This document shows positions 1 to 58,145 of a DNA stretch of 58,145 bases, one piece after another. The position numbers and the translations under genes are program-made. Numbering within the stretch: position 1 is the first letter of the stretch; each line of letters starts with the position of its first letter. The stretch is from assembly GCA_021298835.1 (NCBI GenBank), contig JAJTHG010000029.1:1-58145 (forward strand). Reading direction: 5' to 3'. The notes under the pieces were generated by a model. The model saw only the letters and a list, made by a program, of their open reading frames with translations. It was not told where the DNA came from and searched no databases. The stretch is from Gemmatimonadota bacterium (lineage in GTDB: Bacteria; Gemmatimonadota; Gemmatimonadetes; Gemmatimonadales; Gemmatimonadaceae).

Positions 1-3000
1 ATGGCCGGCGCGGTCACGGTGACCGTCAGAGGATAGCCGGCCCGCACCGGGGCCTGCGCCGCCCCGGTCGCCGTCGCCGTGACCGTCGTCGTGCCGGCGA
101 CGAGGCCCCGCACTCCGAAGGTCGTGCTCGCGCTGCCGACCGGGATCGTCACCTGTGCCGGCGACCCCGCCGTGCCACCCACCACCGGCACCGCCACGCT
201 CGGCGTGCCGGTCGCGACATCCACGACCACGGCCGCACCACCCGCCCGCAGCGCCTGCTGGGTCACGTTCGTGCCGGCGGCGTTCAGCGGCCCGACCCAC
301 GCCGTCCAGCTCAGGTCCGCCGACAGCGTCGTCGTCGCCGTGCTCCCGCTCGCCTCCACCCCCAGCGGCCGGATCGTCACCGTCGCCGGCGTGGGCGCGG
401 TGTAGTACTGCGCCGGCGCGGCGCTGATCGTCGCCGTCGTCGCCGTCGTGAGGCCTTCGAGGCCGCTGTAGAAGACGCTCACGCTCGAACTGCCCTGCGG
501 GATCGTCAGCGTGAGACTGCCCGTGCCCGTCGTCGTGGCGTTCGGTGCCAGCACCAGGCGTGTCGGGTCGGACGACGTGAAGGTCACGCTCACCCCGCCC
601 GCCGGGGCCGCGGTCTGCAAGTTGTAGCTGATGGACGTCGTCGTTCCCGACCCGACCTCGCTCACGCCGCCGAACGAACTGCTCGGCGCAGGATTCACGG
701 TCACCGACATCGAGTCGGACGCAAACCCAGGCACGGTCGCCACGACGAACGTCGTGCAGGGGGTCGGCGCGGAGCCGCCGTAGCCGAGCGCCGTGGCTAC
801 CTGGGTCTGCCCCTGCGGTACCAGTACTGACGTCGGCACGTTCACGCAGGCGGGATTGCGCGCCGTCAACGACACCGAGATGCCGCCGCTTGGCGCGGCG
901 AACGCCGAGCCGCCACTCGTCAACCGCGACGTGATGACCGCGCTGCTGAAGGCCGTATTCAGGGTCGCCGACGTCTCGATGACGTCGAGGGCGGCCGTGA
1001 CCGTCACGACGGACGTGCCGGTGGCCAGATTCGGGCCCGTCACCGTGACGGTGGTGGAGCCCAGTCCGATACCGTCGAGCAGCGCATTCCCGATCACGAA
1101 TCCCTGCGGCACAACGACCGTCTGCTGCAGCACGGTGACCCGGGTCGGATCGGCCGAGGTGACGGTGAGGGTCGTGCCACCGGGCGGCGCCGGTGTGGGG
1201 AGGGTGATGGGGAGCGTCGTCTGTCGCGTGAATGGTGCGTTGAGTGACAGCGGTACCGAGATCGTGTTGGTTGATACCGGCACCACCAACGAACCGTCGG
1301 TGTAGCCGGCCGTCGTTGCCGTCAGCGTGGCCGAACCTGCGGCGACACCGGTGACGGTGAACGTCGCGGTGGTACCGCCGCTGGCCACCAGCACGGTGGT
1401 CGGGGCCGCGACCGACAGCACCGACGCATTCCCCGAGCTCAGCGACACCGAGACGCCGCCGTTCGGCGCCGGCCTGGCCAGGGTCACGCGGACCTGCTGC
1501 GTGCCGTTCACGCCGACGAGTGGGGTGTTGACGAGCGCCACCGTCTGTCCGGGCAACGTCGCGGTGGCTCCGACGGTCACGCTCGGGTTGGTGCCACCGG
1601 TCGCTTGGGCCGTCAGGGACTGGCCGCCGGTGGTCGGGCCAAGGGTCCACGTGGTCTGGACGCGTCCTGTGGCGTCGGTGGTCGCACTCGACGGCGTCGT
1701 GCTCCCCGATCCGGTGAACGAGACGGTCACGCCCGGGAGGGGCGCGCCGCCAGCGTCACGAACTTCGACGACGATCGGCTGCGGCAGCGCCGCGCCCGTC
1801 AGCCCCGACTGCGCATCGCCACTGACGATGACCATCGCTGCCGGCACCGGCGCGGCGACATCGATGGCCGTCGTGGCACTGGTGAACTCGGCCTGCGCCG
1901 TCACCTGCGAACCGCCCGGTGCCGCGCCGGTCACCACGGCCTGCCGCGCGCCGGCGCTCGTGAGCGTGAGCACGGCCGCGTCGGCGACGCTCCACGTGAC
2001 CGGCACGCTCGCGGGGACCGTGCCCCCGATGGCGTCGGTGGCGGTCGCGTCGATGGTCGCGGTGCCGCCGACGACGATGTTGCCGTTCGTCGGCGTGCGG
2101 GCGAGCGTGAGCTGCGCGATCGGCAGCGGGTCGGCGGGCAGGAGCGTGCGCCGTCCCGCCGCGACGGGATCGACCAGGATGCCGGTGCCGAGCGCGACGT
2201 TGCGGCCGACGCACCAGCGATCGCCCACGGCATCGACCGCGCAGGTGTAGCGATCGCCCACGGCACCCAGCCGCACCGGGTTGCGCGCGTTGAGCACCGT
2301 CGCGGGGGTCGGCACCCACGTGCGGCCGTTGACGCTGCCGCGGCCGGTCTCGCCGTTCTCGTCGTTGCCCCAGCACCACCAGAGCCCGGTGCCGGTCGCG
2401 CGCCCGCACGTGAAGTAGCCGCCGACGCGCAGTTCGGTGTAGCGCGTGAGGCCGTTGACGGCGACGGGTTGCGGGGCCGACTGCGGGCCCGGCACGACGC
2501 CGATGCCGCCCTGCCCCACGAACTGGTCTCCCCAGCACCACGCCTGACCGTCCGTGGCGAGCCCGCAGCCGTGGAACCAGCCGTTGACGACCTGCGTGAA
2601 GCGCACGGTCGTGGCGAGCGGCGTCGGGGACAGCACGTCGCCGGCGTTGCCGGTGCCGGTCGTCCCGCCGAAGCCCCAGCAGTAGCCCTGGCCGTCGGTG
2701 GCCAGCGCACAAGCCCCGGAGCTGCCAGCCGAGACGTCGGTGAACCGGGCGCTGGTGTTGACCGGCGTCGGGACGAGGCGGGGCGCGGTGCTCCCGCTGC
2801 CAAGCCGCCCGTTCGCCGGTTCGCCCCAGCAATGGAGAACGCCGTCAACGCGCACTGCGCACGCGAATCCCTCGTACCCGACGTCGAGCGCGACGTACGG
2901 GCCGGGAACGCTCACCGCCAGTGGCGTGAGGAAGCGGTCGGTGGTGGTGGCGTCGCCCAGCTGACCGGCGTAGTTGGCACCCCAGCACAAGACGCGGCCA

Positions 3001-5321
3001 AGGTCGTCGAGGGCGCAGGCGAAGCCCAAGCCGACGCCGACCTGCCGCCAGTTGCCCGCCGGCAGGGCCACCTCGGCCTCGCGCACGCGGTTCACGTTGG
3101 TACCGTCGGCGAAGCCGGCGTTCGGGTTCGTCCCCTGCCCCCGGCGACCGACGCAGAAGACGCGACCGTTGCGCACCGAGCAGGAGGCGTCGGGCCCGCC
3201 GTCGTCGCGCAGAGCGACGAGAGGCATCGCGGTGCGGGTGCTCGTCGCGGTGACGGCCCCCACCGTGGCCGTCAGGACGACCGCACCGGTCCCGCTGCCG
3301 CGCGAGAGGGTGAAGGTGCGGGGCCCCGTGCGCGTCACGCCGAAGACCTCCGGACGATCCACGGCGAGGTCGGCCGTGACGTCCACCGTGCCGCCGCCGA
3401 TGTCGCGCACCACGAGGGTCGCCGTGACGGGACCCGTCCCGAAGGCGTACGTATCGGCGTCGGGCCCGAGGACGATCTCGATCGCCGCCGCCGCCAACTG
3501 GACGGGGACGATCACCGTGTCGGCGACGACCGGTGTGACCGACTGGACCGTGGCCACGATTCGCGCCAGGCCGCCGGCGACGGCCGTGGCGGTCGCGGTG
3601 AGGGGGCCGGTCGCGCTGACCGTCGCGACCGTCGGGTCGAGCGAGGTCCACGTGACGGCGGCTCCCGGCACCGCCGTGCCTCCGTCGCTGACGGCGGCGG
3701 TGAGGGTCGCCCCGGCGCCGACAGCGGTCAGCGTCGGTACGGGATCCGGCGTGATCGTCACGGCCACGGAGGACGCGGCCGCGACCGTCAGGGTGGCCGC
3801 TCCGCTCAGCGCGGGGGTGGTGCCGTCCACCGTTGCGGTGATCGTGGCGGTGCCCGCCGCCACGCCGGTGGCGATCCCCGTGGCGGAGACGGCGGCGACG
3901 GTCGGGGCGCTCGAACTCCACGTCACGGTGGGGGAGGAGATCGCGGCTCCGCCCGCGTCGCGGACGACCGCTTCGAACGGTCGCGTGGCGCCGACAGCGA
4001 CGGTGCCGGTGGCCGGGAGGACGGCGACCGAGGCGGGAACCTGCGCGACGGTCACGGGGACCTCGTCGCGGACGAGGACCGGCTCACGACCCTGCACCGT
4101 GACGATGATGCGGGTCTCGCCGTTGGCCACGGCCGTGACGGTGCCGTCGGCGCCGACGGTGGCGATTGCCTCGTCGAGCGAGCGGTACTCGATGACGGCG
4201 CCTGCGACGACGTTGCCGCGTCCATCGCGCGGCACGGCGGAGAGCGCGACCGTGGCACCCAAGGCGCCGAGGGTGACGGTCCGCGGCGACGCGACGACCT
4301 GCGTGACGGCACCAGCCGTGGCCGTCGCGTCGAAGCGCGCGGGCACGGCGCTGCCGCTGGTGGCCGCGGCCTGCACGGGACCCGACGTGGAGCCGAGCGT
4401 CCACGTGGCGCTCGCGCGACCGTCGGCGTCGGCGGTGGCCTGCGCGGGGGTGACGGTCCCCTGCCCGGCGTTGGCGGCGAAGGCGATCGACGCCGCCGCC
4501 ACCGGATTGCCGAAGCGGTCGATGGCGCGTGCGACGAGCGGCTGCGGCAGCGGGGTTTCGATGGCACCGGTCTGGCCGCCGCCGGAGATCGCGAGCAGCG
4601 TCGCGACCGGACCGGCGCGCGCGGTGGCACCGAAGGCGAGTGTGGTGCCGGGCAGGCTCGGCGTCTCCGCCGTCGCCCTTTGCGCACCGAGGACCCGTTC
4701 AGCGAGTGTCCACGTGGCGCGGGCGACGCCGGTGGCGTCGGTGCGGGCGGTCGTGAGGCCGGTGCCGCCGGCGTCGCGGTCGAACGTGAAGCGGACCTCG
4801 GCGTCGGGGACGGGATCGCCGCGACGGTCGAGCAGGCGCACGGCGAGGAGTTGCGGGAGGGGATCGCCGACGGGGCCGGTCTGGGCGTCGCCGGCGACGC
4901 GCTCGAGGCGATCGGGGACCTGCCGGATGGTGACTAGGGCCGTCGCGCGCAGGACGCCGAGGGTGCGGACGAGGGCGGTCACCGAGGCGACGCCGCTGCG
5001 GATGGCGGTGACGGTGCCGTCGTCGGTGACGGTCAGGCGCGTCGTGTCGCCGGATTCCCAGCTGATGGTGGTGCCTTCGGGGATGTCCTGGAAGGCGACG
5101 CCGAACTGGTCGAGGAGTTCGAGCGTGAGGCGGGTGGAGGCGCCGTCGTCGAGGGTGAGGGGGGTGGTGGAGAGTCGGGCGGTGCGGACGCGCCGGGTGA
5201 CCGCATCCTCGGGGGAGGCGATGTACTCGGCGCAGGAGATGCCGGTGGCCCCGATGGCGGCCGCCGCGACGAGGCCGCGCCACCGGCGCAGCCACCCGAT
5301 CGCCCGCCCGGTCCTCGTCAT
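1..5321 (-). CDS. Giant secreted Big_2 (bacterial Ig-like group 2) / RCC1-repeat protein. It is partial: the C-terminus runs beyond the window start and the N-terminal ATG is at 5319-5321.
   Basis: Manual minus-strand translation in the frame whose codon top coordinate is congruent to 2 mod 3. N-terminus MTRTGRAIGWLRRWRGLVAAAAIGATGISCAEY is signal-peptide-like. Big_2 motifs such as VTWSSSAPTVAAVSATGIATGVAAGTATI occur near 3840-3960. RCC1-type repeats (GLWWCWGNDENGETG, RWCVGRNVALGTG, CWG...GQLG) occur near 2200-3200, followed by more Big_2 repeats down to position 1. The ORF track lists no minus ORF in this frame, which fits an open frame running off the window edge. The plus-strand 2974..5469 and 1605..4937 ORFs are its low-complexity shadows. 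Confidence 0.7.
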   Translation of the reverse strand, partial: MTRTGRAIGWLRRWRGLVAAAAIGATGISCAEYIASPEDAVTRRVRTARLSTTPLTLDDGASTRLTLELLDQFGVAFQDIPEGTTISWESGDTTRLTVTDDGTVTAIRSGVASVTALVRTLGVLRATALVTIRQVPDRLERVAGDAQTGPVGDPLPQLLAVRLLDRRGDPVPDAEVRFTFDRDAGGTGLTTARTDATGVARATWTLAERVLGAQRATAETPSLPGTTLAFGATARAGPVATLLAISGGGQTGAIETPLPQPLVARAIDRFGNPVAAASIAFAANAGQGTVTPAQATADADGRASATWTLGSTSGPVQAAATSGSAVPARFDATATAGAVTQVVASPRTVTLGALGATVALSAVPRDGRGNVVAGAVIEYRSLDEAIATVGADGTVTAVANGETRIIVTVQGREPVLVRDEVPVTVAQVPASVAVLPATGTVAVGATRPFEAVVRDAGGAAISSPTVTWSSSAPTVAAVSATGIATGVAAGTATITATVDGTTPALSGAATLTVAAASSVAVTITPDPVPTLTAVGAGATLTAAVSDGGTAVPGAAVTWTSLDPTVATVSATGPLTATATAVAGGLARIVATVQSVTPVVADTVIVPVQLAAAAIEIVLGPDADTYAFGTGPVTATLVVRDIGGGTVDVTADLAVDRPEVFGVTRTGPRTFTLSRGSGTGAVVLTATVGAVTATSTRTAMPLVALRDDGGPDASCSVRNGRVFCVGRRGQGTNPNAGFADGTNVNRVREAEVALPAGNWRQVGVGLGFACALDDLGRVLCWGANYAGQLGDATTTDRFLTPLAVSVPGPYVALDVGYEGFACAVRVDGVLHCWGEPANGRLGSGSTAPRLVPTPVNTSARFTDVSAGSSGACALATDGQGYCWGFGGTTGTGNAGDVLSPTPLATTVRFTQVVNGWFHGCGLATDGQAWCWGDQFVGQGGIGVVPGPQSAPQPVAVNGLTRYTELRVGGYFTCGRATGTGLWWCWGNDENGETGRGSVNGRTWVPTPATVLNARNPVRLGAVGDRYTCAVDAVGDRWCVGRNVALGTGILVDPVAAGRRTLLPADPLPIAQLTLARTPTNGNIVVGGTATIDATATDAIGGTVPASVPVTWSVADAAVLTLTSAGARQAVVTGAAPGGSQVTAQAEFTSATTAIDVAAPVPAAMVIVSGDAQSGLTGAALPQPIVVEVRDAGGAPLPGVTVSFTGSGSTTPSSATTDATGRVQTTWTLGPTTGGQSLTAQATGGTNPSVTVGATATLPGQTVALVNTPLVGVNGTQQVRVTLARPAPNGGVSVSLSSGNASVLSVAAPTTVLVASGGTTATFTVTGVAAGSATLTATTAGYTDGSLVVPVSTNTISVPLSLNAPFTRQTTLPITLPTPAPPGGTTLTVTSADPTRVTVLQQTVVVPQGFVIGNALLDGIGLGSTTVTVTGPNLATGTSVVTVTAALDVIETSATLNTAFSSAVITSRLTSGGSAFAAPSGGISVSLTARNPACVNVPTSVLVPQGQTQVATALGYGGSAPTPCTTFVVATVPGFASDSMSVTVNPAPSSSFGGVSEVGSGTTTSISYNLQTAAPAGGVSVTFTSSDPTRLVLAPNATTTGTGSLTLTIPQGSSSVSVFYSGLEGLTTATTATISAAPAQYYTAPTPATVTIRPLGVEASGSTATTTLSADLSWTAWVGPLNAAGTNVTQQALRAGGAAVVVDVATGTPSVAVPVVGGTAGSPAQVTIPVGSASTTFGVRGLVAGTTTVTATATGAAQAPVRAGYPLTVTVTAPA

Positions 5322-7414
5322 CAGAAGGGCCTCGACATCGCCAGCGTCAGGAACGATTCGCGGAAAGCGGGACGCGTGGCAAACGCCGAGTAGGCGTTCC
5401 AGCGCCCCTGCAGCAGCAGCGACGCCTCGTACGGCAGCTGCCACGTGGCCTGAACCCGCGCCGCGGTGACTTGGCGGCCGGCGGTGAAGGTCCGCGAGAG
5501 CGTAGCGGACGAGTTGAGCCGGTCCTTCCACCCGCGGGCCTGCGCGCGGAAGCCGACGAACGCATTGCGCTGCGCCGTGCCCCCGGCCGGTGCCGTCACC
5601 GCCCACGACAGCGAGGGCGCGAGCGCAATGGCATCGGTCAGGTTCACCTGCTCGCTCACGGTGACGTTCTGGACCGTCACGTCGGGGGCCAGAGGGCGCG
5701 GCGCCGCGTCATCGGTGCGCTGGAACGTCCATGCGAGGGTCGTCGTCGCCCTGCGGCCGAAGACGCCATGGGTGAGACCGGCGCCGGTGTTGAGCGACAG
5801 CATCCGCACGTCCCGCCGGAGACTGTCGTCCGGGGCATCGTTGCCGACGAGATTGTAGAGCGCGTTGGCCGAGAGACTCACCGACTCGACCGGCCGCACG
5901 CTGATCGCCGCGACGTAGTTGTCGCGTCCGGTGGTGAACGTCTTCTGGCCGAGGACGTTGTCCGCCATGCGTTGCGCCTGCAGCGACAAGGTGCCGCGCG
6001 CGCCGAGGAACGGGACGGCGCCGCCGAGCATCCACGAGCGGCGGTCGCCGATCAGGTAGCCGAGCCCGAGCGATGTGTACCCGGGACCGATGCGCTCGAC
6101 CTGACCGCGCAGCGAGACGCCGCCGAGGGCGAGCTGGGCCTCGCCGTTCCACGCGACGTCGCCGTGGGTGGAGAGCCGCAAGGGCATCAGGGGATCGAGC
6201 ACGTCCAGCGCGCCCCCTGCCCCGTCAGCGATACGCGGCCGCGTGATGTCGCTCGACAGCAGGGCGCCGGCCACCTCGCCCTTGAGGCGCAGGGTCTGGC
6301 GGAAGAGCGGAAGCTCGAGTGCGAGACCGCCGACCAGATTCTCCTGAGGGCGCGTGGACGCCTGCGGCCGCGGGCGGAACGGGTCGAGCAGCGTGTCGGC
6401 GACGAGCGAGTCGAGCGCGAGGGAATCCGCGATGAGCAGGTTGCGCTCGACCGAGTTCGGGTTGTCCTTGGCATGGGCCACGGAAACGCCGACGCCGAGC
6501 CCGCTTCCGTGGCGCCATTCGAGGTTGCCGGCCGACAGGCGGCGCTCGAAGACGAGCTGGTCGCCGGGCCGCGAGACGGCACGCTGGGTGCGCCCCGTCT
6601 GCACATTCGCCTGCCACCCGCCGAAGCGCAGGTCGAGCCCTGCCCCGCGCGACCGCACACCCTGCACCGTGTACTGGGTCAGGGGTCGCGAGAAGTCGCC
6701 GAGGTAGAGCTTGCCCCAGCTCCACTCCGGGTTGAATCCGGCCTGGTTGATGTTCTGCCGCAGCTGCGTCCCTTCGGAGGAGAACAGCGCGTCGGCGGTC
6801 GCGGAGATGCCGAAGCCGAGGTCGATGCGAGGCGACACCTGGGCGCGCCACGAACTCCCCGGGCGGCGACCCGGCTGGCCGACGCTGCCGTAGGCCTCAC
6901 CTGTCAGGTTGACGTCGCCATGGACGCGCTGCCGGGCGACGCCGTAGAGGGCCCGCATCGCACGCGGGTCGCGCGGCGGCGGCTGGGTGGCCGTGGCGGG
7001 AGCCGCTCTGGTCGCTGCGGCGCGGGACCGCCACGTGGAGTCGGCGCCGATCGCCGCTCGGGGGACCGTACGAGCCGGACCCCAACGCGACCGGATGACC
7101 GCTGACGGTCCGATCAACGACCGCACGGTCGCGGCCTGCTCTGCGGCGACGGACGCCGCGGCCCCGGGCCCATCGGCGGGTCGAGCACACGGAGCGGCGC
7201 AGGCGCTGTCGCGAAGGGAGGGACGCCGCACCGAGTCCGCCGATGCAAGGCGATCGCGTCGCCCATCACCGACGAACGACGGGACGGTGTCCCGCCGCTC
7301 CCCCCGGGATGAGACACCGCGCGGAGCCGCGATCGCGGCCGCGCAGGGCACGAGCATGCAAGCGGCGAACACGCCAATGGCGGTCGCCGGGCGTCGCCGG
7401 AGGCGTCGGATCAC
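5321..7414 (-). CDS. Putative outer-membrane beta-barrel protein (~697 aa).
   Basis: C-terminus ...RESFLTLAMSRPF ends in Phe, with alternating hydrophobic residues typical of OMP barrels. The body is Gly/Ser/Thr/Asn-rich with many short beta-strand-like segments. The proposed GTG start at 7412-7414 gives signal peptide V-IRRLRRRPATAIGVFAACMLVPCAAAIAAP and overlaps the upstream stop as GTGA. The listed ORF 5321..8239 extends further but that part is Arg/Gly junk overlapping the TPR gene. An alternative start at ATG 6958 would lack a signal peptide. Confidence 0.5.
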   Translation of the reverse strand: MIRRLRRRPATAIGVFAACMLVPCAAAIAAPRGVSSRGERRDTVPSFVGDGRRDRLASADSVRRPSLRDSACAAPCARPADGPGAAASVAAEQAATVRSLIGPSAVIRSRWGPARTVPRAAIGADSTWRSRAAATRAAPATATQPPPRDPRAMRALYGVARQRVHGDVNLTGEAYGSVGQPGRRPGSSWRAQVSPRIDLGFGISATADALFSSEGTQLRQNINQAGFNPEWSWGKLYLGDFSRPLTQYTVQGVRSRGAGLDLRFGGWQANVQTGRTQRAVSRPGDQLVFERRLSAGNLEWRHGSGLGVGVSVAHAKDNPNSVERNLLIADSLALDSLVADTLLDPFRPRPQASTRPQENLVGGLALELPLFRQTLRLKGEVAGALLSSDITRPRIADGAGGALDVLDPLMPLRLSTHGDVAWNGEAQLALGGVSLRGQVERIGPGYTSLGLGYLIGDRRSWMLGGAVPFLGARGTLSLQAQRMADNVLGQKTFTTGRDNYVAAISVRPVESVSLSANALYNLVGNDAPDDSLRRDVRMLSLNTGAGLTHGVFGRRATTTLAWTFQRTDDAAPRPLAPDVTVQNVTVSEQVNLTDAIALAPSLSWAVTAPAGGTAQRNAFVGFRAQARGWKDRLNSSATLSRTFTAGRQVTAARVQATWQLPYEASLLLQGRWNAYSAFATRPAFRESFLTLAMSRPF

Positions 7415-8184
7415 TCGGCGCCCCCGGCGCGCGAGCGCGCCACGGCCTGTGCCTCGTCGAGCCGCCCCATGCGCTGCAGGACCTCGACCTCGCGGTCGAG
7501 CAGCGTGACGTCCTTCGGGCGCCGCTGCCGCAGTCGGCGCACCTGCATCAGCAGCCGCTCGAGCGGGTACTCCGGGGCCAGCCCCACGAGCGACCGGAAC
7601 GCCGTCTCGTCCGTCGGCTCGAGTTCGAGGACCGTGACCCATGCCGCGGCCGCCGCCGCCTGTCGTCCGGTCGCGGCCGCCGCGCGGGCGCGGCCGCGAT
7701 GCCACGCCACCGCGGCGGGGTCCCGCCGCGCGAGCACGAGGTACAGTCGGCCCGCCGAGTCGGCGAGGCCGATTCGCATGGCGCGGTCGGCGGCGTGGCC
7801 GAGGATGGTCGCGTTGCGCGGATACAGCGCGGCAATGACGCGCAAGCGACGGTCTCCCCATGCGCCGGCCGCGGCATAACCGTCGAGCGCCATGCGAAGC
7901 GCCTCGACGCTCTGGTCGCGCAGGCGGGCGGCCGCCGTATCGGCCGATACGCGCTCGCCGGTGACGGCGCCGAGCAGCTTTCGCTCGGCCTCCTCGATCC
8001 CGCCCAACGCTGCCGCTGACGCGCCATCGAGTGCCACACGCCGGATCCCCTCGTCGCGGGTCGTCAATGCCGTCGCGACGGCCGAGCGCGGATCGCGCGG
8101 CTGTCCGCCGGCGACCGGGACGGCAGCGGCGTCGAGGACGGCCAACAGCATGGTCGGCACCACCAGTGCCCGCGGTCGCCTCAT
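7411..8184 (-). CDS. Secreted TPR-like helical repeat protein (257 aa).
   Basis: N-terminal signal peptide MRRPRALVVPTMLLAVLDAAAVPVAG. Ala/Leu/Arg-rich helical repeats (AVAWHRGRARAAAATGRQAAAAAAWVTVLELEP...). The start ATG overlaps the upstream stop as ATGA at 8181-8184. Confidence 0.5.
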   Translation of the reverse strand: MRRPRALVVPTMLLAVLDAAAVPVAGGQPRDPRSAVATALTTRDEGIRRVALDGASAAALGGIEEAERKLLGAVTGERVSADTAAARLRDQSVEALRMALDGYAAAGAWGDRRLRVIAALYPRNATILGHAADRAMRIGLADSAGRLYLVLARRDPAAVAWHRGRARAAAATGRQAAAAAAWVTVLELEPTDETAFRSLVGLAPEYPLERLLMQVRRLRQRRPKDVTLLDREVEVLQRMGRLDEAQAVARSRAGGAE

Positions 8185-10202
8185 GGCCGTCGCTCCGCGC
8201 GGGCCCAGGGGCTCGGATCGCTCTCATGCCCGGCGACATCGACCGCCCGCACCACGTAGAAGCTGGCCGCGGTACCGGCCGGATCGACGAACTGCAGCGC
8301 CGTCACCGGAGCCCGGGTGATGCGCCCGTAGCCGCCCGCCGCGGCGGTGGAGCGATAGACGTGGTATCCGGCGAGTCGCGGGTGCACGACGCGTTCCCAT
8401 TCGACGCGGACGCCGCCGGGCTGCAGCGTCGCGGCCGCGAACCGGGGGGGCGACGGGGGCACGTTGTCCACGAGCGACACCGAGTCCCGGATCGGCGCGC
8501 TGCGGTTGCCGGCGCTGTCGATCGCGGTGACGCGATAGACGGCCCGATCGCCGATGCGAAGACCGGAATCGCGAGCGACGAGCGGGGCCCCGACCGGCAG
8601 GCGCCCCAGCGGCACGGAGACCGAGCCCTGCGGGCCGCGCTCGCGCGCGAGTTCGTAGGCTGCGACGTCGAGCGACGCACTGGCGGTGACGCGCAACTCG
8701 ACGGAGCCGTCGGGGCGGACGGTAGCCACGAGCGGACCCGGAGGAGCGGGCGGTTCGTCGTCGGGGACCTGGACGGTGTCCCCGGGACTCTTCGATTGGT
8801 TGTAGAAGCGGTCGAGGGCGACGACCCGGTACACGAGCCGGCGTCCGGGGACGACCGCGCTCGACGAGTCGATGAACAGGCCGCCGCGAATCGCCACCGC
8901 AGTGATCTGTTGGTCGGGCTGCCCGACGGGCCCACGGTAGATGTAAGCGCCGCGATCGCCGGGCGTGGTCGACGGCGTCCAGCGCACGGTGACGCGACGC
9001 CGTGCGGCGGTGACCGTCACGCCGGTGGGAGGCGGTGGGGGCTCGGCGTCATACGGCGTGGCCGAGATGCCGGAGGTGAAGGGCCCCAGGTTGCCGGCCG
9101 AGTCCACCGCCGCCACCCGGTAGAAGTAGACGTCGCCCGCCCGTGCGACCGTGTCCGTGAACTCGGGGACGTCGCGGGGGATCGTGCCCCGGGTGAGGCG
9201 CGTCCAGACGCGCGTCCCGCCGACCGATCGCTCGACGACGTAGCCCGCGACGTCCGGGGTCGGGGCCGCCGCCCAGACGACGCGCACGCGCTCCTGTCCG
9301 GGCTGCGTGACGACCTCGCGCGGGACGGGCGGCGGTTCCCGGTCGCCGAACGCGACGCCGATGCGCGCCGCGCCACCCGGCTCGACACCGGCCCCGTCAA
9401 CGGGGACGACGAGGTAGGTGTAGCGGCTGCCGCCGATCACATCGCGATCGACGAACAGGTACGGCTGCTTCGCCGTGCGGAGGACGGGGAGAATCGTCAG
9501 TGGCGTCCGCGCGCTGTCACCGGAGACCTGCCGCAGCACCCGGAAGCCGAGCACCGCGTCGGCGCCATCGGCGAACTCGGGATAGCGCCACGTGAGCGTC
9601 ACCGCGTCGCGCGACGTGCGCGCCGCGAGCGCGGTGACCGATGGCGTGGGTAGCGGGGCCGCCACGGCCCGACGGAGGAACGGCGAACCGTCCGGCGCGT
9701 CGTCCGGTCCGAGGACCGTCACGCGGTATTCGTAGGCCGCGCCCGGTGCGACGGCGGTATCGACGAGCCGCCGCGCCGTGACCCGCCCGACCGCCGGCAC
9801 CAAGGCACTGAGCAATGTCCCGAGACCGGCGTCAACCTCGAGCCGCCGAATCGCCTCGAGCTCGACGAGGGCCCCCGTCGCCAGCTGCACCGTCTCCATG
9901 CGATCGCCGATGAGGGCGATGGCGTCTGCGGGCTCCCGGACCGCGCGCACGATCCCCGGGTACACCGGCCGCCATTCCCCGGCACCGGTTGCCGGACCGG
10001 CGGGCGAGGCACGTCGCTCGACCCTGAATCCGAAGCGATACGGCAGTCTCCCGGCGACGATCAACACGATCGAATCGCTCGCGGGGATCGCGGACAGGGT
10101 CCGCACCTGCGCCCGCACGGCCGCAGGGAACGCCCCCGCGGTGCCGACCGTCAAAAGGCCGAGCGCGCACGCCGCAGCTGGACGCATCCGTACTCGCGTC
10201 AT
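8181..10202 (-). CDS. Secreted fibronectin type III repeat protein (~673 aa).
   Basis: Signal peptide MTRVRMRPAAACALGLLTVGTAGAFPAAVRAQ. Repeated FN3-type segments: PPxPP linkers, then ...VTVRWTPS..., then Y[RV]V.A[VI]D.AGN.S strand-F/G signatures (YRVAAVDSAGNLGP, YRVTAIDSAGNRSAP, YVVRAVDVAGHESDPS). The start ATG overlaps the giant gene stop as ATGA at 10199-10202. Confidence 0.65.
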   Translation of the reverse strand: MTRVRMRPAAACALGLLTVGTAGAFPAAVRAQVRTLSAIPASDSIVLIVAGRLPYRFGFRVERRASPAGPATGAGEWRPVYPGIVRAVREPADAIALIGDRMETVQLATGALVELEAIRRLEVDAGLGTLLSALVPAVGRVTARRLVDTAVAPGAAYEYRVTVLGPDDAPDGSPFLRRAVAAPLPTPSVTALAARTSRDAVTLTWRYPEFADGADAVLGFRVLRQVSGDSARTPLTILPVLRTAKQPYLFVDRDVIGGSRYTYLVVPVDGAGVEPGGAARIGVAFGDREPPPVPREVVTQPGQERVRVVWAAAPTPDVAGYVVERSVGGTRVWTRLTRGTIPRDVPEFTDTVARAGDVYFYRVAAVDSAGNLGPFTSGISATPYDAEPPPPPTGVTVTAARRRVTVRWTPSTTPGDRGAYIYRGPVGQPDQQITAVAIRGGLFIDSSSAVVPGRRLVYRVVALDRFYNQSKSPGDTVQVPDDEPPAPPGPLVATVRPDGSVELRVTASASLDVAAYELARERGPQGSVSVPLGRLPVGAPLVARDSGLRIGDRAVYRVTAIDSAGNRSAPIRDSVSLVDNVPPSPPRFAAATLQPGGVRVEWERVVHPRLAGYHVYRSTAAAGGYGRITRAPVTALQFVDPAGTAASFYVVRAVDVAGHESDPSPWARAERRP

Positions 10203-13200
10203 GGCGGCCAGCCCTGGCGGGTGGACGTGGTCGCGCGGGCGCCGGACGTGGTCATGCCGGCACCGGACGTGGCCGTCGCAGCGGCCCGATCCCTCATGAC
10301 CGCCCCCGTGGTGCCATCGGGCAACTGCATGGAGGGCGGCCCCTGCTCGATCACGATGCCACGGGATGCCCAGTCCGACCACATTCCCGCCCCGTTACGG
10401 CTCCGGATCATCAAGACCGGCGCGGCCTGACTCGCGTCGCCCGTCGGCACGGCCACCGAGAGGGACGTCGCCCCGGGGGTGAGCGTTCCGCCCAGACTCG
10501 GCGCCGGGGTGCCCCACAAGGCCGCGAGGACGTTCCAGTGGAATCGCCACTCGATCTCGAGCAGTCCCGAGTGGGGATCCGCCGGTGCCGCGAAGCTCGC
10601 GTTCAGGCAGCGCGTGCCAGAACTCACCGTGCCGCAGCTCGCGAGCCACGGCAGTCTCGCCGACGCGATGGTCGGGGTCGCAGGCACCGACCCGTCCCAC
10701 AGCATGTCACCGGCCGCGCCGTAAACGGAGGCCTGCCCGGCGCCGTTGACGGCCTGCAGCGCGACGCGATAGCTGTGCCCGTCCGTCAGTCCCACCGGCG
10801 GCAGGTTGACGCTGATGCCCGAGACCAGCGAGGGCCAGTCAACGGCCGCTCCCCCCGGAAGCTCGCGCACCCATGCGTTCGCGGTGACGTCCCAGATGCC
10901 GTACCGGTAGCCGGCGACGCCGGTCTCGTTGTCCCGCGACAGCCGCAGGGGAGAGAGGACGAAGGTCCCGGCGGAGACGAGATCCGCGCAATAGACCGGG
11001 TCGGCCGGCCCGGTCGGATCCGGGAATCGGAAGGGCGTGGAGGCAAGGACGGGCGAGACGTTGCCGGCCACGTCGAGCGCGACGCCGTAGAGTGTCCAGT
11101 CCCGTTCGAAGGCGCGTCGGGCGCGGGCCCAGGTGCCGGGGTCCATCGTGGAAGCGCTCGGGCCATCGAGGGAGCGCAGCGTCTGCCACGTGTCCGCCTG
11201 CCACGTCGCGGAGTCGTACGCCGCCACCGGCAGGGTGTCGAGCCGCCAGGCAAAACGCTGGACCCCCGAGCGGGTATCGGTGGCGGTGGGCACCCTGAAG
11301 GAGACCACGGCCGGCGCGGGTGCCGCGGACCGGAGCGGCATCATCGTCGGCCGCATGCCCAGGCAGGCGTCGCCGAGGCGCGCGGGTGCGGTGGGGGTCC
11401 CCGTCGAGCGCGGGAATCCGGTCACGGTCCCGGGGGTGCCGCCAAGTGTGCCGCCAAGTGTGACGCCAAGTGTGCCGCCAAGTGTGCCGCCAAGTGTGCC
11501 GCCAGAGCCGCTGCCGATGGCGAGCGCGTTCTCGACGAACCTCGCATTGGCCGGCCACGCGGGCCCCGTCGTATCGAGCGCCACGCCGTCGCTCATCGCG
11601 GCGGTGGGGATCCCGCTGCCGTTCTCGACTTCGACCGTCACGTGAATGGGCGGGGCATCCTCGCGCAGGTCGAGACTCGGCAGGCCGATCCACTGGCGGC
11701 CGCCGACCGAGCGCGCGTTCTCGAGGAGCGTGAAGGACGAGGACGACGCGACCGACTTGTCGATGAAGCCGCTCGCACGGAACAGGGTGAGGCGGCTGTC
11801 GCGGATGCCCGACTCGTGATCGCGCGCATCCCAGCGGAGGATGACGTCGCGCGGATCCCGGACCCATGTCACGAACGGCGTCGTCGCCTGCCGTCGCCCG
11901 CCCTCCCAACGCGGGGCGAGCACGAAGGCAGGGGGGGTGACGTCGGCCCCGGCGGTCGTGGTCGTCGGCCTCACCTGCGTCGAGGCGTCCCACCGCACGA
12001 CGGGGAGGGTGACGACCCCGCTCTGCTGTCCGCGATAGCCGGCGCCTCCCCGCGCCGCCACGGTGACCAGCCCGCTCGGCGGCGGCGGATTGCCGACACG
12101 AGCGGCGCGCCAGGTGGTGAAGGTGGCGGTGCGCACGGATCCGGCGGCGACCGACGGCTGCGTCGCAGAACCGGCGGCGGCCCGTTGGTTGGTGACACCG
12201 CCTCGCAAGGTGGTCGGCGCGCCGAGCGACATGAAGCCCGTTGCCGTCCCCGCCACGTTGTCCCGGATCTGGAACTCGTGGATCCCGTCAGGATGCTGGG
12301 CGTTCCAGCGATAGGTGGTCGTCACGAGGTACCCATCGACTGACGTGGTCACCTGGAAGCCCGACACCGTCGGCACGGTGAGCTCGCGGGCGAGCTCCGC
12401 CTTGCGGGTGGTGAACGTCGCGACCTGCGCGGGCGTCAGCGTGCCGTCGGTCAGCAGGATGCGATCGTAGAGATCGTACAAGGCGCCGGCGGCATCGGCC
12501 TGCACCTGGTTGAGCCGGTCGAGGGCCGCCGCCAGCCGCATGGCATTGGCTCTGGCGATGCCGAAGCTCGTCGCCCGGCGGGTCTCGAGCGCCACCAGCA
12601 GACTGTCGGTGGACTTGCGTGCCGATTCGTAGCCCGCCCGGAACGTGCCCCACCAGAGGTCTTCGCCGAGCTGGTTGGCGTACATCGCGTCGGTCGCACC
12701 GGTGGGACGCGCCGCCGGCGGTTTCTGCGTCAGCGCCTGCAGCCGGTCGGTCCGCTGGGTGATGAGACGCGTGACTTCGCCGGCATTCAACGTCGAGGTC
12801 CGGGCGGCGATCGACTGACTGGCCAGCGGGCGGTCGGCGTCCAGCGCGGCGACTTCACCCCGGAACTCGTTGCGACGCCGGGCGAGATGATTGCCGACCT
12901 GTCCCAGGACGCGGTCGATGCGGGTGACGACGGCCGCGTAGGCGGACGCGGTCGCCATGAGCGAGCCGGACGCGGCGCTGCGCGTCGCGCCACGGACCGA
13001 CGCGAGCACCTGCTCCAGCTCGTCGATCCGGAGTCTCGTGCCCGCGGCGACCGCCGCGCCCTGCGCATCGGACGTCGCGGCTGTCGCGGCGTTATTCCGA
13101 ACGGCGTCGGGTCGTGCAGACATGGTCGGGCCACTGACCAACTGGGCGGCCGTTATCGTCTCGTTCAGCGGTCCGAGCCCCGATTCGCCCTTGCTGCCAG

Positions 13201-16200
13201 CGAGCGACGACGGAGGGGCGGACGAGACGACGTCGCTGGTGTCCCCCTGGACGGCGGTCGTGTCGATGGCCGGCACGGTGAAGCTCGGGACGAACGGCGT
13301 CAGCCGGTTCGTCAGCGCCCCTGCCGCGGCGCGCGCCTGTTGCAGTGCCGGGCGGAGGTCGTTCATGGCGACGACGGCGGCCCGGAGACTGTCGCGCACC
13401 AGCCCCTCACCGGTCGTGTCGAGGGCCGCGACGAAGTTCCCCGAGCCCGGGTACGGACCGCCGGGCTCCCCGCACGGGTTCGGCCGCCCCGGCAGTTCCT
13501 CGACGCCGCACAGATAGGTGTACAACGCCAGGATACTGAAGACCGCCCCGGGGGAGGAACTCGCAATCCGCATGATCTGCCGGATGTCCCCGACGCTGGC
13601 CTCGAAGGCCGCCGCGAGTTCAGTGTCGGAGTAGAGCGGCTCCATCTCCGGCACGGCGGCGAGTTCCGCCTCGGTGCTGTTCCGCGCCCGGTCCAGCTCG
13701 TCGGCGATCGCCTCGGTGCGCTTGAGCAAGGCCTCCATCTGCGGGTCCTTGCCGAGCCCGCCCCGTATGCCGTCCGCCGGCGAGAGACTGGCCCAGACGC
13801 CGATCGCCGCGCGCTCCGGCAGGATGATGGGGATCGGGCCCACGAACACCTCGACGGCCGCATACACCTTGAAGACCGGCCGGACGAGGAGGGCACCGGT
13901 CATGTCGATGCCGACGAGCGTCAGCCCGAACGGCTTCAAAGTCACCTTCACGCGCCCGGCGGCGCCAAGCAGGTCCTCGTCCCGCAGCCAGAACGCCCGG
14001 ATGGAGATCGTATCCACCTCCAGGAGCGGGATCGCCATCGCGAGCGGCTTGATCTTGAGGTTGAAGTACATGCCCGCCGGCTGCACCGCGAACCGTGCGC
14101 TGCCGCTGATCAGCCCCGCGACCGTGGCATCAATGCTGCCCACGACGGCCCACCGTCCATCGGCGAAGACGTAGGCGGTCACGCTGCCTTCGAGGACGAC
14201 CGCGGTCTTGCGGCGAATGGCGTCCTTGTCCGCCGCCGTCACGGTCCGGCCGGGATTGGGCACCAGGCCGTCGCAGACCTTCGCTTCGATCTCGCCGAAG
14301 CAGCCCCGCAGGGTCAGCGTCCCGTAGAACTGCATCGGCCTGAACCCGAGGGTCAGCGTCCCGTCCGCCTGCAGGCCGCGATCCTGCGAGAGGAACACGA
14401 AGCGGCCATTGAGGGCGAGACCGGCGTCGGTGACCGTCAGCAGCACGCGCCCCGTGACAGCCGACAGCGGCGTGGGCGGGGCCGCCAGCTTGGCGTAGAG
14501 CATGAGCGCGAACGTCGGGGTCCCCTTCGGGCCGGCGAGCATCGCCATCCCTTCGGCGGGGGTCTGCGGGACCTGCGCCAGGTCCTGCACCGAGGTGATC
14601 CACTCGGTCCGCGGCTTGTAGAAGAACCCGCCGCCGAACTCCAGCAGGGAAGCCACCGGGACCGGCGGCACGAGCGTGACGCCGCCCGCGATGCTGGCGG
14701 CGACGAAGATGCCGGCGCGCAGCGGCTCGGGGCCCGTCGTTCGCGACTCGACGACGCCGAAGAGCTTGACCGAGCCGAGCTTGGAGACCGTGCCGGACAG
14801 CGATGTTTCGAGATCGAAGTCACCCGGCGTCGGGAAGGTGTTGAGGAAGAAGTTCCCCGAGACATCGAGCCCGGCCTCCGGCATCTTGATGGTCGCGCCG
14901 CGCAGGCTCACGACGACCCCGCCGCCGGCCTTGCCGAGCAGCTGGAACTTCTCGATGCCTCCCGAGAACGCGGCCCCTCCTCCCTTGCCGGTGCCGGGCA
15001 GGATGTCCACGCTGGCCGCGAATTCCAGTTGGGTCAGCACGTCGATCTGTTCGCTGGAGTCCGCCGGTGCGTCCTTCGACACCTGCTTGGGGGCCGATGC
15101 CCGGCTGATCGCGGCCTTGAACGGCGTGGTGGACGTCTTCCAGATCGGATCCTTGACGGTCGCCGTGACGACGCTGGCGATGGTGAAGGTCCCGGTCCTG
15201 ATGCCGCCGGGCTTGATGGCCACCGCCCCCGACTTGAGGACCGCAAAGTCCTCGAACACCAGACTGCCGCTGACCGTGGATCCGAGGTTGACGGACAGGT
15301 CGCCGGAGAACCTGACCAGCGTGTCGTTGGCCGACAGGGAGAGGTTCGGCGTGACCGCCGGCGCCGAGACTCCCTTGACCTTCAGCTTCAGCACCTGGAA
15401 GTCGAAGGTGAACTCGCCCGCCGACGACACGCCATCGACGAGCGGCGTGCCGTCGAATCCGAGTCTGAACCCCGACAGCGTGCGGTCGTTCGCCCCGAGC
15501 TCGCCGATGCGTATGCGGGGCGCGGGGTCGCTGGGCGTCCCCTGGCGCGGCGGGCCAAGGTACACGTCGAAGGCGGCGCGGGCCCACGAGTTGGTGCGGA
15601 ACTGCGACGAGAAGTCGAAGCTCACGTCGAGCGCCCGCAGGTGGATCGTGGCCGGCCCGACGGCCCAGCGGCGACCGGGAGTCGGGGCCGCGGTCAACGT
15701 CGGCTCCGGTGCCACGACCGAGACGAGCGCCGATCCCTGGACGGTCCCGTCACGGTTCAGCGTGACCGACGCATCCTGCTCGCCGCGCGAATCCAGCGGG
15801 GCCGGCAGTCGCACGCCGACGGTCACGCTCAGGGCGTTGTTGGCGATGCTCGCGGTCTTGAGCCGCACCTGATTCGCGACGATGTCGATCGGACGGCTGA
15901 GCAGGTTCGCCCCCGCGAGGCCGACGGTGCCGTCGGTCCGCACGGTCAGTCCGTAGAACGTGGACGTGTTGTTCGCCTCGAGGAACGTCACCGTCCCCGC
16001 CAGCTCGACCTCCGCGACCCTCGGCTGCCCCACCCGTCGGAAGGCGACCGCCCGGTAGAGCTGCGGCTGGCCGTTCGTCGTCACCGTCTGGTCCTGCAGG
16101 CGGAACTGCAGGCCGAACAGCGTCACCTGCGGCCCGTTCGCGGCGGACAGCGACATGGTCGGGGCACTGATCCCGTCGCGCGTGGAGAGCACCAGCCCGT

Positions 16201-19200
16201 TCACGGCGACCACGAAGGTGTTCGACGCCGCCGGCACGGTGAGCGTCCCGTCGAGCGTCACCCGGAAGTCGCCTTGCAGCACAGCAGCCGTGACCGTCGT
16301 GAGGTTGAGGAACGCCGGACCGATCGGCAGCCCCTGGCCGCCGGTGGCGGTCTGCGACACGGTCAGGGAGGCACCGGATGGGCCGGCCGTCCCCGTGACG
16401 AACAGCGGGGCGGCGGCCCCCTCGGCGCCCGGGAACAGCGCCGAACGCAAGCGACCCACGAGGCGAATGGTCGGCGGCGTTCCGGCGGAGAATTCGAGCC
16501 GCGCGCCGGTGAGATCGAGCCCCAGCGCTTCCTCGCCGTTCGACTGGAACGAGGCGGTCGTCAGCGCCGGCCGCGACGCGACGAACGCGTTGTCAACGTG
16601 GCCCACCGAGACCGCACCGCTGATGCCCTGCGGACCCAGTGTCAGGTTGTCGAAACGCAGGTTGAGGTTCGAGAGCGGGGCCGGCAGCTTCGCCGCCGCG
16701 CTGATCCCCACGGTCCACTGCCCGGACACCGAGGCGACGCCGATGCTGTCGATGGTGATGGGCAGCCCGAGCTGGTCGAGTCCGGGGATCGCCTGACCGG
16801 CCGCCGCCTTGATGCCCAGCTCGCCGGACACGAACTGCCCCGTCGGCAGGTGCGTCGTCAGCGACCCGCGCACCCGCACGATCCGCGGGGCGTTCGTCAG
16901 CGACACGGGCTGTCCCGGCTCGGGACGGAGCGACGGCAGCACCAGCGGGATGCCCTCCGTGCCGGCCAGCGTGCTGATCGTCAGCCGCTGCGTCGGCACG
17001 TCGTAGCCCGTCGAGACCAACAGGTTGCCGCCCTGCTTCAGCCGGACGTAGGCGACGTCGAAGCCGCCGCCGATCGCGATCGAGTCGGGAATCACGTTCT
17101 GCGCCACCACCAGCACGTCCTGCGGATGCAGCCCCTGAGCATCGAGGGTCGCCACCGTCCGGTTCGACGTGCGGAAGTCCACGGCTCCGGCCGACACCGC
17201 CACGGGCGACCACCCCAGCGTGAAGCCGTCGCGGAAGACCGCATCGGCCTGCAGGAAGGACTGATTGTTGACGACCAGCGCCGCACTCGCGGTGCCCGCC
17301 ACCCCGAGCCCCGCGGCCCCGAACGTCACCGCGCTCGGCAGCACGAGTCGCGCGTACGTCCCGCCCGGTGCCGGTGCACCGGCCGCCTCCGCCCTGAAGC
17401 GCAGCCCCGAATCGCCGACCGTCGCCGTCAGCGCCACGCTGTTGTCGAGTCGCGCGCTGCCGCCGGTGACCACGAGTCCGTCGAAGGCCAGGGCGAGGTC
17501 CGTGAACGTTGCGCGCACCGTCGCACCCGTCGTGCTGGCGAGCGTGCCCTGCCCGCTCAGGACAATGCCGCGTCGGTCGATGCGGCCCTGCGTGAGGTCG
17601 AACGTGAAGACCGGATTCGCTGCCGGAAAGCCGATACGCACCGGCTGGGCGGTGGCGATCGATCCGTCGAGCAGCGCGGGCGAGGCGAGGTCGAAGAGGG
17701 CAGAGCCCGTCAAGCGCGTCGTGCCGGTCCCCGATGGCGCGGGCAGGTCCACCGAGACCGTCCCGTCGAGCCACGCCGCCGGCGTCCGGTCCGTCGTGCG
17801 GCCCGACGGCACCGGGACCCCGATGCCGATCGACACCACGCCCGGTGTCACCGTGACCGCCCCGAACGACAGCGGGCAGCGCGGCGCGACGTTGTCGAAG
17901 CGGCCCGCGAAGGCACCGGCCGTCGAGACGCGCAGGTCAACGCCCACGACCTGGGCCCGCACCCCGCTCGATGCCGAGCACGAGGCGAAGCTCCCGGCCG
18001 CGAGGTCGTCGCGAATGGTGATGCGCCCGTTGACGGCGATCTCCCACGCGCCGGACGCCAGCCGACGCAGTCCGACCGTCGGGTACACCGGCTCGGGGCC
18101 GCCGGCCGTCGTGTCCTTGAACGACAGCTTGCGGCCGAACGCCTCGAACTCGGCCGCCGTCGGCGACGCCACCTGCACCGTCTGGACGCTGATGCCGTCG
18201 GTCGCCACCGCGAAGCCGCCGACGCGCAGCGCGAAGGTGGGACTCAGCGACGGGATGCGCGCCTCGCCGCTCAGCACCAGTGCCGCTCGCTGGGCGTTCG
18301 CCGTGAACGCCAGCGGCGGAGCACCGCCCACCGAGGCGAGTGCCACTTCGAGCGGGCCGGCCCTGATCAGCGGGGCCCCCGGCCCCGTGAGCGCCACAGC
18401 GAGCTGCGCCCCCGCCCGCGACGCGGTCCCGGTGAAGAAGAGCGGCGGCACCGGTGCCGAGGGATCCGCGCTGCGATCGGCGAACGGCGTGGCGAGCAGG
18501 CGGCCGCTCAGGCCCAGGGAACTCTGTGCCCCCGCCAGCGTCAGCCGCGCGCCGGTCAGCGCGATCGCGAGCGTATCCTTGCCGTCGCTCCACAGCGTCG
18601 CCGAGGCGACGGCGGTGCGACCGGCGATGTAGGTCGCGTCCCAGGTCCCCAGCTCGACCGTACCGCGCAGGCCCTGCGGCCCCACCTCGACGTCGCGGAC
18701 CTCGAGCGGCAGCGACGCCAGCGCCGGCGGCAACTCGGCCCGGCCGCCGACCGTGAAGCGATAGCCGGCCGGGCCGGCGGCGAAGCCGAGCTGCCGGACC
18801 TCGAGCGGAACCCCGAGCGACGCCAGCGACACCAGCGCCGGGGCACCGTCGGCGGCCAGCGCCGATACGCCACCCTCGGTGACCTGCCGGGTGGCGACGT
18901 TGACGGTCACGTCGAATGCGACCTGCACCTCGGGCACCGCCCCGCCCGCCGACCGCAGCGCGGGCAGGACGAGCGGCACCCGCTGGCCGGGCCACGTCCG
19001 CAGCAGCATGCTGCTGCCCGAGACACTCACGTCGAACAGGAAATCGCGGCGCGCGTCGGCGCTGCGGATCCGGATGTACGCGGTGTTCGAATCCGGCAGC
19101 TGCAGGACGTCCGGCACGTCGTCGAGCAGGGCGACCACGTTCACCGGCACCAGGCCGGTGCGATCGAGATAGGCGACCCGCGACGAGCGCGCCCACAGCT

Positions 19201-22200
19201 CGGCTCGTCCGCCCTGCACGGCCACGGGCGCGAGGCCCACGGCGAAGTCGGGGGTGAAGCGCACGGTGACGTCGCTCGGCGTGCCGGTGCCCGTGGCCGA
19301 GAAGCGCGCGATCGCCTCACCGGCGAAGTGCACGCCCTCGGCGTCCACCGTGATGGCCCCCGGGACGGCCACCCGCGCGAACGTCGTCGTCGGCAGGGCC
19401 GCGTCCGGCCGCACGACCTCCCACGTGAACGCCCCGGCATCGAGCCGCACCTGCACCGCCGCGCGCCCCTCGACGCGGATGCTCCCCGACGCGATGCGCG
19501 GCTGCGCGAAGGGTACGACCACGTCGGTGAAGGTCGCGGTGACCGGGTCGAGACCGGCCGGCATCGCGAGGCGACCCACGCCGGAGAAGGTCAGCCCCGT
19601 GCGATCGAGCGCGGCTCGCACATCGCGGAAGCGCAGCAGCGGCGACTGCCGCGGCAAGTCGAGGGCCACCTGCGCACCGAGGTCGAGCCGGCCGTCGAGC
19701 ACCACGCCGCGGGACAGGTCGAGCGTCAGCTGTCCGGTCGCGCGGCCCGTCGCCTCGGCGGAGAGCGCACGGAGGTCGAGCGACAGCGCCCCGCGCATCC
19801 AGACCGGCACCGCCGGCCCACCGGCGACCGCCGGCACGCCGAACCCGAGACTGACCGTCCCCGGCGTCAGGACCACCTCGCCGATCGTCACGGGACAGCG
19901 CGGAACGACGTCGTCGAGGCGTCCGCGGATGGTGCCCGCGGTGGAGAGCCGCAGGTCCAGCCGGACGGCCTGCGCGGTGGCCGGCGAACCGGGGCACGAG
20001 GCTAGGGCCCCTGCCGTCACGTCGCCAAGCAGCTGTGCCTGCCCGCCCAGGCGAATCGCCCACGCCCCGTCCGTCTCGCGCTCGAGGCCGATTGCTGCGG
20101 GGTCGGGGGTCACCCGCGCCCCGGCGAGCGTAAGCGCCGGTGGCGTCCCGGCCACGCTCACCTGCGGGGCCACCACGCCGCGCGTCCCGATGCGGAAGCC
20201 CGCGAGGCGGATCGCGAAGTCGGGCCCGATCGCCGGGACGCGCAGCTCGCCGCTCGCGGTGAGCGTGACCGCGTCGGCATCCGCCTCGAGCGCGAGGGCC
20301 GGGCTGTTGCCGACCGCCTGCAGCCGGAACGTCGCCGGCCCGAAGGGCAGCTCGCGCCCCGCGAACTGCGACGGGTCGAGCGTGAACGCCGTCCCTTGGG
20401 CCGTGACGCTTCCCGTGTAGAAGATCGGTCGCGCCACGGGCGCCCCCGCCGCACCGGGCGCGGCGAAGAGCGTCGTGCGCACCACGCCGGAGAGCGACAC
20501 GCCACGCTGCGCGCCACCCAGTTCGAGCCGTGCGCCGGTCAGGTCGAGCGTCAGCTGGTCCGCTCCCTGCAGCAGCGGCACACTCGCCACCACCGGGCGG
20601 CCGGCCACGAACTGCGCGTCGTAGGTGCCGACCTCGACCCGCCCGCGAAGGCCGTCGCGCGTCAGCTCCAGTTGGTCGAACCGCACCGGTAGGTCGCGCA
20701 GCGCCGCCGGCAACTGCGCCCGGCCCCCGACCGTCACGGTGACCGCGCCGCTGGCGGCCGCTACGCCGACGCGGCGCAGCTCGACGGGAATCCCCTGCGA
20801 TGCCAGCGACAGCAGCGCTGGCGAGCCGGCCGGGGCCTCCGCCACCACGCTCCCCGACATCAGGGCCCATGTCTGCGAGTTGAAGTTCGCATCCACCGAC
20901 GCCTCGACCACCGGCGCGACGCCCGTCGGCGACGCCTTGAGCCCCGGCAGCACGAACTGCAGCCCGCGGCCCGCGGCCCGCGTGGTCAGGCGATACGCGT
21001 TCGTCCCGGCGGCGGAGGCGCTGACGACGGCGTTCCCGTCCTGGTCCTTCAGCCGCACGTAGGCGACGTCCCACGACGGCAGCGCGATCGAGTCGGGAAG
21101 CGGCGGGAGCAACGCGAGCACGTCGTCCGGGTGCAGCCCGTCGGCATCGAGCCACGCGACGCGGCGCTGCGTCGCGATGAAGTCGACGCGGCCGGCGGTG
21201 ACGGCGACGGGAGACAGGCCCAGCGTGAAGCCGTCGGCGAACGACGCCGTGGCGGTCGCCAGCGGGCGGTCGGCCACGACCACCGCCGCCGTCGCCGTCC
21301 CGTCGAGCTGGAAGCCGTGGCGGTCGAACCCGGCTGCACCCGGCAGCACGAGCCGCGCATAACTGCCCGTCGGTGCCGGTGCGTCCGGCGACTCCGCCAC
21401 CCACGTGAGCCCGCCCGCCGCGACCGTGGCCCGCAGCGCGACGCGGGAGGTGAAGCGGGCCCGGCCGTCGGTGACCTGCCCGGTCGCGAGGGAGAGCGTG
21501 AGGTTCTCGAGGTTCGCCGTCACCGCCGCTCCCGCCGCCGTGGCGAGCGACGCCTGTCCGCCGAGGACGAGCCCGCGGCGATCGATCGTCGCCTGGGTCA
21601 CGGTGAACTGCAGGGCGGGATTCGTGAACGGCACCCCGATGCGCGCCGGCTGCGCGAGCGCCACGGCGCCGTCGAGCAGGCGCGGCGTGGCGAGATCGAG
21701 CAACACCTGTCCCGAGGCCGTCACCGACTGCCCGGGCTGGGCCCCGGGGAACGACGCCGTCATCGACCCGCGCATCCACGCGGCAGGAGCGGCGGCGACG
21801 CCCGCGTCGGCCGGCAGCGGCACGCCGACCCCGATCGACACGCGTCCCGGCGTGAGGGCGAGCGGCCCGAAGGCGATCGGGCACTGGGGCAGCACGTCGT
21901 CGAAGCGGCCGGTGAAGGTGCCGTCCGTCCCCACGCGCATCGCCACCGTGACGACCTGATTGCGGCCCGGCGCACTGCGGCACGCCCCCGACGACCCGGT
22001 GTAGACGTCGTCCCGCAGCGTGACGCGGCCATTGACGGCGAGCACCCAGGCACCGCCGGGCGTCCGCTCGAGCGCGAGTGCCGGATACACGTTCGACGGC
22101 CCGGTCGAATCCTTGAGCGCCAGCTTCGTCCCCAGCGCCTCCAACTCGGCGTCCTCCGGCCGCTGCACGCGCACGCTGCCCACCGTGACGCCCGACGTCC

Positions 22201-25200
22201 CCATGGACAGTGCCGCCACCTCGACGCGGAAGCCCGGGGAGAGCGAGGGGACGCGCAGCACGCCGCTGGCCCGCACCGACATGCCTTGGGCGCCGACCGT
22301 TGCGGCGAGCGCCGGCTGGCCGCCGAGCGCCTGCAGGTCGAACTGCGCGGGGCCGAGCGCGATCGTCTGGATCGTGCCCGTCGTCGTGGCCACGTCGAGC
22401 GCACCGCCGACGGGGCCCATCGTGCCGGTGAAGAACAGCGGAGGCACGAGGCGTGCCGGGCCGGTACCGGTGGCGAACAGCGTCGCCCGCATGAGCCCGC
22501 TCAGAGCGAGCGAGGCCTGCCCGCCCGCGATCGTGAAGCGCCCACCGGTCAGCTGCAGGGTGAGCGTGTCGGTCGCGTCCTCGAAGACGGTCGTGGTGGC
22601 AACGACCCGACGGCCCGCCACGAACGTCCGGTCGTAGGTGCCCAGCTCGACCGTGCCGGACAGGCCCTGGGGCCCGACGACGAGATCCTGGACCTGTAGA
22701 TCGAGCGCCTGCAGCGCCGGCGGCAGCCGCAACCGTCCCCCGGCGGTCAGCCGGTAGCCGCCGACCGCCGCCGCGAAGGCGAGCTGCCGCACCTCGAGCG
22801 CCCCCCCGGCCACCTGCGCCGCCAGAAGCGGCGGCCGGCCGTCCGGTGCCGTGACGCCGACAGCGCCCTCCATCACCGCGAAGGTCCGCGCGTTCACCAA
22901 CAGGTCGAAGTCGACGTCCACCGTCGGCGCCGGTGCGCTGCCCTCGCGCAGGGCCGGGATCACCAGCCGCACGCCGCCGAAGCCGGGCACGGGACGGATC
23001 CGCACGTGGTTGCCGTCGATCGACGACTGGACGCGCAACCGATTCTGCTCGTCGGTCACCTCGAGGTACGCCGTGGCTTCGTCCGGCAGCCCGATGCGGC
23101 GCGGCAGGGTCGGCAACGCCGCGAGGATGTCGTCGGGATGCAGGCCGGACCGATCGAGATACGCGATCCGCCGTCCGGCGGCGCTGCGCAACTCGGCACG
23201 ACCCCGCTGCACGCCGAACGGCTCCAGCCCGAGCGTGAAGTCGTCGACGAACGCCACCGCCACGTCCGACGGCGCGTCCTGCGCGATGCCGAAGCGCGCA
23301 CTGGCCTGCGCCGACAGCGCGAGTCCGCCCTGCCCGATCGCAACCTGTGCCGGCAGGGCGAGCCGCGCGAAGGTCGCGCCCGCCGGATCGGGAGCGGCCG
23401 GATCGACCACCTGCCAGTCGAGGCGGCTCCCGGACAACCGCGCCTCCAGTCCGACGGACGCGCCGATCACCGCGCGACCGGCCGTGATGCCGAGCGACGC
23501 GACATCGAAGGTGAGGTTCTCGAATTGCACCGAGACCGGTGGCAGGCCGCCGCCCAGCGGCAGTTGCCCGCTGCCATCCACGACGACGCCCGTGCGATCG
23601 AGGCGGGCGCTCACCCCGGTGAAGCGGAAGACCGGATTCCGGCGTGGCAGGTCGAGCGCGACCGCAGCCCCGAACGACAGTGCGCCGTCGAGGATGCGCC
23701 CTTGCGCGAGGTCCATCGTGAGGGTGCCGCTCGCGCGGCCCGTCGCCCCGCCCGCGAGCACGTCGAGCGACGCCGACATCTCGCCGCGCGCCCACAGCGC
23801 CACCGGCGGGCCACCGGCCGTCACGGCTTCGTTGATGCCGAAGGTGGTGGCCCCCGGCACGAGCGTCAGCGGCCCGAGCGCGATGGGGCAGCGCGGGACC
23901 GCGTTGTCGATGCGTCCGCGGATGCCCGCCGCCCCCCCGAGCCGCAGCGACACGGCCACGGCTTGCGGCGGCACCCCCGCCGCCGCGGGACATTGCACCA
24001 GCGCCCCCTGCGCCGGCGACCCCATGAGGCGCGCCTGTCCCTCGGCGACGAGTTCGAACGTGTTCGACGGCGTCCGCTCGAGTGCCAGCGTGAGGCCCGC
24101 CCCGTTCTCGTCCCCGAACTGCAGGCGCGTTCCCAGCACGTCGAGGCCCGTCGGTCCTCGCACGCGGAGCTGCGGCATGGTGAGGCCGTCCGTCCCGATC
24201 GCGAGGCCGGCGGCCGAGACCTCGAGCCCGGCCCCGAGGCCCGGGACGCGCAGCACCCCCGAGAGCACGAGGCGCGCGCGCGTCGCGTCGGCCTCGAATG
24301 CCGCCGCCGGCTGGCCCGCCACCGGCTCGAGCGTGAAGGCCAGCGGCCCGAGCGCGAGTGCGCCGCCTGGCGCGCTCTGCGGATCCACCGTGAGCGCCGC
24401 ACCGGTGGTGCCGATGCGCCCGCGGACGAAGAGCACGCTCGCGCCCGTCGCGCCGGGGGGCGTGAAGAGCGACGAGGTGAGGCGGCCGCTCACCTGCAGC
24501 CCCGGCGTGGCGCCGAACTCGACGCGGGCCCCGGTCAGGGCCAGTCGCAACGACTCGGGGTTGCGCTCGTCCAGCGCCACCTCGCCGACCGGCGTGCGGC
24601 CCGGGACGTAGCGCTGGTCCACGACACCCACCTCGACGGCGCCGACGATCCCCGACCGCGTCAGCTCGAGCTGCTCGAACCGCACCGGCAGGTTGCGCAG
24701 CGCGGCGGGGAGTTCGGCGTCGCCCGCCACCACGACACGCGCCCCCGCCGGATCAGCGCTGAAGGTCACACGTCGCAGACCGACGGGCACGCCGCGGTCG
24801 GCGAGCGACAGCAGCGGCGGCGCGCCCGCGGGGGCCGCAGCGCTCACGCGCCCCGAAACGGGCAGCATCGTGCGCGCGTCCACCACGAGCGACATGTCGG
24901 CGTCCACCACGGGCGGGGCCTCGCCCGGTGCGCGCGCCAGTCCCGGCAGCACGAACTGCAACGGGGCATTGCGCCGCGTGGCCAGCTGCAGACGGTCGTC
25001 CGCCACGAGACCGGCATCGATCACGAGCTGCCCGGCCGGATCCTTGAGGCGCACGTACGCCACGTCGAACGACGGCAGCGCGATGCTGTCCGGCAGCGGG
25101 GGCAACGCCGCGAGGATGTTCACCGGGAAGATGCCGGCCGGCGTGAGGTAGGCGACTGCCTTGTCGTCGCGGAAGAGGTCGGCACGGCCGGATGCCACCG

Positions 25201-28200
25201 CGAACGGGGCCAGCGAGAGCGCGAAGTCCCGGGAGAACGTCAGACGCAACCCGTCGAGCGACTCGCCGAGCAGCCGGAGCGAGGCACGGGCCGACCCTTC
25301 GAGGGACACGCCACCGGCGGACAGCACCAGCGCCTCGGGGGCCTGCAGCCGCACATAGGTGCCCGTCGGTAGCGGCGCCCGGCCCGACTCGAGCGCCAGG
25401 CGAATCCCTCCGGGGCCGAATGTCCCCGTGATCGCGACGTCCCCCCGCACGACCGCGCGGCCGGCGACCACCGAGAGATCGCGAGTTGACAGACGAAGGT
25501 CCTCGAGCGTCACCCTGGCATCGATCGGTGCGGCTCCGCTGACGAGCCCACCATCCCCGGACAGCGTGAAGCCGTCCCGGTCGAGGCGGGCGGCCTTCGC
25601 CGTCAGCGTCACCACCGGTTGCGTCGCAGGAAGCCCCACGCGGAACGGCGACTCGAGGGCGATCGCCCCGTCGAGCACCGCGCCGCGCACGAGGTCCACG
25701 GTGAGCGATCCGGAGGCCGTCACCGGTGTCGCTGCTGCCGTCGCTGCTGCCGTCGCTGCTGCCGTCGACGATGCCGTCGCCGGCAGCCGCGCCGTCATGC
25801 GGCCCGAGAGCCAGATCGTCTCGCCGCTCCCTTCGACGCCGGGCGCGGGAACGTTGAAGCCGAGCTGGCTCGGCCCGGGGACGAGCGTCAGCGCGCCGAG
25901 CGAGACCGGACACTGCGGCACCAGGTTCTCGACGATGCCCGATGGCGTCCCGTCGGGCTGCAGCCGGACGCTGCCGGCAGGGAGCGGCGTGACCGTCGCC
26001 GAGGCACCCGGACACTGTCCGAACGACCCGAGCGACAGCGAGGCATCGGCCGTGACGACGACCAGCGGCCGCTTGGCCGGATCATCCGGCAGGCCACGGC
26101 TCATCGGCGTGACGAGCGAGCCGGCCAGGCGCGTGACGCGCAGTGACGGACCGTCCGCAGCGGTGCCGAGCAGCAGACTGCCGCCGCTCACCGGACGGGC
26201 CTCGATCGTGCCTACGACGTAGCCGTCGCGGAAGCCGGCGCCGAGGACGGTCAGCTCGGCCCCGCGCAGGAACGACGGCAGCGGCGCACCGTCGTCGAAC
26301 CGCAGCCCGAGGTCGAACGTGGCGCCGAACGTCCCGCGGACCGTCCCCGCGCTCCAGTCGATCTCGGTACGGGCGAGCCGGAACGCCAAGGGGCGCACGC
26401 GGAAGCCGTTCCACGTGAAGGACGCCGCCGTGAGGTTCGGGACATTGGTCTCGGGCAGCACGAGCCCGCCGCTCGACAGCACGATGTCCCGCAGCTCGGG
26501 GAGCACCAGCCCGGGCAGCTGCGTGGGAGTGATCGCCACGTCGAACTGCAGCTCCCAGTCGAAGCGGCGACGCACGGCGTCCCAGGCGATGCGAGGGGCG
26601 CGCAGCCGCCGCAACGCCACGCGCATCCCACCGAGTTCGGACTCCACCTCCGGACGGTCCGCCGTCAGGCGCGTGACCACGACCCCGGACGGCGAGAGCC
26701 GCAGCCCCACCGATGCCGTCCACGGGGCCCCGGTGGCGAGGGGCAGCTCGAGGCGACCGTCCGCCTCGACCTCGAACGACGCGGGCCCCGCCGCCCCCCG
26801 CAGCGACGCCTGCACCGCGCCGAACAGGCGGGTCAGCACGAAACGCGGCGCGCGCGGCCCCGCGTCGAGCGGCAGCACCGATTCGCCCGTCAGGTCGAAC
26901 CGCCCCGACACGTCGCCATCGGCGCTCACCGCGAGGGTGATGCCGGCCGTCGGGCCTTGCGTCGCGTCGGCGAAGCGGGTGCGCCCGCGCAGCAGCAGCT
27001 CCATCGGGCCGCCGGATCGGCGCTCGTAGGCCACTTCGTCGATCCGGAACGGGATGCCCATCGACGAGAGGTCGAACTGGTCGCGTGACGCCTCCGGCAC
27101 GGAGACGCGCACGCTGCCGGTACGCACCTCACGCGACACGGGATCGACCACGAACGAGAAGCCGGCCTGGAGACTCGGCGTCACTCCCCCGCGCGCGAGC
27201 ACCGGAAGGACGAGCGCCACCGTCGCCGTGCCGGGCGTGAAGACTCGCACGCCGGCGTCGGTGGTCTCGAAGTCCACCAGCAGGTTGCCCTGGGGATCCC
27301 GCACCTGCAGGTAGGCGGTCGCCTCGGTCGGCAGTGGCAGCCGCGCGGGGACGAGCCGGGCGACCGACTGCCAGTCGGCGTGGAAGCCCTGCGCGTCCAG
27401 CCATGCGACGCGCGAGCCTCGGCGCAGCAGCTCCGCGCGCCCCTGCTGCACGGCCGGCGGCGACATGCCGAGCCGGAAGTCGTCGACGAACCGCACGCGC
27501 AGGTCCCCGTAGTCGCTACCATCGAAGAGGAGTCGGGCGTCGGCGTCGCCGGACGCCTGCAATCCCTCGGGGGTGAGCGCGGCCTGCGCGGCGAGGTCGA
27601 GCCGCACGCCGTTGCGCAGCGTCATCGGGGCGCCGGCCGCGACCGCCTGCAGCGCCAGCCCTTGCCGACCGGTCGGTTCGAGCGACGCCTCGAGGCCGAT
27701 GGCAGCGTCGAAGGTGATGCGCCCCGCCGTCAGCTGCAGGTCGGACGCGTCGAGCGTTGCGGCGGCGAACGTGACGCCGATCGGTGCCGTCTCACCGACG
27801 AGCAGCAGGCCCCGGCCGTCCACCTGAAGGCCGGCCGACGTCAGGGCGACGCTGTTCACCTGGAAGCGCAGCAGCGGTGCCTCGCGCGGCATGTCGAGCC
27901 GCAGCGGTCCCTGGAAAACCAGCTGGCCGTCGCGGAGCCGTCCGGCGATCGCGTCCACGACGACGGCCCCGCGTGCGCGCACGGGCTGGTCCGCGAGCCG
28001 GAGCTCCGCCTCTGCGTCGAAGGCGAGGTCGATCGCCTGCCGCCCGTCCCGTTCGGACAAGCGCACCTCGAGACTGGCGGCCTGCAGTTGCGCGCCGCCG
28101 AGGGCCACAGGACACGGCAGGGCGATCCCGGAGGCGGTTCCCCGCACCAGCGGCAGGGGCCACGCGGCCGTCGGGGGCCCGACGATCGCCACGGGGTCGC

Positions 28201-30598
28201 TCACCACCACGCGGGGGGTCGCGCCGCCCTCGCAGCGAAGCAGCGTCGGCAGGTCGAAGGCGGCGCGAAGTCCGGGCACCGCAGCGACGACGTCACCCTC
28301 ATCGCCGAGCCGCGCCGCGAACCGCCCCGCGGCCCCCTGCACTTCGACAGCGGCCGTCACCGGACCCGGAACGGGCACTCGACACGGCGCCCCGAAGTTC
28401 CCGTCGACGGCGAACCGCAGCGTGTCGTGCTGCACGCGTCCGTCGGCGATGTCCACCAGCGCGGCTGCGCACGCGGGCGGCAGCCCCGGTGCCGCCCCCA
28501 GCGGCAGGCCGAGAGCGCCGGTGAATCCGAAGGTGATCGGGCTGGTGGCACCGGCCCAGTCCGCCCACGCGATGCGCTGGCCCGGCACCCCCCACTCGCG
28601 CAGGCGCAGCGGCCAAAGCCCGGCCGGTCCGATCCCGACCCGCTCATCCCCCCCGCGGGCGTCGATGCCCACGACCTCGAGCCCGGCCGGCGTGGCCACC
28701 ACGTCGCGCAGCGTGAGCGCGGGCCACCGGCGGTCGTACGACGGCGTGAAGCGCAGCGCCAGGTCGAAATCGAACCCTGCCCCCGCGCGCCATCCGAGGC
28801 GACGCACGTCCAGCCGCTCGTGACGGATACGCAGCGCACCATGCACGGACACGGCCCCGAGCTCGCCGTCCTCGCACGACGCCGACGATTCCGACTCGGC
28901 CGTCATCGCCCCCGCCGCGAGGCGAACCGGGAGCGTGGCCTCGCAGGCCGAGGGCCCCCCGAAGTGCACCGCGGCGGCGGCCGTGAGTGCATATGACGCC
29001 GAGCCGCTCGCCGGCAGCACCAGTTCGCCGGCCAGCCCGCGGAGCACCAGCCCCGCGCCCGTCGCCCCACCGGCCATGTCGAAGGCAAGGCGCTCCGGGC
29101 AGGTGGGCCGCAGGCGCACGAGGTCGCGCTCGACGATGGCGTCGAGCCGGCAGGCGACCTCGCGCTCGAGGACGGCGAGCGAGCCGCCGATCTCGAGTGC
29201 CCCCTCGGGGAAGCGGACCGTGATGCGCTGCACCTGCGCCCGGACCGCCGCGTCGCCGATCGCGGGAAGTGCCCGCCGCAGCGTCGCCGTCCCCTCGAGT
29301 CCGTCCGGGGTCAGCGGCAGGCGGCCTTCCATCGCCACCGGGGCCGCCCCGGGGAGCTGCACCGCAGCCCCGACGCTCAGCCCCGACCCGGGGTCGAGGC
29401 GAAGATCGGTCAGCCGCAGCAGCGCCGGAACGCCGAGCGCGCGCGCCACGTCGTCGGGGATCTGGCCGACGAGCCGCCCCGCGAGCAACCGGACGGCCGG
29501 CAGCCGCAGCCGATCGAGCACCAGCCCCTCTGCGCGCAGCGGAATGCGGGCCGCGACCGGCGCCTGGAGTTCGAGCACGAGGTCGCCGCGCACCGAGACG
29601 CCGAACTCGTTGTTGAAGGGTGCCACCTGTGCGCGGCGCAGGCCGCTCAGGTACGCGATCCCGGGGGCGATCTCGAGCCGGTCGGGGAGGTCGAGGGTCG
29701 GGAGCGGGGTGGACGCGTCGCCGGCGCGGAAGGCGAAGAGCTCGGACGACGCGCCCGACCTCGTCACGACCCGACCGGACGCATCCACGACATCGACCTG
29801 CCAGACGTACTCGCGGTCGTCGCGCAGCGGAGGAGCGTCCAGCGGATACAGCAGCAACGGCGACCGCACCGGCACCGTGCCGTCGAACAGCGGGGCGTTC
29901 GCCTGCATCGCGACCTGCAGCGCCTGCTCGGGCTGTCGCTCCACGACACGGACCCGGTACTGCAGCGTGGACGTCGGCGAGGCCCTGATGGGCATCCATT
30001 GAAAGGCCGGCTGCGTCCCCTGCACGCGCGTGCCGTTGGCGGGACTCAGGAGCTGCGGCGGTTCCGGCAGCCGGATGTCGCGGTCGGTGCACTGCTCCGG
30101 ACCGAGCGCAGCCCCGCCGACGCCCGCGAGGACGCGCGCACACAGCGTGAGGCGCCCCTCGGGCAGCTGGCCGGTCCTGATCGCGGCGCCCACGACCGAC
30201 TGGTCGCTCGACACCGTCTGCCACTCGAGCACGTCGATGAGACTGAAGACCTGCGACGACGGCCCCGCAGCGAATGACAGCAGCGGGCTGCGGACCCTGC
30301 CGATCTCGCGCCCGTTCACCCGGACGAAGGCCTCGAGGCGGTAGTCGAGCGCGGCCGCCCCGGTGTAGAGCACGTTGAGGTATGCGGCCTGCGGGTCCCG
30401 TTCCCAATCGGTCGTGAACGGGCTCGGCTCCGACCGGACGAACACGGTCACCGACGTCGTTGGCTGGGCACCCAGGGCCCCGGCCCACAGCACCCCCGCC
30501 AGGGCCCCGGCCGCCACCGCAAACCCAGCGCGCCACATGGCGGACACGGCCTCGCGAGCCGTGTCCGTCTCCAGCGCCTCCTTCCGAGCCCGGAACAT
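10199..30598 (-). CDS. Giant (~6,800 aa) secreted modular repeat protein of unrecognised family. It has an N-terminal unique region, 5-6 tandem ~750-aa modules, and a C-terminal region with a coiled coil plus Ig/FN3-like domains.
   Basis: A single uninterrupted 20.4-kb ORF with normal amino-acid composition, unlike its R/G-rich shadows. Signal peptide MWRAGFAVAAGALAGVLWAGALGAQP is preceded by a 20-aa extension from the first ATG at 30598 (TTG at 30607 in the track). Repeating motifs recur with ~750-aa spacing: ...P[QR]CP[VIL]..G...L.PG....G.GVP (5 copies), DLPVRF[ED]QLELTR.G..G.VEVG (5), and AYLD..GLHPDD.LA.LP.LPDSIALP..DVAYVRLKD (6). The C-terminal part has V.A.D.AGN.S Ig/FN3-like signatures and ends without a beta-barrel. 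Confidence 0.75.
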   Translation of the reverse strand: MFRARKEALETDTAREAVSAMWRAGFAVAAGALAGVLWAGALGAQPTTSVTVFVRSEPSPFTTDWERDPQAAYLNVLYTGAAALDYRLEAFVRVNGREIGRVRSPLLSFAAGPSSQVFSLIDVLEWQTVSSDQSVVGAAIRTGQLPEGRLTLCARVLAGVGGAALGPEQCTDRDIRLPEPPQLLSPANGTRVQGTQPAFQWMPIRASPTSTLQYRVRVVERQPEQALQVAMQANAPLFDGTVPVRSPLLLYPLDAPPLRDDREYVWQVDVVDASGRVVTRSGASSELFAFRAGDASTPLPTLDLPDRLEIAPGIAYLSGLRRAQVAPFNNEFGVSVRGDLVLELQAPVAARIPLRAEGLVLDRLRLPAVRLLAGRLVGQIPDDVARALGVPALLRLTDLRLDPGSGLSVGAAVQLPGAAPVAMEGRLPLTPDGLEGTATLRRALPAIGDAAVRAQVQRITVRFPEGALEIGGSLAVLEREVACRLDAIVERDLVRLRPTCPERLAFDMAGGATGAGLVLRGLAGELVLPASGSASYALTAAAAVHFGGPSACEATLPVRLAAGAMTAESESSASCEDGELGAVSVHGALRIRHERLDVRRLGWRAGAGFDFDLALRFTPSYDRRWPALTLRDVVATPAGLEVVGIDARGGDERVGIGPAGLWPLRLREWGVPGQRIAWADWAGATSPITFGFTGALGLPLGAAPGLPPACAAALVDIADGRVQHDTLRFAVDGNFGAPCRVPVPGPVTAAVEVQGAAGRFAARLGDEGDVVAAVPGLRAAFDLPTLLRCEGGATPRVVVSDPVAIVGPPTAAWPLPLVRGTASGIALPCPVALGGAQLQAASLEVRLSERDGRQAIDLAFDAEAELRLADQPVRARGAVVVDAIAGRLRDGQLVFQGPLRLDMPREAPLLRFQVNSVALTSAGLQVDGRGLLLVGETAPIGVTFAAATLDASDLQLTAGRITFDAAIGLEASLEPTGRQGLALQAVAAGAPMTLRNGVRLDLAAQAALTPEGLQASGDADARLLFDGSDYGDLRVRFVDDFRLGMSPPAVQQGRAELLRRGSRVAWLDAQGFHADWQSVARLVPARLPLPTEATAYLQVRDPQGNLLVDFETTDAGVRVFTPGTATVALVLPVLARGGVTPSLQAGFSFVVDPVSREVRTGSVRVSVPEASRDQFDLSSMGIPFRIDEVAYERRSGGPMELLLRGRTRFADATQGPTAGITLAVSADGDVSGRFDLTGESVLPLDAGPRAPRFVLTRLFGAVQASLRGAAGPASFEVEADGRLELPLATGAPWTASVGLRLSPSGVVVTRLTADRPEVESELGGMRVALRRLRAPRIAWDAVRRRFDWELQFDVAITPTQLPGLVLPELRDIVLSSGGLVLPETNVPNLTAASFTWNGFRVRPLAFRLARTEIDWSAGTVRGTFGATFDLGLRFDDGAPLPSFLRGAELTVLGAGFRDGYVVGTIEARPVSGGSLLLGTAADGPSLRVTRLAGSLVTPMSRGLPDDPAKRPLVVVTADASLSLGSFGQCPGASATVTPLPAGSVRLQPDGTPSGIVENLVPQCPVSLGALTLVPGPSQLGFNVPAPGVEGSGETIWLSGRMTARLPATASSTAAATAAATAAATPVTASGSLTVDLVRGAVLDGAIALESPFRVGLPATQPVVTLTAKAARLDRDGFTLSGDGGLVSGAAPIDARVTLEDLRLSTRDLSVVAGRAVVRGDVAITGTFGPGGIRLALESGRAPLPTGTYVRLQAPEALVLSAGGVSLEGSARASLRLLGESLDGLRLTFSRDFALSLAPFAVASGRADLFRDDKAVAYLTPAGIFPVNILAALPPLPDSIALPSFDVAYVRLKDPAGQLVIDAGLVADDRLQLATRRNAPLQFVLPGLARAPGEAPPVVDADMSLVVDARTMLPVSGRVSAAAPAGAPPLLSLADRGVPVGLRRVTFSADPAGARVVVAGDAELPAALRNLPVRFEQLELTRSGIVGAVEVGVVDQRYVPGRTPVGEVALDERNPESLRLALTGARVEFGATPGLQVSGRLTSSLFTPPGATGASVLFVRGRIGTTGAALTVDPQSAPGGALALGPLAFTLEPVAGQPAAAFEADATRARLVLSGVLRVPGLGAGLEVSAAGLAIGTDGLTMPQLRVRGPTGLDVLGTRLQFGDENGAGLTLALERTPSNTFELVAEGQARLMGSPAQGALVQCPAAAGVPPQAVAVSLRLGGAAGIRGRIDNAVPRCPIALGPLTLVPGATTFGINEAVTAGGPPVALWARGEMSASLDVLAGGATGRASGTLTMDLAQGRILDGALSFGAAVALDLPRRNPVFRFTGVSARLDRTGVVVDGSGQLPLGGGLPPVSVQFENLTFDVASLGITAGRAVIGASVGLEARLSGSRLDWQVVDPAAPDPAGATFARLALPAQVAIGQGGLALSAQASARFGIAQDAPSDVAVAFVDDFTLGLEPFGVQRGRAELRSAAGRRIAYLDRSGLHPDDILAALPTLPRRIGLPDEATAYLEVTDEQNRLRVQSSIDGNHVRIRPVPGFGGVRLVIPALREGSAPAPTVDVDFDLLVNARTFAVMEGAVGVTAPDGRPPLLAAQVAGGALEVRQLAFAAAVGGYRLTAGGRLRLPPALQALDLQVQDLVVGPQGLSGTVELGTYDRTFVAGRRVVATTTVFEDATDTLTLQLTGGRFTIAGGQASLALSGLMRATLFATGTGPARLVPPLFFTGTMGPVGGALDVATTTGTIQTIALGPAQFDLQALGGQPALAATVGAQGMSVRASGVLRVPSLSPGFRVEVAALSMGTSGVTVGSVRVQRPEDAELEALGTKLALKDSTGPSNVYPALALERTPGGAWVLAVNGRVTLRDDVYTGSSGACRSAPGRNQVVTVAMRVGTDGTFTGRFDDVLPQCPIAFGPLALTPGRVSIGVGVPLPADAGVAAAPAAWMRGSMTASFPGAQPGQSVTASGQVLLDLATPRLLDGAVALAQPARIGVPFTNPALQFTVTQATIDRRGLVLGGQASLATAAGAAVTANLENLTLSLATGQVTDGRARFTSRVALRATVAAGGLTWVAESPDAPAPTGSYARLVLPGAAGFDRHGFQLDGTATAAVVVADRPLATATASFADGFTLGLSPVAVTAGRVDFIATQRRVAWLDADGLHPDDVLALLPPLPDSIALPSWDVAYVRLKDQDGNAVVSASAAGTNAYRLTTRAAGRGLQFVLPGLKASPTGVAPVVEASVDANFNSQTWALMSGSVVAEAPAGSPALLSLASQGIPVELRRVGVAAASGAVTVTVGGRAQLPAALRDLPVRFDQLELTRDGLRGRVEVGTYDAQFVAGRPVVASVPLLQGADQLTLDLTGARLELGGAQRGVSLSGVVRTTLFAAPGAAGAPVARPIFYTGSVTAQGTAFTLDPSQFAGRELPFGPATFRLQAVGNSPALALEADADAVTLTASGELRVPAIGPDFAIRLAGFRIGTRGVVAPQVSVAGTPPALTLAGARVTPDPAAIGLERETDGAWAIRLGGQAQLLGDVTAGALASCPGSPATAQAVRLDLRLSTAGTIRGRLDDVVPRCPVTIGEVVLTPGTVSLGFGVPAVAGGPAVPVWMRGALSLDLRALSAEATGRATGQLTLDLSRGVVLDGRLDLGAQVALDLPRQSPLLRFRDVRAALDRTGLTFSGVGRLAMPAGLDPVTATFTDVVVPFAQPRIASGSIRVEGRAAVQVRLDAGAFTWEVVRPDAALPTTTFARVAVPGAITVDAEGVHFAGEAIARFSATGTGTPSDVTVRFTPDFAVGLAPVAVQGGRAELWARSSRVAYLDRTGLVPVNVVALLDDVPDVLQLPDSNTAYIRIRSADARRDFLFDVSVSGSSMLLRTWPGQRVPLVLPALRSAGGAVPEVQVAFDVTVNVATRQVTEGGVSALAADGAPALVSLASLGVPLEVRQLGFAAGPAGYRFTVGGRAELPPALASLPLEVRDVEVGPQGLRGTVELGTWDATYIAGRTAVASATLWSDGKDTLAIALTGARLTLAGAQSSLGLSGRLLATPFADRSADPSAPVPPLFFTGTASRAGAQLAVALTGPGAPLIRAGPLEVALASVGGAPPLAFTANAQRAALVLSGEARIPSLSPTFALRVGGFAVATDGISVQTVQVASPTAAEFEAFGRKLSFKDTTAGGPEPVYPTVGLRRLASGAWEIAVNGRITIRDDLAAGSFASCSASSGVRAQVVGVDLRVSTAGAFAGRFDNVAPRCPLSFGAVTVTPGVVSIGIGVPVPSGRTTDRTPAAWLDGTVSVDLPAPSGTGTTRLTGSALFDLASPALLDGSIATAQPVRIGFPAANPVFTFDLTQGRIDRRGIVLSGQGTLASTTGATVRATFTDLALAFDGLVVTGGSARLDNSVALTATVGDSGLRFRAEAAGAPAPGGTYARLVLPSAVTFGAAGLGVAGTASAALVVNNQSFLQADAVFRDGFTLGWSPVAVSAGAVDFRTSNRTVATLDAQGLHPQDVLVVAQNVIPDSIAIGGGFDVAYVRLKQGGNLLVSTGYDVPTQRLTISTLAGTEGIPLVLPSLRPEPGQPVSLTNAPRIVRVRGSLTTHLPTGQFVSGELGIKAAAGQAIPGLDQLGLPITIDSIGVASVSGQWTVGISAAAKLPAPLSNLNLRFDNLTLGPQGISGAVSVGHVDNAFVASRPALTTASFQSNGEEALGLDLTGARLEFSAGTPPTIRLVGRLRSALFPGAEGAAAPLFVTGTAGPSGASLTVSQTATGGQGLPIGPAFLNLTTVTAAVLQGDFRVTLDGTLTVPAASNTFVVAVNGLVLSTRDGISAPTMSLSAANGPQVTLFGLQFRLQDQTVTTNGQPQLYRAVAFRRVGQPRVAEVELAGTVTFLEANNTSTFYGLTVRTDGTVGLAGANLLSRPIDIVANQVRLKTASIANNALSVTVGVRLPAPLDSRGEQDASVTLNRDGTVQGSALVSVVAPEPTLTAAPTPGRRWAVGPATIHLRALDVSFDFSSQFRTNSWARAAFDVYLGPPRQGTPSDPAPRIRIGELGANDRTLSGFRLGFDGTPLVDGVSSAGEFTFDFQVLKLKVKGVSAPAVTPNLSLSANDTLVRFSGDLSVNLGSTVSGSLVFEDFAVLKSGAVAIKPGGIRTGTFTIASVVTATVKDPIWKTSTTPFKAAISRASAPKQVSKDAPADSSEQIDVLTQLEFAASVDILPGTGKGGGAAFSGGIEKFQLLGKAGGGVVVSLRGATIKMPEAGLDVSGNFFLNTFPTPGDFDLETSLSGTVSKLGSVKLFGVVESRTTGPEPLRAGIFVAASIAGGVTLVPPVPVASLLEFGGGFFYKPRTEWITSVQDLAQVPQTPAEGMAMLAGPKGTPTFALMLYAKLAAPPTPLSAVTGRVLLTVTDAGLALNGRFVFLSQDRGLQADGTLTLGFRPMQFYGTLTLRGCFGEIEAKVCDGLVPNPGRTVTAADKDAIRRKTAVVLEGSVTAYVFADGRWAVVGSIDATVAGLISGSARFAVQPAGMYFNLKIKPLAMAIPLLEVDTISIRAFWLRDEDLLGAAGRVKVTLKPFGLTLVGIDMTGALLVRPVFKVYAAVEVFVGPIPIILPERAAIGVWASLSPADGIRGGLGKDPQMEALLKRTEAIADELDRARNSTEAELAAVPEMEPLYSDTELAAAFEASVGDIRQIMRIASSSPGAVFSILALYTYLCGVEELPGRPNPCGEPGGPYPGSGNFVAALDTTGEGLVRDSLRAAVVAMNDLRPALQQARAAAGALTNRLTPFVPSFTVPAIDTTAVQGDTSDVVSSAPPSSLAGSKGESGLGPLNETITAAQLVSGPTMSARPDAVRNNAATAATSDAQGAAVAAGTRLRIDELEQVLASVRGATRSAASGSLMATASAYAAVVTRIDRVLGQVGNHLARRRNEFRGEVAALDADRPLASQSIAARTSTLNAGEVTRLITQRTDRLQALTQKPPAARPTGATDAMYANQLGEDLWWGTFRAGYESARKSTDSLLVALETRRATSFGIARANAMRLAAALDRLNQVQADAAGALYDLYDRILLTDGTLTPAQVATFTTRKAELARELTVPTVSGFQVTTSVDGYLVTTTYRWNAQHPDGIHEFQIRDNVAGTATGFMSLGAPTTLRGGVTNQRAAAGSATQPSVAAGSVRTATFTTWRAARVGNPPPPSGLVTVAARGGAGYRGQQSGVVTLPVVRWDASTQVRPTTTTAGADVTPPAFVLAPRWEGGRRQATTPFVTWVRDPRDVILRWDARDHESGIRDSRLTLFRASGFIDKSVASSSSFTLLENARSVGGRQWIGLPSLDLREDAPPIHVTVEVENGSGIPTAAMSDGVALDTTGPAWPANARFVENALAIGSGSGGTLGGTLGGTLGVTLGGTLGGTPGTVTGFPRSTGTPTAPARLGDACLGMRPTMMPLRSAAPAPAVVSFRVPTATDTRSGVQRFAWRLDTLPVAAYDSATWQADTWQTLRSLDGPSASTMDPGTWARARRAFERDWTLYGVALDVAGNVSPVLASTPFRFPDPTGPADPVYCADLVSAGTFVLSPLRLSRDNETGVAGYRYGIWDVTANAWVRELPGGAAVDWPSLVSGISVNLPPVGLTDGHSYRVALQAVNGAGQASVYGAAGDMLWDGSVPATPTIASARLPWLASCGTVSSGTRCLNASFAAPADPHSGLLEIEWRFHWNVLAALWGTPAPSLGGTLTPGATSLSVAVPTGDASQAAPVLMIRSRNGAGMWSDWASRGIVIEQGPPSMQLPDGTTGAVMRDRAAATATSGAGMTTSGARATTSTRQGWPP
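11438..11506. repeat. 12-bp tandem repeat (about 5.5 copies of gccgccaagtgt) inside the giant gene.
   Basis: Direct reading of the sequence: tgccgccaagtg repeated. On the coding (minus) strand it encodes the flexible linker GGTLGGTLGGTLGVTLGGTLGG. Confidence 0.8.
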
Positions 30599-30701
30599 GG
30601 GCGGCAACAGTACTCGCCGTTGTCACCGCTTCCTCAATCAAGTCAAACGCATGTCCCCAAACAACTTGTGCCGTGCCAAGCAGGACCCGGAACGCCCCCG
30701 G

Positions 30702-32000
30702 CTACTCTCCGTCGTCGACTCGGCGCGTCTGGTTGAGCGAATTCACCAGCCCCTTGAGGTCGATCCCCAGCGTCGCCGCCGCCCCTTCCAGCAACTGCCA
30801 CGTCCCCGCCACCCGCGCGGAGGTCGCGTTGCCGATCGCGTTCCCCTGCCCCCCATCCATGACAATCAGCTTCTCGATCGACATCCCCTTGGCCCCGTCC
30901 GCCGCCACCTGCACCAGCGCCGGCAGCTGCTGGAGCAGCAGCAACGGAATCGCCTGTTCGGGATTCCGCTGCAGCGTCTCGAGAATCGCCGCCGTCGCCT
31001 CCGCCCGCGCCTTGCCCTCCTCGCGCAGCGGCGCCGCCGCGGCCTGCGCCTCGAGCAGGGCACGGCGCTGCGCCGCCTCGGCCGGCTTGATCACATCGGC
31101 CAGGAGGCGTCGCTCCTCGAGCTCCGCGCGCGCCAGCTGGACCGCCTGCTGCGCCCGGGCTTCGGCCTCGAGTGCCGCCGCGCGCGCGACCTTCTCGGTG
31201 GTCTCGGCTTCCTGCTCGAGCTGGGCGCGTCGGACGCGGAGCTGGTTCTCGGCCTCCGACACCGCCCGCGACGCGTTGGCCGCGGCCACGCGCGCGCGCT
31301 GATCCGCCTCGGCCCGCGAGATCTCCGCGAGCGACTTGGCCTGCGCTTCGGCAATCTCCGCATTGCGCAGCACCTCGGCGGTCCGGGCTCGGGCGTTGGC
31401 GATGAGGTAGCCATTGTCGTCCGAGATCTGCTGCAGCTTGAGCAGGTCGAGCTCGAGGCCGAGCGACGCCAGCGAGCGCGAGGCCTCGTCGAGCAGCGCG
31501 CGCTCGAAGCGCTCGCGATCCTCGTTGGCCTCTTCGGGGGTGAGCGTGGCGAGCACGCCGCGCAGCGCCGCCATGAGCGTCTCGTTGGCGAGGCGCTTGA
31601 TCTCGTTCGGGTCGCGGTCGAGCAGCCGCTCGATCGCGTTGGCGAGCACCGCCGCCGGCCGCGACGCCACCTTGACGTTGGCGACGGCATCCACGTTGAG
31701 CGCGATGCCGCCCTTCGAAATCGCCCCCTTCACGGTGATGTTCACCTGCATCACGTCGAGCGACAGGTATTGCACGCGCTCGAGGATCGGAATGACGAGC
31801 GTACGCCCGCCGCTCACGAGCCGATACCCGCGCAACTCGCCGTCGGACTCGCGCGTCGCACCGGTGATCACCGAGACGACGTTCGGCGGTACCACGAGCA
31901 GGAACTTGAGCAGCGCGGCGACGACGAGTCCGACGGCCATCACGACGATGAAGCCGGTGCCGAGGGCACCGATGGGCAACTGCGCGAGAAGCGTGTCCAT
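30702..32000 (-). CDS. floT: Flotillin-like SPFH/band-7 domain protein.
   Basis: Translation from ATG 31998-32000: MDTLLAQLPIGALGTGFIVVMAVGLVVAALLKFLLVVPPNVVSVITG... The N-terminal membrane hairpin, SPFH core (VQYLSLDVMQVNITVKGAISKGGIALNVDAVANVKV), and long Ala/Glu/Arg-rich coiled coil (EA/EAQ flotillin repeats) are typical of YuaG/FloT. The track ORF 30702..32255 has an 85-codon junk N-extension. Confidence 0.85.
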   Translation of the reverse strand: MDTLLAQLPIGALGTGFIVVMAVGLVVAALLKFLLVVPPNVVSVITGATRESDGELRGYRLVSGGRTLVIPILERVQYLSLDVMQVNITVKGAISKGGIALNVDAVANVKVASRPAAVLANAIERLLDRDPNEIKRLANETLMAALRGVLATLTPEEANEDRERFERALLDEASRSLASLGLELDLLKLQQISDDNGYLIANARARTAEVLRNAEIAEAQAKSLAEISRAEADQRARVAAANASRAVSEAENQLRVRRAQLEQEAETTEKVARAAALEAEARAQQAVQLARAELEERRLLADVIKPAEAAQRRALLEAQAAAAPLREEGKARAEATAAILETLQRNPEQAIPLLLLQQLPALVQVAADGAKGMSIEKLIVMDGGQGNAIGNATSARVAGTWQLLEGAAATLGIDLKGLVNSLNQTRRVDDGE

Positions 32001-32037
32001 GGCAATTGAGAGGGGCTCTGGGAAACGGGACCGCGCG

Positions 32038-32550
32038 TCAGCGCGGCGAAACGCGAAGCACGCCGTCGGCGTCGATGGCGTCAACCGCCACGGGCGCGTC
32101 ACCTGGCACGGCGGTTGACGAGGCGGCCTCGACATCCGTCCAGCGGGCCCGCAGTTCGCGGACGGCACCGCCCGAGGTGAGGCGCACGAGGCCCACGGGC
32201 TGCGCCGACGTCGGCGGCAGGATCCAGCGACCGTCGGCGGCCAGGAGGTCGGCATCGGTCAGGGGGCGCGCCCCGTCGGTGCGTACCAGCCAGCGGAGTC
32301 CCAGCCGGCCGAGGGCCAGCACGACGCCGCCCGACACCGCCGCCATCGCCCACGCCAGAAGCGGCGTCGCGCCGAGCGGCCCGAGATGCAGCATCGCCAC
32401 CAGGCCGGCGGCCGACGACGCGGCCAGCCAGACGACACCACGCCGGCTCAGCGCACCGTGCACGCCGCCGCCATCTGCGCCATCCCCCACGACGAACAGC
32501 ACGCCGAGGAGGCCGAGGGACACCACGGTCAGGAAGACAGCGGCGGTCAT
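32038..32550 (-). CDS. NfeD-family membrane protein, partner of flotillin.
   Basis: MTAAVFLTVVSLGLLGVLFVV... has 3 hydrophobic helices, then a C-terminal soluble beta-rich domain (VRLTSGGAVRELRARWTDVEA...). It is ~170 aa and lies immediately upstream of the flotillin gene, as in yuaF-yuaG type operons. The alternative start at 32577 adds 9 aa. Confidence 0.65.
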   Translation of the reverse strand: MTAAVFLTVVSLGLLGVLFVVGDGADGGGVHGALSRRGVVWLAASSAAGLVAMLHLGPLGATPLLAWAMAAVSGGVVLALGRLGLRWLVRTDGARPLTDADLLAADGRWILPPTSAQPVGLVRLTSGGAVRELRARWTDVEAASSTAVPGDAPVAVDAIDADGVLRVSPR

Positions 32551-32632
32551 GGGGCGGGAACATAGTGGAGGGGCCACCGCAGCCGGGCGAGTTGTCCCCC
32601 GGTGCGCGGACGGATAGTTTGCAGGTCTCCGA

Positions 32633-33780
<1,148 letters not shown>

Positions 33781-33803
33781 GGGGGACCAAGCTAACTTTG
33801 CGC

Positions 33804-35021
33804 ATGGCCACGGTCCGCATCCTGCACGCCGACGTCTCCGAGACCGGGGGCGCCGAGCTGCTCCTCGCGGCCCAGGCGCGCTGGCTCGCGGCGCAGGGCC
33901 ACGACGTGCGGGTGTTCGCGCTGCGAGGCGTCGGGGACGGGTGGCGACGCATCTTCGACGGGCTCGACGTCTCGGTGCTCGCCGCGCCGCCCAAGGTCGA
34001 GCGGCTGTCGGTCGCCGATATGGCGGCGCTCGTGGCGGCCGCGCGACCGGCACTGGCCGGGGCCGAGGCGGTGCTCGCCCACAACTTCCCCGCGGCACCC
34101 GTGGCCGCGCTCGCCGCGCCGGACTCGGCCCGCGTCACGTGGTACTGCCACGAGCCGTACCGCGCGCTGCACCCCGAGGCGACCTTCCCCGCGGCCGCGG
34201 CGCGCGCGGCGCGCGGCGGTGCGACCGACGCCGCGACGCGCCAGTACGCGCGGCGCGCGCGGCGCCGTCGGCTGCTGGAGGGCCTGTTTCCGTGGCGGGC
34301 CGCGCGCCGCGCCGCGCTCGTCGCGTGGGATGCCGCGCAGGTCGCGCGGCTCGACGCCGTGGTGGCGAACTCGGCCTTCAGCGCGCGCATGCTGTACGAG
34401 GCGCTTGGCCGCGAGGCGGATGCGGTCGTGCCGCCCGCGGTGACGTTCGGGCCGCCGCTGCGACCGCGCGGACCGCTGGATCGCGCGCGCCCGCAGGTGC
34501 TGGCCCTGACGCGGCTCGGGGTGCCCAAGCACGTGGACCTGCTGATCGCGGCGATCGGCCGGCTGCGCGCGCGCGTGCCCGGTGCGCACCTGCACGTCGC
34601 CGGCGAGGGGCCGCAGCGCGCGGCGCTCGAGGCCCTCGCCGCGCGCGTGGCCCCCGGGGCCGTCACGTTCCACGGGCACGTGCGGGCCGAGGCGGTCGAT
34701 GCGCTCGCCGCGCGGTGCGACGTGTTCGCGCTCGTGCCGGTGGACGAGCCGTTCGGGATGGTGTTTCCCGAGGCGGCGGCGCGCGGGCTGCTGCTGGTGG
34801 GACCCGATCAGGGCGGGCCGTCGGAGATCGTCCGCGACATCGGCGAGACGTGCGACGGCTTCGACCCCGAGGCCGTCGCGCACGCGATCGAGCGAGTGCT
34901 CGCGCTGCCCGACGCGGCGGTCGAGGAGCGGCGGCAGCGCGCCGACGCGACGGTCCGGGCGCGCTACGCGCCCGAGGTCGTGCTCCCCGCGCTCGAACGG
35001 TGGGTGCTGGGCGGCGCTTGA
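33804..35021 (+). CDS. Glycosyltransferase family 1 (GT4).
   Basis: MATVRILHADVSETGGAELLLAAQARWLAAQGHDVRVF... and ...VPVDEPFGMVFPEAAARGLLLVGPDQGGPSEIV are typical GT4 motifs. It is divergent from the other GT gene with only ~23 bp between the start codons. Confidence 0.8.
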   Translation: MATVRILHADVSETGGAELLLAAQARWLAAQGHDVRVFALRGVGDGWRRIFDGLDVSVLAAPPKVERLSVADMAALVAAARPALAGAEAVLAHNFPAAPVAALAAPDSARVTWYCHEPYRALHPEATFPAAAARAARGGATDAATRQYARRARRRRLLEGLFPWRAARRAALVAWDAAQVARLDAVVANSAFSARMLYEALGREADAVVPPAVTFGPPLRPRGPLDRARPQVLALTRLGVPKHVDLLIAAIGRLRARVPGAHLHVAGEGPQRAALEALAARVAPGAVTFHGHVRAEAVDALAARCDVFALVPVDEPFGMVFPEAAARGLLLVGPDQGGPSEIVRDIGETCDGFDPEAVAHAIERVLALPDAAVEERRQRADATVRARYAPEVVLPALERWVLGGA

Positions 35022-35089
35022 CCATCGCCCCCCGCGGGCGGTAGGCTTCCCGCGTTCCCGGCGTGCCGTCGTGCGCGCCAGCGGTCGTT

Positions 35090-35169
35090 CCGCGCCGCGC
35101 GCGCAGCCCCCGACCGACGCCTTCCCGACGCCCCTCGCTTCCCCTGGGCGTCCGCTCCCGTCCCGCCCG
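35090..35169 (+). promoter_or_regulatory. C-rich / G-poor 5' leader of rho (putative rut-like autoregulatory site).
   Basis: The ~80 nt before the rho ATG (…cccgaccgacgccttcccgacgcccctcgcttcccctgggcgtccgctcccgtcccgcccg) are strongly C-over-G skewed. Most of this genome is G/C-balanced, and Rho utilisation sites are C-rich and G-poor. Confidence 0.35.
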
Positions 35170-36474
35170 ATGCACGCGGTGGACCCGACCGACGCCCCCC
35201 CGGTTCCCGAATTCGAACGCCCGGCGCCGCTGCGCATCGCCGAGCTGCGGCGGCTGCCGCTGCCCGCTCTCGTCGCGCGCAGCGAGGGGGCCGGCGTGCC
35301 CAACGCCGACATCCTGGGCCGGGCGGAGCTCACCGCGCGGCTGCAGCGCGCGCTGCTGCGGCAGGGCCAGCCGCTCCTCGCCGAAGGGGTGCTCGAGGTC
35401 GTGAAGGAGGGGCACGGCCTGCTGCGATCGCAGGACTGGAGCTACCTCGCGAGCCCCGACGACATCTACGTGTCGCCGACGCAGATCAAGCGCTTCGACC
35501 TGCGCACCGGCGACCTCGTCAGCGGCGAGGTGCGCAACCCGAAGCCGTGGGAGAAGTACGTCGGGCTGTCGAAGGTCGCGACCGTCAACGGCGTCGCGGC
35601 GGACGAGGCGCGGCGGCGCCCGCAGTTCGAGCACCTGCGGCCGGTGTATCCCGACCAGCGCGTGCGGCTCGAGGACGGTGACGTGTCGATGCGCGTGGTG
35701 GATCTGCTGGCCCCGATCGGCAAGGGCCAGCGCGGCCTGATCGTCGCCCCGCCGCGGGTGGGCAAGACGATCCTGCTGCACAAGATGGCCCGGGCGATCC
35801 TGCGCAACCATCCCGAGGTCACGCTCATCATCCTGCTGATCGACGAGCGCCCGGAGGAAGTCACCGACTTCCGCGAGACGTGTCCCGGCGCCGAGGTCGT
35901 GGCCAGCACCTTCGACGAGAGCCCCAAGCGGCACGTCGCGGTGGCCGAGATGGTGATGGAGCGCGCGCGGCGTCTGGTGGAGGAGGGACAGGACGTGGTC
36001 ATCCTGCTCGACTCGATCACCCGCATGGGCCGCGCGTACAACACGCTGGCCCCGTCGCGCGGCCGGATCATGAGCGGCGGCGTCGAGACCACCGCGCTGC
36101 AGCGGCCGAAGCGCTTCTTCGGCTCCGCCCGGCGCTGCGCGGAGGGCGGGTCGCTCACGATCGTGGCGACCGCGCTCATCGAGACGGGCTCGCGCATGGA
36201 CGAGGTGATCTTCGAGGAGTTCAAGGGCACCGGCAACATGGAGCTCGTGCTCTCGCGCCACGTCGCCAACCGGCGCATCTACCCGGCGGTGGACGTCGGC
36301 AAGAGCGGCACGCGCCGCGAGGACCTGCTCTTCGACGAGGTCGAGCGCAACCGGATCTTCCTCCTCCGCCACTTCCTGGGCGGGATGGACGAGGAGGCCG
36401 GGATCAAGTTCCTCGTGGACCGCCTCAAGCGGACGAAGACGAACCGGGAGTTCTTCGAGAGCATGCAGCAGTAG
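35170..36474 (+). CDS. rho: Transcription termination factor Rho.
   Basis: N-terminal RNA-binding region ([23 protein letters not shown]...), OB-fold ([26 protein letters not shown]), Walker [21 protein letters not shown], and C-terminal ...[32 protein letters not shown]. The in-frame ATG at 35170 gives 434 aa. The track ORF from 34582 is an upstream extension. Confidence 0.95.
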
Positions 36475-36475
36475 C

Positions 36476-36898
36476 ATGCCGGCGCTCCCCCGCTACCTCG
36501 CCGTGGACGTCGGCGACCGCCGGATCGGGCTGGCGATCGCCGACGAGCTCGGGATGCTCGCCTCGCCCGCGGGCTTCGTCGAGCGGCGCGCCGGCAAGCG
36601 GCTGCCGGTGGCCGAGGTGCTGCGCCGCGCCACCGACCTCGAGGCGCGCGGCTTCGTCGTGGGCCTCCCGCTCGACGAGAACGGCCACGAGACCCCGCGC
36701 TGCGCCGAGGCGCGCGAGATGGCCGCCAAGCTGGCCGAGCGCACCGGGTTCGATGCGCGGCTCGTTGACGAGCGCTACACGACGGCGATCGCCCTGCGGT
36801 CCATCCAGGCGGTCGGCGGCTCGACGCACGGCCGCAAGGGCGATGTGGACGCGCTGGCCGCGTCGGTGCTCCTGCAGCATGCGCTCGACGCACGGTGA
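36476..36898 (+). CDS. ruvX: Holliday-junction resolvase-like protein YqgF/RuvX.
   Basis: MPALPRYLAVDVGDRRIGLAIADELGMLASPAGFVERR... with the typical D-x-G-x-K/R-R-I-G-x-A N-terminus. It is ~140 aa and starts 1 nt after the rho stop. Confidence 0.9.
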   Translation: MPALPRYLAVDVGDRRIGLAIADELGMLASPAGFVERRAGKRLPVAEVLRRATDLEARGFVVGLPLDENGHETPRCAEAREMAAKLAERTGFDARLVDERYTTAIALRSIQAVGGSTHGRKGDVDALAASVLLQHALDAR

Positions 36899-37970
36899 CG
36901 GCCCCGCCGGCCGCGCGCCGGCGACCCGGGCCCGCCGCGCCGTGCGGGCGGCCGGCCTCGTCGCGGTGGCGGCGGCGGCCGCCTGCGGCGGTCCCGACCG
37001 TGCGACGCGCGTCGTGATCCCGCGCGGTCCGTTCCGGGCGGCCACCGACTCGCTCGCCGCCGCCGGCGTCGTGCGCTTCGCTCCCGGCTTCCGCTTCTTT
37101 GCCCGCTGGCGCGGCCTCGACCGGAGCATCAAGGCGGGGACGTACGTCTTCCCCGCCGGCGCCGGCTGGACCGACGTGCTGCAGGCGCTGGCCGAGGGGC
37201 GCGGGCTCGAGCGGATCGTGACGATCCCGGAAGGGCTGCCCCTCGAACGGGCCCTGCCGCTGGTCGCCCGCCAGCTCGACCTGCCGCTCGACTCGCTCGT
37301 CGCGGCGACGCGTGACTCCGCGCTCGTCGCCCGCGCCGGGGCGCCGAACGGGACACTCGAGGGCTACCTGTTCCCGGACACCTACCGCTTCCCCTCCGAC
37401 GCGACGGGCCCCATCGTCGTCGAGCAGATGCTCGAGCGCTTCGAGCGCGCGTGGTCGGCGGCGATGCTCGCGCGGCTCGACAGCACAGGGATGACGCGAC
37501 ATCAGGTGCTGACGCTCGCGAGCATCGTCGAAGAGGAGGCGGTGGTGGACAGCGAGCGCCCGGTGATCGCCGGGGTGTACCGGAACCGGCTCAAGCGCGG
37601 CATGCCGCTGCAGGCCGACCCCACGATCCGCTACGCGCTGCGCAAGTACACCGACCGCGTGCTCTTCCGCGACCTCAAGGTGAACTCGCCGTACAACACG
37701 TACGCCCGGAAGGGGCTGCCGCCCGGGCCGATCGCCGCTCCCGGGCAGAAGAGTCTCGAGGCCGCACTGTGGCCGGCCCCGGTGCCGTGGCTCTTCTTCG
37801 TGGCGCATCCCGACGGTCATCACGAGTTCACGCGCACCTTCGCCGAGCACTCGGCGGCCATCCGGCGCGTGCGTGCCGAGGCGGCGCGGCGCGCCGCCGA
37901 GGCGCGGGCGCGCGCGGCGGCCGGTCCGGCCACCGCGACGACGGCTACTCGTACGCCAGATCCGGCCTGA
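36879..37970 (+). CDS. mltG: Endolytic murein transglycosylase MltG (YceG family).
   Basis: ...GPFRAATDSLAAAGVVRFAPGFRFFARWRGLDRSIKAGTYVFPAG...YLFPDTYRF...RPVIAGVYRNRLKRGMPLQADPTIRYAL...YNTYARKGLPPGPIAAPG are YceG signatures. The start is uncertain: ATG 36879 (basic N-tail plus TM AAGLVAVAAAAA) or GTG 36942. Confidence 0.8.
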   Translation: MRSTHGDGPAGRAPATRARRAVRAAGLVAVAAAAACGGPDRATRVVIPRGPFRAATDSLAAAGVVRFAPGFRFFARWRGLDRSIKAGTYVFPAGAGWTDVLQALAEGRGLERIVTIPEGLPLERALPLVARQLDLPLDSLVAATRDSALVARAGAPNGTLEGYLFPDTYRFPSDATGPIVVEQMLERFERAWSAAMLARLDSTGMTRHQVLTLASIVEEEAVVDSERPVIAGVYRNRLKRGMPLQADPTIRYALRKYTDRVLFRDLKVNSPYNTYARKGLPPGPIAAPGQKSLEAALWPAPVPWLFFVAHPDGHHEFTRTFAEHSAAIRRVRAEAARRAAEARARAAAGPATATTATRTPDPA

Positions 37971-38298
37971 GCCCCGTGGCCCCGCGCAGGTACACGTGGC
38001 GCGGCCGCGCGCCGTCGGGCAGCTCGGCGTGCAGCAGCACGCGGATGCAGTGCGCCAGCGCCCCCGGCACCGGAATCTCGGTGGCGCACAGCATCGCCAG
38101 GTCCCAGCCCAGCCGTCGCGCCGCCGCGGCCGGGAAGGCGGCGTCGAGGTCGGTCGTGACGGTGAAGACGGCACTCACGAGGTCGGCCGAGCCGACGCGA
38201 TTCTCCTGCGCGAGCGCCGAGAGCAGTTCCGCCGTCGCGGCCAGGATCGCCTCGGCATCGTTCGCCTCCACCGTCGTCGCGCCCCGGAGCGCGCGCAT
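37945..38298 (-). CDS. aroH: Monofunctional chorismate mutase, AroH class.
   Basis: MRALRGATTVEANDAEAILAATAELLSALAQENRV...DLVSAVFTVTTDLDAAFPAAAARRLGW...LHCIRVLLH...RHVYLRGATGLRPDL closely parallels B. subtilis AroH (MMIRGIRGATTVE...VYLEKVVVLRPDL). Real start ATG at 38296-38298. The longer track ORF is an extension. Confidence 0.85.
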   Translation of the reverse strand: MRALRGATTVEANDAEAILAATAELLSALAQENRVGSADLVSAVFTVTTDLDAAFPAAAARRLGWDLAMLCATEIPVPGALAHCIRVLLHAELPDGARPRHVYLRGATGLRPDLAYE

Positions 38299-38316
38299 CC
38301 GCCGTTCGCCCACCCG

Positions 38317-38967
38317 ATGACCCCCGTGCCGTTCGACCCCGCCGTCCTGACGCTGCTGGCCATCACCGACGACCTGCGCGACGGCGTCACCGGACTGGCC
38401 GCGCGAGCGGCCGCCGCCGCCCGCGGCGGGGCGACGATGATCCAGGTGCGCCTCAAGGATGCAGGCGCCCGCACGATGACGGAAGCCGCGCGCGCGGTGA
38501 TCGCGGCCGTCGCGGCGGCGACACCGCGGGTGCCGGTGCTGGTGAACGACCGCGTGGACGTGGCCCTCGCGTCCGGTGCGGCGGGCGTGCACCTCGGCTT
38601 CGACGACCTCCCCGTGGCGGCGGCGCGGCGGCTCGCGCCCCCGGGGTTCATCGTGGGCTCGAGCGTCGGCGAGGTGGCGGAGATCCCGGGTGCCCGCGAG
38701 GCCGACTACGTGGGAATCGGGCCCGTGTATCGCACCGCGACCAAGGCCGACGCGGGATCGGCGATCGGGCCCGCCGGCTTCTCGGAGTTGGCGGCGCTGG
38801 TGCCGCTCCCGGCCGTCGGCGTCGGCGGCATCACGGCGGAGAACGCGGCGCCGGTGCTGGCGGCCGGCGCGCGCGGCGTGGCGGTGGTGCGCGCGGTCTT
38901 CGGCGCGGCCGACGTCGAGGCGGCGGCACGTGCGCTTCGCGCGCGGATCGAGGCGGCGCGCGCGTGA
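38317..38967 (+). CDS. thiE: Thiamine-phosphate synthase.
   Basis: ...GGATMIQVRLKDAG..., VLVNDRVDVALASGAAGVHLGFDDLP, ADYVGIGPVYRTATKAD, VGVGGITAENAAPVLAAGARGVAVV are ThiE signatures. ATG at 38317. Confidence 0.85.
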   Translation: MTPVPFDPAVLTLLAITDDLRDGVTGLAARAAAAARGGATMIQVRLKDAGARTMTEAARAVIAAVAAATPRVPVLVNDRVDVALASGAAGVHLGFDDLPVAAARRLAPPGFIVGSSVGEVAEIPGAREADYVGIGPVYRTATKADAGSAIGPAGFSELAALVPLPAVGVGGITAENAAPVLAAGARGVAVVRAVFGAADVEAAARALRARIEAARA

Positions 38968-40133
38968 GCGCCACCGCTGTCGTCTCGAACCGCGGCAGCG
39001 CGCGCTGGACGCGCGGCCACCCGTGGATCTTCGCGTCGGACGTCGTCGCGCGTCCGGAGGCCGACCCCGGCGTGGTGCGCGTCACCGACCCGGCGGGCCG
39101 GCCGATCGGCTGGGCGCTGTGGTCACCGTCGAGCGAAATCGCCGTGCGCATGCTCACCCGCGACGGCGACGACGCCCCCGACGCCGCCTGGCTGGCGCGG
39201 CAGGTGGCGTCGGCGGTGGCGCGGCGGGCCCCTCTCGAATCCGTGGCCAACGCCTACCGGCTCGTGCACGGCGAAGGAGACGGGCTTCCCTCGTTCGTGG
39301 CCGACCGCTACGACCGGTGGATCGTCGTGCAGCTCCTGTCCGCGGGGATGGACGCGTGGACCGAGGCCGCCGTCGCGGCGCTGCGCGCGGCCGCCCCGTG
39401 GTGCGAGGGGATCCTCGCGCGACACGACGTGCCGGTGCGCACGAAGGAGAAGCTGCCGCAGCGCGTGGCGCTGCTCTGGGGCGACGTGCCGAGGGAGGTC
39501 GAGGTCGTCGAGCACGGCGTGCGCTATCTCGCGGCCCCGTGGGACGGGCAGAAGACGGGGGCCTTCCTCGACCAGCGCGAGCATCGCGTGCTGGTCGGGG
39601 GCCTCGCGCGGGGGCGCGGCCTCGACTGCTTCGCGTATCACGGATCGTTCGCGCTCCACATGGCCCGGCGGTGCACGGAGGTGCTCGCGCTCGACGTCTC
39701 GGCGCCGGCGCTCGAGCGGGCCGCCGCGAACGCGGCGCGCAACGGGATCGGCAACGTCGTCCCGGTCGTGGCCGACGCGTTCGAGGAGCTCAAGCGCCGC
39801 GAGCGGGCGCGCGAGCGCTTCGAGACGATCGTCGTGGATCCCCCGGCGTTCGCGAAGTCGAAGGCGGCCCTCGCCGACGCGATGCGCGGCTACCACGAGG
39901 TGAACCTGCGGGCGATGCGGCTGCTCGCCCCCGGGGGGACGCTGTTCACGGCCTCGTGTTCGTTCCACCTGCGGAAGCCCGAGTTCCTCGGGATGCTCGA
40001 GGGGGCCGCGAAGGACAGCGGGCGGCGGCTGGTGCTGCGCGCGCTCACGGCGCAGGGGCTCGATCACCCGGAACTGCTGACGGTGCCGGAGACGGGGTAC
40101 CTGAAGGGGGCGGTGGTGGTGGCCGAGGACTGA
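38964..40133 (+). CDS. Class I SAM-dependent rRNA methyltransferase (RlmI/YccW-like, PUA + MTase).
   Basis: N-terminal PUA-like region (WTRGHPWIFASDVV...), MTase motifs (VLALDVSAPALERAAANAARNG, IVVDPPAFAKSK), typical length 389 aa. The start overlaps the thiE stop (ATGA). Confidence 0.75.
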   Translation: MSATAVVSNRGSARWTRGHPWIFASDVVARPEADPGVVRVTDPAGRPIGWALWSPSSEIAVRMLTRDGDDAPDAAWLARQVASAVARRAPLESVANAYRLVHGEGDGLPSFVADRYDRWIVVQLLSAGMDAWTEAAVAALRAAAPWCEGILARHDVPVRTKEKLPQRVALLWGDVPREVEVVEHGVRYLAAPWDGQKTGAFLDQREHRVLVGGLARGRGLDCFAYHGSFALHMARRCTEVLALDVSAPALERAAANAARNGIGNVVPVVADAFEELKRRERARERFETIVVDPPAFAKSKAALADAMRGYHEVNLRAMRLLAPGGTLFTASCSFHLRKPEFLGMLEGAAKDSGRRLVLRALTAQGLDHPELLTVPETGYLKGAVVVAED

Positions 40134-40155
40134 TCGTCGCGGCGCGCAGTGGCGG

Positions 40156-40950
40156 CTAGCGCTGGCAGCCCGCGCAGTACCAGGTGCCGCGCGCTCCGTG
40201 CACCACGCGCCGGATGCGGCGCCCGCAGCGCCGGCACGGCTCGCCGTCGCGACCGTACACCATGAGCTCGTGCGTGGTCGCCGTCGTCTGCGCGGTGGCG
40301 AAGACGCGGCCCGGCTCGTCGAGCCCGCGCGACAGGGCGAGGCGCACCGCGTCGAGGAGCCGCGCCGCACGCGAGGGGCCGATCCGGTCGGCGGGGGTGT
40401 CGGGATGCACGCCGGCGTGCCACAGGGCTTCCGCCGCGTAGATGTTGCCGACGCCCGCGAGGACGCGCTGGTCGAGGAGGACGAGCTTGATCGCCGCGCG
40501 GCGGCGCGCGAGCGCGGCACGGAAGCGCGCCGGGGTGAAGCCGGGGTCGAAGGGCTCGGGTCCGAGTCCCGCGACGGGATCCTCGCCGGCGCGATGCCAG
40601 GTGACGGTCGCGAAGGCGCGGGGATCGACGAGCGACACGCGGCGGCCGTCGTCGAGGGCGAGCGCGAGGCGCGCGTAGCGCGGGAGCGGGGCGTCGGCGG
40701 GGCCGACATTCCAGTCGCCGTCGAGCCGGAAGTGCGCGACGAGCCGGTCGCCGCGGGCGAGCTCGAACAACTGGTATTTGCCGCGCCGGGCGACGGCGAG
40801 CACGCGCTGCCCGACGGCGGCGCGGACGTGCGCCGGAGGCAGCGCCCGCCGCGTCGAGGGGTGCAGCCGCGCGACTGCACGCAGGACCCGCCCTTCGACG
40901 AAGGGGCGCAGGCGGCGGATGGCGAGCTCGACCTCAGGGAGTTCGGGCAT
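40156..40950 (-). CDS. mutM: Formamidopyrimidine-DNA glycosylase.
   Basis: MPELPEVELAIRRL... has catalytic Pro2 and Glu3. ...LGPEPFD..., helix-two-turn-helix LLDQRVLAGVGNIYAAEALWHAGVHP, and a C-terminal zinc finger CRRCGRRIRRVVHGARGTWYCAGCQ. ATG at 40948-40950. Confidence 0.9.
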   Translation of the reverse strand: MPELPEVELAIRRLRPFVEGRVLRAVARLHPSTRRALPPAHVRAAVGQRVLAVARRGKYQLFELARGDRLVAHFRLDGDWNVGPADAPLPRYARLALALDDGRRVSLVDPRAFATVTWHRAGEDPVAGLGPEPFDPGFTPARFRAALARRRAAIKLVLLDQRVLAGVGNIYAAEALWHAGVHPDTPADRIGPSRAARLLDAVRLALSRGLDEPGRVFATAQTTATTHELMVYGRDGEPCRRCGRRIRRVVHGARGTWYCAGCQR

Positions 40951-41156
40951 GCGCGGGGAGTGTATCGCGGCGGCGCTCGCGGCGCGCCGTCGCGGAGCGG
41001 GAAGGTCTCCCCGTCGAAAACGCATGTTTCCACACCGATGGGGATACTTGCCCGCAATCACTTGACGGACATGGAGTTATGCCTTGCGGCACGGTGGAAA
41101 ACCCCTAGTTTCGCACAGGTAGGGCTGCGGGCGTCGGCCCGCGCCGGGGGGCACTG

Positions 41157-41906
41157 GTGATCCTGTCCACGCACTCGCTGTCGTCCGAGTACGCGCTGTT
41201 CGTCGAGCGCGAGATCGAGCAGTACAAGGACTCGATCCCGCGGGGCACGCTGCTGGCCATCGGGGACGAGGCCGTGCGGCAGCTGGGGGCCCAGCCGCAG
41301 TTCGCGCTCACCGAACTGGTGCTCGTGGAGGAAGTCGACCGCATCATCGCCCGGCGACTGCGTATCCCGTCGTACCGCGCCTGGAAGGCGCGCCGCCTGA
41401 AGCAGCTGCAGGAGCTGCGGCGGCCGGAGACGTGGGGGCTTTCGCGCGACTCGATCGTCGTCCGGGAGCTGAGCCACGCGGCCGACGCGCACGTCGTCGT
41501 CGCGGACAACTCGTCGAGTGCGCTCTACCTCGCGGCGCACGGGTGCATGGTGACCGCGATGCACGACGAGCCGGCGCTCGTCGCGCGGGTGATGGAGGCG
41601 GCCGAGGAAGCCGGGCTCACGATGTACCTGACCGGCCTCGTCGGATCGCTCGGCGACTACGCCCCCCACACCCCGTTGGCCGCGATCGTCTACAGTGCGA
41701 GCGCGCTCGCCAAGCTCCCGGTCGAGCACCGGGAGCAGGTGCTCGCCGCCTGGCAGCACGCGACACGACATGGCGGCGTGCACGTCGTCGATCCGCGCGC
41801 GCTGTCGCTCGAGGAACTCAAGTCGCGGTACGTGGGCTGGACCGTGTCGGTCGAGCGCGAGGGAACGAGCCACGAGACGTTCCTGGCGCGGAAGGAGACC
41901 GACTGA
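41157..41906 (+). CDS. Hypothetical protein (possible degenerate methyltransferase-like fold).
   Basis: Normal composition and GC3 bias. The opposite-strand ORF 41058..41873 is Arg/Gly junk. HVVVADNSSSALYLAAHGCMVTAMHDEP...AAIVYSASALAKLP loosely resembles SAM-MTase motifs I and post-I without a glycine-rich loop. GTG start at 41157; no ATG nearby. Confidence 0.5.
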   Translation: MILSTHSLSSEYALFVEREIEQYKDSIPRGTLLAIGDEAVRQLGAQPQFALTELVLVEEVDRIIARRLRIPSYRAWKARRLKQLQELRRPETWGLSRDSIVVRELSHAADAHVVVADNSSSALYLAAHGCMVTAMHDEPALVARVMEAAEEAGLTMYLTGLVGSLGDYAPHTPLAAIVYSASALAKLPVEHREQVLAAWQHATRHGGVHVVDPRALSLEELKSRYVGWTVSVEREGTSHETFLARKETD

Positions 41907-41951
41907 GGTTGTATCGTTTCGACACGGGGCGACGTGTCGGGATGAAACAAC
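41907..41951 (+). terminator. Stem-loop immediately after the stop of the preceding CDS.
   Basis: ggttgt...cgacacg-gggcga-cgtgtcg...acaacc is a nested inverted repeat starting 1 nt after TGA 41904-41906. No clear U-tract follows. Confidence 0.3.
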
Positions 41952-42081
41952 CGGATGCCCTCGTGCGGATACGACTATTCCAAGTCATTCTCACACAACG
42001 ACTTGCGTTAACGATGGTCCTCCGGATCACGCGGCACGAGGTCTGCTCTGCACAGGGTCGCAAGCAGTTTCCTCCTTCATT

Positions 42082-42243
42082 ATGACCATGCGCACCTACC
42101 AGCCCCTGCCCGCGACCGACGACCCCATGGGCATCGTCATCAATCGCGGGCCTCGCGAACCGGATCGGGTCGAGCATCCGCGGGTTCGCGCCTACGTGTG
42201 GGCGCCCGCCCCGGACGAGTTCGACTCGGCGCTGGCGGCGTAG
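42082..42243 (+). CDS. Candidate small ORF (53 aa), hypothetical.
   Basis: MTMRTYQPLPATDDPMGIVINRGPREPDRVEHPRVRAYVWAPAPDEFDSALAA. There is strong GC3 codon bias, the ORF sits in an otherwise unannotated gap, and two hairpins follow it. There is no convincing Shine-Dalgarno sequence. Confidence 0.3.
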   Translation: MTMRTYQPLPATDDPMGIVINRGPREPDRVEHPRVRAYVWAPAPDEFDSALAA

Positions 42244-42286
42244 CCGCAGCTGGTTGCCGCCTCGCGGACCGTTCCCGCGAGCGATG

Positions 42287-42317
42287 ACGCCTCACCCGAC
42301 GCAGTCGGGTGAGGCGT
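42287..42317. terminator. Perfect 13-14-bp stem-loop (a bidirectional terminator candidate between convergent small ORFs).
   Basis: acgcctcacccgac-gcag-tcgggtgaggcgt, followed on the plus strand by tgtcatat. It is preceded by a second weaker hairpin, ctcgcgg-accgttc-ccgcgag, at ~42261-42281. Confidence 0.4.
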
Positions 42318-42423
42318 TGTCATATCCGGTGCGCGGCGCGACGGCCCGTCGGCGGGGCGGATGAACGTACGAAAGCCGGAAGCGAACACGCTCCCGGCTT
42401 TCGTTGCGTTCGAAGAACGACGA

Positions 42424-42513
42424 CTAGCGCTTCGTGGCCTTCTTCTTCGTGGCCTTCTTCTTCGTCGCCTTCTTCTTGGTGGCCTTCTTCGCGGCCTTCT
42501 TCTTCGCAGCCAT
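42424..42513 (-). CDS. 29-aa Lys/Ala-rich highly basic micro-protein (MAAKKKAAKKATKKKATKKKATKKKATKR).
   Basis: ATG at 42511-42513 (minus) with GGAG 8 nt upstream (ctGGAGcgttgacaATG). The stop is TAG at 42424-42426. The coding DNA is a 15-bp tandem repeat (ggccttcttcttcgt x ~5 on the plus strand). Confidence 0.45.
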   Translation of the reverse strand: MAAKKKAAKKATKKKATKKKATKKKATKR

Positions 42514-42809
42514 TGTCAACGCTCCAGAAATTGGAGTGTGAACGCCAAACGATTCCCCCGGTGGAATCGCGGACGGGACAGCACGGTGCTGGCTAGCGCC
42601 GTGCTCCGATGTGCCGCACCCGGACGGGCGCGGGTGATGTCGTGGAGGCAGGAGACTGCGGCGGCGGCGACGTCGCGGCGGGCTGCGCTCATCGCGCCAC
42701 CGCCTCGGTGCTGGTGCATCGCTCGCTCGGCTTTCGCCACACCGTATCCTGGGTTCGTGATCGTCATCCTTGTCGTGCGACGCAGGTGCCGCTCGTCAAG
42801 GTCTTGCGC

Positions 42810-42839
42810 TTGCTTCGGGCAATAATAGGACGGTATAAA
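42810..42839 (+). promoter_or_regulatory. Sigma70-like promoter in an AT-rich island upstream of the SDR/tdh/kbl cluster.
   Basis: TTGCTT (42810-42815), an 18-nt spacer, then TATAAA (42834-42839), inside ...gggcaataataggacggtataaaaatgcgcgcaatacctattcacacttttccacaaatcg..., an AT-rich patch in a ~70% GC genome, ~50 nt before ATG 42888. Confidence 0.4.
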
Positions 42840-42887
42840 AATGCGCGCAATACCTATTCACACTTTTCCACAAATCGCGAGTCGCTG

Positions 42888-43679
42888 ATGGATCTCGAAC
42901 TTCTTGGTCGCGTCGCCGTCGTCGGCGGCGCATCACGCGGGCTCGGACGCGCGATCGCGCGTGAACTCGCACGCGAAGGATGCGACGTCGCCCTCCTCGC
43001 GCGCGATCCTTTCACTCTCGCGAACACCGCCGCCGACATCTCCGCCGAGACGGGATCGCGCGCGATCGCGCTCCCGTGCGACGTGCGGGATCCCGCGCAG
43101 GTCGCGCGCGCGCTCGCCGACGTGGACGCCATGCTCGGCGCGCCGGACATCCTCGTCGCGAACAGCGGAGGACCGCCCTCGACCACGGTGGCCGACATGA
43201 CCGAGGCCCAGCTGCGCGATGCGCTCGACGGGAACCTCGTCGCCTCGGTGCGCCTGGCGCAGGCGGTCGTGCCGGCGATGCGCGCGCGGCGCTTCGGCCG
43301 CGTGGTGTTCCTGACCTCGATGGCGGCGAAGATGCCCCTGCCGGGCCTCGTGCTCTCGAACGCCGCCCGCGCGGGGTTGCTGGGGTACGCCAAGACGCTC
43401 GCGAACGAGGTGGCCGCCGACGGCGTGACCGTGAACACCGTCCTGCCGGGCCACTTCGACACCGACCGGGCGCGGGAACTCGCCGAGCAGCGCGCCCGTC
43501 GCGAGGGCGTCCCGGTGGAGGCGCTGCTGGCGCAACGGGCCGCGACGATCCCGATGCGGCGCACGGGACGGCCGGAGGAGATGGCGGCGGTGGTCGCCTT
43601 CCTCGCGTCGCCGCGGGCCAGTTTCGTCACCGGCGTCGCCCTGCAGGTGGACGGCGGACAGGTAGCGTCGCTGCTCTGA
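42888..43679 (+). CDS. Short-chain dehydrogenase/reductase (SDR family oxidoreductase).
   Basis: The NAD(P)-binding motif in VAVVGGASRGLGRAIARELAREG follows the TGxxxGxG pattern. The active-site region is ...LTSMAAKMPLPGLVLSNAARAGLLGYAKTLANE..., and the length is 263 aa. ATG at 42888. Confidence 0.85.
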   Translation: MDLELLGRVAVVGGASRGLGRAIARELAREGCDVALLARDPFTLANTAADISAETGSRAIALPCDVRDPAQVARALADVDAMLGAPDILVANSGGPPSTTVADMTEAQLRDALDGNLVASVRLAQAVVPAMRARRFGRVVFLTSMAAKMPLPGLVLSNAARAGLLGYAKTLANEVAADGVTVNTVLPGHFDTDRARELAEQRARREGVPVEALLAQRAATIPMRRTGRPEEMAAVVAFLASPRASFVTGVALQVDGGQVASLL

Positions 43680-43718
43680 ACGCGTTTCCTTTCGGCGTCC
43701 TGAAACGAGCGAACTCCA

Positions 43719-44741
43719 TTGCAGGCGTTGGTCAAGGCATCCACTTCCGAAGGTTTCGAGCTCCGCGACGTCCCCGTTCCCGCCATCCGCGACGACGAGG
43801 TGCTCATCCGCGTCCGGCGCGCCGGGGTCTGCGGGACCGACGTCCACATCCACGACTGGGACGCCTGGGCGCAGTCCCGCTGCAAGCCCCCGTTCGTCGT
43901 CGGCCACGAGTTCTCCGGCGACGTCGTGCAGGTCGGGGCCTTCGTCGAGTCGGTGAAGGTCGGCGACCGGGTCACCGCCGAGGGCCACATCGTCGATCCC
44001 CTCTCGTTCTGGAGCCGCACCGGCGACGCGCACGCCGACCCGGCGACGAGGATCATCGGGGTGGACCGCGACGGTTGCTTCGCCGAGTACATCGCGATGC
44101 CGGCCTCGAACGTCTGGCACCTCGACCCGGCGATCTCCTACGAGATCGGCGGGATCATGGACCCGATGGGCAACGCCTTCCACACCGCCCTCACCGCGCC
44201 GATGGCCGGCAGCGTGGTGCTCGTGACCGGCTGCGGCCCGATCGGCTGCTTCGCGGTGGGCATCGCGAAGCAGGCCGGTGCGGCGGCGGTGATCGCGACC
44301 GATGTCAACGAGACGCGGCTGGCCCTCGCCCGGCGCATGGGTGCCACCGCCGCGGTGCGCCCCGACGAGGCCGAGCGGGCGGTCCGCGAGGCGTCGAACG
44401 GACTCGGTGCCGACGTCGTGCTCGAAATGTCGGGAGTGCCGTCGGCGATCCATCAGGCGTTCGCGCTCGTGCGCTACTCGGGACGGGTGCAGATGCTGGG
44501 GATCCCCTCGCGGAAGATCGAGGTGGACCTCGCCTCCGAGGTCATCTTCAAGGGGATCACCGTCTATGGAGTGATCGGGCGCCGCATGTACGACACGTGG
44601 CACCTGATGACCCGGTTCCTGCGCAGCGGTTTCGACCCGACCCCGGTGATCACGCACCGGTTCCCGATGGCCGCGTGGCGGGAGGCGATCGGGGCGATCA
44701 AGTCGGGGGAGGCGGGGAAGGTCGTCTTCGAGATCGGCTGA
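43719..44741 (+). CDS. tdh: L-threonine 3-dehydrogenase.
   Basis: MQALVKASTSEGFELRDVPVP...GVCGTDVHIHDWDAWAQSR...GHEFSG... (zinc-ADH), VLVTGCGPIGCFAVGIAK Rossmann motif, C-terminal ...HRFPMAAWREAIGAIKSGEAGKVVFEI. This is the classic Tdh pattern and sits next to kbl. Confidence 0.9.
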   Translation: MQALVKASTSEGFELRDVPVPAIRDDEVLIRVRRAGVCGTDVHIHDWDAWAQSRCKPPFVVGHEFSGDVVQVGAFVESVKVGDRVTAEGHIVDPLSFWSRTGDAHADPATRIIGVDRDGCFAEYIAMPASNVWHLDPAISYEIGGIMDPMGNAFHTALTAPMAGSVVLVTGCGPIGCFAVGIAKQAGAAAVIATDVNETRLALARRMGATAAVRPDEAERAVREASNGLGADVVLEMSGVPSAIHQAFALVRYSGRVQMLGIPSRKIEVDLASEVIFKGITVYGVIGRRMYDTWHLMTRFLRSGFDPTPVITHRFPMAAWREAIGAIKSGEAGKVVFEIG

Positions 44742-44747
44742 TCCGCC

Positions 44748-45713
44748 ATGCGACCGCCGACGTTCGACGACATCCTCGCCGCCCGCGCTCGCCTCGCCGG
44801 CGTGGCGCATCGCACCCCCGTCCTGACCTCGCGCCAGCTCGACGCGCGCGTCGGGGCCCGGGTGTTCCTCAAGGCCGAGCACCTGCAGCGAATCGGGGCG
44901 TTCAAGTTCCGCGGGGGCTACAACGCGCTGGCGGCGATGGCGCCCGAGGACCGCGCGAGGGGCGTGGTCGCCTTCTCCAGCGGGAACCACGCGCAGGCGG
45001 TGGCGCTCGCGGCCCGGCTCTTCGGGGTGCCCGCGACGATCGTGATGCCGCACAACGCCCCGGCGTCGAAGCTCGCGGCGACCGAGGGCTACGGCGCGAG
45101 GGTCGTGCGATACGACCCCAGCGAGGCGTCCCGCGAGGTGCTCGCGCGCCAGCTCGTCGCGGAGACCGGGGCGACGCTCGTCCCGCCCTTCGACCATCCC
45201 GACGTGATCGCCGGCCAGGGCACGGCGGCGGCGGAGCTGTTCGAGGACGTCGGGCCGCTCGACGTCGTCGTGGCGTGCGTCGGCGGCGGCGGCCTGCTCT
45301 CCGGCACCGCGCTCGCCGCGGCCGGCATGGCCCCGGCGTGTCGCGTCTGGGGGGTGGAGCCGGCGCTCGGCGACGACGTCACGCGGTCGTTCGACACCGG
45401 GACGCTGGTGGCGCTGCCCGGCGTGCCGGCGACGATCGCGGACGGGGCGCGGACGATCTCGGCGAGCGAGCTCACGCTGGCCCTGATCCTCCGGCACGTG
45501 CACGGGATGGCGACGGTGCCCGACGAGGCGCTGCTCGAGGCGATGCGCTTCGTGATGCTGCGCATGAAGCAGGTCGTCGAGCCGAGCGGTGTGCTTGCGC
45601 TCGCCGGCGTGCTCACCGGCGTGGTCCCGGTCCCGCCGGGCGGGCGCGTCGGGGTGATCGTCTCCGGCGGCAACGTGGACGCGGAGATGCTGGTACGGGC
45701 CCTGTCGGGGTGA
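44748..45713 (+). CDS. PLP-dependent threonine/serine dehydratase (fold-type II, IlvA/TdcB-like catabolic type; no ACT domain).
   Basis: ...FLKAEHLQRIGAFKFRGGYNAL... has the PLP lysine in the S-x-K-x-R-G-like context. ...AFSSGNHAQAVALAA... Gly-rich GGGGLLSG loop. It is 321 aa and has no regulatory C-domain. Confidence 0.8.
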   Translation: MRPPTFDDILAARARLAGVAHRTPVLTSRQLDARVGARVFLKAEHLQRIGAFKFRGGYNALAAMAPEDRARGVVAFSSGNHAQAVALAARLFGVPATIVMPHNAPASKLAATEGYGARVVRYDPSEASREVLARQLVAETGATLVPPFDHPDVIAGQGTAAAELFEDVGPLDVVVACVGGGGLLSGTALAAAGMAPACRVWGVEPALGDDVTRSFDTGTLVALPGVPATIADGARTISASELTLALILRHVHGMATVPDEALLEAMRFVMLRMKQVVEPSGVLALAGVLTGVVPVPPGGRVGVIVSGGNVDAEMLVRALSG

Positions 45714-45757
45714 GCGGGGCCGGCCGTCGCGTCCGCGCCGGCGGCTAGATTCCGGCC

Positions 45758-46966
45758 ATGCCGACCAACGCCGCGTTCACCGCCGAACTCCAGGCCGAGC
45801 TCGACCAGCTCAAGGCCGACCGCGTCTATAAGACCTTCAACCATCTGGACTCCCCCCAAGGCCCCTGGGTCGAGATGGAGGGACGCGGGAAGGTCCTGGT
45901 GCTGTCATCCAACAACTACCTCGGGCTCTCGGCACAGCACGAGGTCGTGATGGCGGGGATCCGGGGGCTGCGGCGGTTCGGGGCGGGGACCGGGTCGGTG
46001 CGGTTCATCTGCGGGACCTTCACGGTGCACCGCGAGCTGGAGGCGGCGCTGGCCCGCTTCGTCGGCACCGAGGCGGCGCTGTCCTACGTGAGCGCGTGGA
46101 ACGCCAACGAGGCGCTCACCGCCACGGTCATGCGCGAGGGCGACTTCGTCGTCTCGGACGCGCTCAACCACGCGAGCATCATCGACTCGATCCGCCTCGC
46201 GAAGGCAATCACGAAGTGCACGACGGCGGTCTATCGCCACGCCGACCTCGACGACCTGCGCGAGAAGCTCGCGGCGAACGCGGGGGCGAAGCGCAAGCTC
46301 ATCTGGACGGACGGCGTCTTCTCGATGGAGGGGGCGATCGCGAAGCTCCCGGACATCCTGCAGATCGCGCGCGAGCACGGGGCGATCGTGGTCATGGACG
46401 ACTCGCACGCGACCGGCGTGCTCGGCCGGACCGGCCGCGGCACGGCGGAGCACTTCGGCGTGCTGGGCGAGGTGGACATCATCACCTCCACGCTCGGCAA
46501 GGCGCTCGGCGGGGCGGCCGGCGGGTTCGTCGCCGGCTCGGCGGCGCTCTGCGACTACCTCAACCAGCGCTCGCGTCCCCAGCTGTTCAGCAACGCCCTG
46601 CCGCCCACCGTGGCGGCGAGCGCCCTCAAGTCGGTGGAGTACATCGAGGCGAACCCGCAGCGGGTGGAGACGCTCCGCGAGAACACGGCGTACTTCCGCG
46701 CCGCGATCACCGAGGCGGGGTTCCGGCCGCTGCCGGGCGACACGCCGATCGTGCCGATCATCCTCGGGGAGACGCGCGATGCGATCGCGATGTCGAACGC
46801 GCTGCTCGACGAGGGGGTGTTCGTGACGGGCTTCGGCTTCCCCGTGGTCCCGCACGGGCAGGCCCGGGTGCGCTGCCAGCTCTCGGCGGCGCACACGCGC
46901 GCCGATCTCGACCTCGCGGTGGCGGCCTTCCGCACGGCGGGACGCCGGCTCGGCCTGCTGCGATAG
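45758..46966 (+). CDS. kbl: Glycine C-acetyltransferase (2-amino-3-ketobutyrate CoA ligase).
   Basis: ...VLVLSSNNYLGLSAQHEVV..., ...GDFVVSDALNHASIIDSIRLAKA..., ...DDSHATGVLGRTGRGTAEHFGV..., ITSTLGKALGG (PLP lysine). This is the alpha-oxoamine synthase family. It pairs with tdh. Confidence 0.9.
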   Translation: MPTNAAFTAELQAELDQLKADRVYKTFNHLDSPQGPWVEMEGRGKVLVLSSNNYLGLSAQHEVVMAGIRGLRRFGAGTGSVRFICGTFTVHRELEAALARFVGTEAALSYVSAWNANEALTATVMREGDFVVSDALNHASIIDSIRLAKAITKCTTAVYRHADLDDLREKLAANAGAKRKLIWTDGVFSMEGAIAKLPDILQIAREHGAIVVMDDSHATGVLGRTGRGTAEHFGVLGEVDIITSTLGKALGGAAGGFVAGSAALCDYLNQRSRPQLFSNALPPTVAASALKSVEYIEANPQRVETLRENTAYFRAAITEAGFRPLPGDTPIVPIILGETRDAIAMSNALLDEGVFVTGFGFPVVPHGQARVRCQLSAAHTRADLDLAVAAFRTAGRRLGLLR

Positions 46967-47030
46967 GCGAGCGGACGGCTGGCGTCGCCGAGCTCCCGGC
47001 TCCCGTCCGTTCACGCCTCCACGCGCCCCG

Positions 47031-48230
47031 ATGCTGTCGTCGCCGTTCCCGACACCGCGCGCTGCCCGCCAGACGGCCATCGGGGCCGCCCTGCTGCTGG
47101 CGATCTTCGAGCTCGCGAGCGTCTGGTTCGTGATGCCGCTGCCGGGTTCGCAGCGGATCCGGAGTCTGGAGCTCGCCTACGCCCTGCACGCCTCCCGATG
47201 GGTCGTCCGCGCCGTGCTGGCCGCCGCGTGGGGCGCGGGCATCGTGCGTGGGGTCGCGGGCGCCGGGCGCTGGGGCTGGGGCATCGCCGGCGCGACCGCC
47301 GTGGCCGCCGCAGTCGCGGGCATGGTGCACACGCAGATGGCGGCCGATCGGATCTTCCTCCCGCCGACGGTCGTGCACATGGCGACCCTCGCGGAGAATG
47401 CGATCGCGGATGACCGGCTGGTGGTGGGGGTGGCGCAGGGCGACGAGGCGCGCGCGTATCCGTTGCAGGCGATCGGGTACCACCACCAGGTGCGTGACTC
47501 GTTGGCCGGCCAGCCGATCCTCGTGACCTACTGCACCGTCTGCCGCACCGGCCGCGTCTTCGTCCCGGTGGTGGACGGGGCACTCGAGACGTTCAGGCTG
47601 GTGGGGATGGATCGCTTCAACGCGATGCTCGAGGACTCGCGCACGGGGAGTTGGTGGCGGCAGGCCAACGGCGAGGCCGTGGCGGGTCCGAAGCGCGGGA
47701 CGCTGCTCGAGGAGATCCCCAGCCGCCAGATGACGCTCCGGCAGTGGCGCCTGCTGCACCCCGGGACGCGCGTCATGCAGCTCGACCCGGCCTTTGCCGA
47801 CCGCTACGATCGCTCGTACGCCTACGAACGCGGGACGAGCCGGACGCGGCTGACGGGGACGGACCCGCGGCCGTGGCAGGAGAAGTCGTGGGTCGTCGGC
47901 GTGGCGGTGCGGGGCGCGGCCCGGGCGTACGACTGGGGGATGCTCGTCCGCGAGCGGGTGATCCATGACACGCTGGGGGGCCGCCCGATCGTGATCGCGG
48001 TCGCCGCCGACTCGGCGAGCTTCGCGGCCTTCGTGCGGCCGGACACGGCGTGGCGCGCGGCGATGGTGGGCGACTCGCTCGTGGCCGGCGGTGGTCGGTG
48101 GGCCCTGAGCGGCCGCGGCATCGGGGCGCCGCTCGAGGCGCTCGCGGCGAGCCAGGAGTACTGGCACAGCTGGCGGACCTTCCAGCCGACGACGACCCGA
48201 TTTCGCGCCGCCGGGGAGCCTGCCCCGTAG
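47031..48230 (+). CDS. Membrane-anchored hypothetical protein (DUF3179-like).
   Basis: The N-terminal ~100 aa form 3 TM-like helices (AIGAALLLAIFELASVWFVMPLP...). The soluble domain has ...ARAYPLQAIGYHHQVRDSLAGQPILVTYCTVCRTG... and WxY/W-rich segments. Family assignment is from memory of DUF3179 architecture, not verified. Confidence 0.55.
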   Translation: MLSSPFPTPRAARQTAIGAALLLAIFELASVWFVMPLPGSQRIRSLELAYALHASRWVVRAVLAAAWGAGIVRGVAGAGRWGWGIAGATAVAAAVAGMVHTQMAADRIFLPPTVVHMATLAENAIADDRLVVGVAQGDEARAYPLQAIGYHHQVRDSLAGQPILVTYCTVCRTGRVFVPVVDGALETFRLVGMDRFNAMLEDSRTGSWWRQANGEAVAGPKRGTLLEEIPSRQMTLRQWRLLHPGTRVMQLDPAFADRYDRSYAYERGTSRTRLTGTDPRPWQEKSWVVGVAVRGAARAYDWGMLVRERVIHDTLGGRPIVIAVAADSASFAAFVRPDTAWRAAMVGDSLVAGGGRWALSGRGIGAPLEALAASQEYWHSWRTFQPTTTRFRAAGEPAP

Positions 48231-48321
48231 CGAAACGCCGTCCCGCTCGCCACGATACGGTCACGACGGGACCCGGCGGGCGACGATGTCCGGCGCGGCC
48301 GGGGCCCCATACGATCCACGC

Positions 48322-49803
48322 ATGCGCTTCCGCCGCGCCGCCGGCCTGCTGTTGCATCCTACGTCGCTGCCCGGGCCGAACGGCATCGGCGAGCTCGGTC
48401 CCGAGGCCCTGAAGTTCGTGGACGTCCTCGCCGCGGCGGGGATGCGCATCTGGCAGGTGCTGCCACTGGGCCCCACGGGATACGGCGACTCGCCCTACCA
48501 GTGCTTCTCGGCCTTCGCGGGCAACCCGCTGCTGGTGCACGTGGGGGACGTCGGCCCCGTCGGATCGCCGACGCGGGTGGACTTCGGGGAGGTGATCCCG
48601 CGCAAGCTCGAGGCGTTGCGCGCAGCGACGACCGCCTTCGTGCCGGACGCCGCATACCACGCGTGGTGCGCGCAGGCGGCGTGGTGGCTCGACGACTTCG
48701 CCCTGTTCATGGCGGCCAAGGCGGCCCACGACGGTCGGGCATGGCACACGTGGGACGGGCCGCTGGCGCGACGCGAGGCGGGCGCCCTTGCCAGCTGGCG
48801 CGAGCGGCTCTCGGACGACATCGAGCACCACAAGCGGGTGCAGTACCTCTTCTTCTCGCAGTTCGCCGCCCTGCGCGACGCATGTACGGCGAAGGGCATC
48901 CAGCTGATGGGGGACGTGCCGATCTACGTCGCCCACGATTCGGCGGACGTCTGGGCGAATCCGACCCTGTTCAAGCTCGACGCGCTGGGGAAGCCCGTGG
49001 TCCAGGCCGGGGTTCCCCCGGACTATTTCAGCGCCACCGGGCAGTTGTGGGGCAACCCCATCTACGCGTGGGACCGCATGCACGCGAACGGCTACGGGTG
49101 GTGGACGCAACGGATGCGGGCGGCGCTCGAGATGTTCGACCTCGTGCGGCTCGACCACTTCCGCGGCTTCGCGGCCTACTGGGAGGTGCCCGGCAGCGAC
49201 ACCACCGCGATCCACGGCCGGTGGGTGCCCGGTCCCGGGGCGGCGCTGTTCGATGCGATGACGCGGACGCTGGGCCCCCTGCCGATCGTCGCCGAGAACC
49301 TGGGGGTGATCACCCCCGAGGTCGAGGCGCTGCGCGAACGCTTCGGCTATCCCGGCATGGCGATCCTGCAGTTCGCCTTCGGCGCCGACGGGCAGGCGAA
49401 CGACTTCCAGCCCCACAATTACCCGCGCGACGTGGTCGTGTACACGGGCACCCACGACAACGACACGACCGCGGGGTGGTGGGCATCGACCGGGGCCGGC
49501 GACTCGACCCGCGACCCGACGATGGTGGCGAAGGAGAAGGCGTTCGCGCTCGAGTACCTGGGCGCCGACGGGACGGACATGCCGTGGACCCTGATCCGCA
49601 CGGTGCTGGCGTCGGTCGCCGACACGGTGCTGATCCCCCTGCAGGACGTGCTGGGGCTCGGCAGCGAGGCCCGGATGAACCTGCCCGGCCGCGAGTCGGG
49701 CAACTGGGGGTTCCGTTTCGCGTGGGAGCAGCTGACGCCGGACCACCTCGCCCGCCTCAAGCGGATGGCGAGCCTCTATGAGCGCACGACAGGAGCCACA
49801 TGA
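48322..49803 (+). CDS. malQ: 4-alpha-glucanotransferase (amylomaltase, GH77).
   Basis: MRFRRAAGLLLHPTSLPGPNGIGELGPEA...WQVLPLGPTGYGDSPYQCFSAFAGNPLL... nearly matches the Thermus amylomaltase N-terminus. ...LVRLDHFRGF..., GDVPIYVAHDSADVW. The real start is ATG 48322, 12 codons into the track ORF. Confidence 0.9.
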   Translation: MRFRRAAGLLLHPTSLPGPNGIGELGPEALKFVDVLAAAGMRIWQVLPLGPTGYGDSPYQCFSAFAGNPLLVHVGDVGPVGSPTRVDFGEVIPRKLEALRAATTAFVPDAAYHAWCAQAAWWLDDFALFMAAKAAHDGRAWHTWDGPLARREAGALASWRERLSDDIEHHKRVQYLFFSQFAALRDACTAKGIQLMGDVPIYVAHDSADVWANPTLFKLDALGKPVVQAGVPPDYFSATGQLWGNPIYAWDRMHANGYGWWTQRMRAALEMFDLVRLDHFRGFAAYWEVPGSDTTAIHGRWVPGPGAALFDAMTRTLGPLPIVAENLGVITPEVEALRERFGYPGMAILQFAFGADGQANDFQPHNYPRDVVVYTGTHDNDTTAGWWASTGAGDSTRDPTMVAKEKAFALEYLGADGTDMPWTLIRTVLASVADTVLIPLQDVLGLGSEARMNLPGRESGNWGFRFAWEQLTPDHLARLKRMASLYERTTGAT

Positions 49804-51143
49804 CGACGCGCGCGGTGAAGTTCTCGACCATCTGGAACATGTGCTTCGGCTTCCTGGGCATCCAGTTCGGCTGGGGGCTGCAGATGGCCAACATGAGCGC
49901 CATCTACGAGTACCTCGGGGCGAAGCCGGACGAGATCCCGATGCTGTGGCTCGCGGCGCCGCTCACCGGGCTGATCGTGCAGCCGATCATCGGGTCGCTG
50001 TCGGACCGCACGTGGTCCCCGCGATTCGGCCGTCGGCGCCCGTTCATCCTCGTCGGGGCGGTGATGAGCTCGCTCGCGCTCATCGCGATGCCCAACTCGA
50101 GCGCGCTGTGGATGGCGGCGGGGCTCCTGTGGATCCTCGACGCGTCGATCAACGTCTCGATGGAGCCGTTCCGCGCGCTCGTCGCCGACGTGCTGCCGCC
50201 CTCGGAGCAGACCCGCGGCTACGCGCTGCAGAGCTTCTTCATCGGGCTCGGCGCGGTGATCGCCTCGGCGATGCCATGGATGCTCAGCAACTGGTTCGGC
50301 GTGGCGGCGAGCGCCCCCGGGACGATCCCGACCACGGTGCGGCTCTCGTTCTTCGTGGGGTCGGCGGCCTTCTTCGGCTCGGTGCTCTACACGTCGCTCA
50401 CCACGAAGGAGAAGCCCCCCAAGGACCTCGAGGCGTTCCGGCGCGAGCAGGCGGCGCGCACGGGGATCGGCGCGACGATCGACGAGATCGTGACGGCGAT
50501 CCGCGAGATGCCGCCGACGATGCGGCAGCTGGCGTGGGTGCAGATCGCGACGTGGCTCGGGCTGTTCTGCATGTGGCTCTACTTCCCGGTCGCGGTGGCG
50601 ACCAACGTCTTCGGGGCGCCGGACCCGTCGTCGCCGCTGTACCAGAAGGGGATCGAGTGGGCCGGGGTGTGCTTCGGCGCGTACTCGGCGGTGTGCTTCG
50701 GCTTCGCGTTCTTCCTGCCGCCGCTGGCCAAGCGCAACGGCCGCAAGTGGACGCACGCGGCCTGCCTGCTCGCGGGGGCGGCCGGGCTCCTGAGCGTCGG
50801 CGTGATCCAGAACCCGACGCTGCTGCTCCTCTCGATGATCGGCGTGGGCATCGCGTGGGCGAGCACGCTCTCGATGCCGTACTCGATCCTCGCCAGCTCG
50901 ATCCCCCCGGGCAAGACGGGGATCTACATGGGAATCTTCAACTTCTTCATCGTGATCCCCGAGATCGTCGCGGCGCTCGGCTTCGGCTGGGTGATGCAGC
51001 ACGTGCTCGACAACAACCGCCTCGGGGCCGTCCTCGCCGGCGGGGTGTGCATGGTGATCGCGGCGTTGCTGGTCACGCGGGTGCGCGAGCAGGCCGACGC
51101 CACGCCGGCGGACGCGGGCGACTCCCCTCAGCAGCGCGGGTAG
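49800..51143 (+). CDS. MFS transporter (GPH/sugar:cation symporter-like).
   Basis: 12 predicted TM helices. ...[22 protein letters not shown]... is the GPH-family motif. There is a central cytoplasmic loop. The start overlaps the malQ stop (ATGA) with AGGAG 6 nt upstream. Confidence 0.85.
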
Positions 51144-53026
51144 CGCGGGTCGGGGCCGGCGATCGCCGGCCGGTCGCGCCGCTGGCTCACGGCCCACATG
51201 ACGTCGAACACGAAGCGCCCCAGTCGCGCGGCGTGCTCGTAGTCCACGTAGCGCGGCTCGTCGGTCACCTGGTGGTAGTCCTGCGCGTAGCCGAGCGAGA
51301 GGTACACCGTCGGCAGGTCCTTGCGGACGTAGGCGACCTGGTCGCTCCGGCAGAAGCGGTTGAGCGGGTTCTCGGGAACGTCCCACGAGCGGTCGATCGC
51401 CATCGGCTGCGGGCTGACGGCGTTGACGCTGTCGATGATGTCGCCGAACTCGCGCGACAGGCGGCGCGACCCGAGCGACTGGACCGAGTTCGGGCCGCCG
51501 AACCGCACCTGCTCGACGCGGCCCTTCCCGACCATGTCCATGTTGATCACCGAGACGACCTTGTCGAGCGGCAGCGTGGGATGGTCCACGAACCAGCGCG
51601 ACCCCAGCAGCCCCGATTCCTCGCCCTGGTGGGACATGAAGACGATCGAGCGCGCAGGCCGCGCCTTCGCGAACCGCTCCGCCACCTCGAGCATCACCAC
51701 CGTCCCCGACCCGTCGTCGTCCGCGCCGTTGAAGATCGAGTCGCGGCGCGCCGGTCGCTGCCGCCGCGCATGGGCCAGGAGCGAGTCGATGCGCCCCTGC
51801 TGTTCCGCCGTGGGCCGGCAGACGGGGTCGTTCGCCCCCTGCCGCCGCGTGACGGTGTTGACGGCCCGCAGCGAGTCGTGGTCCACCGGCGCACCGTTGA
51901 AGCCCACGTGATCGTTGTGCGCCCCGACGAGCACGTACTCGGCGGCCCGAGCCGGGTCGCTGCCCCGGAGCACGGCGATCACGTTGCGCACCGGCTCGAC
52001 GGCGGGAGTCCACGCCCAGGTCCACGAGGCGCCGATCGCCTGTCCCTCGGTGCCGACGGCGAGTCCCTCGACGGGCCGCCCGAAGATGGTCGTCGCGGCC
52101 ACGGCCGAGATGGCGGCCGACGGCACGGCGTTCGACGGCGCCGACGGCGCCGTCGGCGCCGTCGGCTGCATGGCGGGCCGCGGGGCGAAGGCCGCCGCGC
52201 GGGCGGCTGCGGGGACGGAATCGAGGCCCACGACGAGGATGCCCGCGACGCCCGCGTCGGCAGCGCGCCGATCACGCGGGCTCGGTGCCGTCGCGGGACG
52301 CGAGGCGCGCAGCGCGGCCTGCTCGGCCTCCCACTTGAGCACGGCCGCCGCGCCGAAGCGATCGGGCACCGAGTCGCAGCGCAGCAGCACCGGGGCGCGC
52401 TGCGGACCGGCGGCCGGCGCGCCCGGCGCCCAGAGGAACACGGCCACCTTGCCGCGGAACCGTGCCGCGTCGAGGGTGACGGTCGTGTCGCCCCAGCGCC
52501 CCGCGAAGACGGCCGGTACGCCGACCAGGTTGGCGGCGGCCGAGGCCCCCGCCGCGACACTCGGCAGCGTGGGAATCCAGTCGCTGCCGCCGACGAGCCG
52601 TCGTCCGCCGACCGTCAGCGACGCGCTGCTCTCCGCGATCTGGAGCGCGCCGAAGGGGAGGGGTTGGAAGTACGTGCCGCCCTCGCCCGCCGGCTCGAAG
52701 CCGAGCCGCCGGAACTCGGCGGCGATGTAGTCGGTGGTCTTGCGGTTGCCGGCGGAGGCGATCGCGCGCCCGCGCATCGAGTCGTCGGCGATCTGGTAGA
52801 GCCGGGTGCGCAGGTCGTTGGGGGTGATGTCGGAGACGGTCGGCCTCGCGGGCCAGGTGGCCGGGCCTTCGTCGGGCCATGCGGGACGTTCGGCCTGCCG
52901 CCGGGACTGCGCGGTGGCATCGACGGCGGTGACGAGGACGAGGACGATGGCGCGGGCTTTGGCGCGGGCGAGGGAGCGAGCGATGGCGCGAGCGATGGCG
53001 CGGGCGAGGGCTGGCGATCGTGGCAT
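51128..53026 (-). CDS. M28 family zinc peptidase with PA domain (secreted).
   Basis: Ala-rich signal peptide MPRSPALARAIARAIARSLARAKARAIVLVLVTAV. ...YVLVGAHNDHVG..., ...NGADDDGSGTVVMLEVAERF..., ...HQGEESGLLGSRWFV..., ...YHQVTDE... are M28 metal-ligand motifs. ATG at 53024-53026. Confidence 0.8.
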   Translation of the reverse strand: MPRSPALARAIARAIARSLARAKARAIVLVLVTAVDATAQSRRQAERPAWPDEGPATWPARPTVSDITPNDLRTRLYQIADDSMRGRAIASAGNRKTTDYIAAEFRRLGFEPAGEGGTYFQPLPFGALQIAESSASLTVGGRRLVGGSDWIPTLPSVAAGASAAANLVGVPAVFAGRWGDTTVTLDAARFRGKVAVFLWAPGAPAAGPQRAPVLLRCDSVPDRFGAAAVLKWEAEQAALRASRPATAPSPRDRRAADAGVAGILVVGLDSVPAAARAAAFAPRPAMQPTAPTAPSAPSNAVPSAAISAVAATTIFGRPVEGLAVGTEGQAIGASWTWAWTPAVEPVRNVIAVLRGSDPARAAEYVLVGAHNDHVGFNGAPVDHDSLRAVNTVTRRQGANDPVCRPTAEQQGRIDSLLAHARRQRPARRDSIFNGADDDGSGTVVMLEVAERFAKARPARSIVFMSHQGEESGLLGSRWFVDHPTLPLDKVVSVINMDMVGKGRVEQVRFGGPNSVQSLGSRRLSREFGDIIDSVNAVSPQPMAIDRSWDVPENPLNRFCRSDQVAYVRKDLPTVYLSLGYAQDYHQVTDEPRYVDYEHAARLGRFVFDVMWAVSQRRDRPAIAGPDPRYPRC

Positions 53027-53133
53027 CGGAGTCGGGAGAACGCGGCGGGGCGTGCCCCGTTCGGGACACGCCCCGCACAATCTCGGTGCCGATGGCGACG
53101 CTGCCTAGGGCAGCACGGTGCCGTGGCGCGACG

Positions 53134-53748
53134 TCAGGGGGCACCGTCGCTCGGCGGCTGCCGGCGCGGGCCGATGACGCCGTCGGGCGGCGGCGTCTGG
53201 CGTGGGGCGCGACCCCCCCACGCGCCGGCTCCGCGACCCGGCCCGCGCCCGGGGCCCAAGGCCCGACCGCTGCCGCGCATGCTGCCGCGCATGCCGTCGC
53301 GCATGCCACCACGCATCCCACCACGCATACGGCGGTTCGCCCGGAAGGCATCGGCCTTCGCGCGCTGATCGGCGGTGAGGATCGTCCGCGCCTCTTGCCG
53401 CGCCTTGAGCGTCGCGAGGGCGCGGTCCATGCGCAGCTGGTGCATACGCTCCATCGCCTTGCGGAGCATGGCCGCGTCGCCTTCGCCCTTCATGGCGTCG
53501 AGGAGGTCGGCGCGAGCGCGAAGCATGTCGCCGGGATTCCCGGGCATGGCGCGGGCCTGCGACGCGGCGAGGGCTTCTAGCCGGGTCACCTGCTCCGCGG
53601 TGAGCCCAAGGGGACCGCGGGCGGCGAGCAGCGCGGCCGCCGGACCGCGGCCGATCGGCGGCGCAGCGGCATCCGGCCCCTGCGCGACCGTGGGCGCGGG
53701 AACGAGCCAGAACGACAGGACGACAGAGGTGATGACGAGCCGACGCAT
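53134..53748 (-). CDS. Periplasmic Spy/CpxP-family (LTXXQ-motif) protein with a Met/Arg/Gly-rich C-terminal tail.
   Basis: Signal peptide MRRLVITSVVLSFWLVPAPTVAQG. Two LTxxQ motifs (LGLTAEQVTRLEAL, LTADQRAKADAF). C-terminal RRMRGGMRGGMRDGMRGSMRGSGRALGPGRGPGRGAG is encoded by repetitive cgcatgcc DNA. Confidence 0.6.
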   Translation of the reverse strand: MRRLVITSVVLSFWLVPAPTVAQGPDAAAPPIGRGPAAALLAARGPLGLTAEQVTRLEALAASQARAMPGNPGDMLRARADLLDAMKGEGDAAMLRKAMERMHQLRMDRALATLKARQEARTILTADQRAKADAFRANRRMRGGMRGGMRDGMRGSMRGSGRALGPGRGPGRGAGAWGGRAPRQTPPPDGVIGPRRQPPSDGAP

Positions 53749-53859
53749 GAGCGGGACCTCGGAAGGCGTGACAGGCGTGCCCTCGGCACGCGGGAGCGGC
53801 GTGGGACCTGCTCCGTGGAAGGTGAGACGGCGCCGCACCCTCGTCGTTAACGTGCAGGC

Positions 53860-54030
53860 ATGCCGTCCATCGCCTTCCTCGGGACCGGGCTCCTCGGCGG
53901 GGCCTTCGTCGAGGCCGCGCTCGGGCGCGGCGAAACCGTCACCGTCTGGAACCGCACGGCGGCCAAGGCCGTGCCGCTGGCGAGCCGCGGGGCTCGCGTC
54001 GCCGCCACGCCTGCCGACGCCGTCCGCGGT
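53860..54030 (+). pseudogene. N-terminal fragment of an NAD(P)-dependent oxidoreductase (3-hydroxyisobutyrate/6-phosphogluconate dehydrogenase-like), truncated by IS insertion.
   Basis: MPSIAFLGTGLLGGAFVEAALGRGETVTVWNRTAAKAVPLASRGARVAATPADAV is a classic Rossmann N-terminus. The reading frame then degenerates (~54030) into IS-derived sequence, and no C-terminal part lies downstream. Confidence 0.5.
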
Positions 54031-54039
54031 GAATCACCC

Positions 54040-55100
54040 CGGGTTTTTCGGAGACTCGGGTTTCCCTTGGGCCAAGGTTCACCTGACATCACGCCGCGTC
54101 TTGCACGCGCGGATGATGGAAGAATCGCTTGACGCTCTCGGGGCGGCGCTGCAGTGACCGCAGTCGGCGGGTGGCGGTCTTCTCCAACTCGGCGCGATCA
54201 CGGGCCGGCGCGCGCCGCGCGACCTGCACCTTTGGGGTCCCCGTCCAGTTACTCGTCGGGGTTGAGCTCCGGCGCACATGGTGGCAGGTAGTGAATCGCG
54301 ATCAGGTCCGCGTGTTCGGCCATTCAGGCGCGCACGGCCTTCGCCATGTGCACGTTGAGATTGTCGAGGAGCAGCACGACCTTGCACCCCGCGTCCGTGC
54401 GCAGGCGCCTGAGGAACGTGATCCGCGTGGGCGCATCGACGGCCTTCGTGAGCACCATGAAGCGGAGGAGGCCGCTGTTGCTGATCGCGGAGAGGTAGCT
54501 GACCGATTTCCGCTGCGACAGGATCGGACGCACGGGTGTCTTTCCGTTCGGCGCGACGCCGCGGCCGCGCCGATCCGGATGATCTCCTCGCCCGCGCCCG
54601 GATCGAGCCCGGTGGTCTCGGTGTCGAACACCGTGCAGGTGAGCCCGGCGAGCGCGCGCACGCCGAGCCCGCCGGCGGCGCCGACGCGCCGGCCAGCGGC
54701 AGCAGGAAGTGGAAGACGGCGCGATGCGCGGTGCGCTCGCCCGGCGGTACGAGCCGCAGCTGCAGCCGCATCGTGCCCCAGCCCTGCTCCAGGCGCAGCG
54801 ACAGGTGCACCTGGGCCTGGAGCAGCGAGAAGCTCTCCACCTTCAGCTACAGCGCGGGGTCAACCTCCGACAGCCGCACCCGGCTCGCGCAGACGGCCTC
54901 GTGGATGCGCGCGGCAAGCGCCCCGATCTCCTCGCGCACCACGGCCAGCAGGCGCTCGCGCGCGGGCGCGTCGAGGGCGGGGTCGTCGAGCAGATCGACG
55001 GCAGCCTGGATGCTGCCCACCGCGCTGCGGCTGCCCTCGGTCAGGCGGTGCAGAAGCCGGTCTCGCTCGCCGTCGTCGGCGAGCTCGCGGGTGATGTTGT
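54040..55100 (-). mobile_element. Degenerate IS630-family transposase pseudogene (multiple frameshifts).
   Basis: Minus-strand fragments in three frames: TVFDTETTGLDP... (first-Asp region), ...APNGKTPVRPILSQRKSVSYLSAISNSGLLRFMVL...KVVLLLDNLNVHMAKAVRAWLAEHADLIAIHYLPPCAPELNPDE (D...E region), and the C-terminal tail ...RDRAELEKTATRRLRSLQRRPESVKRFFHHPRVQDAA. The ~1.06-kb span is of IS630 size. Confidence 0.55.
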
Positions 55101-55103
55101 CGG

Positions 55104-55484
55104 CTAGTTCTCGCGTGGGTCGCCCCGCGTCCGGTCGAGATCCCTGGCAGGTTCGGCATCGCGCTCGGCGTCGCGGATGCCCCAAAGGGCCATGGCCTCG
55201 AGCACGGGGCGCAAGGTCTCCCCATAGGTGGTCAGGGCGTACTCCACGCGCGGCGGGACCTCTGCGTAAATGGTGCGTCGTACGACGCCCTGCGCCTCGA
55301 GGGTCCGCAGGCGTCCGGTGAGAGTCTTGGGACTGACGCCCTCGAGCGACCGCAACAGTTCGCCGAACCGCCGAGCGCCGCCAAGCAGGTCGCGCAGGAG
55401 GAGCGCGGTCCATTTGGAGTCGAGGACCCGCAGCGTTCTCTCGATGGGGCAGAAGGGAAGGCGGAGTAGTTCTTCCTGGTTCAT
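55104..55484 (-). CDS. HxlR-family (DUF24) winged-helix transcriptional regulator.
   Basis: MNQEELLRLPFCPIERTLRVLDSKWTALLLRDLLGGARRFGELLRSLEGVSPKTLTGRLRTLEAQGVVRRTIY...VEYALTTYGETLRPVL is the canonical HxlR domain. ATG at 55482-55484. Confidence 0.8.
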   Translation of the reverse strand: MNQEELLRLPFCPIERTLRVLDSKWTALLLRDLLGGARRFGELLRSLEGVSPKTLTGRLRTLEAQGVVRRTIYAEVPPRVEYALTTYGETLRPVLEAMALWGIRDAERDAEPARDLDRTRGDPREN

Positions 55485-55496
55485 GTGTTTCTTATT

Positions 55497-55529
55497 GGAA
55501 AGTAGCTTCACAAACGGTAACTACTTTCC
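55497..55529. promoter_or_regulatory. Perfect 9-bp inverted repeat GGAAAGTAG-N15-CTACTTTCC in the hxlR/NmrA-like divergent intergenic region (candidate HxlR operator).
   Basis: Read directly from the sequence: ttggaaagtagcttcacaaacggtaactactttccaca in an AT-richer 70-bp intergenic segment. Confidence 0.5.
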
Positions 55530-55618
55530 ACAGTAAAGCAATGGAGTTAGCCTGGGTCTCAGATGGCTACGGGCAGGCTAGTCGCCCGGCCCGACAATCT
55601 GAGCGAGGGGGTACCGAG

Positions 55619-56314
55619 ATGGCGGATCGCATCCTGTTGTACGGCGGTGCGCGGGGAACCGGCGCACTGTTGGCGCAGCGGCTGGTGGCACGGGGGCTCT
55701 TCGTGCGGGCGGTGGTGCGCGACGCGGCCGGGCGAGCGAAGCCGCCGCAGGGGCTCGAGGTGATCGCCGGAGACCTGACGCGGCCCGAGACGTTGCGGGG
55801 GGCGGCGACGGGGATGGATCAGTTGGTCATGATGGCCGGGGTGACCCAGCGTCCGGCCAGCGAGCGCGTGATCAAGGCGGTGGAGTACGAGGGGGTTCGG
55901 GCGGCTCTTGCCGCAGCGCACGCGGACGGGTTCCGCGGTCGTGTCCTTTACATGACGGCGCTCGGGGTGAACCGGCCGTCCTTCATGGGATGGGTGTTGA
56001 ACCGGATCAAGGGCAACACGCTGGTCTGGCGACGCAAGGCGGAGGAGGCGATACGCGCGAGCGGATTCCCGTACGTGATCGTTCGGGCGGGAATGCTGAC
56101 GGACTCGCCGTCCGGGCGTCGGCCGGCGGTGCTTTCGACCGGGGACAAGCCGCTGTCGCTCGGCACGCGGGTCTCGCGCGGCGACGTGGCGGAGCTCTTC
56201 GTCCACTTGGTCGAGTCAAGGCGCGGGGGGCGGACAGTGCTCGAGGTGGTGGAGGGGCCCGGACATGGCGGGACCGACTGGGGTCGAGCGCTCGATCAGG
56301 CCGGGGTAATCTAG
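55619..56314 (+). CDS. NAD(P)H-binding NmrA-like / atypical SDR oxidoreductase.
   Basis: MADRILLYGGARGTGALLAQRLVARGLFVRAVVRD... has a GxxGxxG Rossmann motif. ...LVMMAG..., no catalytic YxxxK in the typical position. Strong SD gagggggtaccgagATG. Divergent from hxlR, the usual HxlR-NmrA pairing. Confidence 0.8.
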   Translation: MADRILLYGGARGTGALLAQRLVARGLFVRAVVRDAAGRAKPPQGLEVIAGDLTRPETLRGAATGMDQLVMMAGVTQRPASERVIKAVEYEGVRAALAAAHADGFRGRVLYMTALGVNRPSFMGWVLNRIKGNTLVWRRKAEEAIRASGFPYVIVRAGMLTDSPSGRRPAVLSTGDKPLSLGTRVSRGDVAELFVHLVESRRGGRTVLEVVEGPGHGGTDWGRALDQAGVI

Positions 56315-56473
56315 ATCGGCTCGCTCAGCCAACTCGCCCACATGGCTGAACGGGCCGCTGATCCGGGCCGTTGAGACCGGCTTCGAGGGGCTGCGGAGCA
56401 CCAGCCTGCACGCCAGCGGGATCAGCCTTCGCAATGCCCGGCGGCAGCGCGCGAAGCTGCCTCCGGCCTGGGG

Positions 56474-57290
56474 TCAGGCCGGCATGAGACGTCGCAGCCT
56501 CACCAGGTTGTACGCCGCGCAGGCGAAGGCGACGATCCCGTCGACCAGCGCGGTGCCACGATGCTGCACCTTTTGCAGCCCGGCCACGGTTGTCGGCCAT
56601 CCGAACACGTCCTCGATCTTCCTGCGGGCGCGCTGACTGATGGCGTAGCCCGCATGGCGGGTGGTGCGCCCGTCCACCGCGCGGCCCTTGGCCTTCTCCG
56701 CGACATGCGGGGTGCAGCCGGCGGCGCGCGCCCCCTCCACGAAGTCGCGCGTATCGTAGCCCTTGTCGGCGCCCACGGTCGCCCGCGGCGCACTGCCCGC
56801 GAGGCCCCGCAGCAGGCGGAGCGCGTCGTCCACTTCGGCGCGACCGTTCGGACTGCTCACCACGGTGTTCACGATCAGGCCGTGGCGGTTGTCAACGAGC
56901 ACGCTGGCCTGATACGCCGGCAGTGACGCCGTGTTGACCGACTTGCGGGCCATGCGCGCGTCCGGATCCGTGACGGAGCCATGCGTCGCGATCGACCGCT
57001 TCGGCCCGTGAACGCTCACACCGTCATTGCCCGGATCGACCGGCCGATCCGCATCGTCGTCCGTCGGCCGGACGTTCTGACTGGCCCCCGCTTCGCGCAG
57101 CGTGCCATCAACGGAGAAGTGCTCCCGCGAGAGCAGGCGCGCCTGCGCCGCCGTCGCGACCGTGCGGGCGAGGAACCGGGCCGCGATATCCCCGTCGAGC
57201 AGGCGCTGCCGATTCTTGAGGAGCTGCAGCAGCAGGGCGCGCAGCAACTGCTCCGGCGGGATCGACGGCCGCCCCGTCTGGGCTTACAGC
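56474..57290 (-). mobile_element. IS5-family (IS427/IS1031-like group) transposase, 5'-truncated by insertion of the downstream IS630 element.
   Basis: The reading frame opens with ...AQTGRPSIPPEQLLRALLLQLLKNRQRLL..., which is the conserved IS5-group N-terminal motif but missing its first residues and Met. The DDE region has ...GADKGYDTRDFVEGARAAGCTPHV... and C-terminal GWPTTVAGLQKVQHRGTALVDGIVAFACAAYNLVRLRRL. The track gives a TTG-start ORF 56474..57247. Confidence 0.65.
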
Positions 57291-57292
57291 GC

Positions 57293-58145
57293 CTAGTGGG
57301 TCGTAGTTGCGTTACGTGTAGCAGGCATGCGACGGGTGACGTCACGGTACCGCCACACAAAGGGCTGGCAGGTTTTGTTGTGGAGCGTGATGTAGCGCAG
57401 CAGCTTGCGCGTGAGATCGGTGGTCGAGGTGAAGATGCCACGCGCGATGCAGTCGCGTTCGATCCGGGCAAACCAACTCTCGACCTGGTTGAGCCAGCTG
57501 CTGTTGGTCGGGGTGTCGTGCATGGTCACGCGCGGGTGCGCGGCGAGCCAGGCTTTCACCGCCTGGGTCTTATGCGCCGAGAGATGGTCGACGACGAAGT
57601 GGACCGCCTTCCCGCGCGGCGCCGAACGGGTCACCGTGTCGAGGAAGTCCACAAACTCGGCGCTGGTGTGGCGTGCGGCCACCTGGCCCTGCACGTGCCC
57701 GGTGGCGACGTCGAGCGCGGCGTACAACGCGCGCGTCCCATGGCGCACGTACTCGAAGCCGTGGGTCTCAGCACGGCCGGGCCGCAGCGGCAACACGGGA
57801 TCGGTGCGGTCCAGCGCCTGAATCGCCGTCTGCTCATCGACGCAGAACACGACCGCATTGACCGGCGGGTCGATGTAGAGTCTGATGACATCTGCGGCCT
57901 TCGTCTCGAAGTCGGGATCGGGGCTGCCCTTGTAGCGCTCCAGGCGATGCGGCTTGAGGCCGTGCCGCTTCCACACCGTGGTGACGGTCGTATGCGCGAC
58001 GTCGAGCTTCGCGGCCAGACGCCGACTCGACCAGTGCGTGAGGGGCGCGGGCGGCTTCGTCTGCAGGGTGAGGCGGACGATCTTCGCCTCCAGCGCGGCC
58101 GTGATGCCATGGCCCCGTCCCGCTCGCGGGGCATCCGCGAGGGCC
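57293..58145 (-). mobile_element. IS630-family transposase (DDE), N-terminus beyond window end.
   Basis: Minus-strand translation is continuous from the window edge: ...LTHWSSRRLAAKLDVAHTTVTTVWKRHGLKPHRLERYKGSPDPDFETKAADVIRLYIDPPVNAVVFCVDEQTAIQALDR...AVHFVVDHLSAHKTQAVKAWLAAHPRVTMHDTPTNSSWLNQVESWFARIERDC... has IS630 D, D, E motifs. Stop at 57293-57295. Confidence 0.8.

Follow-up and report, generated by a model that had tools for sequence, protein, structure and literature searches.

To our knowledge, the crossing or attachment of very large proteins at the outer membrane is known for few systems, nearly all of them from Proteobacteria and Bacteroidota. In type Vb two-partner secretion (TPS; FHA/FhaC, CdiA/CdiB), the gene for a very large, beta-rich protein exported by Sec stands beside that for a dedicated outer-membrane barrel, and the locus holds no inner-membrane or ATPase component. 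The TpsB partner is an Omp85 protein, with POTRA domains and a 16-stranded barrel (ShlB/FhaC family). Chaperone-usher systems (FimD/PapC) handle polymerised subunits, the ushers passing folded Ig-like pilins, while MtrB sheathes a protein. The synthase-dependent EPS porins (PgaA, BcsC, PelB, AlgK/AlgE) combine a TPR scaffold with an outer-membrane barrel of 16-18 strands, either split or fused. In Flavobacterium, the gene for a giant repetitive T9SS type B cargo lies beside the gene for its PorP/SprF anchor barrel (SprB-SprF). Slam, the type XI (T11SS) component, consists of a TPR domain and a 14-stranded DUF560 barrel. In Slam systems the cargo genes are adjacent, and both lipoproteins and soluble proteins are secreted from the periplasm (PMC8406197). 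The T11SS is described as proteobacterial (PMC8406197).

The DNA analysed here, called the window, is a stretch of 58,145 nucleotides from a Gemmatimonadota bacterium (contig JAJTHG010000029.1). Part of it is occupied by five consecutive minus-strand genes, which read in the order A, B, C, D, E:

30702-32255, same strand as A-E: SPFH/Band-7 gene, about 100 nt upstream
10199..30598, minus: gene A, giant secreted all-beta protein (open frame, translation, GC3 0.91)
10199-10202, minus: A stop/B start, ATGA overlap read from the sequence
8181..10202, minus: gene B, 673 aa, signal peptide and about five or six tandem FN3-like domains (Pfam fn3, internal repeats)
8181-8184, minus: B/C junction, ATGA overlap read from the sequence
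7411..8184, minus: gene C, 257 aa, signal peptide and short TPR-like domain (weak TPR_2 match)
7411-7414, minus: C/D junction, GTGA overlap read from the sequence
5321..7414, minus: gene D, 697 aa from GTG 7414 (signal peptide, linker, barrel)
5324-6925, minus: D barrel, 26 strands, aa 164-697 (AF2 model)
5319-5323, minus: D/E junction, TGATG overlap read from the sequence
1..5321, minus: gene E, first 1,773 of 1,996 aa (Pfam; full length on sister contigs L001 and L002)

A preliminary description of this DNA had proposed a translationally coupled operon joined by stop/start overlaps. All four junctions are indeed as it gave them when verified in the sequence, with overlaps of 4-5 bases and all five frames open, and such overlaps or near-abutments are also retained in the loci of relatives. 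The genes form one tightly coupled block, and promoter/terminator scans, which are uninformative at 73% GC, find no terminator-like site at any gene junction. At this GC content stops should come about once in 63 codons, and the probability of 6,800 stop-free codons is P ~1e-47, so the open frame of A is not a product of chance. GC3 is of coding type across the five frames (0.87-0.91), and the long antisense ORFs follow the mirror pattern of shadow ORFs. The frame of E stays free of stops for 1,773 codons up to the window edge. A pseudogene or relic was considered and rejected: no frame is broken, and the sequence is nearly the same in sister contigs obtained from independent samples, which differ only in an in-frame GGTL repeat. 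The Sec-type signal sequences and domain labels given earlier also hold: signals, assessed by eye, stand at the start of all five products (that of E being of lipoprotein type), and Pfam finds FN3 in B, a weak TPR in C, and Big_1/Big_2, RCC1 and MG4 in E. The cluster contains no energy source or inner-membrane component. A porin-cytochrome (MtrAB-like) assignment was rejected, since the CXXCH motif is absent from all products. The SPFH/Band-7 gene was likewise rejected as a sixth operon member, since the upstream neighbours differ in other loci (LOG and DUF4412 in L036, beta-lactamase in L048). This SPFH gene and a tRNA gene on the opposite strand lie between the module and a GT4 gene.

Gene A may start at TTG 30607 (6,802 codons), at ATG 30598 (6,799 aa, the gene callers' choice) or at ATG 30538, from which residues are numbered here. 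The protein is thus 6,779-6,802 aa long depending on the start, and it is called as 6,791-6,799 aa on sister contigs. After a hydrophobic signal sequence ending in GALGAQP, it is arranged as follows:

29639..30466, minus: A-N1, conserved N-terminal head, aa ~25-300 (alignment of 13 sequences from five phyla)
15959..28141, minus: A-R, about six tandem repeats of 660-677 aa, aa ~800-4,860 (self-BLAST in chunks)
13679..15958, minus: A-C1, conserved all-beta module, aa ~4,860-5,620 (invariant GGGFFYxP motif)
10202..13678, minus: A-C2/C3, probable helical stretch of about 460 aa, then Ig/FN3-like domains and a Thr/Ala-rich tail

Sequence searches of Pfam, NCBIfam and the PDB with A return no match except a weak Ig hit, and PDB profile searches with the N1 profile and the R+C1 profile return no meaningful one. 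In an exhaustive representative search of 1.84 billion proteins, A-C1 matches 64 representative clusters; the few named ones are all labelled "hypothetical". A-N1 is made up of two Ig-like domains and contains the motifs PSPxxxxWE, RTGxLPEG and PxFQWxP...YVWQV, and every one of the 13 members of its alignment gives a weak Ig_Rha78A_N match. It is the one part of A kept in every variant, and the only part common to the short A-like proteins (1,610 aa) of minimal clusters; alignment of A with the protein of L036 is limited to aa 38-270. The A-R repeats (~665 aa) are 30-50% identical to one another, and the family architecture map shows that relatives usually have 1.5-3 copies versus six here. 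A-C1 is predicted to form long antiparallel hairpins. In the AF2 model, which was built from a 22-sequence alignment and stops at aa 5,640, a helix starts at aa ~5,599, and the Ala/Leu/Arg/Glu-rich composition suggests that the rest of A-C2 is helical too. Each of the following Ig/FN3-like domains is preceded by a D-x-T-x-P-type motif, and DxTPP...DxESGI columns are conserved in family alignments A3 and A4. It is also in A-C2/C3 that the short GGTL repeat varies in copy number among contigs.

Judging from its string of FN3 domains, B is probably a rod-like protein. C, presumably periplasmic, is orthologous to the C-terminal end of ~690-aa TPR proteins in other phyla (BLASTP E=3e-7 with that of L032), and to the N-terminal part of P0009 (E=2e-17), a C-D fusion in which the TPR lies at the N-terminus of the barrel. 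The TPR proteins of L032 and L033 give strong TPR Pfam matches, and C itself gives a sub-threshold PgaA TPR match (14.5 bits versus a cut-off of 367). E consists, in order, of a lipoprotein signal (...ATGISC-AEY), Big_1/Big_2 Ig-like domains, an RCC1 beta-propeller and MG4/CarboxypepD_reg-like domains. In seven of the ten E orthologues examined, the lipobox Cys is visibly followed by (A/K/D)(D/E)(Y/F/V). E-like genes occur at about half of the Gemmatimonadota loci and at none elsewhere, and E is a Gemmatimonadota-specific lipoprotein accessory.

The outer-membrane beta-barrel noted earlier in gene D is confidently predicted by AF2, with 26 strands and pLDDT above 90. It ends in SRPF, with a C-terminal Phe, and is separated from the signal peptide by a disordered Arg/Ala/Pro-rich stretch of about 120 aa. 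Gene callers and NCBI record P0001 place the start at an internal Met (545 aa), and the coding signature of the 150-aa linker is weak (GC3 0.78). However, GTG 7414 alone supplies the signal peptide, orthologues likewise begin at the stop of the TPR gene, and signal peptides are found across the family. The GTG start chosen in the preliminary description is therefore preferred, which corrects an annotation that strips the barrel of its signal peptide. D has no Pfam/NCBIfam family and no specific structural relative, its largest overlaps being with the FimD/PapC ushers, MtrB and SlpA. On the strength of the model, D can be described as a probable outer-membrane barrel of an orphan family. At least 32 entries belong to this family, and its rarity and comparable size to that of A (64 A-C1 clusters) fit an obligate partnership.

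The window holds a D-family barrel, an FN3-repeat protein, a TPR protein and an N1-head protein, all translationally coupled, and the same set is found in relatives. The core of the module is shared by five or more related phyla, among them Gemmatimonadota, Ignavibacteria, Zixibacteria, KSB1 and Bacteroidota. The five-gene order put forward for comparison with related genomes stands in part. A, B, C and D keep it in the Gemmatimonadota loci long enough to show them, whereas E has the restricted occurrence given above, and some relatives are rearranged (KSB1 and one unclassified MAG). A, B, the TPR protein and D co-localise in Ignavibacteria and Zixibacteria, as do A and D, with or without B, in KSB1 and Bacteroidota. 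B is detected at 30 of the 37 D loci, most of the others being cut by contig ends. The conserved core is thus A+B+C+D, and the SPFH gene lies outside it. A minimal three-gene form exists (L036: A-like protein of 1,610 aa, B of 680 aa, D of 538 aa), several genomes have two copies of the module, and the locus described here is its largest known form, in an A family that ranges from 3,000 to 6,800 residues. MAGs and metagenome assemblies supplied every relative retrieved; the module is thus not yet known from an isolate. Co-localisation across phyla and the TPR-barrel fusion support the earlier view of barrel and TPR protein as partners dedicated to the giant protein A.

How does this module compare with the systems outlined above? 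It had been said to resemble no T1SS or T5SS passenger or transporter; in keeping with this, Pfam/NCBIfam searches find no described usher, secretion or adhesin family in any component, and literature searches find no description of the module. The operon and its flanks contain no RTX, ABC or HlyD family as expected of RTX/LapA-type T1SS, and A has an N-terminal Sec-type signal. Type Vb TPS is like A/D in its giant protein, its neighbouring barrel and the lack of inner-membrane and ATPase components. However, neither D nor 30 family members match Omp85/ShlB (Pfam/NCBIfam), the N-terminus of D is disordered in the AF2 model and has no POTRA folds, and D has 26 strands. Nor does A contain a TPS (haemagglutination activity) domain (Pfam, NCBIfam), its Ig-like two-domain head being there instead, and TPS has no counterpart to the obligatory FN3 and TPR proteins. 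The structural overlap with ushers is limited to the barrel wall, D lacking the plug and the N- and C-terminal domains; the operon has no usher/PapD Pfam matches and no PapD-like chaperone, and the cargo would be one giant polypeptide rather than polymerised subunits.

We put at roughly 45% the probability that A-D form a dedicated and previously undescribed cell-envelope module of FCB-group phyla, in which a TPR-assisted barrel exports or anchors A. LptD and MtrB (both 26 strands) and Deinococcus SlpA are large sheath or plug barrels that enclose or carry another protein, with strand numbers the same as or similar to that of D. Structural searches retrieve them whether D or A is the query, and the model allows that part of A may be barrel-like or membrane-associated. 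A itself might then be an integral outer-membrane or envelope-spanning protein, C1 (perhaps with the repeats) forming barrel- or belt-like amphipathic sheets in or on the outer membrane, with the Ig domains and helical stretch reaching into the periplasm. It would act as a tether or scaffold like SlpA/OmpM, or as a sheath; D, C and B would then help in its assembly instead of forming a translocon. We consider this unlikely: the TM-scores of 0.1-0.2 and pTM of 0.46 do not establish barrel closure, the putative barrel is internal and not C-terminal, alternating hydrophobicity is equally expected of soluble beta-sandwiches, and neither an SLH nor an OmpA-like peptidoglycan-binding domain is detected by Pfam and NCBIfam. 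The TPR protein and barrel could also be a Slam-type (type XI) system that flips lipoprotein E and/or the FN3 protein B to the surface, A using another route. The P0009 fusion has the Slam domain order and a weak TPR_Slam match (E=0.0096), E is translationally coupled to D and has acidic residues after the lipid Cys in orthologues where these are visible, and the adjacency of cargo genes, with lipoprotein and soluble periplasmic cargo, recalls Slam systems (PMC8406197). Yet E, unlike A and (nearly always) B, is missing outside Gemmatimonadota and at about half of the loci within that phylum; none of 30 D-family members matches DUF560, and the 26 strands of D are not 14. The module is found in FCB-group phyla and not in Proteobacteria, its partners include a protein of 4,000-6,800 aa, and the TPR is a separate gene here, fused only in P0009, all of which makes a Slam-type assignment quite improbable.

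The confinement of the module to FCB-group phyla, where the T9SS occurs, brings to mind a T9SS-dependent gliding or adhesion protein of the SprB-SprF type, with a PorP/SprF-like anchor barrel and a sorting signal too divergent to be detected. The giant repetitive protein with its neighbouring barrel echoes the type B CTD cargo and PorP-like proteins treated in PMC9143113, and in Ignavibacteria and Zixibacteria Por_Secre_tail domains are encoded by the genes that directly follow D. The search for T9SS-type C-terminal domains suggested earlier is nevertheless negative: Pfam and NCBIfam find no type A (Por_Secre_tail) or type B CTD in A, B or full-length E, while the same Pfam model is found in the neighbouring genes of L032 and L033. 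Neither D nor its 30 homologues match PorP_SprF. PorP-like barrels are, moreover, much smaller than the ~530-residue, 26-strand barrel of D, and we give this explanation very little weight. Least probable of all is export of a polysaccharide by the TPR protein and barrel (PgaA/BcsC/AlgK-AlgE type), with A, B and E as matrix proteins binding it. The TPR-and-barrel pairing is shared with the EPS porins; however, their barrels have fewer strands than D, no polysaccharide synthase, glycosyltransferase or polymer-modifying gene is conserved beside the module in the other loci examined, and the GT4 gene of the window is set apart from it.

For a module that exports or anchors A, a model can be proposed. 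After Sec export, the periplasmic TPR protein C would dock beneath barrel D and pass on the partner proteins. D would be the export pore and/or the outer-membrane anchor for A, with attachment probably made through the FN3 rod B and the conserved head at the N-terminus of A. The rest of A, its variable body of repeats, C1, Ig domains and the helical stretch, would jut out as a long surface structure; how far it extends would depend on how many 665-aa repeats are present (six here, about two in most relatives). Lipoprotein E would be a lineage-specific partner, perhaps displayed by the same barrel. The localisation and function of the products are what we infer: the large proteins would be surface-exposed as a fibre, adhesin or sheath, with D as the translocon. 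A bolder version sees D and its TPR partner as outer-membrane translocon and anchor in a new pathway by which the FCB group would secrete or display proteins after Sec export. This pathway, unrelated to types I-XI, would thread or hold all-beta proteins of several thousand residues via the Ig-like head and an FN3 adaptor; the version is tentative and rather doubtful.

Even on a conservative reading, two new protein families are defined, an orphan 26-stranded barrel family being paired with an orphan family of 3,000-6,800 residues in at least five poorly cultured phyla. The minimal variant (1,610 + 680 + 538 aa) is a tractable size for predicting structures and for expression in a heterologous host. 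Should D prove to be a translocon or anchor, the module would represent a new route of export or display at the outer membrane, and would also give access to the surface biology of bacteria that are abundant in soil and sediment. Recurring in related phyla and matching no described secretion or adhesin system, the A-D module is a good candidate for a hitherto undescribed means by which giant structures of the cell envelope are built.

The window DNA is chromosomal, with 73% GC, and its five minus-strand genes at 1-30607 encode, in 5'-to-3' order, a giant protein (A), an FN3-repeat protein (B), a TPR protein (C), an outer-membrane barrel (D) and a Big_2/RCC1 protein (E). All five frames are open, and the four stop/start overlaps coupling them lie exactly where the preliminary description had placed them. 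GC3 is 0.87-0.91 in each frame, and since at this GC content a stop should turn up once in ~63 codons, the 6,800-codon frame of A is beyond chance. A terminator scan, of limited power at 73% GC, found no terminator-like site at any A-E junction. All five products were called Sec-targeted, as had been proposed, with the signal peptides assigned by eye. E is truncated by the window end and reaches 1,996 aa on sister contigs, where a convergent TPR gene lies beyond it; thus the operon ends with E. C is encoded identically on many contigs (NCBI MAGs, ENA and JGI metagenomes). Long antisense ORFs of up to 2,372 aa also cover A and E:

12887-20005, plus strand, antisense ORF
1605-4937, plus strand, antisense ORF
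2974-5469, plus strand, antisense ORF

Their codon-position GC pattern is that of shadow frames of a high-GC coding strand, and they were rejected as genes.

Gene callers place the start of A at ATG 30598. For D (5321-7414), both the callers and the NCBI record P0001 choose an internal Met at ~6958, giving 545 aa and stripping the protein of its signal peptide. A hydrophobic leader is supplied only by the GTG at 7414, which overlaps the TPR gene stop. The N-terminal linkers of close D homologues are of similar length, and an orthologue with 43% identity likewise has its barrel gene starting on the stop of the TPR gene. From these sequence features, GTG 7414 is the better start. The linker of ~150 aa between the two candidate starts is atypical, with a weaker coding signature (GC3 0.78, GC2 0.75), and is predicted to be disordered in the structure model.

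The rest of the window carries housekeeping genes in its right half (Rho, Fpg, dehydrogenases, an aminotransferase, a GH77 enzyme, an MFS transporter and an M28 peptidase), along with the following:

30702-32255, minus strand, SPFH/Band-7 gene, 517 aa
32633-32706, plus strand, tRNA-Arg(CCG), the sole tRNA noted in the right half
56474-57247, minus strand, DDE_Tnp_1 transposase ORF
57293-57976, minus strand, DDE_3 transposase ORF

The SPFH gene precedes A on the same strand, ~100 nt away, and its position next to the module is not conserved in other genomes; it is probably unrelated, and could be co-transcribed with A in the window. The coordinates of the tRNA overlap those of the 3' end of a long minus-strand ORF with GT4 glycosyltransferase domains (32680-34098), which puts the true end or start of that ORF in doubt. 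Rho (34582-36474, plus strand, 630 aa) has an N-terminal extension of ~260 aa ahead of its RNA-binding domain, and the adjacent transposase ORFs at the right end suggest insertion sequences.

A has no match in family databases or among PDB sequences. It is made up of a signal sequence, a conserved two-domain Ig-like head (N1), a second region of ~500 aa (N2), about six tandem repeats of 660-677 aa each (R), a conserved all-beta module with an invariant GGGFFYxP motif (C1), a probable helical stretch, and C-terminal Ig/FN3-like domains preceded by D-x-T-x-P-type motifs. A short GGTL tandem peptide repeat (window ~11459-11503; A residues ~6,346-6,360) has one unit more or less on contigs that come from different samples and are otherwise near-identical, an in-frame length polymorphism; A measures 6,791-6,799 aa on these contigs. 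A moderate-confidence AF2 model of residues 4,480-5,640 (pLDDT 73.7, pTM 0.46) predicts 54% strand, long hairpins and alternating hydrophobicity. Foldseek ranked LptD, SlpA, ushers and the ApoB100 beta-belt highest, at TM-scores of just 0.1-0.2. The predicted fold class is thus an all-beta meander, and no structural homologue emerged. In B, a signal peptide precedes five or six repeats of FN3 type, C is short and TPR-like, and D, an orphan, is modeled as a 26-strand outer-membrane barrel. The leader of E is of lipoprotein type, and behind it come Big_1, Big_2, RCC1 propeller and MG4-like domains. Of the 10 Gemmatimonadota E orthologues examined, 7 show a lipid Cys with (A/K/D)(D/E)(Y/F/V) after it; the gene starts considered here include those of the E-like genes in loci L007, L012, L016, L018, L020, L023, L024 and L026, and window 5220-5321. 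This acidic stretch resembles the export signal by which surface lipoproteins are marked in Bacteroidota.

D has a small family, with at least 32 proteins in a word-indexed search limited to 8,000 candidates, including a TPR-barrel fusion (P0009). A scan of one genome per species yielded 37 loci, all from MAGs, in Gemmatimonadota, Ignavibacteria, Zixibacteria and Bacteroidota, and a separate lookup added one in KSB1; every relative retrieved comes from a MAG or a metagenome assembly. Searched by tblastn with the proteins of the window, the Gemmatimonadota loci that are long enough to show it keep the order A (C-terminal parts), B, C, D; an E-like gene follows D in only about half of all Gemmatimonadota loci. 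The Ignavibacteria and Zixibacteria loci have A and B immediately upstream of D, and a ~690-aa protein with strong TPR matches is found between B and D or convergent to D. C aligns with the C-terminal end of this protein (E=3e-7) and, in the fusion, with the TPR portion (E=2e-17). Several other loci combine B and D with a shorter A-like gene sharing only N1, and in KSB1 and one unclassified MAG the module genes are together in a different order. When 1.84 billion representatives were scanned exhaustively with C1 by HMMER, only 64 clusters matched. Nearly all full-length members have 3,100-5,070 aa and the common N1-N2-R-C1 plan, the six-repeat window protein being the largest seen; two of ten members looked up are named, both "hypothetical." Several MAGs carry two paralogous module copies on different contigs (L023/L025, L020/L026, L018/L024, L027/L032). 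T9SS-tailed proteins, namely a CotH kinase with a lamin-tail domain and beta-propeller proteins, occur just downstream of the barrel in Ignavibacteria and Zixibacteria (L032 11709-16951; L033 11739-14679). In one Bacteroidales MAG (L039 10220-11455) the barrel gene seems split into two 202-aa ORFs with neither A nor B nearby, possibly a decayed copy.

This is a conserved, tightly coupled, Sec-targeted module that combines a giant all-beta protein, an FN3 rod, a TPR protein and a predicted orphan barrel. We give a probability of roughly 45% to a joint reading in which D exports and/or anchors A, C acts at the periplasmic face of D, N1 makes the contact and the number of repeats sets the length of the projecting body. 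The place of C is suggested by the TPR-barrel fusion and by analogy with PgaA/BcsC, which likewise combine TPR and barrel, and with Slam, a TPR-plus-barrel arrangement with adjacent cargo (PMC8406197). For the contact, N1 would be the obvious candidate: no other part of A accompanies B and D in all variants. The main rival, in which A is itself membrane-embedded or membrane-wrapping and the module a structural envelope scaffold, seems rather improbable. The idea of a Slam-like system whose real cargo is E or B would suit E as a lipoprotein but fits poorly with the wider conservation pattern, and is harder still to favor. T9SS dependence is very unlikely and polysaccharide export scarcely credible, as the defining features tested for each failed.

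The absence of homology to any characterised secretion or adhesin system is upheld: the module lacks the features tested as diagnostic of type Vb, T9SS/PorP, chaperone-usher, type XI and type I adhesin systems and of synthase-dependent porins, and its own proteins lack the T9SS-type tails whose presence had been in question. This places it outside every described family. A categorically new pathway of secretion or display is doubtful; the module probably works in the manner of a dedicated barrel serving a giant Sec-dependent protein.

Follow-up and report, generated by a model that had tools for sequence, protein, structure and literature searches.

A TPR protein and a coupled outer-membrane β-barrel in a conserved Gemmatimonadota cassette: a candidate export or anchoring pair for giant all-β proteins

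Introduction

Outer-membrane barrels of described export systems differ in their size and partners. The Slam barrel is composed of 14 strands, those of exopolysaccharide exporters of 16–18 and those of ushers of 24, FhaC has an N-terminal helix, and the barrels of MtrB and LptD work with a partner protein inserted into the lumen and with a lipoprotein. To our knowledge, the way in which giant Sec-exported surface proteins cross the outer membrane or become attached to it is unexplained in numerous environmental phyla, among them Gemmatimonadota, Ignavibacteria, Zixibacteria and KSB1. In Slam proteins TPR repeats are combined with a barrel, and cargo genes adjoin (PMC5449769, PMC8406197), while the lipoprotein export signal of Bacteroidetes is K-(D/E)2 or Q-A-(D/E)2 (PMC5080379).

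Here we describe a gene cassette, uncharacterised to date, that is located within 58,145 nucleotides of a Gemmatimonadota contig (JAJTHG010000029.1; hereafter “the window”). Two of its genes are coupled in translation and specify proteins of the envelope, one a TPR protein exported by Sec to the periplasm and the other an outer-membrane barrel. The likeness of this pair to Slam, PgaA and BcsC is one of architecture only.

Results and Discussion

Organization of the cassette

All genes considered here, those for the giant, FN3, TPR, barrel and lipoprotein products, lie on the minus strand (Table 1) and follow one another in the order giant all-β protein, FN3-repeat protein, TPR protein, barrel and Ig-domain lipoprotein. 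Stop and start codons overlap at all four cassette junctions in the window: the ATG of the TPR gene at 8184 forms ATGA with the stop of the FN3 gene upstream, GTG 7414–7412 of the barrel gene has four bases in common with the TPR stop codon TGA (7413–7411), and the lipoprotein ATG at 5321 overlaps the barrel stop as TGATG. Sec or lipoprotein signals are present on every protein of the cassette. A sequence-only reading of the same DNA had embedded the pair between giant genes. The pair is not directly flanked by two of them, the 673-aa FN3 gene separating the giant from the TPR gene. Both this FN3-repeat protein and the N-terminal domain that is co-conserved in the giant had been overlooked.

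Table 1. Features of the cassette in the window and the data by which they were delimited.
Feature	Position	Strand	Basis or remarks
Big_1/Big_2, RCC1, MG4 lipoprotein, >1773 aa, runs off the window	1..5321	-	Third-position GC frame, lipobox, Pfam
β-barrel body, residues 164-696, 26 predicted strands, C-terminal Phe	5321..6925	-	Stop TGA 5321-5323
Short amphipathic helix, residues 150-163, before strand 1	6926..6967	-	DSSP on AlphaFold2 model, pLDDT 54-78
Disordered Arg/Ala/Pro/Ser-rich linker, codons 31-149	6968..7324	-	Composition, pLDDT <50; sole open frame there
Barrel signal peptide, codons 1-30, opened by GTG	7325..7414	-	n-region, hydropathy, cleavage site
GTGA stop/start overlap of TPR and barrel genes	7411..7414	-	Direct sequence reading
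TPR-family periplasmic protein, 257 aa	7411..8184	-	Sec signal peptide without lipobox Cys; third-position GC maximal in its frame
FN3-repeat secreted protein, 673 aa	8181..10202	-	Pfam fn3; start and signal peptide; ATGA overlap at each end
Giant secreted protein, 6802 aa	10199..30607	-	N-terminal domain (residues ~55-300), then ~six all-β modules of ~670 aa

Start of the barrel gene

The frame opened by GTG 7414 comprises 697 codons and ends with TGA 5323–5321. Its first 30 residues, V/M-IRRLRRRPATAIGVFAACMLVPCAAAIA with AP after the cleavage site, were judged by inspection and hydropathy to be a signal peptide, with five Arg in the n-region, a core reaching a maximal Kyte-Doolittle value of 2.35 over 12 residues and an A-x-A site (AIA-AP). 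A product begun at ATG 6958 has neither a hydrophobic core (maximum over 12 residues 0.25) nor a signal peptide, but it is this codon that public annotation takes as the start (545 aa) in 9/10 gene calls. The preference is accounted for by the low third-position GC of the linker, which is 0.78 and shows no coding periodicity (0.905 in the barrel), and by the fact that a frame of this length may be open by chance, as occurs in ~19% of shuffles (p ~0.19). If the public model were correct, the upstream 456 nt would be an untranslated spacer free of stop codons by chance. We consider this highly improbable. The 545-aa product would be devoid of a signal peptide, whereas 56 of the 61 homologues whose N-terminus could be scored have a hydrophobic core like that of a signal peptide. 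Among 23 related loci, 18 have the TPR stop inside ATGA or GTGA (the latter in four of the 18), with the start codon in the barrel frame and a signal peptide following. For 32 codons ahead of ATG 6958 the protein is still similar to P0002 (E = 0.003), and the modelled amphipathic helix spans this very ATG.

P0002 (669 aa) and P0004 (704 aa), the nearest relatives, likewise begin in a 4-nt overlap at the TPR stop and possess long linkers. Population data are uninformative since ten assemblies of the source organism are identical across the region. Intrinsic statistics alone do not decide on the start codon, but at the level of sequence the comparison with relatives settles it in favour of GTG 7414. 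The start within GTGA and the signal peptide behind it, both proposed by the sequence-only reading, stand, and we regard the 697-aa gene model together with the pairing of TPR protein and barrel as very probable. The correction itself is routine. Standard gene callers shorten the barrel in high-GC genomes, and since the 545-aa call loses the signal peptide, such barrels would go unnoticed where outer-membrane proteins or secretomes are surveyed by means of this signal.

Predicted structure of the barrel and its N-terminal linker

From the letters alone the protein had been taken for a β-barrel lacking POTRA domains, and structure prediction bears this out: residues 164–696 were modelled as 26 β-strands, mostly with pLDDT >90 (a count obtained by DSSP on one AlphaFold2 model), with no POTRA or plug domain in the model. 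In its predicted form the protein combines the generic features of outer-membrane barrels, which are a signal peptide, an even number of strands and a terminal aromatic residue; its C-terminus is ...MSRPF, and Phe is the last residue in 47/62 homologues. All top structural matches are large outer-membrane barrels (ushers, TonB-dependent transporters, MtrB and LptD), and the best Foldseek TM-score, 0.42–0.44, belongs to MtrB. No sequence family in Pfam, NCBIfam or PDB matched the barrel; in particular, no DUF560, MtrB, LptD or TonB-receptor match was obtained with Pfam. The POTRA domains and 16-strand Bac_surface_Ag/ShlB barrel of Omp85/TpsB proteins (BamA, TamA, FhaC) are also absent, as no Pfam/NCBIfam match appeared at E up to 1 and the region preceding the barrel is disordered. 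The barrel belongs to a sizeable protein family of the Fibrobacteres-Chlorobi-Bacteroidetes (FCB) superphylum that has no name so far. This family counts ~3,170 cluster representatives, and the sampled ones belong to Gemmatimonadota, Ignavibacteria, Zixibacteria, KSB1 and Bacteroidota.

The linker agrees with its earlier description as low-complexity sequence rich in Arg, Ala, Ser and Pro. Residues 31–152 contain 22% Ala, 17% Arg, 11% Pro and 11% Ser, AlphaFold2 pLDDT is below 50 over residues 1–145, and the disordered stretch occupies ~120 residues of the 697-aa protein. The role of periplasmic tether suggested for it is not supported. Cleavage of the signal peptide leaves a free N-terminus on the linker, and linker length is not conserved, ranging from ~10 to ~150 aa across the family. 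Homologues do not share the lipobox-like FAAC of the signal peptide. A purely structural role of the barrel in the envelope, as an anchor, or a role as general porin, is quite unlikely in place of that of a translocon; an example would be an outer-membrane attachment point of a periplasmic or surface scaffold with the TPR protein as assembly factor. In the N-terminal region, Pfam detected neither SLH nor OmpA-like nor any further peptidoglycan-binding domains, the variable linker length speaks against such a function as well, and strict co-occurrence with secreted repeat proteins together with fusion to TPR domains points to a dedicated rather than housekeeping role.

The TPR protein and conserved neighbours

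The match of the TPR protein in the window to TPR_2 (E = 0.0025, 18.3 bits) is below the cutoff of 27 bits, and syntenic orthologues are 30–32% identical. Significant Pfam TPR matches were registered in family members P0034–P0039 and significant TPR repeats in the fusions P0056 and P0060–P0062, while orthologues from low-GC genomes (L040, L038) are multi-TPR proteins of ~690 aa with E = 1e-44 to 1e-49. Orthologues and fused versions all match the family HMM. The sequence-only reading treated TPR protein and barrel as a unit, and the comparative data bear it out. At least five cluster representatives (P0009, P0056, P0060, P0061, P0062) carry the two in one chain, with the low-complexity linker placed between the TPR domain and the barrel in single-polypeptide forms, and a TPR-family gene stands immediately upstream of the barrel in 23 further loci across phyla, including Zixibacteria and Ignavibacteria.

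The order giant, FN3, TPR, barrel is preserved in 8 loci with barrel identity of 37–60%. An FN3 homologue is found upstream on the same strand in 29/37 genome loci, including those of Ignavibacteria, Zixibacteria and Bacteroidota, and accompanies the barrel even more steadily than the TPR protein does; in six loci the FN3 and barrel genes adjoin without an intervening TPR gene. The ~240-aa N-terminal domain of the giant is also encoded next to distantly related barrels, in KSB1 and at three further loci. Near some distant members of the barrel family a giant or a TPR neighbour is missing.

A TPR module located N-terminally to a barrel, in fused and split forms, is also typical for PgaA, BcsC, PelB and AlgK/AlgE, to which the barrel bears a weak structural resemblance, and a faint match to PGA_TPR_OMP was detected in the TPR protein (E = 0.007; cutoff 366 bits). 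One can assume a synthase-dependent exopolysaccharide porin, in which the TPR scaffold passes polymer to the barrel and the large neighbours are unrelated surface proteins. This is improbable, because no synthase, copolymerase, c-di-GMP receptor, polysaccharide deacetylase or lyase belongs to the conserved cassette, glycosyltransferase genes are not among the conserved neighbours, and the constant neighbours encode FN3 and giant-domain proteins rather than polysaccharide enzymes. Besides, the predicted barrel with its 26 strands is larger than the 16–18-stranded exporters and shows no sequence relation to exopolysaccharide porin families in Pfam and NCBIfam.

Possible function of the pair

Since the TPR–barrel pair recurs, sometimes fused, beside genes of giant surface proteins in several related phyla, its function is probably specialised for export or anchoring. 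The TPR protein would dock at the periplasmic mouth of the barrel, possibly via the disordered N-terminal tail of the latter, which may stand in for the covalent link of the fused forms, and would serve as a receptor or chaperone for the Sec-exported proteins of the cassette. Recognition of the giant may depend on the conserved ~240 aa of its N-terminal domain. The wide plug-less barrel could then be a conduit or an anchor point that allows the giant, the FN3 protein and/or the lipoprotein to reach the surface and stay there; on the basis of the model, a plug-less barrel with 26 predicted strands filled by a partner protein could equally be an anchor and not a conduit. That barrel and TPR protein are devoted to translocating the giant and Ig-repeat proteins across the outer membrane, or to anchoring them there, is plausible, and we rate this assumption slightly short of even. 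As a whole, the gene model, the conserved cassette and the proposed mechanism of export or anchoring make up our best explanation, to which we assign a probability of about 0.5.

A narrower alternative restricts the role of the barrel to the Ig-domain lipoprotein encoded downstream. The barrel would either flip this lipoprotein to the surface, as in Slam/type XI secretion, or hold it in a stable complex, as in MtrB-MtrC, LptD-LptE and SusC-SusD, and the giant would take another route. The TGATG overlap joins the lipoprotein gene to the barrel stop, and the lipoprotein follows the barrel in 7/8 syntenic loci, its orthologues sharing the lipobox (...ATGISC-AEYIASPE in the window) and acidic residues at +2/+3, which recall the export signal of Bacteroidetes lipoproteins (PMC5080379). 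The periplasmic TPR module next to a barrel, with a lipoprotein gene directly downstream, also has a precedent in Slam with its adjoining cargo genes (PMC5449769, PMC8406197). The TPR orthologue in L040 exceeds the Pfam threshold of TPR_Slam, which is weak evidence because TPR models freely cross-hit one another; MtrB, the leader in TM-score, and LptD have a strand number similar to the 26 predicted here. Nevertheless, we find this alternative unlikely. The lipoprotein is missing in L019 and several distant loci, whereas the N-terminal domain of the giant and the FN3 protein persist. The barrel differs from Slam in having no DUF560 match, 26 predicted strands instead of 14 and a TPR protein mostly encoded by a separate gene, and also in its distribution (FCB superphylum, not Proteobacteria) and its neighbours, which are FN3-repeat and giant all-β proteins. 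Sequence matches to MtrB, LptD and TonB receptors are absent, as are cytochromes and the N-terminal jelly-roll of LptD.

The preferred reading, in which the pair exports or anchors the giant, has a parallel in two-partner secretion. Like FhaB, the giant is a Sec-dependent all-β exoprotein with a conserved N-terminal domain and a dedicated barrel, and the helix ahead of strand 1 in the barrel model resembles that of FhaC. However, there is no POTRA, ShlB/Omp85 barrel or TPS (haemagglutination activity) domain, and the TPR protein occupies the place of the POTRA domains. The barrel also shares with PorP/SprF of the type IX system (T9SS) the superphylum and a position beside the gene of a giant surface protein, comparable with SprB-like adhesins, but it is much larger and has no PorP_SprF match, and neither the type A nor the type B C-terminal domain was found in the termini of the giant or in the lipoprotein. 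Chaperone-usher systems (FimD/PapC) differ as well: the barrel has no Usher Pfam match, its model contains neither a plug nor N- and C-terminal domains, its 26 predicted strands exceed the 24 of ushers, and no PapD-like chaperone gene is present among the neighbours. Known signals for crossing the outer membrane (TPS domain, T9SS C-terminal domain, RTX, autotransporter) are absent from the cassette proteins, and signals of type I, V and IX secretion from the giant surface proteins of this locus. A more far-reaching idea, tentative and in our opinion somewhat unlikely, is that these genes represent a new FCB secretion or anchoring system, in which a plug-less barrel, a TPR receptor and an FN3 protein would move or moor all-β giants of up to ~6800 aa, marked by the ~240-aa domain, without components of secretion types I–XI. 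The unnamed barrel family, repeatedly fused or coupled to TPR proteins and tied to FN3 and giant genes, is a concrete candidate for an export route. The FN3 protein carries a weak RGI_lyase-like domain (Pfam) at the C-terminus.

Coupled genes in a conserved cassette

As judged from third-position GC, every gene in the first 30.6 kb of the GC-rich window (72–76%) lies on the minus strand. All four junctions in the series overlap: ATGA joins the giant to the FN3-repeat gene and FN3 to TPR, GTGA joins TPR to barrel, and TGATG joins barrel to the Ig-like gene. The TPR and barrel genes form a translationally coupled pair encoding a periplasmic TPR protein and an outer-membrane barrel, placed in a cassette of secreted repeat proteins that is conserved in several phyla; all the cassette proteins carry Sec or lipoprotein signals. 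The sequence-only reading, which set this pair between giant genes, was accurate overall and has to be amended in that the FN3 gene also sits between the giant and TPR genes. A competing 972-aa ORF (5321–8239) was rejected because the third-position GC signal at 7411–8184 follows the TPR frame.

Coordinates of the cassette genes, neighbouring genes and compared segments
Feature	Sequence	Position	Strand	Size
Giant ORF	window	10199-30607	-	6802 codons
FN3-repeat protein	window	8181-10202	-	673 aa
TPR gene	window	7411-8184	-	257 aa
Barrel gene	window	5321-7414	-	697 codons
Ig-like (Big_1/Big_2), RCC1 and MG4 protein	window	ATG 5321, runs past window edge	-	
SPFH/Band 7 protein	window	30702-32255	-	517 aa
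GT4 glycosyltransferase	window	32683-34098	-	
Rho factor	window	34582-36474	+	630 aa
Lipoprotein N-terminus	window	5200-5321	-	
Lipoprotein N-terminus	L016	8013-		
Lipoprotein N-terminus	L001	11865-		
Lipoprotein N-terminus	L004	11740-		
Giant N-terminal domain	window	29700-30450	-	
Giant N-terminal domain	L003	15015-16085		
Giant N-terminal domain	L005	747-1499		
Giant N-terminal domain	L048	4614-5351		
Giant N-terminal domain	L057	1231-1944		247 aa
FN3 protein C-terminal domain	window	8184-8380		
12-nt tandem repeat in giant gene	window	11436-11504	-	
21-nt tandem repeat in giant gene	window	10223-10272		2.4 copies

The order giant–FN3–TPR–barrel was found in eight loci, whose barrels are 37–60% identical to the query, and an Ig-domain protein comes next after the barrel in seven of them. 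By profile search, 29 of 37 genome loci have an upstream homologue of the FN3 protein in the same orientation, and these extend to Ignavibacteria, Zixibacteria and Bacteroidota; six have the FN3 gene directly abutting the barrel gene, without an intervening TPR gene. The N-terminal domain of the giant (~240 aa, residues about 55–300) has homologues encoded next to distant barrels, at locus L003 of KSB1 and at loci L005, L048 and L057, and may serve in recognition or anchoring. In L057 it is a stand-alone protein of 247 aa. The C-terminal domain of the FN3 protein (residues 655–724) gave a weak match to the RGI_lyase beta-sheet, as did FN3 orthologues from Gemmatimonadota, Ignavibacteria and Zixibacteria (L040, 148–888; L038, 241–897), which suggests a conserved terminal domain adjoining the TPR gene.

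Start of the barrel protein

The GTG at 7414–7412 and the TPR stop at 7413–7411 have four bases in common. This GTG opens the 697-codon frame, and the first 30 residues of its product contain five Arg, a hydrophobic core with KD12 (maximum Kyte-Doolittle hydropathy over 12 residues) of 2.35 and an AIA↓AP site, while the peptide from ATG 6958 has a KD12 of 0.25 and lacks a hydrophobic core. Intrinsic signals for coding in the linker are ambiguous: its third-position GC is 0.78 versus 0.905 in the barrel, and the 152-codon linker frame remains open in ~19% of shuffles. Population data are uninformative here, because the TPR and barrel genes have one and the same sequence in ten assemblies; the lack of any SNP suggests a very clonal, widely sampled population. 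The organism is present in at least 22 assemblies. Both window proteins are identical to proteins in Gemmatimonadota metagenome-assembled genomes, and in the comparison of window positions 4184–12184 with loci L008 and L010, 8.8 kb were identical to JGI metagenome contig Ga0068872_10000237 (L008).

Of ten public gene calls, nine start the protein at ATG 6958 (545 aa). Comparison with relatives argues for the longer protein. The nearest distinct ones, P0002 (669 aa) and P0004 (704 aa), both 58% identical to the query, start in a 4-nt overlap with their own TPR gene and have long linkers. The TPR stop TGA is embedded in ATGA or GTGA in 18 of the 23 loci with an upstream TPR-family gene (GTGA in four), and in all 18 the overlapping start codon is in frame with the barrel and begins a sequence resembling a signal peptide. 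Of the 61 homologues whose N-terminus could be scored, 56 have a hydrophobic core of this type. Similarity to P0002 runs 32 codons upstream of ATG 6958 (E = 0.003), and this ATG falls within a helix modelled by AlphaFold2. Based on these relatives one can assume that the public annotation is very probably truncated and that the start is the GTG at which the sequence-only reading had placed the signal peptide; that the 545-aa model is correct after all would be highly improbable. A 678-aa model, which one assembly starts at ATG 7357, was discarded, since the signal peptide would lose its charged n-region. A lipoprotein reading of this peptide (FAAC, residues 16–19) was not adopted: the majority of homologues lack a Cys at this place and carry A-x-A↓Q sites.

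Fold and spread of the barrel family

In the AlphaFold2 model, built from a 30-sequence alignment, pLDDT is below 50 at residues 1–145, a helix occupies residues 150–163, and residues 164–696 form 26 beta-strands (counted by DSSP) with pLDDT mostly above 90. The last residue of the protein is Phe. Neither POTRA nor plug domain appears in the modelled barrel region, in agreement with the sequence-only reading of a barrel free of POTRA-like N-terminal domains. No Pfam or NCBIfam model matched at E up to 1, PDB sequences gave no match, and the highest Foldseek TM-score was 0.44, the best match being the 26-strand MtrB; the predicted barrel is therefore large, with only generic structural relatives.

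The full profile search returned 3,170 cluster representatives with an E-value of 1e-3 or lower; at 1e-30 the number was 1,161. A scan of species genomes, which used a single peptide pattern and so gives a sample of the taxonomic spread, placed members in Gemmatimonadota, Ignavibacteria, Zixibacteria and Bacteroidota; they also occur in KSB1, and all these phyla are within the FCB superphylum. Some members carry Ig-like insertions (Big_7, Big_2), as in P0071 (residues 212–259) and P0129 (residues 610–671), apparently within loops or after the barrel. Several metagenome-assembled genomes have two cassette copies on different contigs (loci L033/L035, L030/L036, L028/L034 and L037/L042).

TPR partner and linker

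Taken alone, the TPR protein of the window is below the Pfam threshold, and a single-sequence search with it matched only itself. Relatives were found by an alignment query; the syntenic orthologues are 30–32% identical to it, and TPR repeats are significant in members of the family. Low-GC Ignavibacteria and Zixibacteria have as orthologue a ~690-aa protein with multiple TPRs (E = 1e-44 to 1e-49), whose gene also overlaps the barrel gene by 4 nt. In at least five cluster representatives (P0009, P0056, P0060, P0061, P0062) TPR part, linker and barrel make up a single polypeptide, and the two proteins probably work as a unit.

Residues 31–152 of the barrel protein contain 22% Ala, 17% Arg, 11% Pro and 11% Ser. 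Linker length varies within the family: in the sampled homologues the conserved RRPG motif lies a median of 65 residues from the N-terminus, and the distances of 183 in the window's protein (read from its translation) and 156 in P0002 equal or exceed the sampled maximum. The sequence of the fused P0009 has a Ser/Ala-rich low-complexity stretch between TPR part and barrel, which occupies the place that the free N-terminal linker has in split proteins. From this we propose that the disordered tail of the barrel would be what the separate TPR protein binds. The Arg/Ala/Pro/Ser-rich, disordered character noticed earlier is thus borne out by composition and pLDDT; the name "tether" was not adopted, TPR binding being proposed instead.

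Possible function of the pair

By architecture the nearest known systems are those combining TPR and barrel, namely Slam/T11SS (PMC5449769, PMC8406197), PgaA, BcsC, PelB and AlgK/AlgE; by logic they are two-partner secretion and usher pathways. Every possible sequence or domain test of membership in known systems failed, so we class the barrel family, together with its TPR partner, as uncharacterised. Domain searches found no TPS, T9SS C-terminal, RTX or autotransporter domain in the cassette proteins, and no description of the cassette was found in the literature searched. Most plausibly, at a probability of roughly 0.45, the TPR protein would sit in the periplasm at the mouth of the barrel as a receptor or chaperone, and the barrel would serve the giant, FN3 and lipoprotein products as conduit or anchor. 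That this amounts to a distinct secretion or anchoring system is possible and rather doubtful. A polysaccharide porin of PgaA/BcsC type seems improbable, and we give equally little credit to a purely structural anchor or porin.

The downstream Ig-domain protein bears on one more alternative, a system serving this lipoprotein only, like Slam or MtrB. All four downstream orthologues checked have a lipobox Cys followed by an acidic residue at +2 or +3 (C-A-E-Y-I, C-D-D-V-I, C-A-D-Y-V; motif C-[AD]-[ED]-[YV]-[IV]), which recalls the Bacteroidetes lipoprotein export signal (PMC5080379); this likeness to a surface-lipoprotein signal may serve as a lead, not a test. Such a restricted role is unlikely, and a barrel serving the giant and FN3 products as well is preferred.

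Repeats in the giant and upstream genes

Self-BLAST of the giant gave the identity match only, and its internal repeats were revealed by a segment query. The 12-nt tandem repeat codes (GGTL)n, whose copy number apparently varies among otherwise identical assemblies (giants of 6791, 6795 and 6799 aa), and looks like a slippage-prone tract in the C-terminal region. The 21-nt repeat codes the Thr/Ser/Gly/Ala-rich extreme C-terminus and immediately precedes the place where the start codon of the FN3 gene overlaps. Close upstream of the giant are the SPFH/Band 7 and GT4 glycosyltransferase genes, followed by that of a Rho factor whose N-terminus is extended by ~260 aa.

Follow-up and report, generated by a model that had tools for sequence, protein, structure and literature searches.

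Bacterial histone H1-like proteins built from lysine/alanine repeats, such as Hc2, BpH1 and AlgP, are known at lengths of 150–350 aa. In Hc2 (HctB) of Chlamydia and the Hc2-like BpH1 of Bordetella/Burkholderia consecutive Lys/Arg-rich pentamers are found, with mostly Ala, Val, Thr or Pro at the other positions, which are encoded by in-frame DNA repeats; the length of these proteins differs between lineages, and Hc2 binds DNA (PMC2848022). In AlgP, H1-like KPAA repeats make up the C-terminal part behind an α-helical N-terminal domain of about 124 aa; the protein is found at polyphosphate granules, which it spaces, and KPAA peptides are able to bind DNA (PMC9239181). In a contig of 58,145 nt from an uncultured Gemmatimonadota bacterium (JAJTHG010000029.1; the whole stretch of DNA that was analysed, called the window in the following), a 29-codon open reading frame (ORF) encodes a protein of related composition. 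An earlier note on this DNA had called it a histone-H1-tail-like or AlgP-like AKK peptide with no folded domain, a description that fits the composition and agrees with the finding that longer members of the same family match the Pfam family HC2.

As in Hc2 and BpH1, the window ORF consists of consecutive basic pentamers encoded by an in-frame 15-bp unit, here present in 5.3 copies. Hc2 and BpH1 are 165–237 aa long and possess conserved flanks, 36-aa higher-order repeats and a size variation between strains, whereas the window protein comprises 29 aa and nothing but the repeat, has three basic residues per pentamer instead of the two in Hc2 and is preceded by a structured leader of its own. 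With the C-terminal domains of AlgP (AlgR3) and PhaF of Pseudomonas it shares disordered, Lys/Ala-rich tandem repeats of H1-like composition, but the AlgP architecture of a folded N-terminal domain and Pro-containing 4-aa repeats is not found: the window peptide, about 12 times shorter, contains neither Pro nor a folded domain. Eukaryotic H1 tails and sperm protamines are also unstructured and approximately 40–60% basic, a physical character by which they neutralise and condense nucleic acids, and the short members of the family described here are protamine-sized. In contrast, eukaryotic H1 carries a winged-helix domain while the window peptide gives no match to Pfam Linker_histone and is low-complexity over its entire length, and the family is dominated by Lys and not by Arg and is of bacterial origin. 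What is shared with H1 and protamines is the composition, from which no common descent follows. We regard the window protein as a minimal stand-alone bacterial H1/Hc2-like repeat protein; its size and charge density bring it nearer to a protamine. For small ribosomal proteins of the bTHX, bL36 or bS22 type no counterpart was found in Pfam, NCBIfam or PDB, and the length of the family members (15–126 aa) is not fixed.

Database searches with the window peptide gave no match in Pfam or NCBIfam at E ≤ 1 and no PDB chain at E ≤ 10. A phmmer search with a 31-aa form starting at an upstream TTG against 1.8 billion representative proteins returned no match, a 107-aa family member found only 10 weak and unrelated proteins, and an exact look-up of 10 family members in a protein collection revealed none of them. 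As the queries are short and of low complexity, such homology searches are uninformative. From 39 members sharing the leader, seven matched Pfam PF07382 (histone H1-like nucleoprotein HC2; gathering score 40 bits) and no other family, the best being a Roseisolibacter protein of 118 aa (54.1 bits, E 2.7e-14). The window 29-mer stays below this gathering score, being too short to match. The HC2 matches may be due to similar composition and not to common descent.

The reading frame and its surroundings

The features of the locus that are referred to below are as follows:

41157–41906, plus strand: gene of the neighbouring 249-aa protein, the anchor used to fetch relatives
42082–42243, plus strand: conserved 53-aa ORF within the 982-bp gap
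42363–42411, minus strand: terminator-like hairpin beginning 12 nt after the stop codon, fold of −45.2 kcal/mol (z −3.7)
42424–42513, minus strand: coding sequence of the micro-protein, with ATG at 42513–42511 and the stop codon TAG (42426–42424) included; from the sequence, the ORF list and Tandem Repeats Finder
42522–42536, minus strand: predicted hairpin P3, in which the anti-Shine-Dalgarno CUCCA (42536–42532) pairs with UGGAG (42526–42522), loop AUUUC
42544–42574, minus strand: predicted hairpin P2 with upper stem CGAUUCC/GGAAUCG, hexaloop ACCGGG and a bulged lower stem
42564–42555, minus strand: decamer CCACCGGGGG at the top of P2, its loop ACCGGG closed by CC/GG
42576–42633, minus strand: upstream leader with the hairpins P0 (42633–42614) and P1 (42607–42576) predicted in the window fold
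42822–42850, minus strand: candidate sigma-70-type promoter TTGCGC-N17-TATTAT, read from the sequence, in an AT-rich region shared with the divergent SDR gene

The exact translation of the 29 codons is MAAKKKAAKKATKKKATKKKATKKKATKR, with a side-chain charge of +16 from 15 Lys and one Arg. The coordinates 42424–42513 from the earlier note could be confirmed with the minus strand as the coding one, and the peptide is as strongly cationic as had been proposed, only that the charge had been given as +15. Also borne out were the ribosome-binding site, a Shine-Dalgarno sequence (SD) GGAG at 42525–42522 separated by 8 nt from the ATG, and the approximately five tandem copies of a 15-bp unit: Tandem Repeats Finder reports a period of 15 with 5.3 copies, 83% matches and a score of 112 over 42430–42506. 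The units are AAGAAGAAGGCCRCG, with AAG missing from one copy, and correspond to the pentamers KKKAA, KK-AT and three times KKKAT. The G+C content is 57% in the ORF against 73% in the whole window, Lys accounts for 52% of the peptide compared to 0.7% in the long open frames of the window, and in all 58 kb no second open frame has eight or more Lys in any 18 residues. The ORF is thus far from what would be expected by chance.

Gene callers had predicted the 29-aa gene on three near-identical and two more distant contigs while others missed it. A 31-aa version starting at TTG was rejected, which is absent from the records as a called gene; the ATG at 42513 is the conserved start and keeps a constant spacing from SD and leader across the family. 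An upstream ORF of 58 or 83 aa on the minus strand (42516–42767), predicted by some of the gene callers, was treated as spurious: it overlaps the conserved RNA leader and is uncalled in the related loci L087 and L089.

The ORF is located in an intergenic gap of 982 bp (41907–42887). The earlier note had it sitting alone in a gap of about 1 kb; the size of the gap is right, and it also holds the 53-aa ORF, the leader and the terminator hairpin. In the neighbourhood genes for an SDR, tdh, a PLP enzyme and a methyltransferase-like protein are found. The genes downstream of the micro-protein ORF lie on the opposite strand and are convergent, and no co-directional gene follows it in the window. Judged from the 249-aa neighbour protein, the window lineage is an uncultured member of the Gemmatimonadaceae represented by several MAGs.

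Consensus scans for promoters and terminators between 41800 and 43000 flagged nothing. In the case of the candidate promoter this is explained by its weak −35 element, and in the case of the hairpin behind the stop codon by the missing T-run. The candidate promoter region is 89–97% identical in L087 and L089, in contrast to only 60–81% in the following 185 alignment columns. If the candidate promoter at 42850–42822 were used, it would give a 5' UTR of approximately 300 nt.

Conservation and selection on charge

On six contigs of essentially the window species ORF, leader and terminator are identical, and seven near-identical strains have the same ORF. Relatives in which the neighbouring protein is 90% and 79% identical have kept a syntenic ORF of 29 codons. 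Compared to the window the first shows two synonymous and no nonsynonymous changes in the coding sequence, and the second one synonymous and two nonsynonymous changes (A8V, T12A), with all basic positions unchanged in both. The identities between the window and the 79% relative along the locus are:

Leader: 91%
Coding sequence: 93%
3' hairpin: 84%
Upstream spacer: 60%
Beyond the 3' hairpin: 34%

It had been suggested that slippage of the repeat would change the length of the protein in steps of 5 aa. At short range this found no support, as the near-identical strains and both relatives all encode 29 aa, and a comparison of copy number between strains revealed no variation within the species or the clade. 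The sole length change seen is a deletion of one codon in a relative with 75% identity. Gain and loss of repeats as described for HC2 proteins is thus not found at the strain level for the window ORF; length varies only over deep divergence (15–126 aa), with a repeat period of 4 aa or 5 aa depending on the lineage.

To look at the wider family, 80 species-level Gemmatimonadaceae loci were fetched, all via one neighbouring gene, and most of them contain a Lys/Ala-rich ORF on the convergent strand at a distance of 0.5–3.5 kb. Anchored on the shared upstream motif, these loci yielded 50 distinct pairs of leader and ORF. The cassette of leader, ORF and terminator occurs in about 60 Gemmatimonadaceae species and on more than 50 metagenome contigs, and the family amounts to at least 94 distinct proteins of 15–126 aa, counted from the 50 species pairs and the metagenome matches listed. 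All members start with MA, contain 30–69% Lys plus Arg and hardly any acidic or bulky hydrophobic residue. Some of the short members of 15–60 aa are Arg-rich.

The 50 species proteins are 22–126 aa long and fall into two classes of 22–61 aa and 89–126 aa, the latter with an APAPAPAAA-type tail. Their composition is K 38.7%, A 28.9%, R 7.6%, G 7.5%, T 5.1%, V 4.3% and S 3.5%, with 31–59% Lys plus Arg in the individual proteins and only 0.2% Asp plus Glu overall. Phe, Trp, Tyr, His, Cys and Leu are absent from these 50 proteins, and a single Ile was counted in 3372 residues. The stop codon is TAA or TAG in 49 of the 50 ORFs. Arg is encoded by CGN in 232 of 255 cases, and since an exchange of Lys (AAG) for such an Arg needs two to three base changes, it is the charge that is preserved and not the RNA sequence. 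In 52 close pairs of equal length with coding sequences 80–99.9% identical, the differences are distributed 71/67/262 over the three codon positions, corresponding to 212 synonymous and 100 nonsynonymous codon changes, the latter mostly A/T, K/R and A/V. The bias to the third position, the K-to-R exchange through CGN codons and the substitution pattern in the window clade show that selection acts on the charge of a translated product and not on a repeat in DNA or RNA.

These comparisons show that the ORF is a real, conserved Gemmatimonadaceae gene, selected at the protein level for its charge. The small protein gene proposed in the earlier note is therefore upheld by a protein-coding substitution pattern, and instead of the repeat being absent or out of frame in close relatives, which would have spoken against a gene, the frame is kept in dozens of species.

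The possibility that the region is untranslated, being either an AAG-rich DNA repeat that regulates SDR and tdh or part of a non-coding RNA, has become very improbable with these data. Slippage can generate low-complexity tandem repeats, the other frames of the repeat are open as well, and the Rfam family Scr6925 gives a sub-threshold match (E 0.037) on the opposite strand in the region of the 3' hairpin. Its score is however 27.8 against a gathering score of 50, and an untranslated element would not account for the fixed spacing of ATG and SD from the invariant leader motif in about 100 independent sequences, for the third-position bias or for the CGN-encoded exchange of Lys for Arg; moreover, the cassette stands beside unrelated neighbours and is not tied to SDR and tdh.

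The RNA leader and the terminator hairpin

The family ORFs are preceded by a leader of approximately 70–130 nt that contains the hairpin P2. The decamer CCACCGGGGG is invariant in 55 of 57 species leaders and occurs once per locus, always upstream of the ORF and on the strand of the gene, beginning 41–53 nt (mostly 49–53 nt) before the ATG. ATG and SD are found at a fixed distance from this motif in about 100 independent sequences. The stem of P2 covaries, with the pair types GC32/UA16/AU2, UA20/AU19/GU6/GC5 and UA43/AU4 at three positions, while the register of the lower stem varies between lineages. In a plain MAFFT alignment P2 is paired in 85% of the cells, with a covariation score of 0.32, whereas shuffles gave 72% and 0.11 and slid controls scored 0.05–0.14; none of 500 shuffles reached the observed values. 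The leader structure had been defined by hand, tested and then realigned with a covariance model, which gave the same picture for P2. RNAalifold recovered only the inner stem of P2 from the plain MAFFT alignment, as the registers of P2a and P3 shift between lineages. The covariance model, termed R1, has a single match in the window (42511–42578, 52.6 bits, E ~1e-14) and one per locus elsewhere. An asymmetric invariant centre between covarying arms argues for an RNA hairpin and not for a dimeric DNA operator.

P3 is located directly downstream of P2, with the start codon 8 nt behind it, and is present in both the minimum-free-energy fold and the centroid of the window leader. The ribosome-binding site that the earlier note had rated as good is thus present, and what had been missed are its location within this conserved hairpin and the leader with the invariant loop that belongs to the gene. 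The predicted pairing probability of the SD is 1.00 in the window, with a median of 0.95 and values of at least 0.73 in 47 of 50 leaders, and P3 is weak in a few lineages (L014, L023, L053). The fifth pair, which lies outside the SD core, is A-U, U-A or U-G depending on the species. Opening of the SD would cost 7.4 kcal/mol in the window against 4.3 kcal/mol in shuffled controls; the family median is 4.5 against 3.55 kcal/mol in controls with shuffled upstream sequence, a modest excess that is seen in 34 of 50 leaders. Against dinucleotide shuffles all 50 leaders have negative folding z-scores, the median being −3.1.

Further upstream, the P0/P1 region is 91–96% identical to that of the relatives, compared to 60–81% for the spacer beyond, and hairpins of different sequence take the equivalent positions in other lineages. 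The 3' end of a TldD/PmbA-like gene (...FTSLxEAV*) adjoins the leader in many lineages or persists in it as a relic, and some of the conserved upstream sequence may be coding or formerly coding there.

With known SD-sequestering leaders, i.e. riboswitch platforms, RNA thermometers and ribosomal-protein operators, the leader shares a short hairpin in which an anti-SD further upstream is paired to the SD, and a conserved structured element with covarying stems immediately before it, here P2 before P3. It differs from them in that P2 is a single hairpin with an invariant ACCGGG loop and has no Rfam match. A search of Rfam 15 with permissive filters gave no minus-strand match at E ≤ 1 in the window between 41500 and 43200, and at gathering score 14 related loci contained no match except rRNA fragments.

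Metagenome contigs were scanned with the 18-nt core of P2 only, leaving the downstream sequence unconstrained, and at least 120 stretches with this core were found. Among the first 100 listed, R1 gave 54 full-length matches with 42–76 bits and the rest reached at most 35 bits, mostly as bare pattern matches. In 53 of 53 evaluable strong matches an ATG and a K/R-rich ORF follow 46–59 nt downstream, while the 54th ends at the edge of its contig. As every evaluable strong match listed precedes a K/R-rich ORF, the leader was found only with this gene family. These matches also extend the family to proteins of 15–21 aa, for example MAKKKKAKKKAAKKK and MAAKKKAAKKATKKKAAKKK. The comparisons across species and metagenomes show the leader to be a conserved RNA structure specific for this gene family, and it is a candidate for a new cis-regulatory RNA motif without a matching Rfam family.

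Behind the stop codon, the hairpin of the window has a 16-bp stem GAAAGCCGGGAGCG-UGUU-CGCUUCCGGCUUUC (core 42404–42369), extended by GAACG/CGUUC, and its upper stem shows compensatory changes in the relatives L087, L089 and L090. A stable hairpin follows the stop codon in 50 of 50 family members, with z < −2 in 48 of them, and many are canonical terminators with A-tract, GC-rich stem and T-tract. In other lineages the cassette is found beside TldD/PmbA-like and ATP-grasp genes and not beside SDR and tdh. Leader, ORF and terminator taken together show the gene to be organised as a monocistronic and autonomous cassette. This refutes the fallback of the earlier note, according to which the repeat might be a regulatory DNA element of the adjacent SDR/tdh promoter region, since the gene has its own leader and terminator and keeps both beside differing neighbours.

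A RiPP precursor was considered and rejected as well: the TldD/PmbA-like and ATP-grasp neighbours are not conserved, as the window differs, the gene has its own terminator, and the peptides are without Asp/Glu, Cys or Ser-rich cores.

Proposed function and significance

We assign a probability of roughly 0.6 to the reading that the locus is a monocistronic cassette for a translationally controlled, disordered polycation which would coat DNA or other polyanions. The ORF would be translated into an intrinsically disordered polycation with about half of its residues Lys or Arg and the rest Ala, Thr, Gly and Ser. Having no fold and no conserved sequence beyond MA-KK, the protein would act by its charge alone, coating and neutralising polyanions in the cell. 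By analogy to the known proteins the product is probably such a non-specific polyanion binder, for which DNA would be the likeliest target, in nucleoid compaction or protection, with RNA or polyphosphate as alternatives. In a related genome of the Gemmatimonadetes the Fpg DNA glycosylase, whose gene lies beside the 249-aa neighbour, has an AKK tail of 40 aa behind the zinc finger, and this one genome hints at a DNA-binding role of such tails in the clade. Together with the composition, the Fpg tail makes a circumstantial case that the window peptide might bind DNA and condense the nucleoid.

Production of the protein would be restrained after transcription by pairing of the SD within P3, and P2 would probably be recognised by a conserved ligand or trans-acting factor on which the access of the ribosome depends. 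Going by the folding models, the chances appear about even that translation is indeed restrained by P3 and modulated through P2. As the loop of P2 is invariant and the protein is conserved in composition only, a cellular factor or ligand is more likely to be the reader than the peptide itself. An ON state in which the G-run of P2 would pair with the anti-SD instead is an idea and not a result, since the sequence duplication in its favour, UCCAC in front of the anti-SD, is limited to about half of the lineages.

The strongest competitor, which we nevertheless consider unlikely, assigns the peptide to polyphosphate: it would be an AlgP-like polycation of the granules or a buffering one, and the leader would couple its synthesis to the phosphate or polyanion status. 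Gemmatimonas aurantiaca was isolated as a polyphosphate accumulator, an origin in favour of this explanation, and a charge of +16 over 29 residues would bind any polyanion. AlgP with its H1-like repeats localises to the granules (PMC9239181), but the folded N-terminal domain of 124 aa that AlgP possesses is absent here. No ppk, ppx or CHAD-domain gene was found beside the cassette in the loci examined, and the sequence does not separate polyphosphate from DNA as the target.

Somewhat less probable still is a basic protein associated with the ribosome or RNA, or an RNA chaperone, with the leader as an autogenous operator mimicking its site on the RNA. Structured leaders occluding the SD are typical for the autoregulation of ribosomal proteins, and the strong SD, the TAA or TAG stop codons in 49 of 50 ORFs and the strong terminators would fit an abundant expression. 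Against this, only the composition is conserved while the length of 15–126 aa and the repeat period differ, which argues against a fixed site on the ribosome; the P2 loop is invariant and the protein highly variable, which argues against the protein as a specific ligand; and neither Pfam and NCBIfam, with no ribosomal-protein family matched, nor the chains in PDB lend support to it.

The preferred reading of a charge-acting polycation could be extended further, although this extension is speculative and rather doubtful. The cassette would then form a ‘protein polyamine’ system for homeostasis: an oligolysine of 15–126 residues, encoded by a gene, would be made on demand, and the invariant CCACCGGGGG hairpin would be a new and very small sensor for the balance of polyanions and polycations, opening the SD hairpin only if additional positive charge is needed. 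Polyphosphate, Mg2+, polyamines and the state of the nucleoid have been named as examples of what might be sensed, in a riboswitch-like manner or by binding of a factor.

An exported or membrane-active cationic antimicrobial, for which the short and very cationic peptide might be taken, is highly improbable: a signal peptide and hydrophobic or aromatic residues and hence amphipathicity are missing, and genes for a transporter, immunity or modification do not regularly adjoin the cassette. Membrane activity, which the earlier note had listed among the options, is unlikely because of the absence of hydrophobic residues. A Lys/Thr/Ala-rich leader peptide controlling a downstream gene by attenuation can be dismissed almost entirely, as the runs of single residues followed by a hairpin do resemble leader peptides of the thr, his and leu type but, other than with thrL and hisL, the genes after the hairpin are convergent in the window and in other lineages, and up to 126 codons are far more than an attenuation leader peptide has. 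The position of the cassette next to unlike neighbours, with convergent genes downstream, argues against both a repeat of the SDR/tdh promoter and an attenuation leader.

What is new is a widespread minimal form of the bacterial H1-like repeat proteins in the Gemmatimonadaceae, reduced to the charged repeat only and reaching down to 15 residues. The Gemmatimonadaceae are an abundant and poorly studied soil family, and their genes of this type are overlooked or unevenly called by gene finders and escape homology searches. The leader with its covariance model R1 offers a search handle for them, and the family makes a clean test case for the annotation of small proteins in genomes of high G+C content. 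For the biology of these bacteria it opens the question, which can now be put to test, of how the dose of a potentially toxic polycation that condenses nucleic acids may be controlled, and of what reads the 10-nt invariant loop of its leader.

Open frames and hairpins around the micro-protein gene

The intergenic gap that holds the gene for the lysine-rich 29-codon micro-protein (42424-42513, minus strand) contains two further open frames and a hairpin:
42516-42767, minus strand: 83-aa open frame, ending 2 nt upstream of the micro-protein ATG
42082-42243, plus strand: 53-aa open frame MTMRTYQPLPATDDPMGIVINRGPREPDRVEHPRVRAYVWAPAPDEFDSALAA, convergent with the micro-protein gene
about 42283-42318: GC-rich hairpin GCCTCACCCGAC-GCA-GTCGGGTGAGGC, following the 53-aa frame

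The 83-aa frame, which some gene finders shorten to 58 aa in near-identical contigs, shares sequence with the conserved RNA leader, and gene calls for it are absent from the relatives whose neighbouring protein is 90% and 79% identical; for both reasons it is probably a spurious open frame of high-G+C DNA. The 53-aa frame is annotated as a gene in related contigs and shows 88% and 75% identity in relatives, and its product had no match in Pfam. A search against Rfam gave a weak match to the Streptomyces sRNA Scr6925 (42281-42406, plus strand, E 0.037), which covers both back-to-back terminator hairpins but with 27.8 bits stays below the gathering score of 50; most likely it reflects a chance similarity of two GC-rich hairpins.

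Variant leaders and stop codons of the family

A minority of lineages (L032, L062, L065, L079 and L083) carries a variant leader in front of its lysine-rich ORF, in which P2, the hairpin bearing the conserved motif, either keeps only a tetraloop (UCC-AUCG-GGA) or is replaced as a whole. In these leaders P3, the hairpin that pairs the Shine-Dalgarno sequence, is formed by CUUC/GGAG, and a clearer promoter-like site, TTGCTT-N17-TATATT, stands about 75 nt upstream of the ATG. Stop codons of the family ORFs are TAG (27) or TAA (22) in 49 of 50 cases and TGA in the remaining one; in genomes of about 70% G+C, such as those carrying the cassette of leader, ORF and terminator hairpin, TGA is expected to be a common stop.

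A related tail on Fpg/MutM

Two formamidopyrimidine-DNA glycosylase (Fpg/MutM) genes are orthologous:
window 40156-41061, minus strand: Fpg/MutM
L084 1967-3019, minus strand: Fpg/MutM of Gemmatimonadetes bacterium RYN_360

Beyond its zinc finger the RYN_360 enzyme continues into a C-terminal tail, AAAKKAVKKVAKKAAKKAAKAVRKQIPKAVAKKVATKRR, about 40 aa long, which is a micro-protein-like sequence joined to a DNA-repair enzyme.

Genomic surroundings of the cassette

Several lineages (L028, L044, L054 and L071, at the locus starts) have a 23S rRNA gene whose 5' end is 4-6 kb away from the cassette, and no consistent adjacency of the two was found among the loci examined. Before the leader we observed the 3' end of a protease gene, intact or as a relic:
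L007-L086 (e.g. L044 6942-6990, L008, L033), 60-110 nt before the P2 motif: TldD/PmbA-like 3' end or its relic

In many lineages this is the true 3' end of the TldD/PmbA-like gene, its product ending in IKVRDFNFTSLSEAV, and in others a short relic such as DFTCLFEAV or LTCTTPLETV followed by the stop. The relic ends in TAG and also folds as P0, the hairpin in the upstream part of the leader. No such relic precedes the leader in the window clade. The cassette seems to have taken part of the gene that once lay upstream of it along when it moved.

Follow-up and report, generated by a model that had tools for sequence, protein, structure and literature searches.

What purpose a methionine-rich and glycine-rich tail might serve on a small periplasmic protein of the Spy/CpxP type is the question raised by a gene in a 58,145-nt stretch of Gemmatimonadota DNA (contig JAJTHG010000029.1; the whole stretch is the 58-kb window referred to below). 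A preliminary description, made from the sequence, had read the regularly spaced methionines of this tail as the hallmark of Cu(I)/Ag(I) binding. The complete coding sequence occupies positions 53134–53748 on the minus strand (stop codon included) and appears in the ORF list as a protein of 204 amino acids. The interval originally given for the feature, 53134–53340, covered the tail and left out the rest of the gene. The 204-residue translation matches the peptide quoted there, ...RRMRGGMRGGMRDGMRGSMRGS..., followed by GRALGPGRGPGRGAGAWGGRAPRQTPPPDGVIGPRRQPPSDGAP, and agrees at every residue with P0207 (NCBI MCE2941980.1, “Spy/CpxP family protein refolding chaperone”). The GC content of the gene by codon position was 0.79/0.63/0.85. 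Its ATG start was chosen by gene callers on four near-identical contigs. A longer ORF beginning with GTG at 53838 was rejected: the ATG at 53748 has a ribosome-binding-site-like GAGG 8 nt ahead of it (53757–53760, minus strand, read from the sequence), opens a canonical signal peptide, and was called on all of the near-identical contigs.

The protein comprises four parts: a signal peptide, an LTXXQ core, a block of M-R repeat units, and a C-terminus that is Gly/Pro/Arg-rich and then acidic and Pro-rich. By inspection, residues 1–22 (MRRLVITSVVLSFWLVPAPTVA, followed by QG; 53683–53748, minus strand) form a Sec-type signal peptide with a basic n-region, a hydrophobic core of 13 residues and a TVA/Q cleavage-type site. 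An equivalent A-x-A/Q ending was present in most homologs, and the signal peptide was the fastest-evolving segment in the comparison with the P0002 ortholog (omega 0.52). These N-terminal features and the comparable N-termini of homologs suggest Sec-type export to the periplasm.

The helical LTXXQ core spans approximately residues 35–139 (53332–53646, minus strand) and is supported by an AlphaFold2 model, Foldseek matches and invariant residues. The two LTxxQ motifs of the preliminary description were both found: LTAEQ at residues 49–53 (nt 53590–53604) and LTADQ at residues 124–128 (nt 53365–53379). In an alignment of 60 homologs, the Leu and Gln of both motifs (L49, Q53, L124, Q128) were invariant, as were L47, E58, A85 and R121. 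Omega for the core was 0.155 against the P0002 ortholog. The Pfam LTXXQ model (PF07813) matched residues 47–134 with 32.0 bits (E = 2.1e-7; gathering cut-off 24.3); Metal_resist (PF13801) reached 19.2 bits, below its gathering score of 29.2, and NCBIfam gave no meaningful match. Against the PDB, the full-length sequence gave chance matches alone (E > 0.1), so predicted folds were compared instead. AlphaFold2 placed helices at residues 36–147 with pLDDT mostly above 90. The top Foldseek matches were Spy (3o39), CpxP (3qzc), STV (5io8) and CnrX structures, and the best 19 PDB matches all belonged to the Spy/CpxP/STV/CnrX superfamily, with target TM-scores of 0.61–0.73, weak E-values of 0.07–1.4, and about 20–24% identity over the fold. 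The Spy/CpxP-like identity given earlier is upheld by the Pfam score and by the nearest predicted folds. Sequence and model place the protein, a soluble periplasmic one, in the Spy/CpxP/ZraP (LTXXQ) family, whose members are ATP-independent envelope-stress proteins, and more narrowly in a subfamily found in Gemmatimonadota alone. Taken bare, it is an already annotated member of a well-known chaperone family and hence ordinary.

Among characterized relatives, Escherichia coli Spy came closest in structure (probability 1.00, target TM 0.69). Both proteins are small, periplasmic members of Pfam LTXXQ with disordered termini around a helical cradle. Spy is encoded by a stress-regulon gene, as the present protein may be, and Met residues are functionally important in Spy (PMC12503329). 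They differ in sequence (about 24% identity over the aligned fold), in their termini, which in Spy are short and without Met-Arg-Gly repeats, and in control, Spy being under the Bae and Cpx two-component systems whereas the present gene has an ECF-type promoter motif. CpxP, the CpxA inhibitor, shares the two LTXXQ motifs and the fold and is strongly induced as part of its own stress regulon; unlike the present protein, it has no Met-Arg-Gly tail, and no Cpx system adjoins the gene described here.

The ECF-sigma-type promoter-like motif, TTAAC-N16-CGTC, is located about 78–100 nt upstream of the ATG (53826–53850, minus strand), with TTAAC as the putative -35 element and CGTC as the putative -10 element. 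ECF promoters typically carry AAC at -35 and CGT at -10 (PMC5758882). The motif had a single match on both strands of the 58-kb window, against 0.03 expected. Of 60 Gemmatimonadota loci, 55 had it ahead of the LTXXQ gene. The 614 kb of locus sequence retrieved gave 63 matches, every one of them upstream of an LTXXQ gene and in the same orientation. When the intergenic regions of three diverged orthologs were aligned, the motif was again conserved. The flanks contained no cognate ECF sigma gene, and the promoter assignment is a motif-based one; the motif probably functions as an ECF-type promoter. A sigma-70 consensus scan of positions 52900–54000 gave nothing.

Downstream of the gene, RNA folding predicted a structured 3′ region with two hairpins (53027–53133, minus strand), including a 13-bp G+C stem at 53047–53074. 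The fold had an energy of -61.8 kcal/mol (z = -4.6), and none of 200 shuffles was as stable. A scan for intrinsic-terminator consensus over 52900–54000 was empty because the 3′ region contains no T run, and Rfam gave one chance-level match alone (mir-3957, E = 0.62). The hairpins may act as a terminator that lacks a U tract and sets the gene apart from the M28 peptidase gene, and the LTXXQ gene appears to be a single-gene unit. Given an ECF-type promoter motif before the gene and a strong hairpin after it, an extracytoplasmic stress pathway most likely turns it on. Since synteny with the downstream M28 peptidase gene is conserved in close relatives, an operon of the two was also considered; an obligate functional pair was disfavoured because of the intergenic hairpins and because the neighbour is absent in other clades. 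Secreted peptidases neighboured the LTXXQ gene in two synteny classes, as an M28 peptidase in one and an S9 peptidase in the other.

The tail of about 64 residues that follows the helical cradle is, according to the model, intrinsically disordered, and it is strongly cationic. It opens with five tandem M-R-(G/D)-(G/S) units at residues 141–160 (53269–53328, minus strand), encoded by the 12-nt repeat ATGCG(T/C)G(G/A)(T/C)(G/A)G(G/C). The short DNA repeats noticed earlier were recovered by Tandem Repeats Finder as a period-12 array at 53272–53328 (4.8 copies, 86% matches, score 65). A Gly/Pro/Arg-rich disordered segment, GRALGPGRGPGRGAGAWGGRAPRQT, makes up residues 161–185 (53194–53268, minus strand; pLDDT about 50, coil), and the Pro-rich, weakly acidic C-terminal end, PPPDGVIGPRRQPPSDGAP, makes up residues 186–204 (53137–53193, minus strand). 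This end is conserved, nearly identically, in the P0002 ortholog (PPPEGVISPRRQPPSDGLP). Over the tail as a whole the predicted structure was coil with pLDDT of 50–65. Composition was compared with that of the other proteins in the window (10,864 residues, 1.3% Met). The repeat block contained five Met in 23 residues (binomial p about 1e-5); counted over 68 residues, the tail contained five Met (p = 0.002), 19 Gly (p = 3e-5) and 14 Arg (p = 9e-4). Met accounted for 7% and Arg for 21% of the tail, the net charge was +11, every Met was followed by Arg, and Met spacing was strictly i,i+4 (MRxxM). The tail is Met-rich and Gly-rich, as first described, and is predicted to be disordered.

To place this tail among its relatives, 57 tails from 56 species-level Gemmatimonadota genomes were collected by means of a core-only motif. 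The surveyed tails contained 25.6% Gly, 16.5% Arg, 13.9% Pro and 10.6% Met, against the Met background of 1.3%, and had a median net charge of +11; His and Cys were rare. Met was enriched about 8-fold in nearly all tails, and this is not an effect of GC drift in a genome of 73% GC, because the Met codon is ATG. The dipeptide MR occurred 140 times against 71 +/- 7 in shuffles, and GM was likewise far above shuffle expectation. The same compositional bias was seen in 141 cluster representatives found by HMM. Tails were retained in 59 of 60 and in 48 of 57 sampled homologs. Their length ranged from 21 to 172 residues and no alignment was possible between clades; Met spacing ranged from 1 to 8, with a mode of 4 followed by 1, 5 and 3. 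Repeat units were lineage-specific (MRGG, GGMRQ, GAMRP, GMQR, MGPG, GMMP), which indicates repeated independent expansions.

At closer range, omega against P0002, the nearest ortholog, was about 0.22 for the tail and about 0.09 for the repeat block. Among strain variants the fourth unit was MRGS, MRDG or MRGG and one variant had six units; variation was confined to the number of units and to their third and fourth positions, with M and R constant. The P0002 ortholog carries a 12-residue deletion within the segment of residues 161–185. P199 was conserved in at least 90% of the 60-sequence alignment. A universal short C-terminal motif was rejected, since a PP-x-(D/E)-(G/S/T) or PPVPP ending occurred in 24 of 57 tails only; such endings are a loose trait and not a defining one. 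One homolog, P0057, had no C-terminal tail; a similar segment of Met, Arg and Gly preceded its core instead, which would fit the function of a position-independent disordered region.

The tail is thus real and conserved across the phylum, and it is under purifying selection relative to the nearest ortholog. Its absence or lack of conservation in orthologs had been named as one outcome that would speak against the preliminary description; the tail was found to be conserved. The same survey makes the picture of a tail “grafted onto” a chaperone scaffold misleading, since proteins in this branch of the family generally carry Met-rich and Gly-rich tails. The patterns above suggest that selection acts on the composition of the tail and not on its sequence, that the constraint falls specifically on Met and Arg, and that the tail has probably been built and remodelled in part by slippage or conversion of the 12-nt repeat.

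The explanation that we prefer, and to which we give about an even chance, is that the protein is a holdase under ECF control whose disordered tail captures clients. The ECF-type promoter would switch the gene on under extracytoplasmic stress, and the tail would serve the holdase as a flexible client-capture arm. Its Arg residues would supply long-range electrostatic and cation-pi contacts, its Met residues malleable hydrophobic and sulphur-aromatic contacts, and its Gly and Pro residues would hold it extended. With such a tail, the Spy-like cradle would gain a wider capture radius for envelope proteins that are unfolded, acidic or rich in aromatic residues. Chaperone activity and the role of the tail are proposed by analogy with relatives at about 20–24% identity over the fold. 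In E. coli Spy, core Met residues are needed for chaperone activity and a disordered terminus modulates client release (PMC12503329). The number of Met residues in the present tail, only five, was weighed against the capture-arm explanation.

A different overall interpretation has a small but appreciable chance of being correct. The tail would be a switchable module, operated by Cu(I)/Ag(I) binding or by Met oxidation, and the cradle would be the periplasmic sensing and feedback element of an uncharacterised ECF envelope-stress pathway of Gemmatimonadota. The gene would then be the signature target of that pathway, marked by its dedicated TTAAC-N16-CGTC promoter.

Metal binding, as first proposed, is unlikely. 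According to this proposal the thioethers of the tail Met residues bind Cu(I)/Ag(I), and the protein is a metal-buffering or metal-responsive chaperone or a sensor accessory in the manner of ZraP. Five Met in a flexible, Gly-rich segment make up a peptide that is chemically able to bind these ions, and multiple Met in a flexible extracytoplasmic segment are shared with CopA/PcoA, PcoC/CopC, CusF, the CueO insert, the Ctr1 “Mets” motifs and SilE/PcoE. In those proteins, however, the motifs are clustered MxM, MxxM or Met+His in metal-resistance loci, and known Met motifs pair Met with His, Asp, Ser or Gln. Here the arrangement is MxxxM with Arg after every Met, the tail has neither His nor Cys, and the mature protein has a single His (H103, in the core) and no Cys. 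A charge of +11 is electrostatically unfavourable for binding cations, the spacing of i,i+4 in this tail becomes 1 to 8 across orthologs, and the constraint is on the M-R pair and not on Met alone. The reading of spaced Met in a Gly-rich tail as a copper or silver hallmark is not sustained by these features.

ZraP, a zinc-dependent chaperone and ZraSR repressor of E. coli and Salmonella, is the nearest precedent for such a proposal. It belongs to the same superfamily, and its Gly/Met-rich C-terminal tail (GMGMGYGGCGGGGHMGMGHW in E. coli; GIPRGAGMGMGYGGCGGGGHMGMGHW) shows that a low-complexity tail can be carried on this scaffold. ZraP has been described with two zinc-binding domains (PMC9175090). 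In the ZraP tail Cys and His are present and Arg is nearly absent, whereas the present tail is 21% Arg with neither Cys nor His; the Gly-rich metal motifs of ZraP with His or Cys (HGGHG; GGCGGGGHMGMGHW) are absent here. The weak Metal_resist match points towards metal, but it is below the gathering score. In E. coli, zraP, zraS and zraR are adjacent; no two-component system is near the present gene. A check for nearby cop/cus or two-component genes, which had been suggested for this locus, was negative: no cop, cus, pco, sil, histidine kinase or response regulator genes occurred anywhere in the 58-kb window, and no cop, cus, pco, sil or two-component genes were within 10 kb in four synteny classes of Arg-rich relatives. 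Some members of Gemmatimonadota do have Met/His tails (at least two His in 10 of 57 surveyed tails). P0059, a distant Arg-poor relative with a Cys/His/Met (CPMM) tail, is followed by DUF2933 and DUF411 genes and has a Cu P-type ATPase gene upstream; this copper-gene context was limited to the distant clade with CPMM/His tails. Not every spaced-Met, Gly-rich periplasmic segment should be taken for a copper site.

A mainly regulatory role is, in our view, quite unlikely. The protein would be a feedback modulator of the ECF sigma/anti-sigma pathway that induces it, as CpxP, ZraP and CnrX are in their systems, and the tail would act as a docking site or degron that becomes titrated or is cut by periplasmic proteases during stress. 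CnrX/NccX, the Ni/Co sensor of the CnrYXH ECF system of Cupriavidus, gave the highest TM-scores (0.66–0.73), and CnrX signals to an ECF sigma factor. The fold is all that is shared: CnrX is membrane-anchored and its metal site is His3-Glu(-Met), whereas the signal peptide of the present protein looks cleavable and its mature form has one His. CpxP and ZraP are induced by their own two-component systems and inhibit them (PMC10848872). A promoter motif dedicated to LTXXQ genes, secreted peptidase genes nearby (M28 and S9, in two synteny classes) and the conserved Pro-rich C-terminal end with P199 as a possible docking motif agree with such feedback. The C-terminal motif, however, is restricted to fewer than half of the tails, no cnrY-like or cnrH-like, sigma or anti-sigma genes adjoin this gene, and no adjacent sigma, anti-sigma or sensor gene was found in any context. 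A feedback role is also compatible with a chaperone role.

Redox function is improbable. The exposed Met residues would be an oxidant sink or an oxidation-operated switch (HOCl/H2O2 to Met-sulfoxide), with Met-sulfoxide formation either shielding the core or altering the stickiness of the tail and so tuning chaperone or regulatory activity. Comparable cases are MrpX, a Met-rich peptide, and yeast ataxin-2, whose low-complexity domain is rich in Met. The mature protein contains 6.6% Met, five times the background, with enrichment in core and tail alike, and an ECF-type promoter is compatible with control by oxidative or envelope stress. Spy of E. coli is inactivated as a chaperone when its Met residues are oxidised and is repaired by MsrPQ; the Met residues of its disordered terminus have been proposed as “oxidant sponges” (PMC12503329). 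Sacrificial peptides of the MrpX type combine a very high Met content with linkage to genes for periplasmic Met-sulfoxide reductase; the present tail, with 7% Met, is far below dedicated scavenger peptides, and no msrP/msrQ or other Msr genes were nearby in any context read. Nor does oxidation account for Arg being constrained just as strongly.

That the tail is a functionless low-complexity product of repeat slippage in a GC-rich genome is very improbable: a 12-nt repeat that varies in copy number and units between strains, tails that range from 21 to 172 residues in length and defy alignment between clades, and GC-rich codons for Gly, Arg, Pro and Ala would all be expected of such a product, but the ATG-encoded Met enrichment in nearly all tails, the excess of MR and GM dipeptides, the low omega of tail and repeat block, the invariant M and R of the strain variants and the retention of tails in most homologs argue against it.

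Met/Arg-rich tails on ZraP, CpxP, Spy or LTXXQ proteins were not described in the literature searched. As far as that literature shows, a phylum-wide Gemmatimonadota subfamily that combines a Spy-like cradle, a disordered cationic tail with constraint specifically on its Met and Arg, and a dedicated ECF-type promoter motif is undescribed. The TTAAC-N16-CGTC motif offers a practical handle on an envelope-stress regulon in a poorly studied phylum. If the tail aids client capture, the subfamily would be a test case for disordered Met/Arg “sticker” sequences that extend the reach of ATP-independent chaperones.

The LTXXQ gene was read on the reverse strand at 53134-53748 as an ORF of 615 nt with a 204-aa product; the window is 73% G+C, and a GAGG motif lay 8 nt ahead of the ATG start. 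By inspection, the N-terminus of the protein was a Sec-type signal peptide (MRRLVITSVVLSFWLVPAPTVA/QG). It was followed by a helical core carrying LTAEQ (residues 49-53) and LTADQ (residues 124-128), an M-R-x-x peptide (RRMRGGMRGGMRDGMRGSMRGS), a Gly/Pro/Arg-rich stretch, and the C-terminal end PPPDGVIGPRRQPPSDGAP. Tandem Repeats Finder placed a period-12 array of 4.8 copies at 53272-53328, which codes for five M-R-x-x units. Five Met occurred in 23 residues, against a background of 1.3% in the 10,864 residues of the window's other proteins (p ~1e-5). Gly and Arg were also enriched in the tail, whose net charge was +11. The peptide quoted in the preliminary description was exactly RRMRGGMRGGMRDGMRGSMRGS, within the 53134-53748 ORF. 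As the ORF, the peptide, the period-12 array, and the Met enrichment were all found, that observation was confirmed; the feature is real, while the coordinates assigned to it take in the tail alone.

The gene product is a secreted protein of the Spy/CpxP fold. The protein scored 32 bits against Pfam LTXXQ (cut-off 24.3) and fell below threshold for the ZraP-type model Metal_resist (19.2, cut-off 29.2); sequence searches of NCBIfam and PDB gave no useful match. An AlphaFold2 model drawing on 60 homologs predicted confident helices at residues 36-147 (pLDDT mostly >90) and coil at residues 148-204 (pLDDT 50-65). Places 1-19 of a Foldseek search against PDB were all taken by Spy (3o39), CpxP (3qzc), the Salmonella STV protein, and CnrXs, with target TM 0.61-0.73 and weak E-values. 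The protein is of a known kind and already annotated: NCBI holds identical entries (MCE2941980.1 and others) as [quoted passage not shown].

Absence of the tail from orthologs had been named in the preliminary description as evidence against its reading; the opposite was seen, the tail being kept in homologs. Of 60 word-seeded homologs, 59 had a G/R/P/M-rich tail. An exhaustive HMM search gave 6,675 matches at E <=0.001; of its best 150, 141 were further cluster representatives, and their tails were likewise rich in these residues (12% M, 22% G, 17% R, and 12% P). Since the tail itself could bias sampling, loci in species-representative genomes were also picked by a core-only peptide pattern. 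This sample comprised 59 loci, of which 58 were Gemmatimonadota and one (L062) was labelled as a "Candidatus Kuenenia stuttgartiensis" MAG. The L062 contig carried the common promoter motif and a GGQMR-repeat tail, and so probably comes from a Gemmatimonadota genome and was mis-binned.

The 57 complete tails, the window's own among them, were composed of G (25.6%), R (16.5%), P (13.9%), M (10.6%), and Q (7.7%), with a median net charge of +11. At least three Met were found in 48 of the 57, at least two His in only 10, and Cys in two; the commonest Met spacing was i,i+4. MR dipeptides numbered 140 (71 +/- 7 when shuffled) and GM dipeptides 196 (123 +/- 9 when shuffled), both counts being inflated by tandem repeats. 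The Met excess in tails was 8-fold, for which GC drift is no explanation, as the Met codon is ATG. Repeat units differed by lineage (MRGG, MRGE, GGMRQ, GNAMR, GAMRP, GMQR, MGPG, and GMMP); the tail trait has therefore been rebuilt repeatedly. One homolog (P0057) had no C-terminal tail; a similar segment of Met/Arg/Gly preceded the core instead, which argues for a composition-based, position-independent tail function.

Alignment of the 111 nt upstream of the gene in three diverged orthologs revealed one conserved block. In 55 of 60 LTXXQ loci, the sequence cTTAAC-N16-CGTCcAa lay 60-100 nt ahead of the start codon; four His-tailed members had the variant cTAAC-N17-CGTC. In 614 kb of fetched DNA, searched on both strands, all 63 matches to TTAAC-N16/17-CGTC were just upstream of LTXXQ genes in the sense orientation. 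The sole match in the window was at 53826-53850 on the reverse strand (0.03 expected). ECF-sigma promoters typically have AAC at -35 and CGT at -10 (PMC5758882), and TTAAC-N16-CGTC is a putative stress-type (ECF-sigma-type) promoter motif. No cognate sigma factor gene was found in the LTXXQ flanks. Two strong hairpins (-61.8 kcal/mol, z = -4.6) lay on the reverse strand within 53027-53133, between the LTXXQ stop and the M28 peptidase start, and included a 13-bp G+C stem (53047-53074); having no U-tract, they were overlooked by a terminator scan. With the motif upstream and the hairpins past the stop, the gene looks like a monocistronic ECF-controlled unit. Spy, CpxP, and ZraP are flagship members of envelope-stress regulons, a habit that the ECF-type promoter fits.

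Outside the window's clade, some loci (including L023, L027, L029, L038, L048, and L063) had a conserved leader, gtGAAGCGGGCGCC-N4-6-GGCGA(A/C)CGC, 10-45 nt past the CGTC element at the predicted mRNA 5' end. The leader can pair into a 9-bp stem interrupted by a single G-A mismatch, and its loop holds a larger insert at some loci; the hairpin may serve to stabilise the 5' end, or the leader may be where a regulator acts.

Gene order in the window's clade was: argG, S8 peptidase, NAD-binding dehydrogenase (divergent), LTXXQ, M28 peptidase, MFS, and GH77. LTXXQ neighbours were a Bat-like cluster, MobA, and XdhC in a second Arg-rich clade, and an S9 peptidase and amidohydrolase in a third. The rest of the 58-kb window encoded RCC1/Ig-like and giant surface-type proteins, an SPFH protein, Rho, ThiE, Fpg, and metabolic enzymes. 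A single reverse-strand ORF of 6,808 codons (10199-30622) had coding-type GC3 (0.91), and its first 3,000 residues had no Pfam match at E <=1e-5. Because it is adjoined by a ~1,900-aa protein with RCC1 repeats, Big_1/Big_2, and a macroglobulin MG4 domain (6-5708, reverse strand) and a ~737-aa protein with a weak fn3 match (8184-10394, reverse strand), the three may form a surface-protein cluster. A second 12-nt tandem repeat at 52945-53011 (CGATGGCGCGGG, 5.6 copies, coding for ARAIARAIARSLARAKARAI) fell near the signal peptide, in the N-terminal part of the M28 peptidase encoded downstream. A ~5.6-kb insertion (~54133 to the window end at 58145) carried IS630-like DDE_3 fragments, a DDE_Tnp_1 transposase, an HxlR regulator, and an NAD_binding_10 gene. 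Of the divergent NAD_binding_2 dehydrogenase gene, whose 5' end the insertion either splits or duplicates, a 90-aa fragment is left (53860-54132); the LTXXQ promoter region is untouched. The window shares the insertion with two near-identical contigs, and two others lack it (loci L001/L002 compared with L003/L004).

The tail may serve an ATP-independent holdase as a flexible arm that captures clients; in this model, electrostatic and cation-pi contacts would come from Arg, malleable hydrophobic ones from Met, and an extended shape from Gly/Pro. This model matches Spy, whose activity reportedly requires core Met residues and whose client release is affected by its disordered terminus (PMC12503329). 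A CpxP-like feedback or degron role is a rival reading. Another is a Met-oxidation sink or switch, against which no msrPQ genes were found beside the LTXXQ gene in the three Arg-rich clades.

Binding of Cu(I)/Ag(I) by the Met motifs, as proposed in the preliminary description, is unlikely. The window tail contained no His or Cys, had Arg directly after each Met, and showed MxxxM spacing; no cop/cus or two-component genes, the neighbours suggested as a check, and no pco/sil genes were found beside the gene in the window's clade or the two other Arg-rich clades. ZraP of E. coli, by comparison, has the tail GMGMGYGGCGGGGHMGMGHW and a gene adjoining zraSR, a context that the window gene lacks; ZraP has been described as zinc-specific, carrying two zinc-binding domains (PMC9175090). 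Metal-binding tails do occur on the LTXXQ scaffold. A distant Arg-poor branch (P0059 at L010-L012; P0152, P0166, P0170, P0177, P0182, and others) had Met-rich tails with CPMM and His motifs at both ends, and P0059, the one member whose context was read, had DUF2933 and then DUF411 after it and a Cu P-type ATPase ahead of it. The window's protein has neither such ligands nor such a context; this branch provides better candidates for copper-binding Spy-like proteins.

A neutral low-complexity tail is disfavoured by the data on constraint. In a single pair with small counts, the window protein and its closest distinct ortholog (P0002, 74% identity, one indel of 12 residues), omega was 0.155 in the core, 0.218 in the aligned tail, ~0.09 in the repeat block, and 0.52 in the signal peptide. 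Among strains at >=90% identity, unit 4 was MRGS, MRDG, or MRGG, and M and R were constant in the repeat units of all strains compared. The array (53269-53328) was polymorphic among near-identical strains (L001-L004; cluster members P0207-P0211): a 2-nt change made unit 4 of the window the same as unit 5, and one allele had six units rather than five. This polymorphism suggests slippage or conversion inside the 12-nt array.

The disordered cationic tail is thus constrained at Met and Arg. In the literature searched, neither this tail as a constrained trait of the whole phylum nor the dedicated ECF-type promoter appears to have been described.
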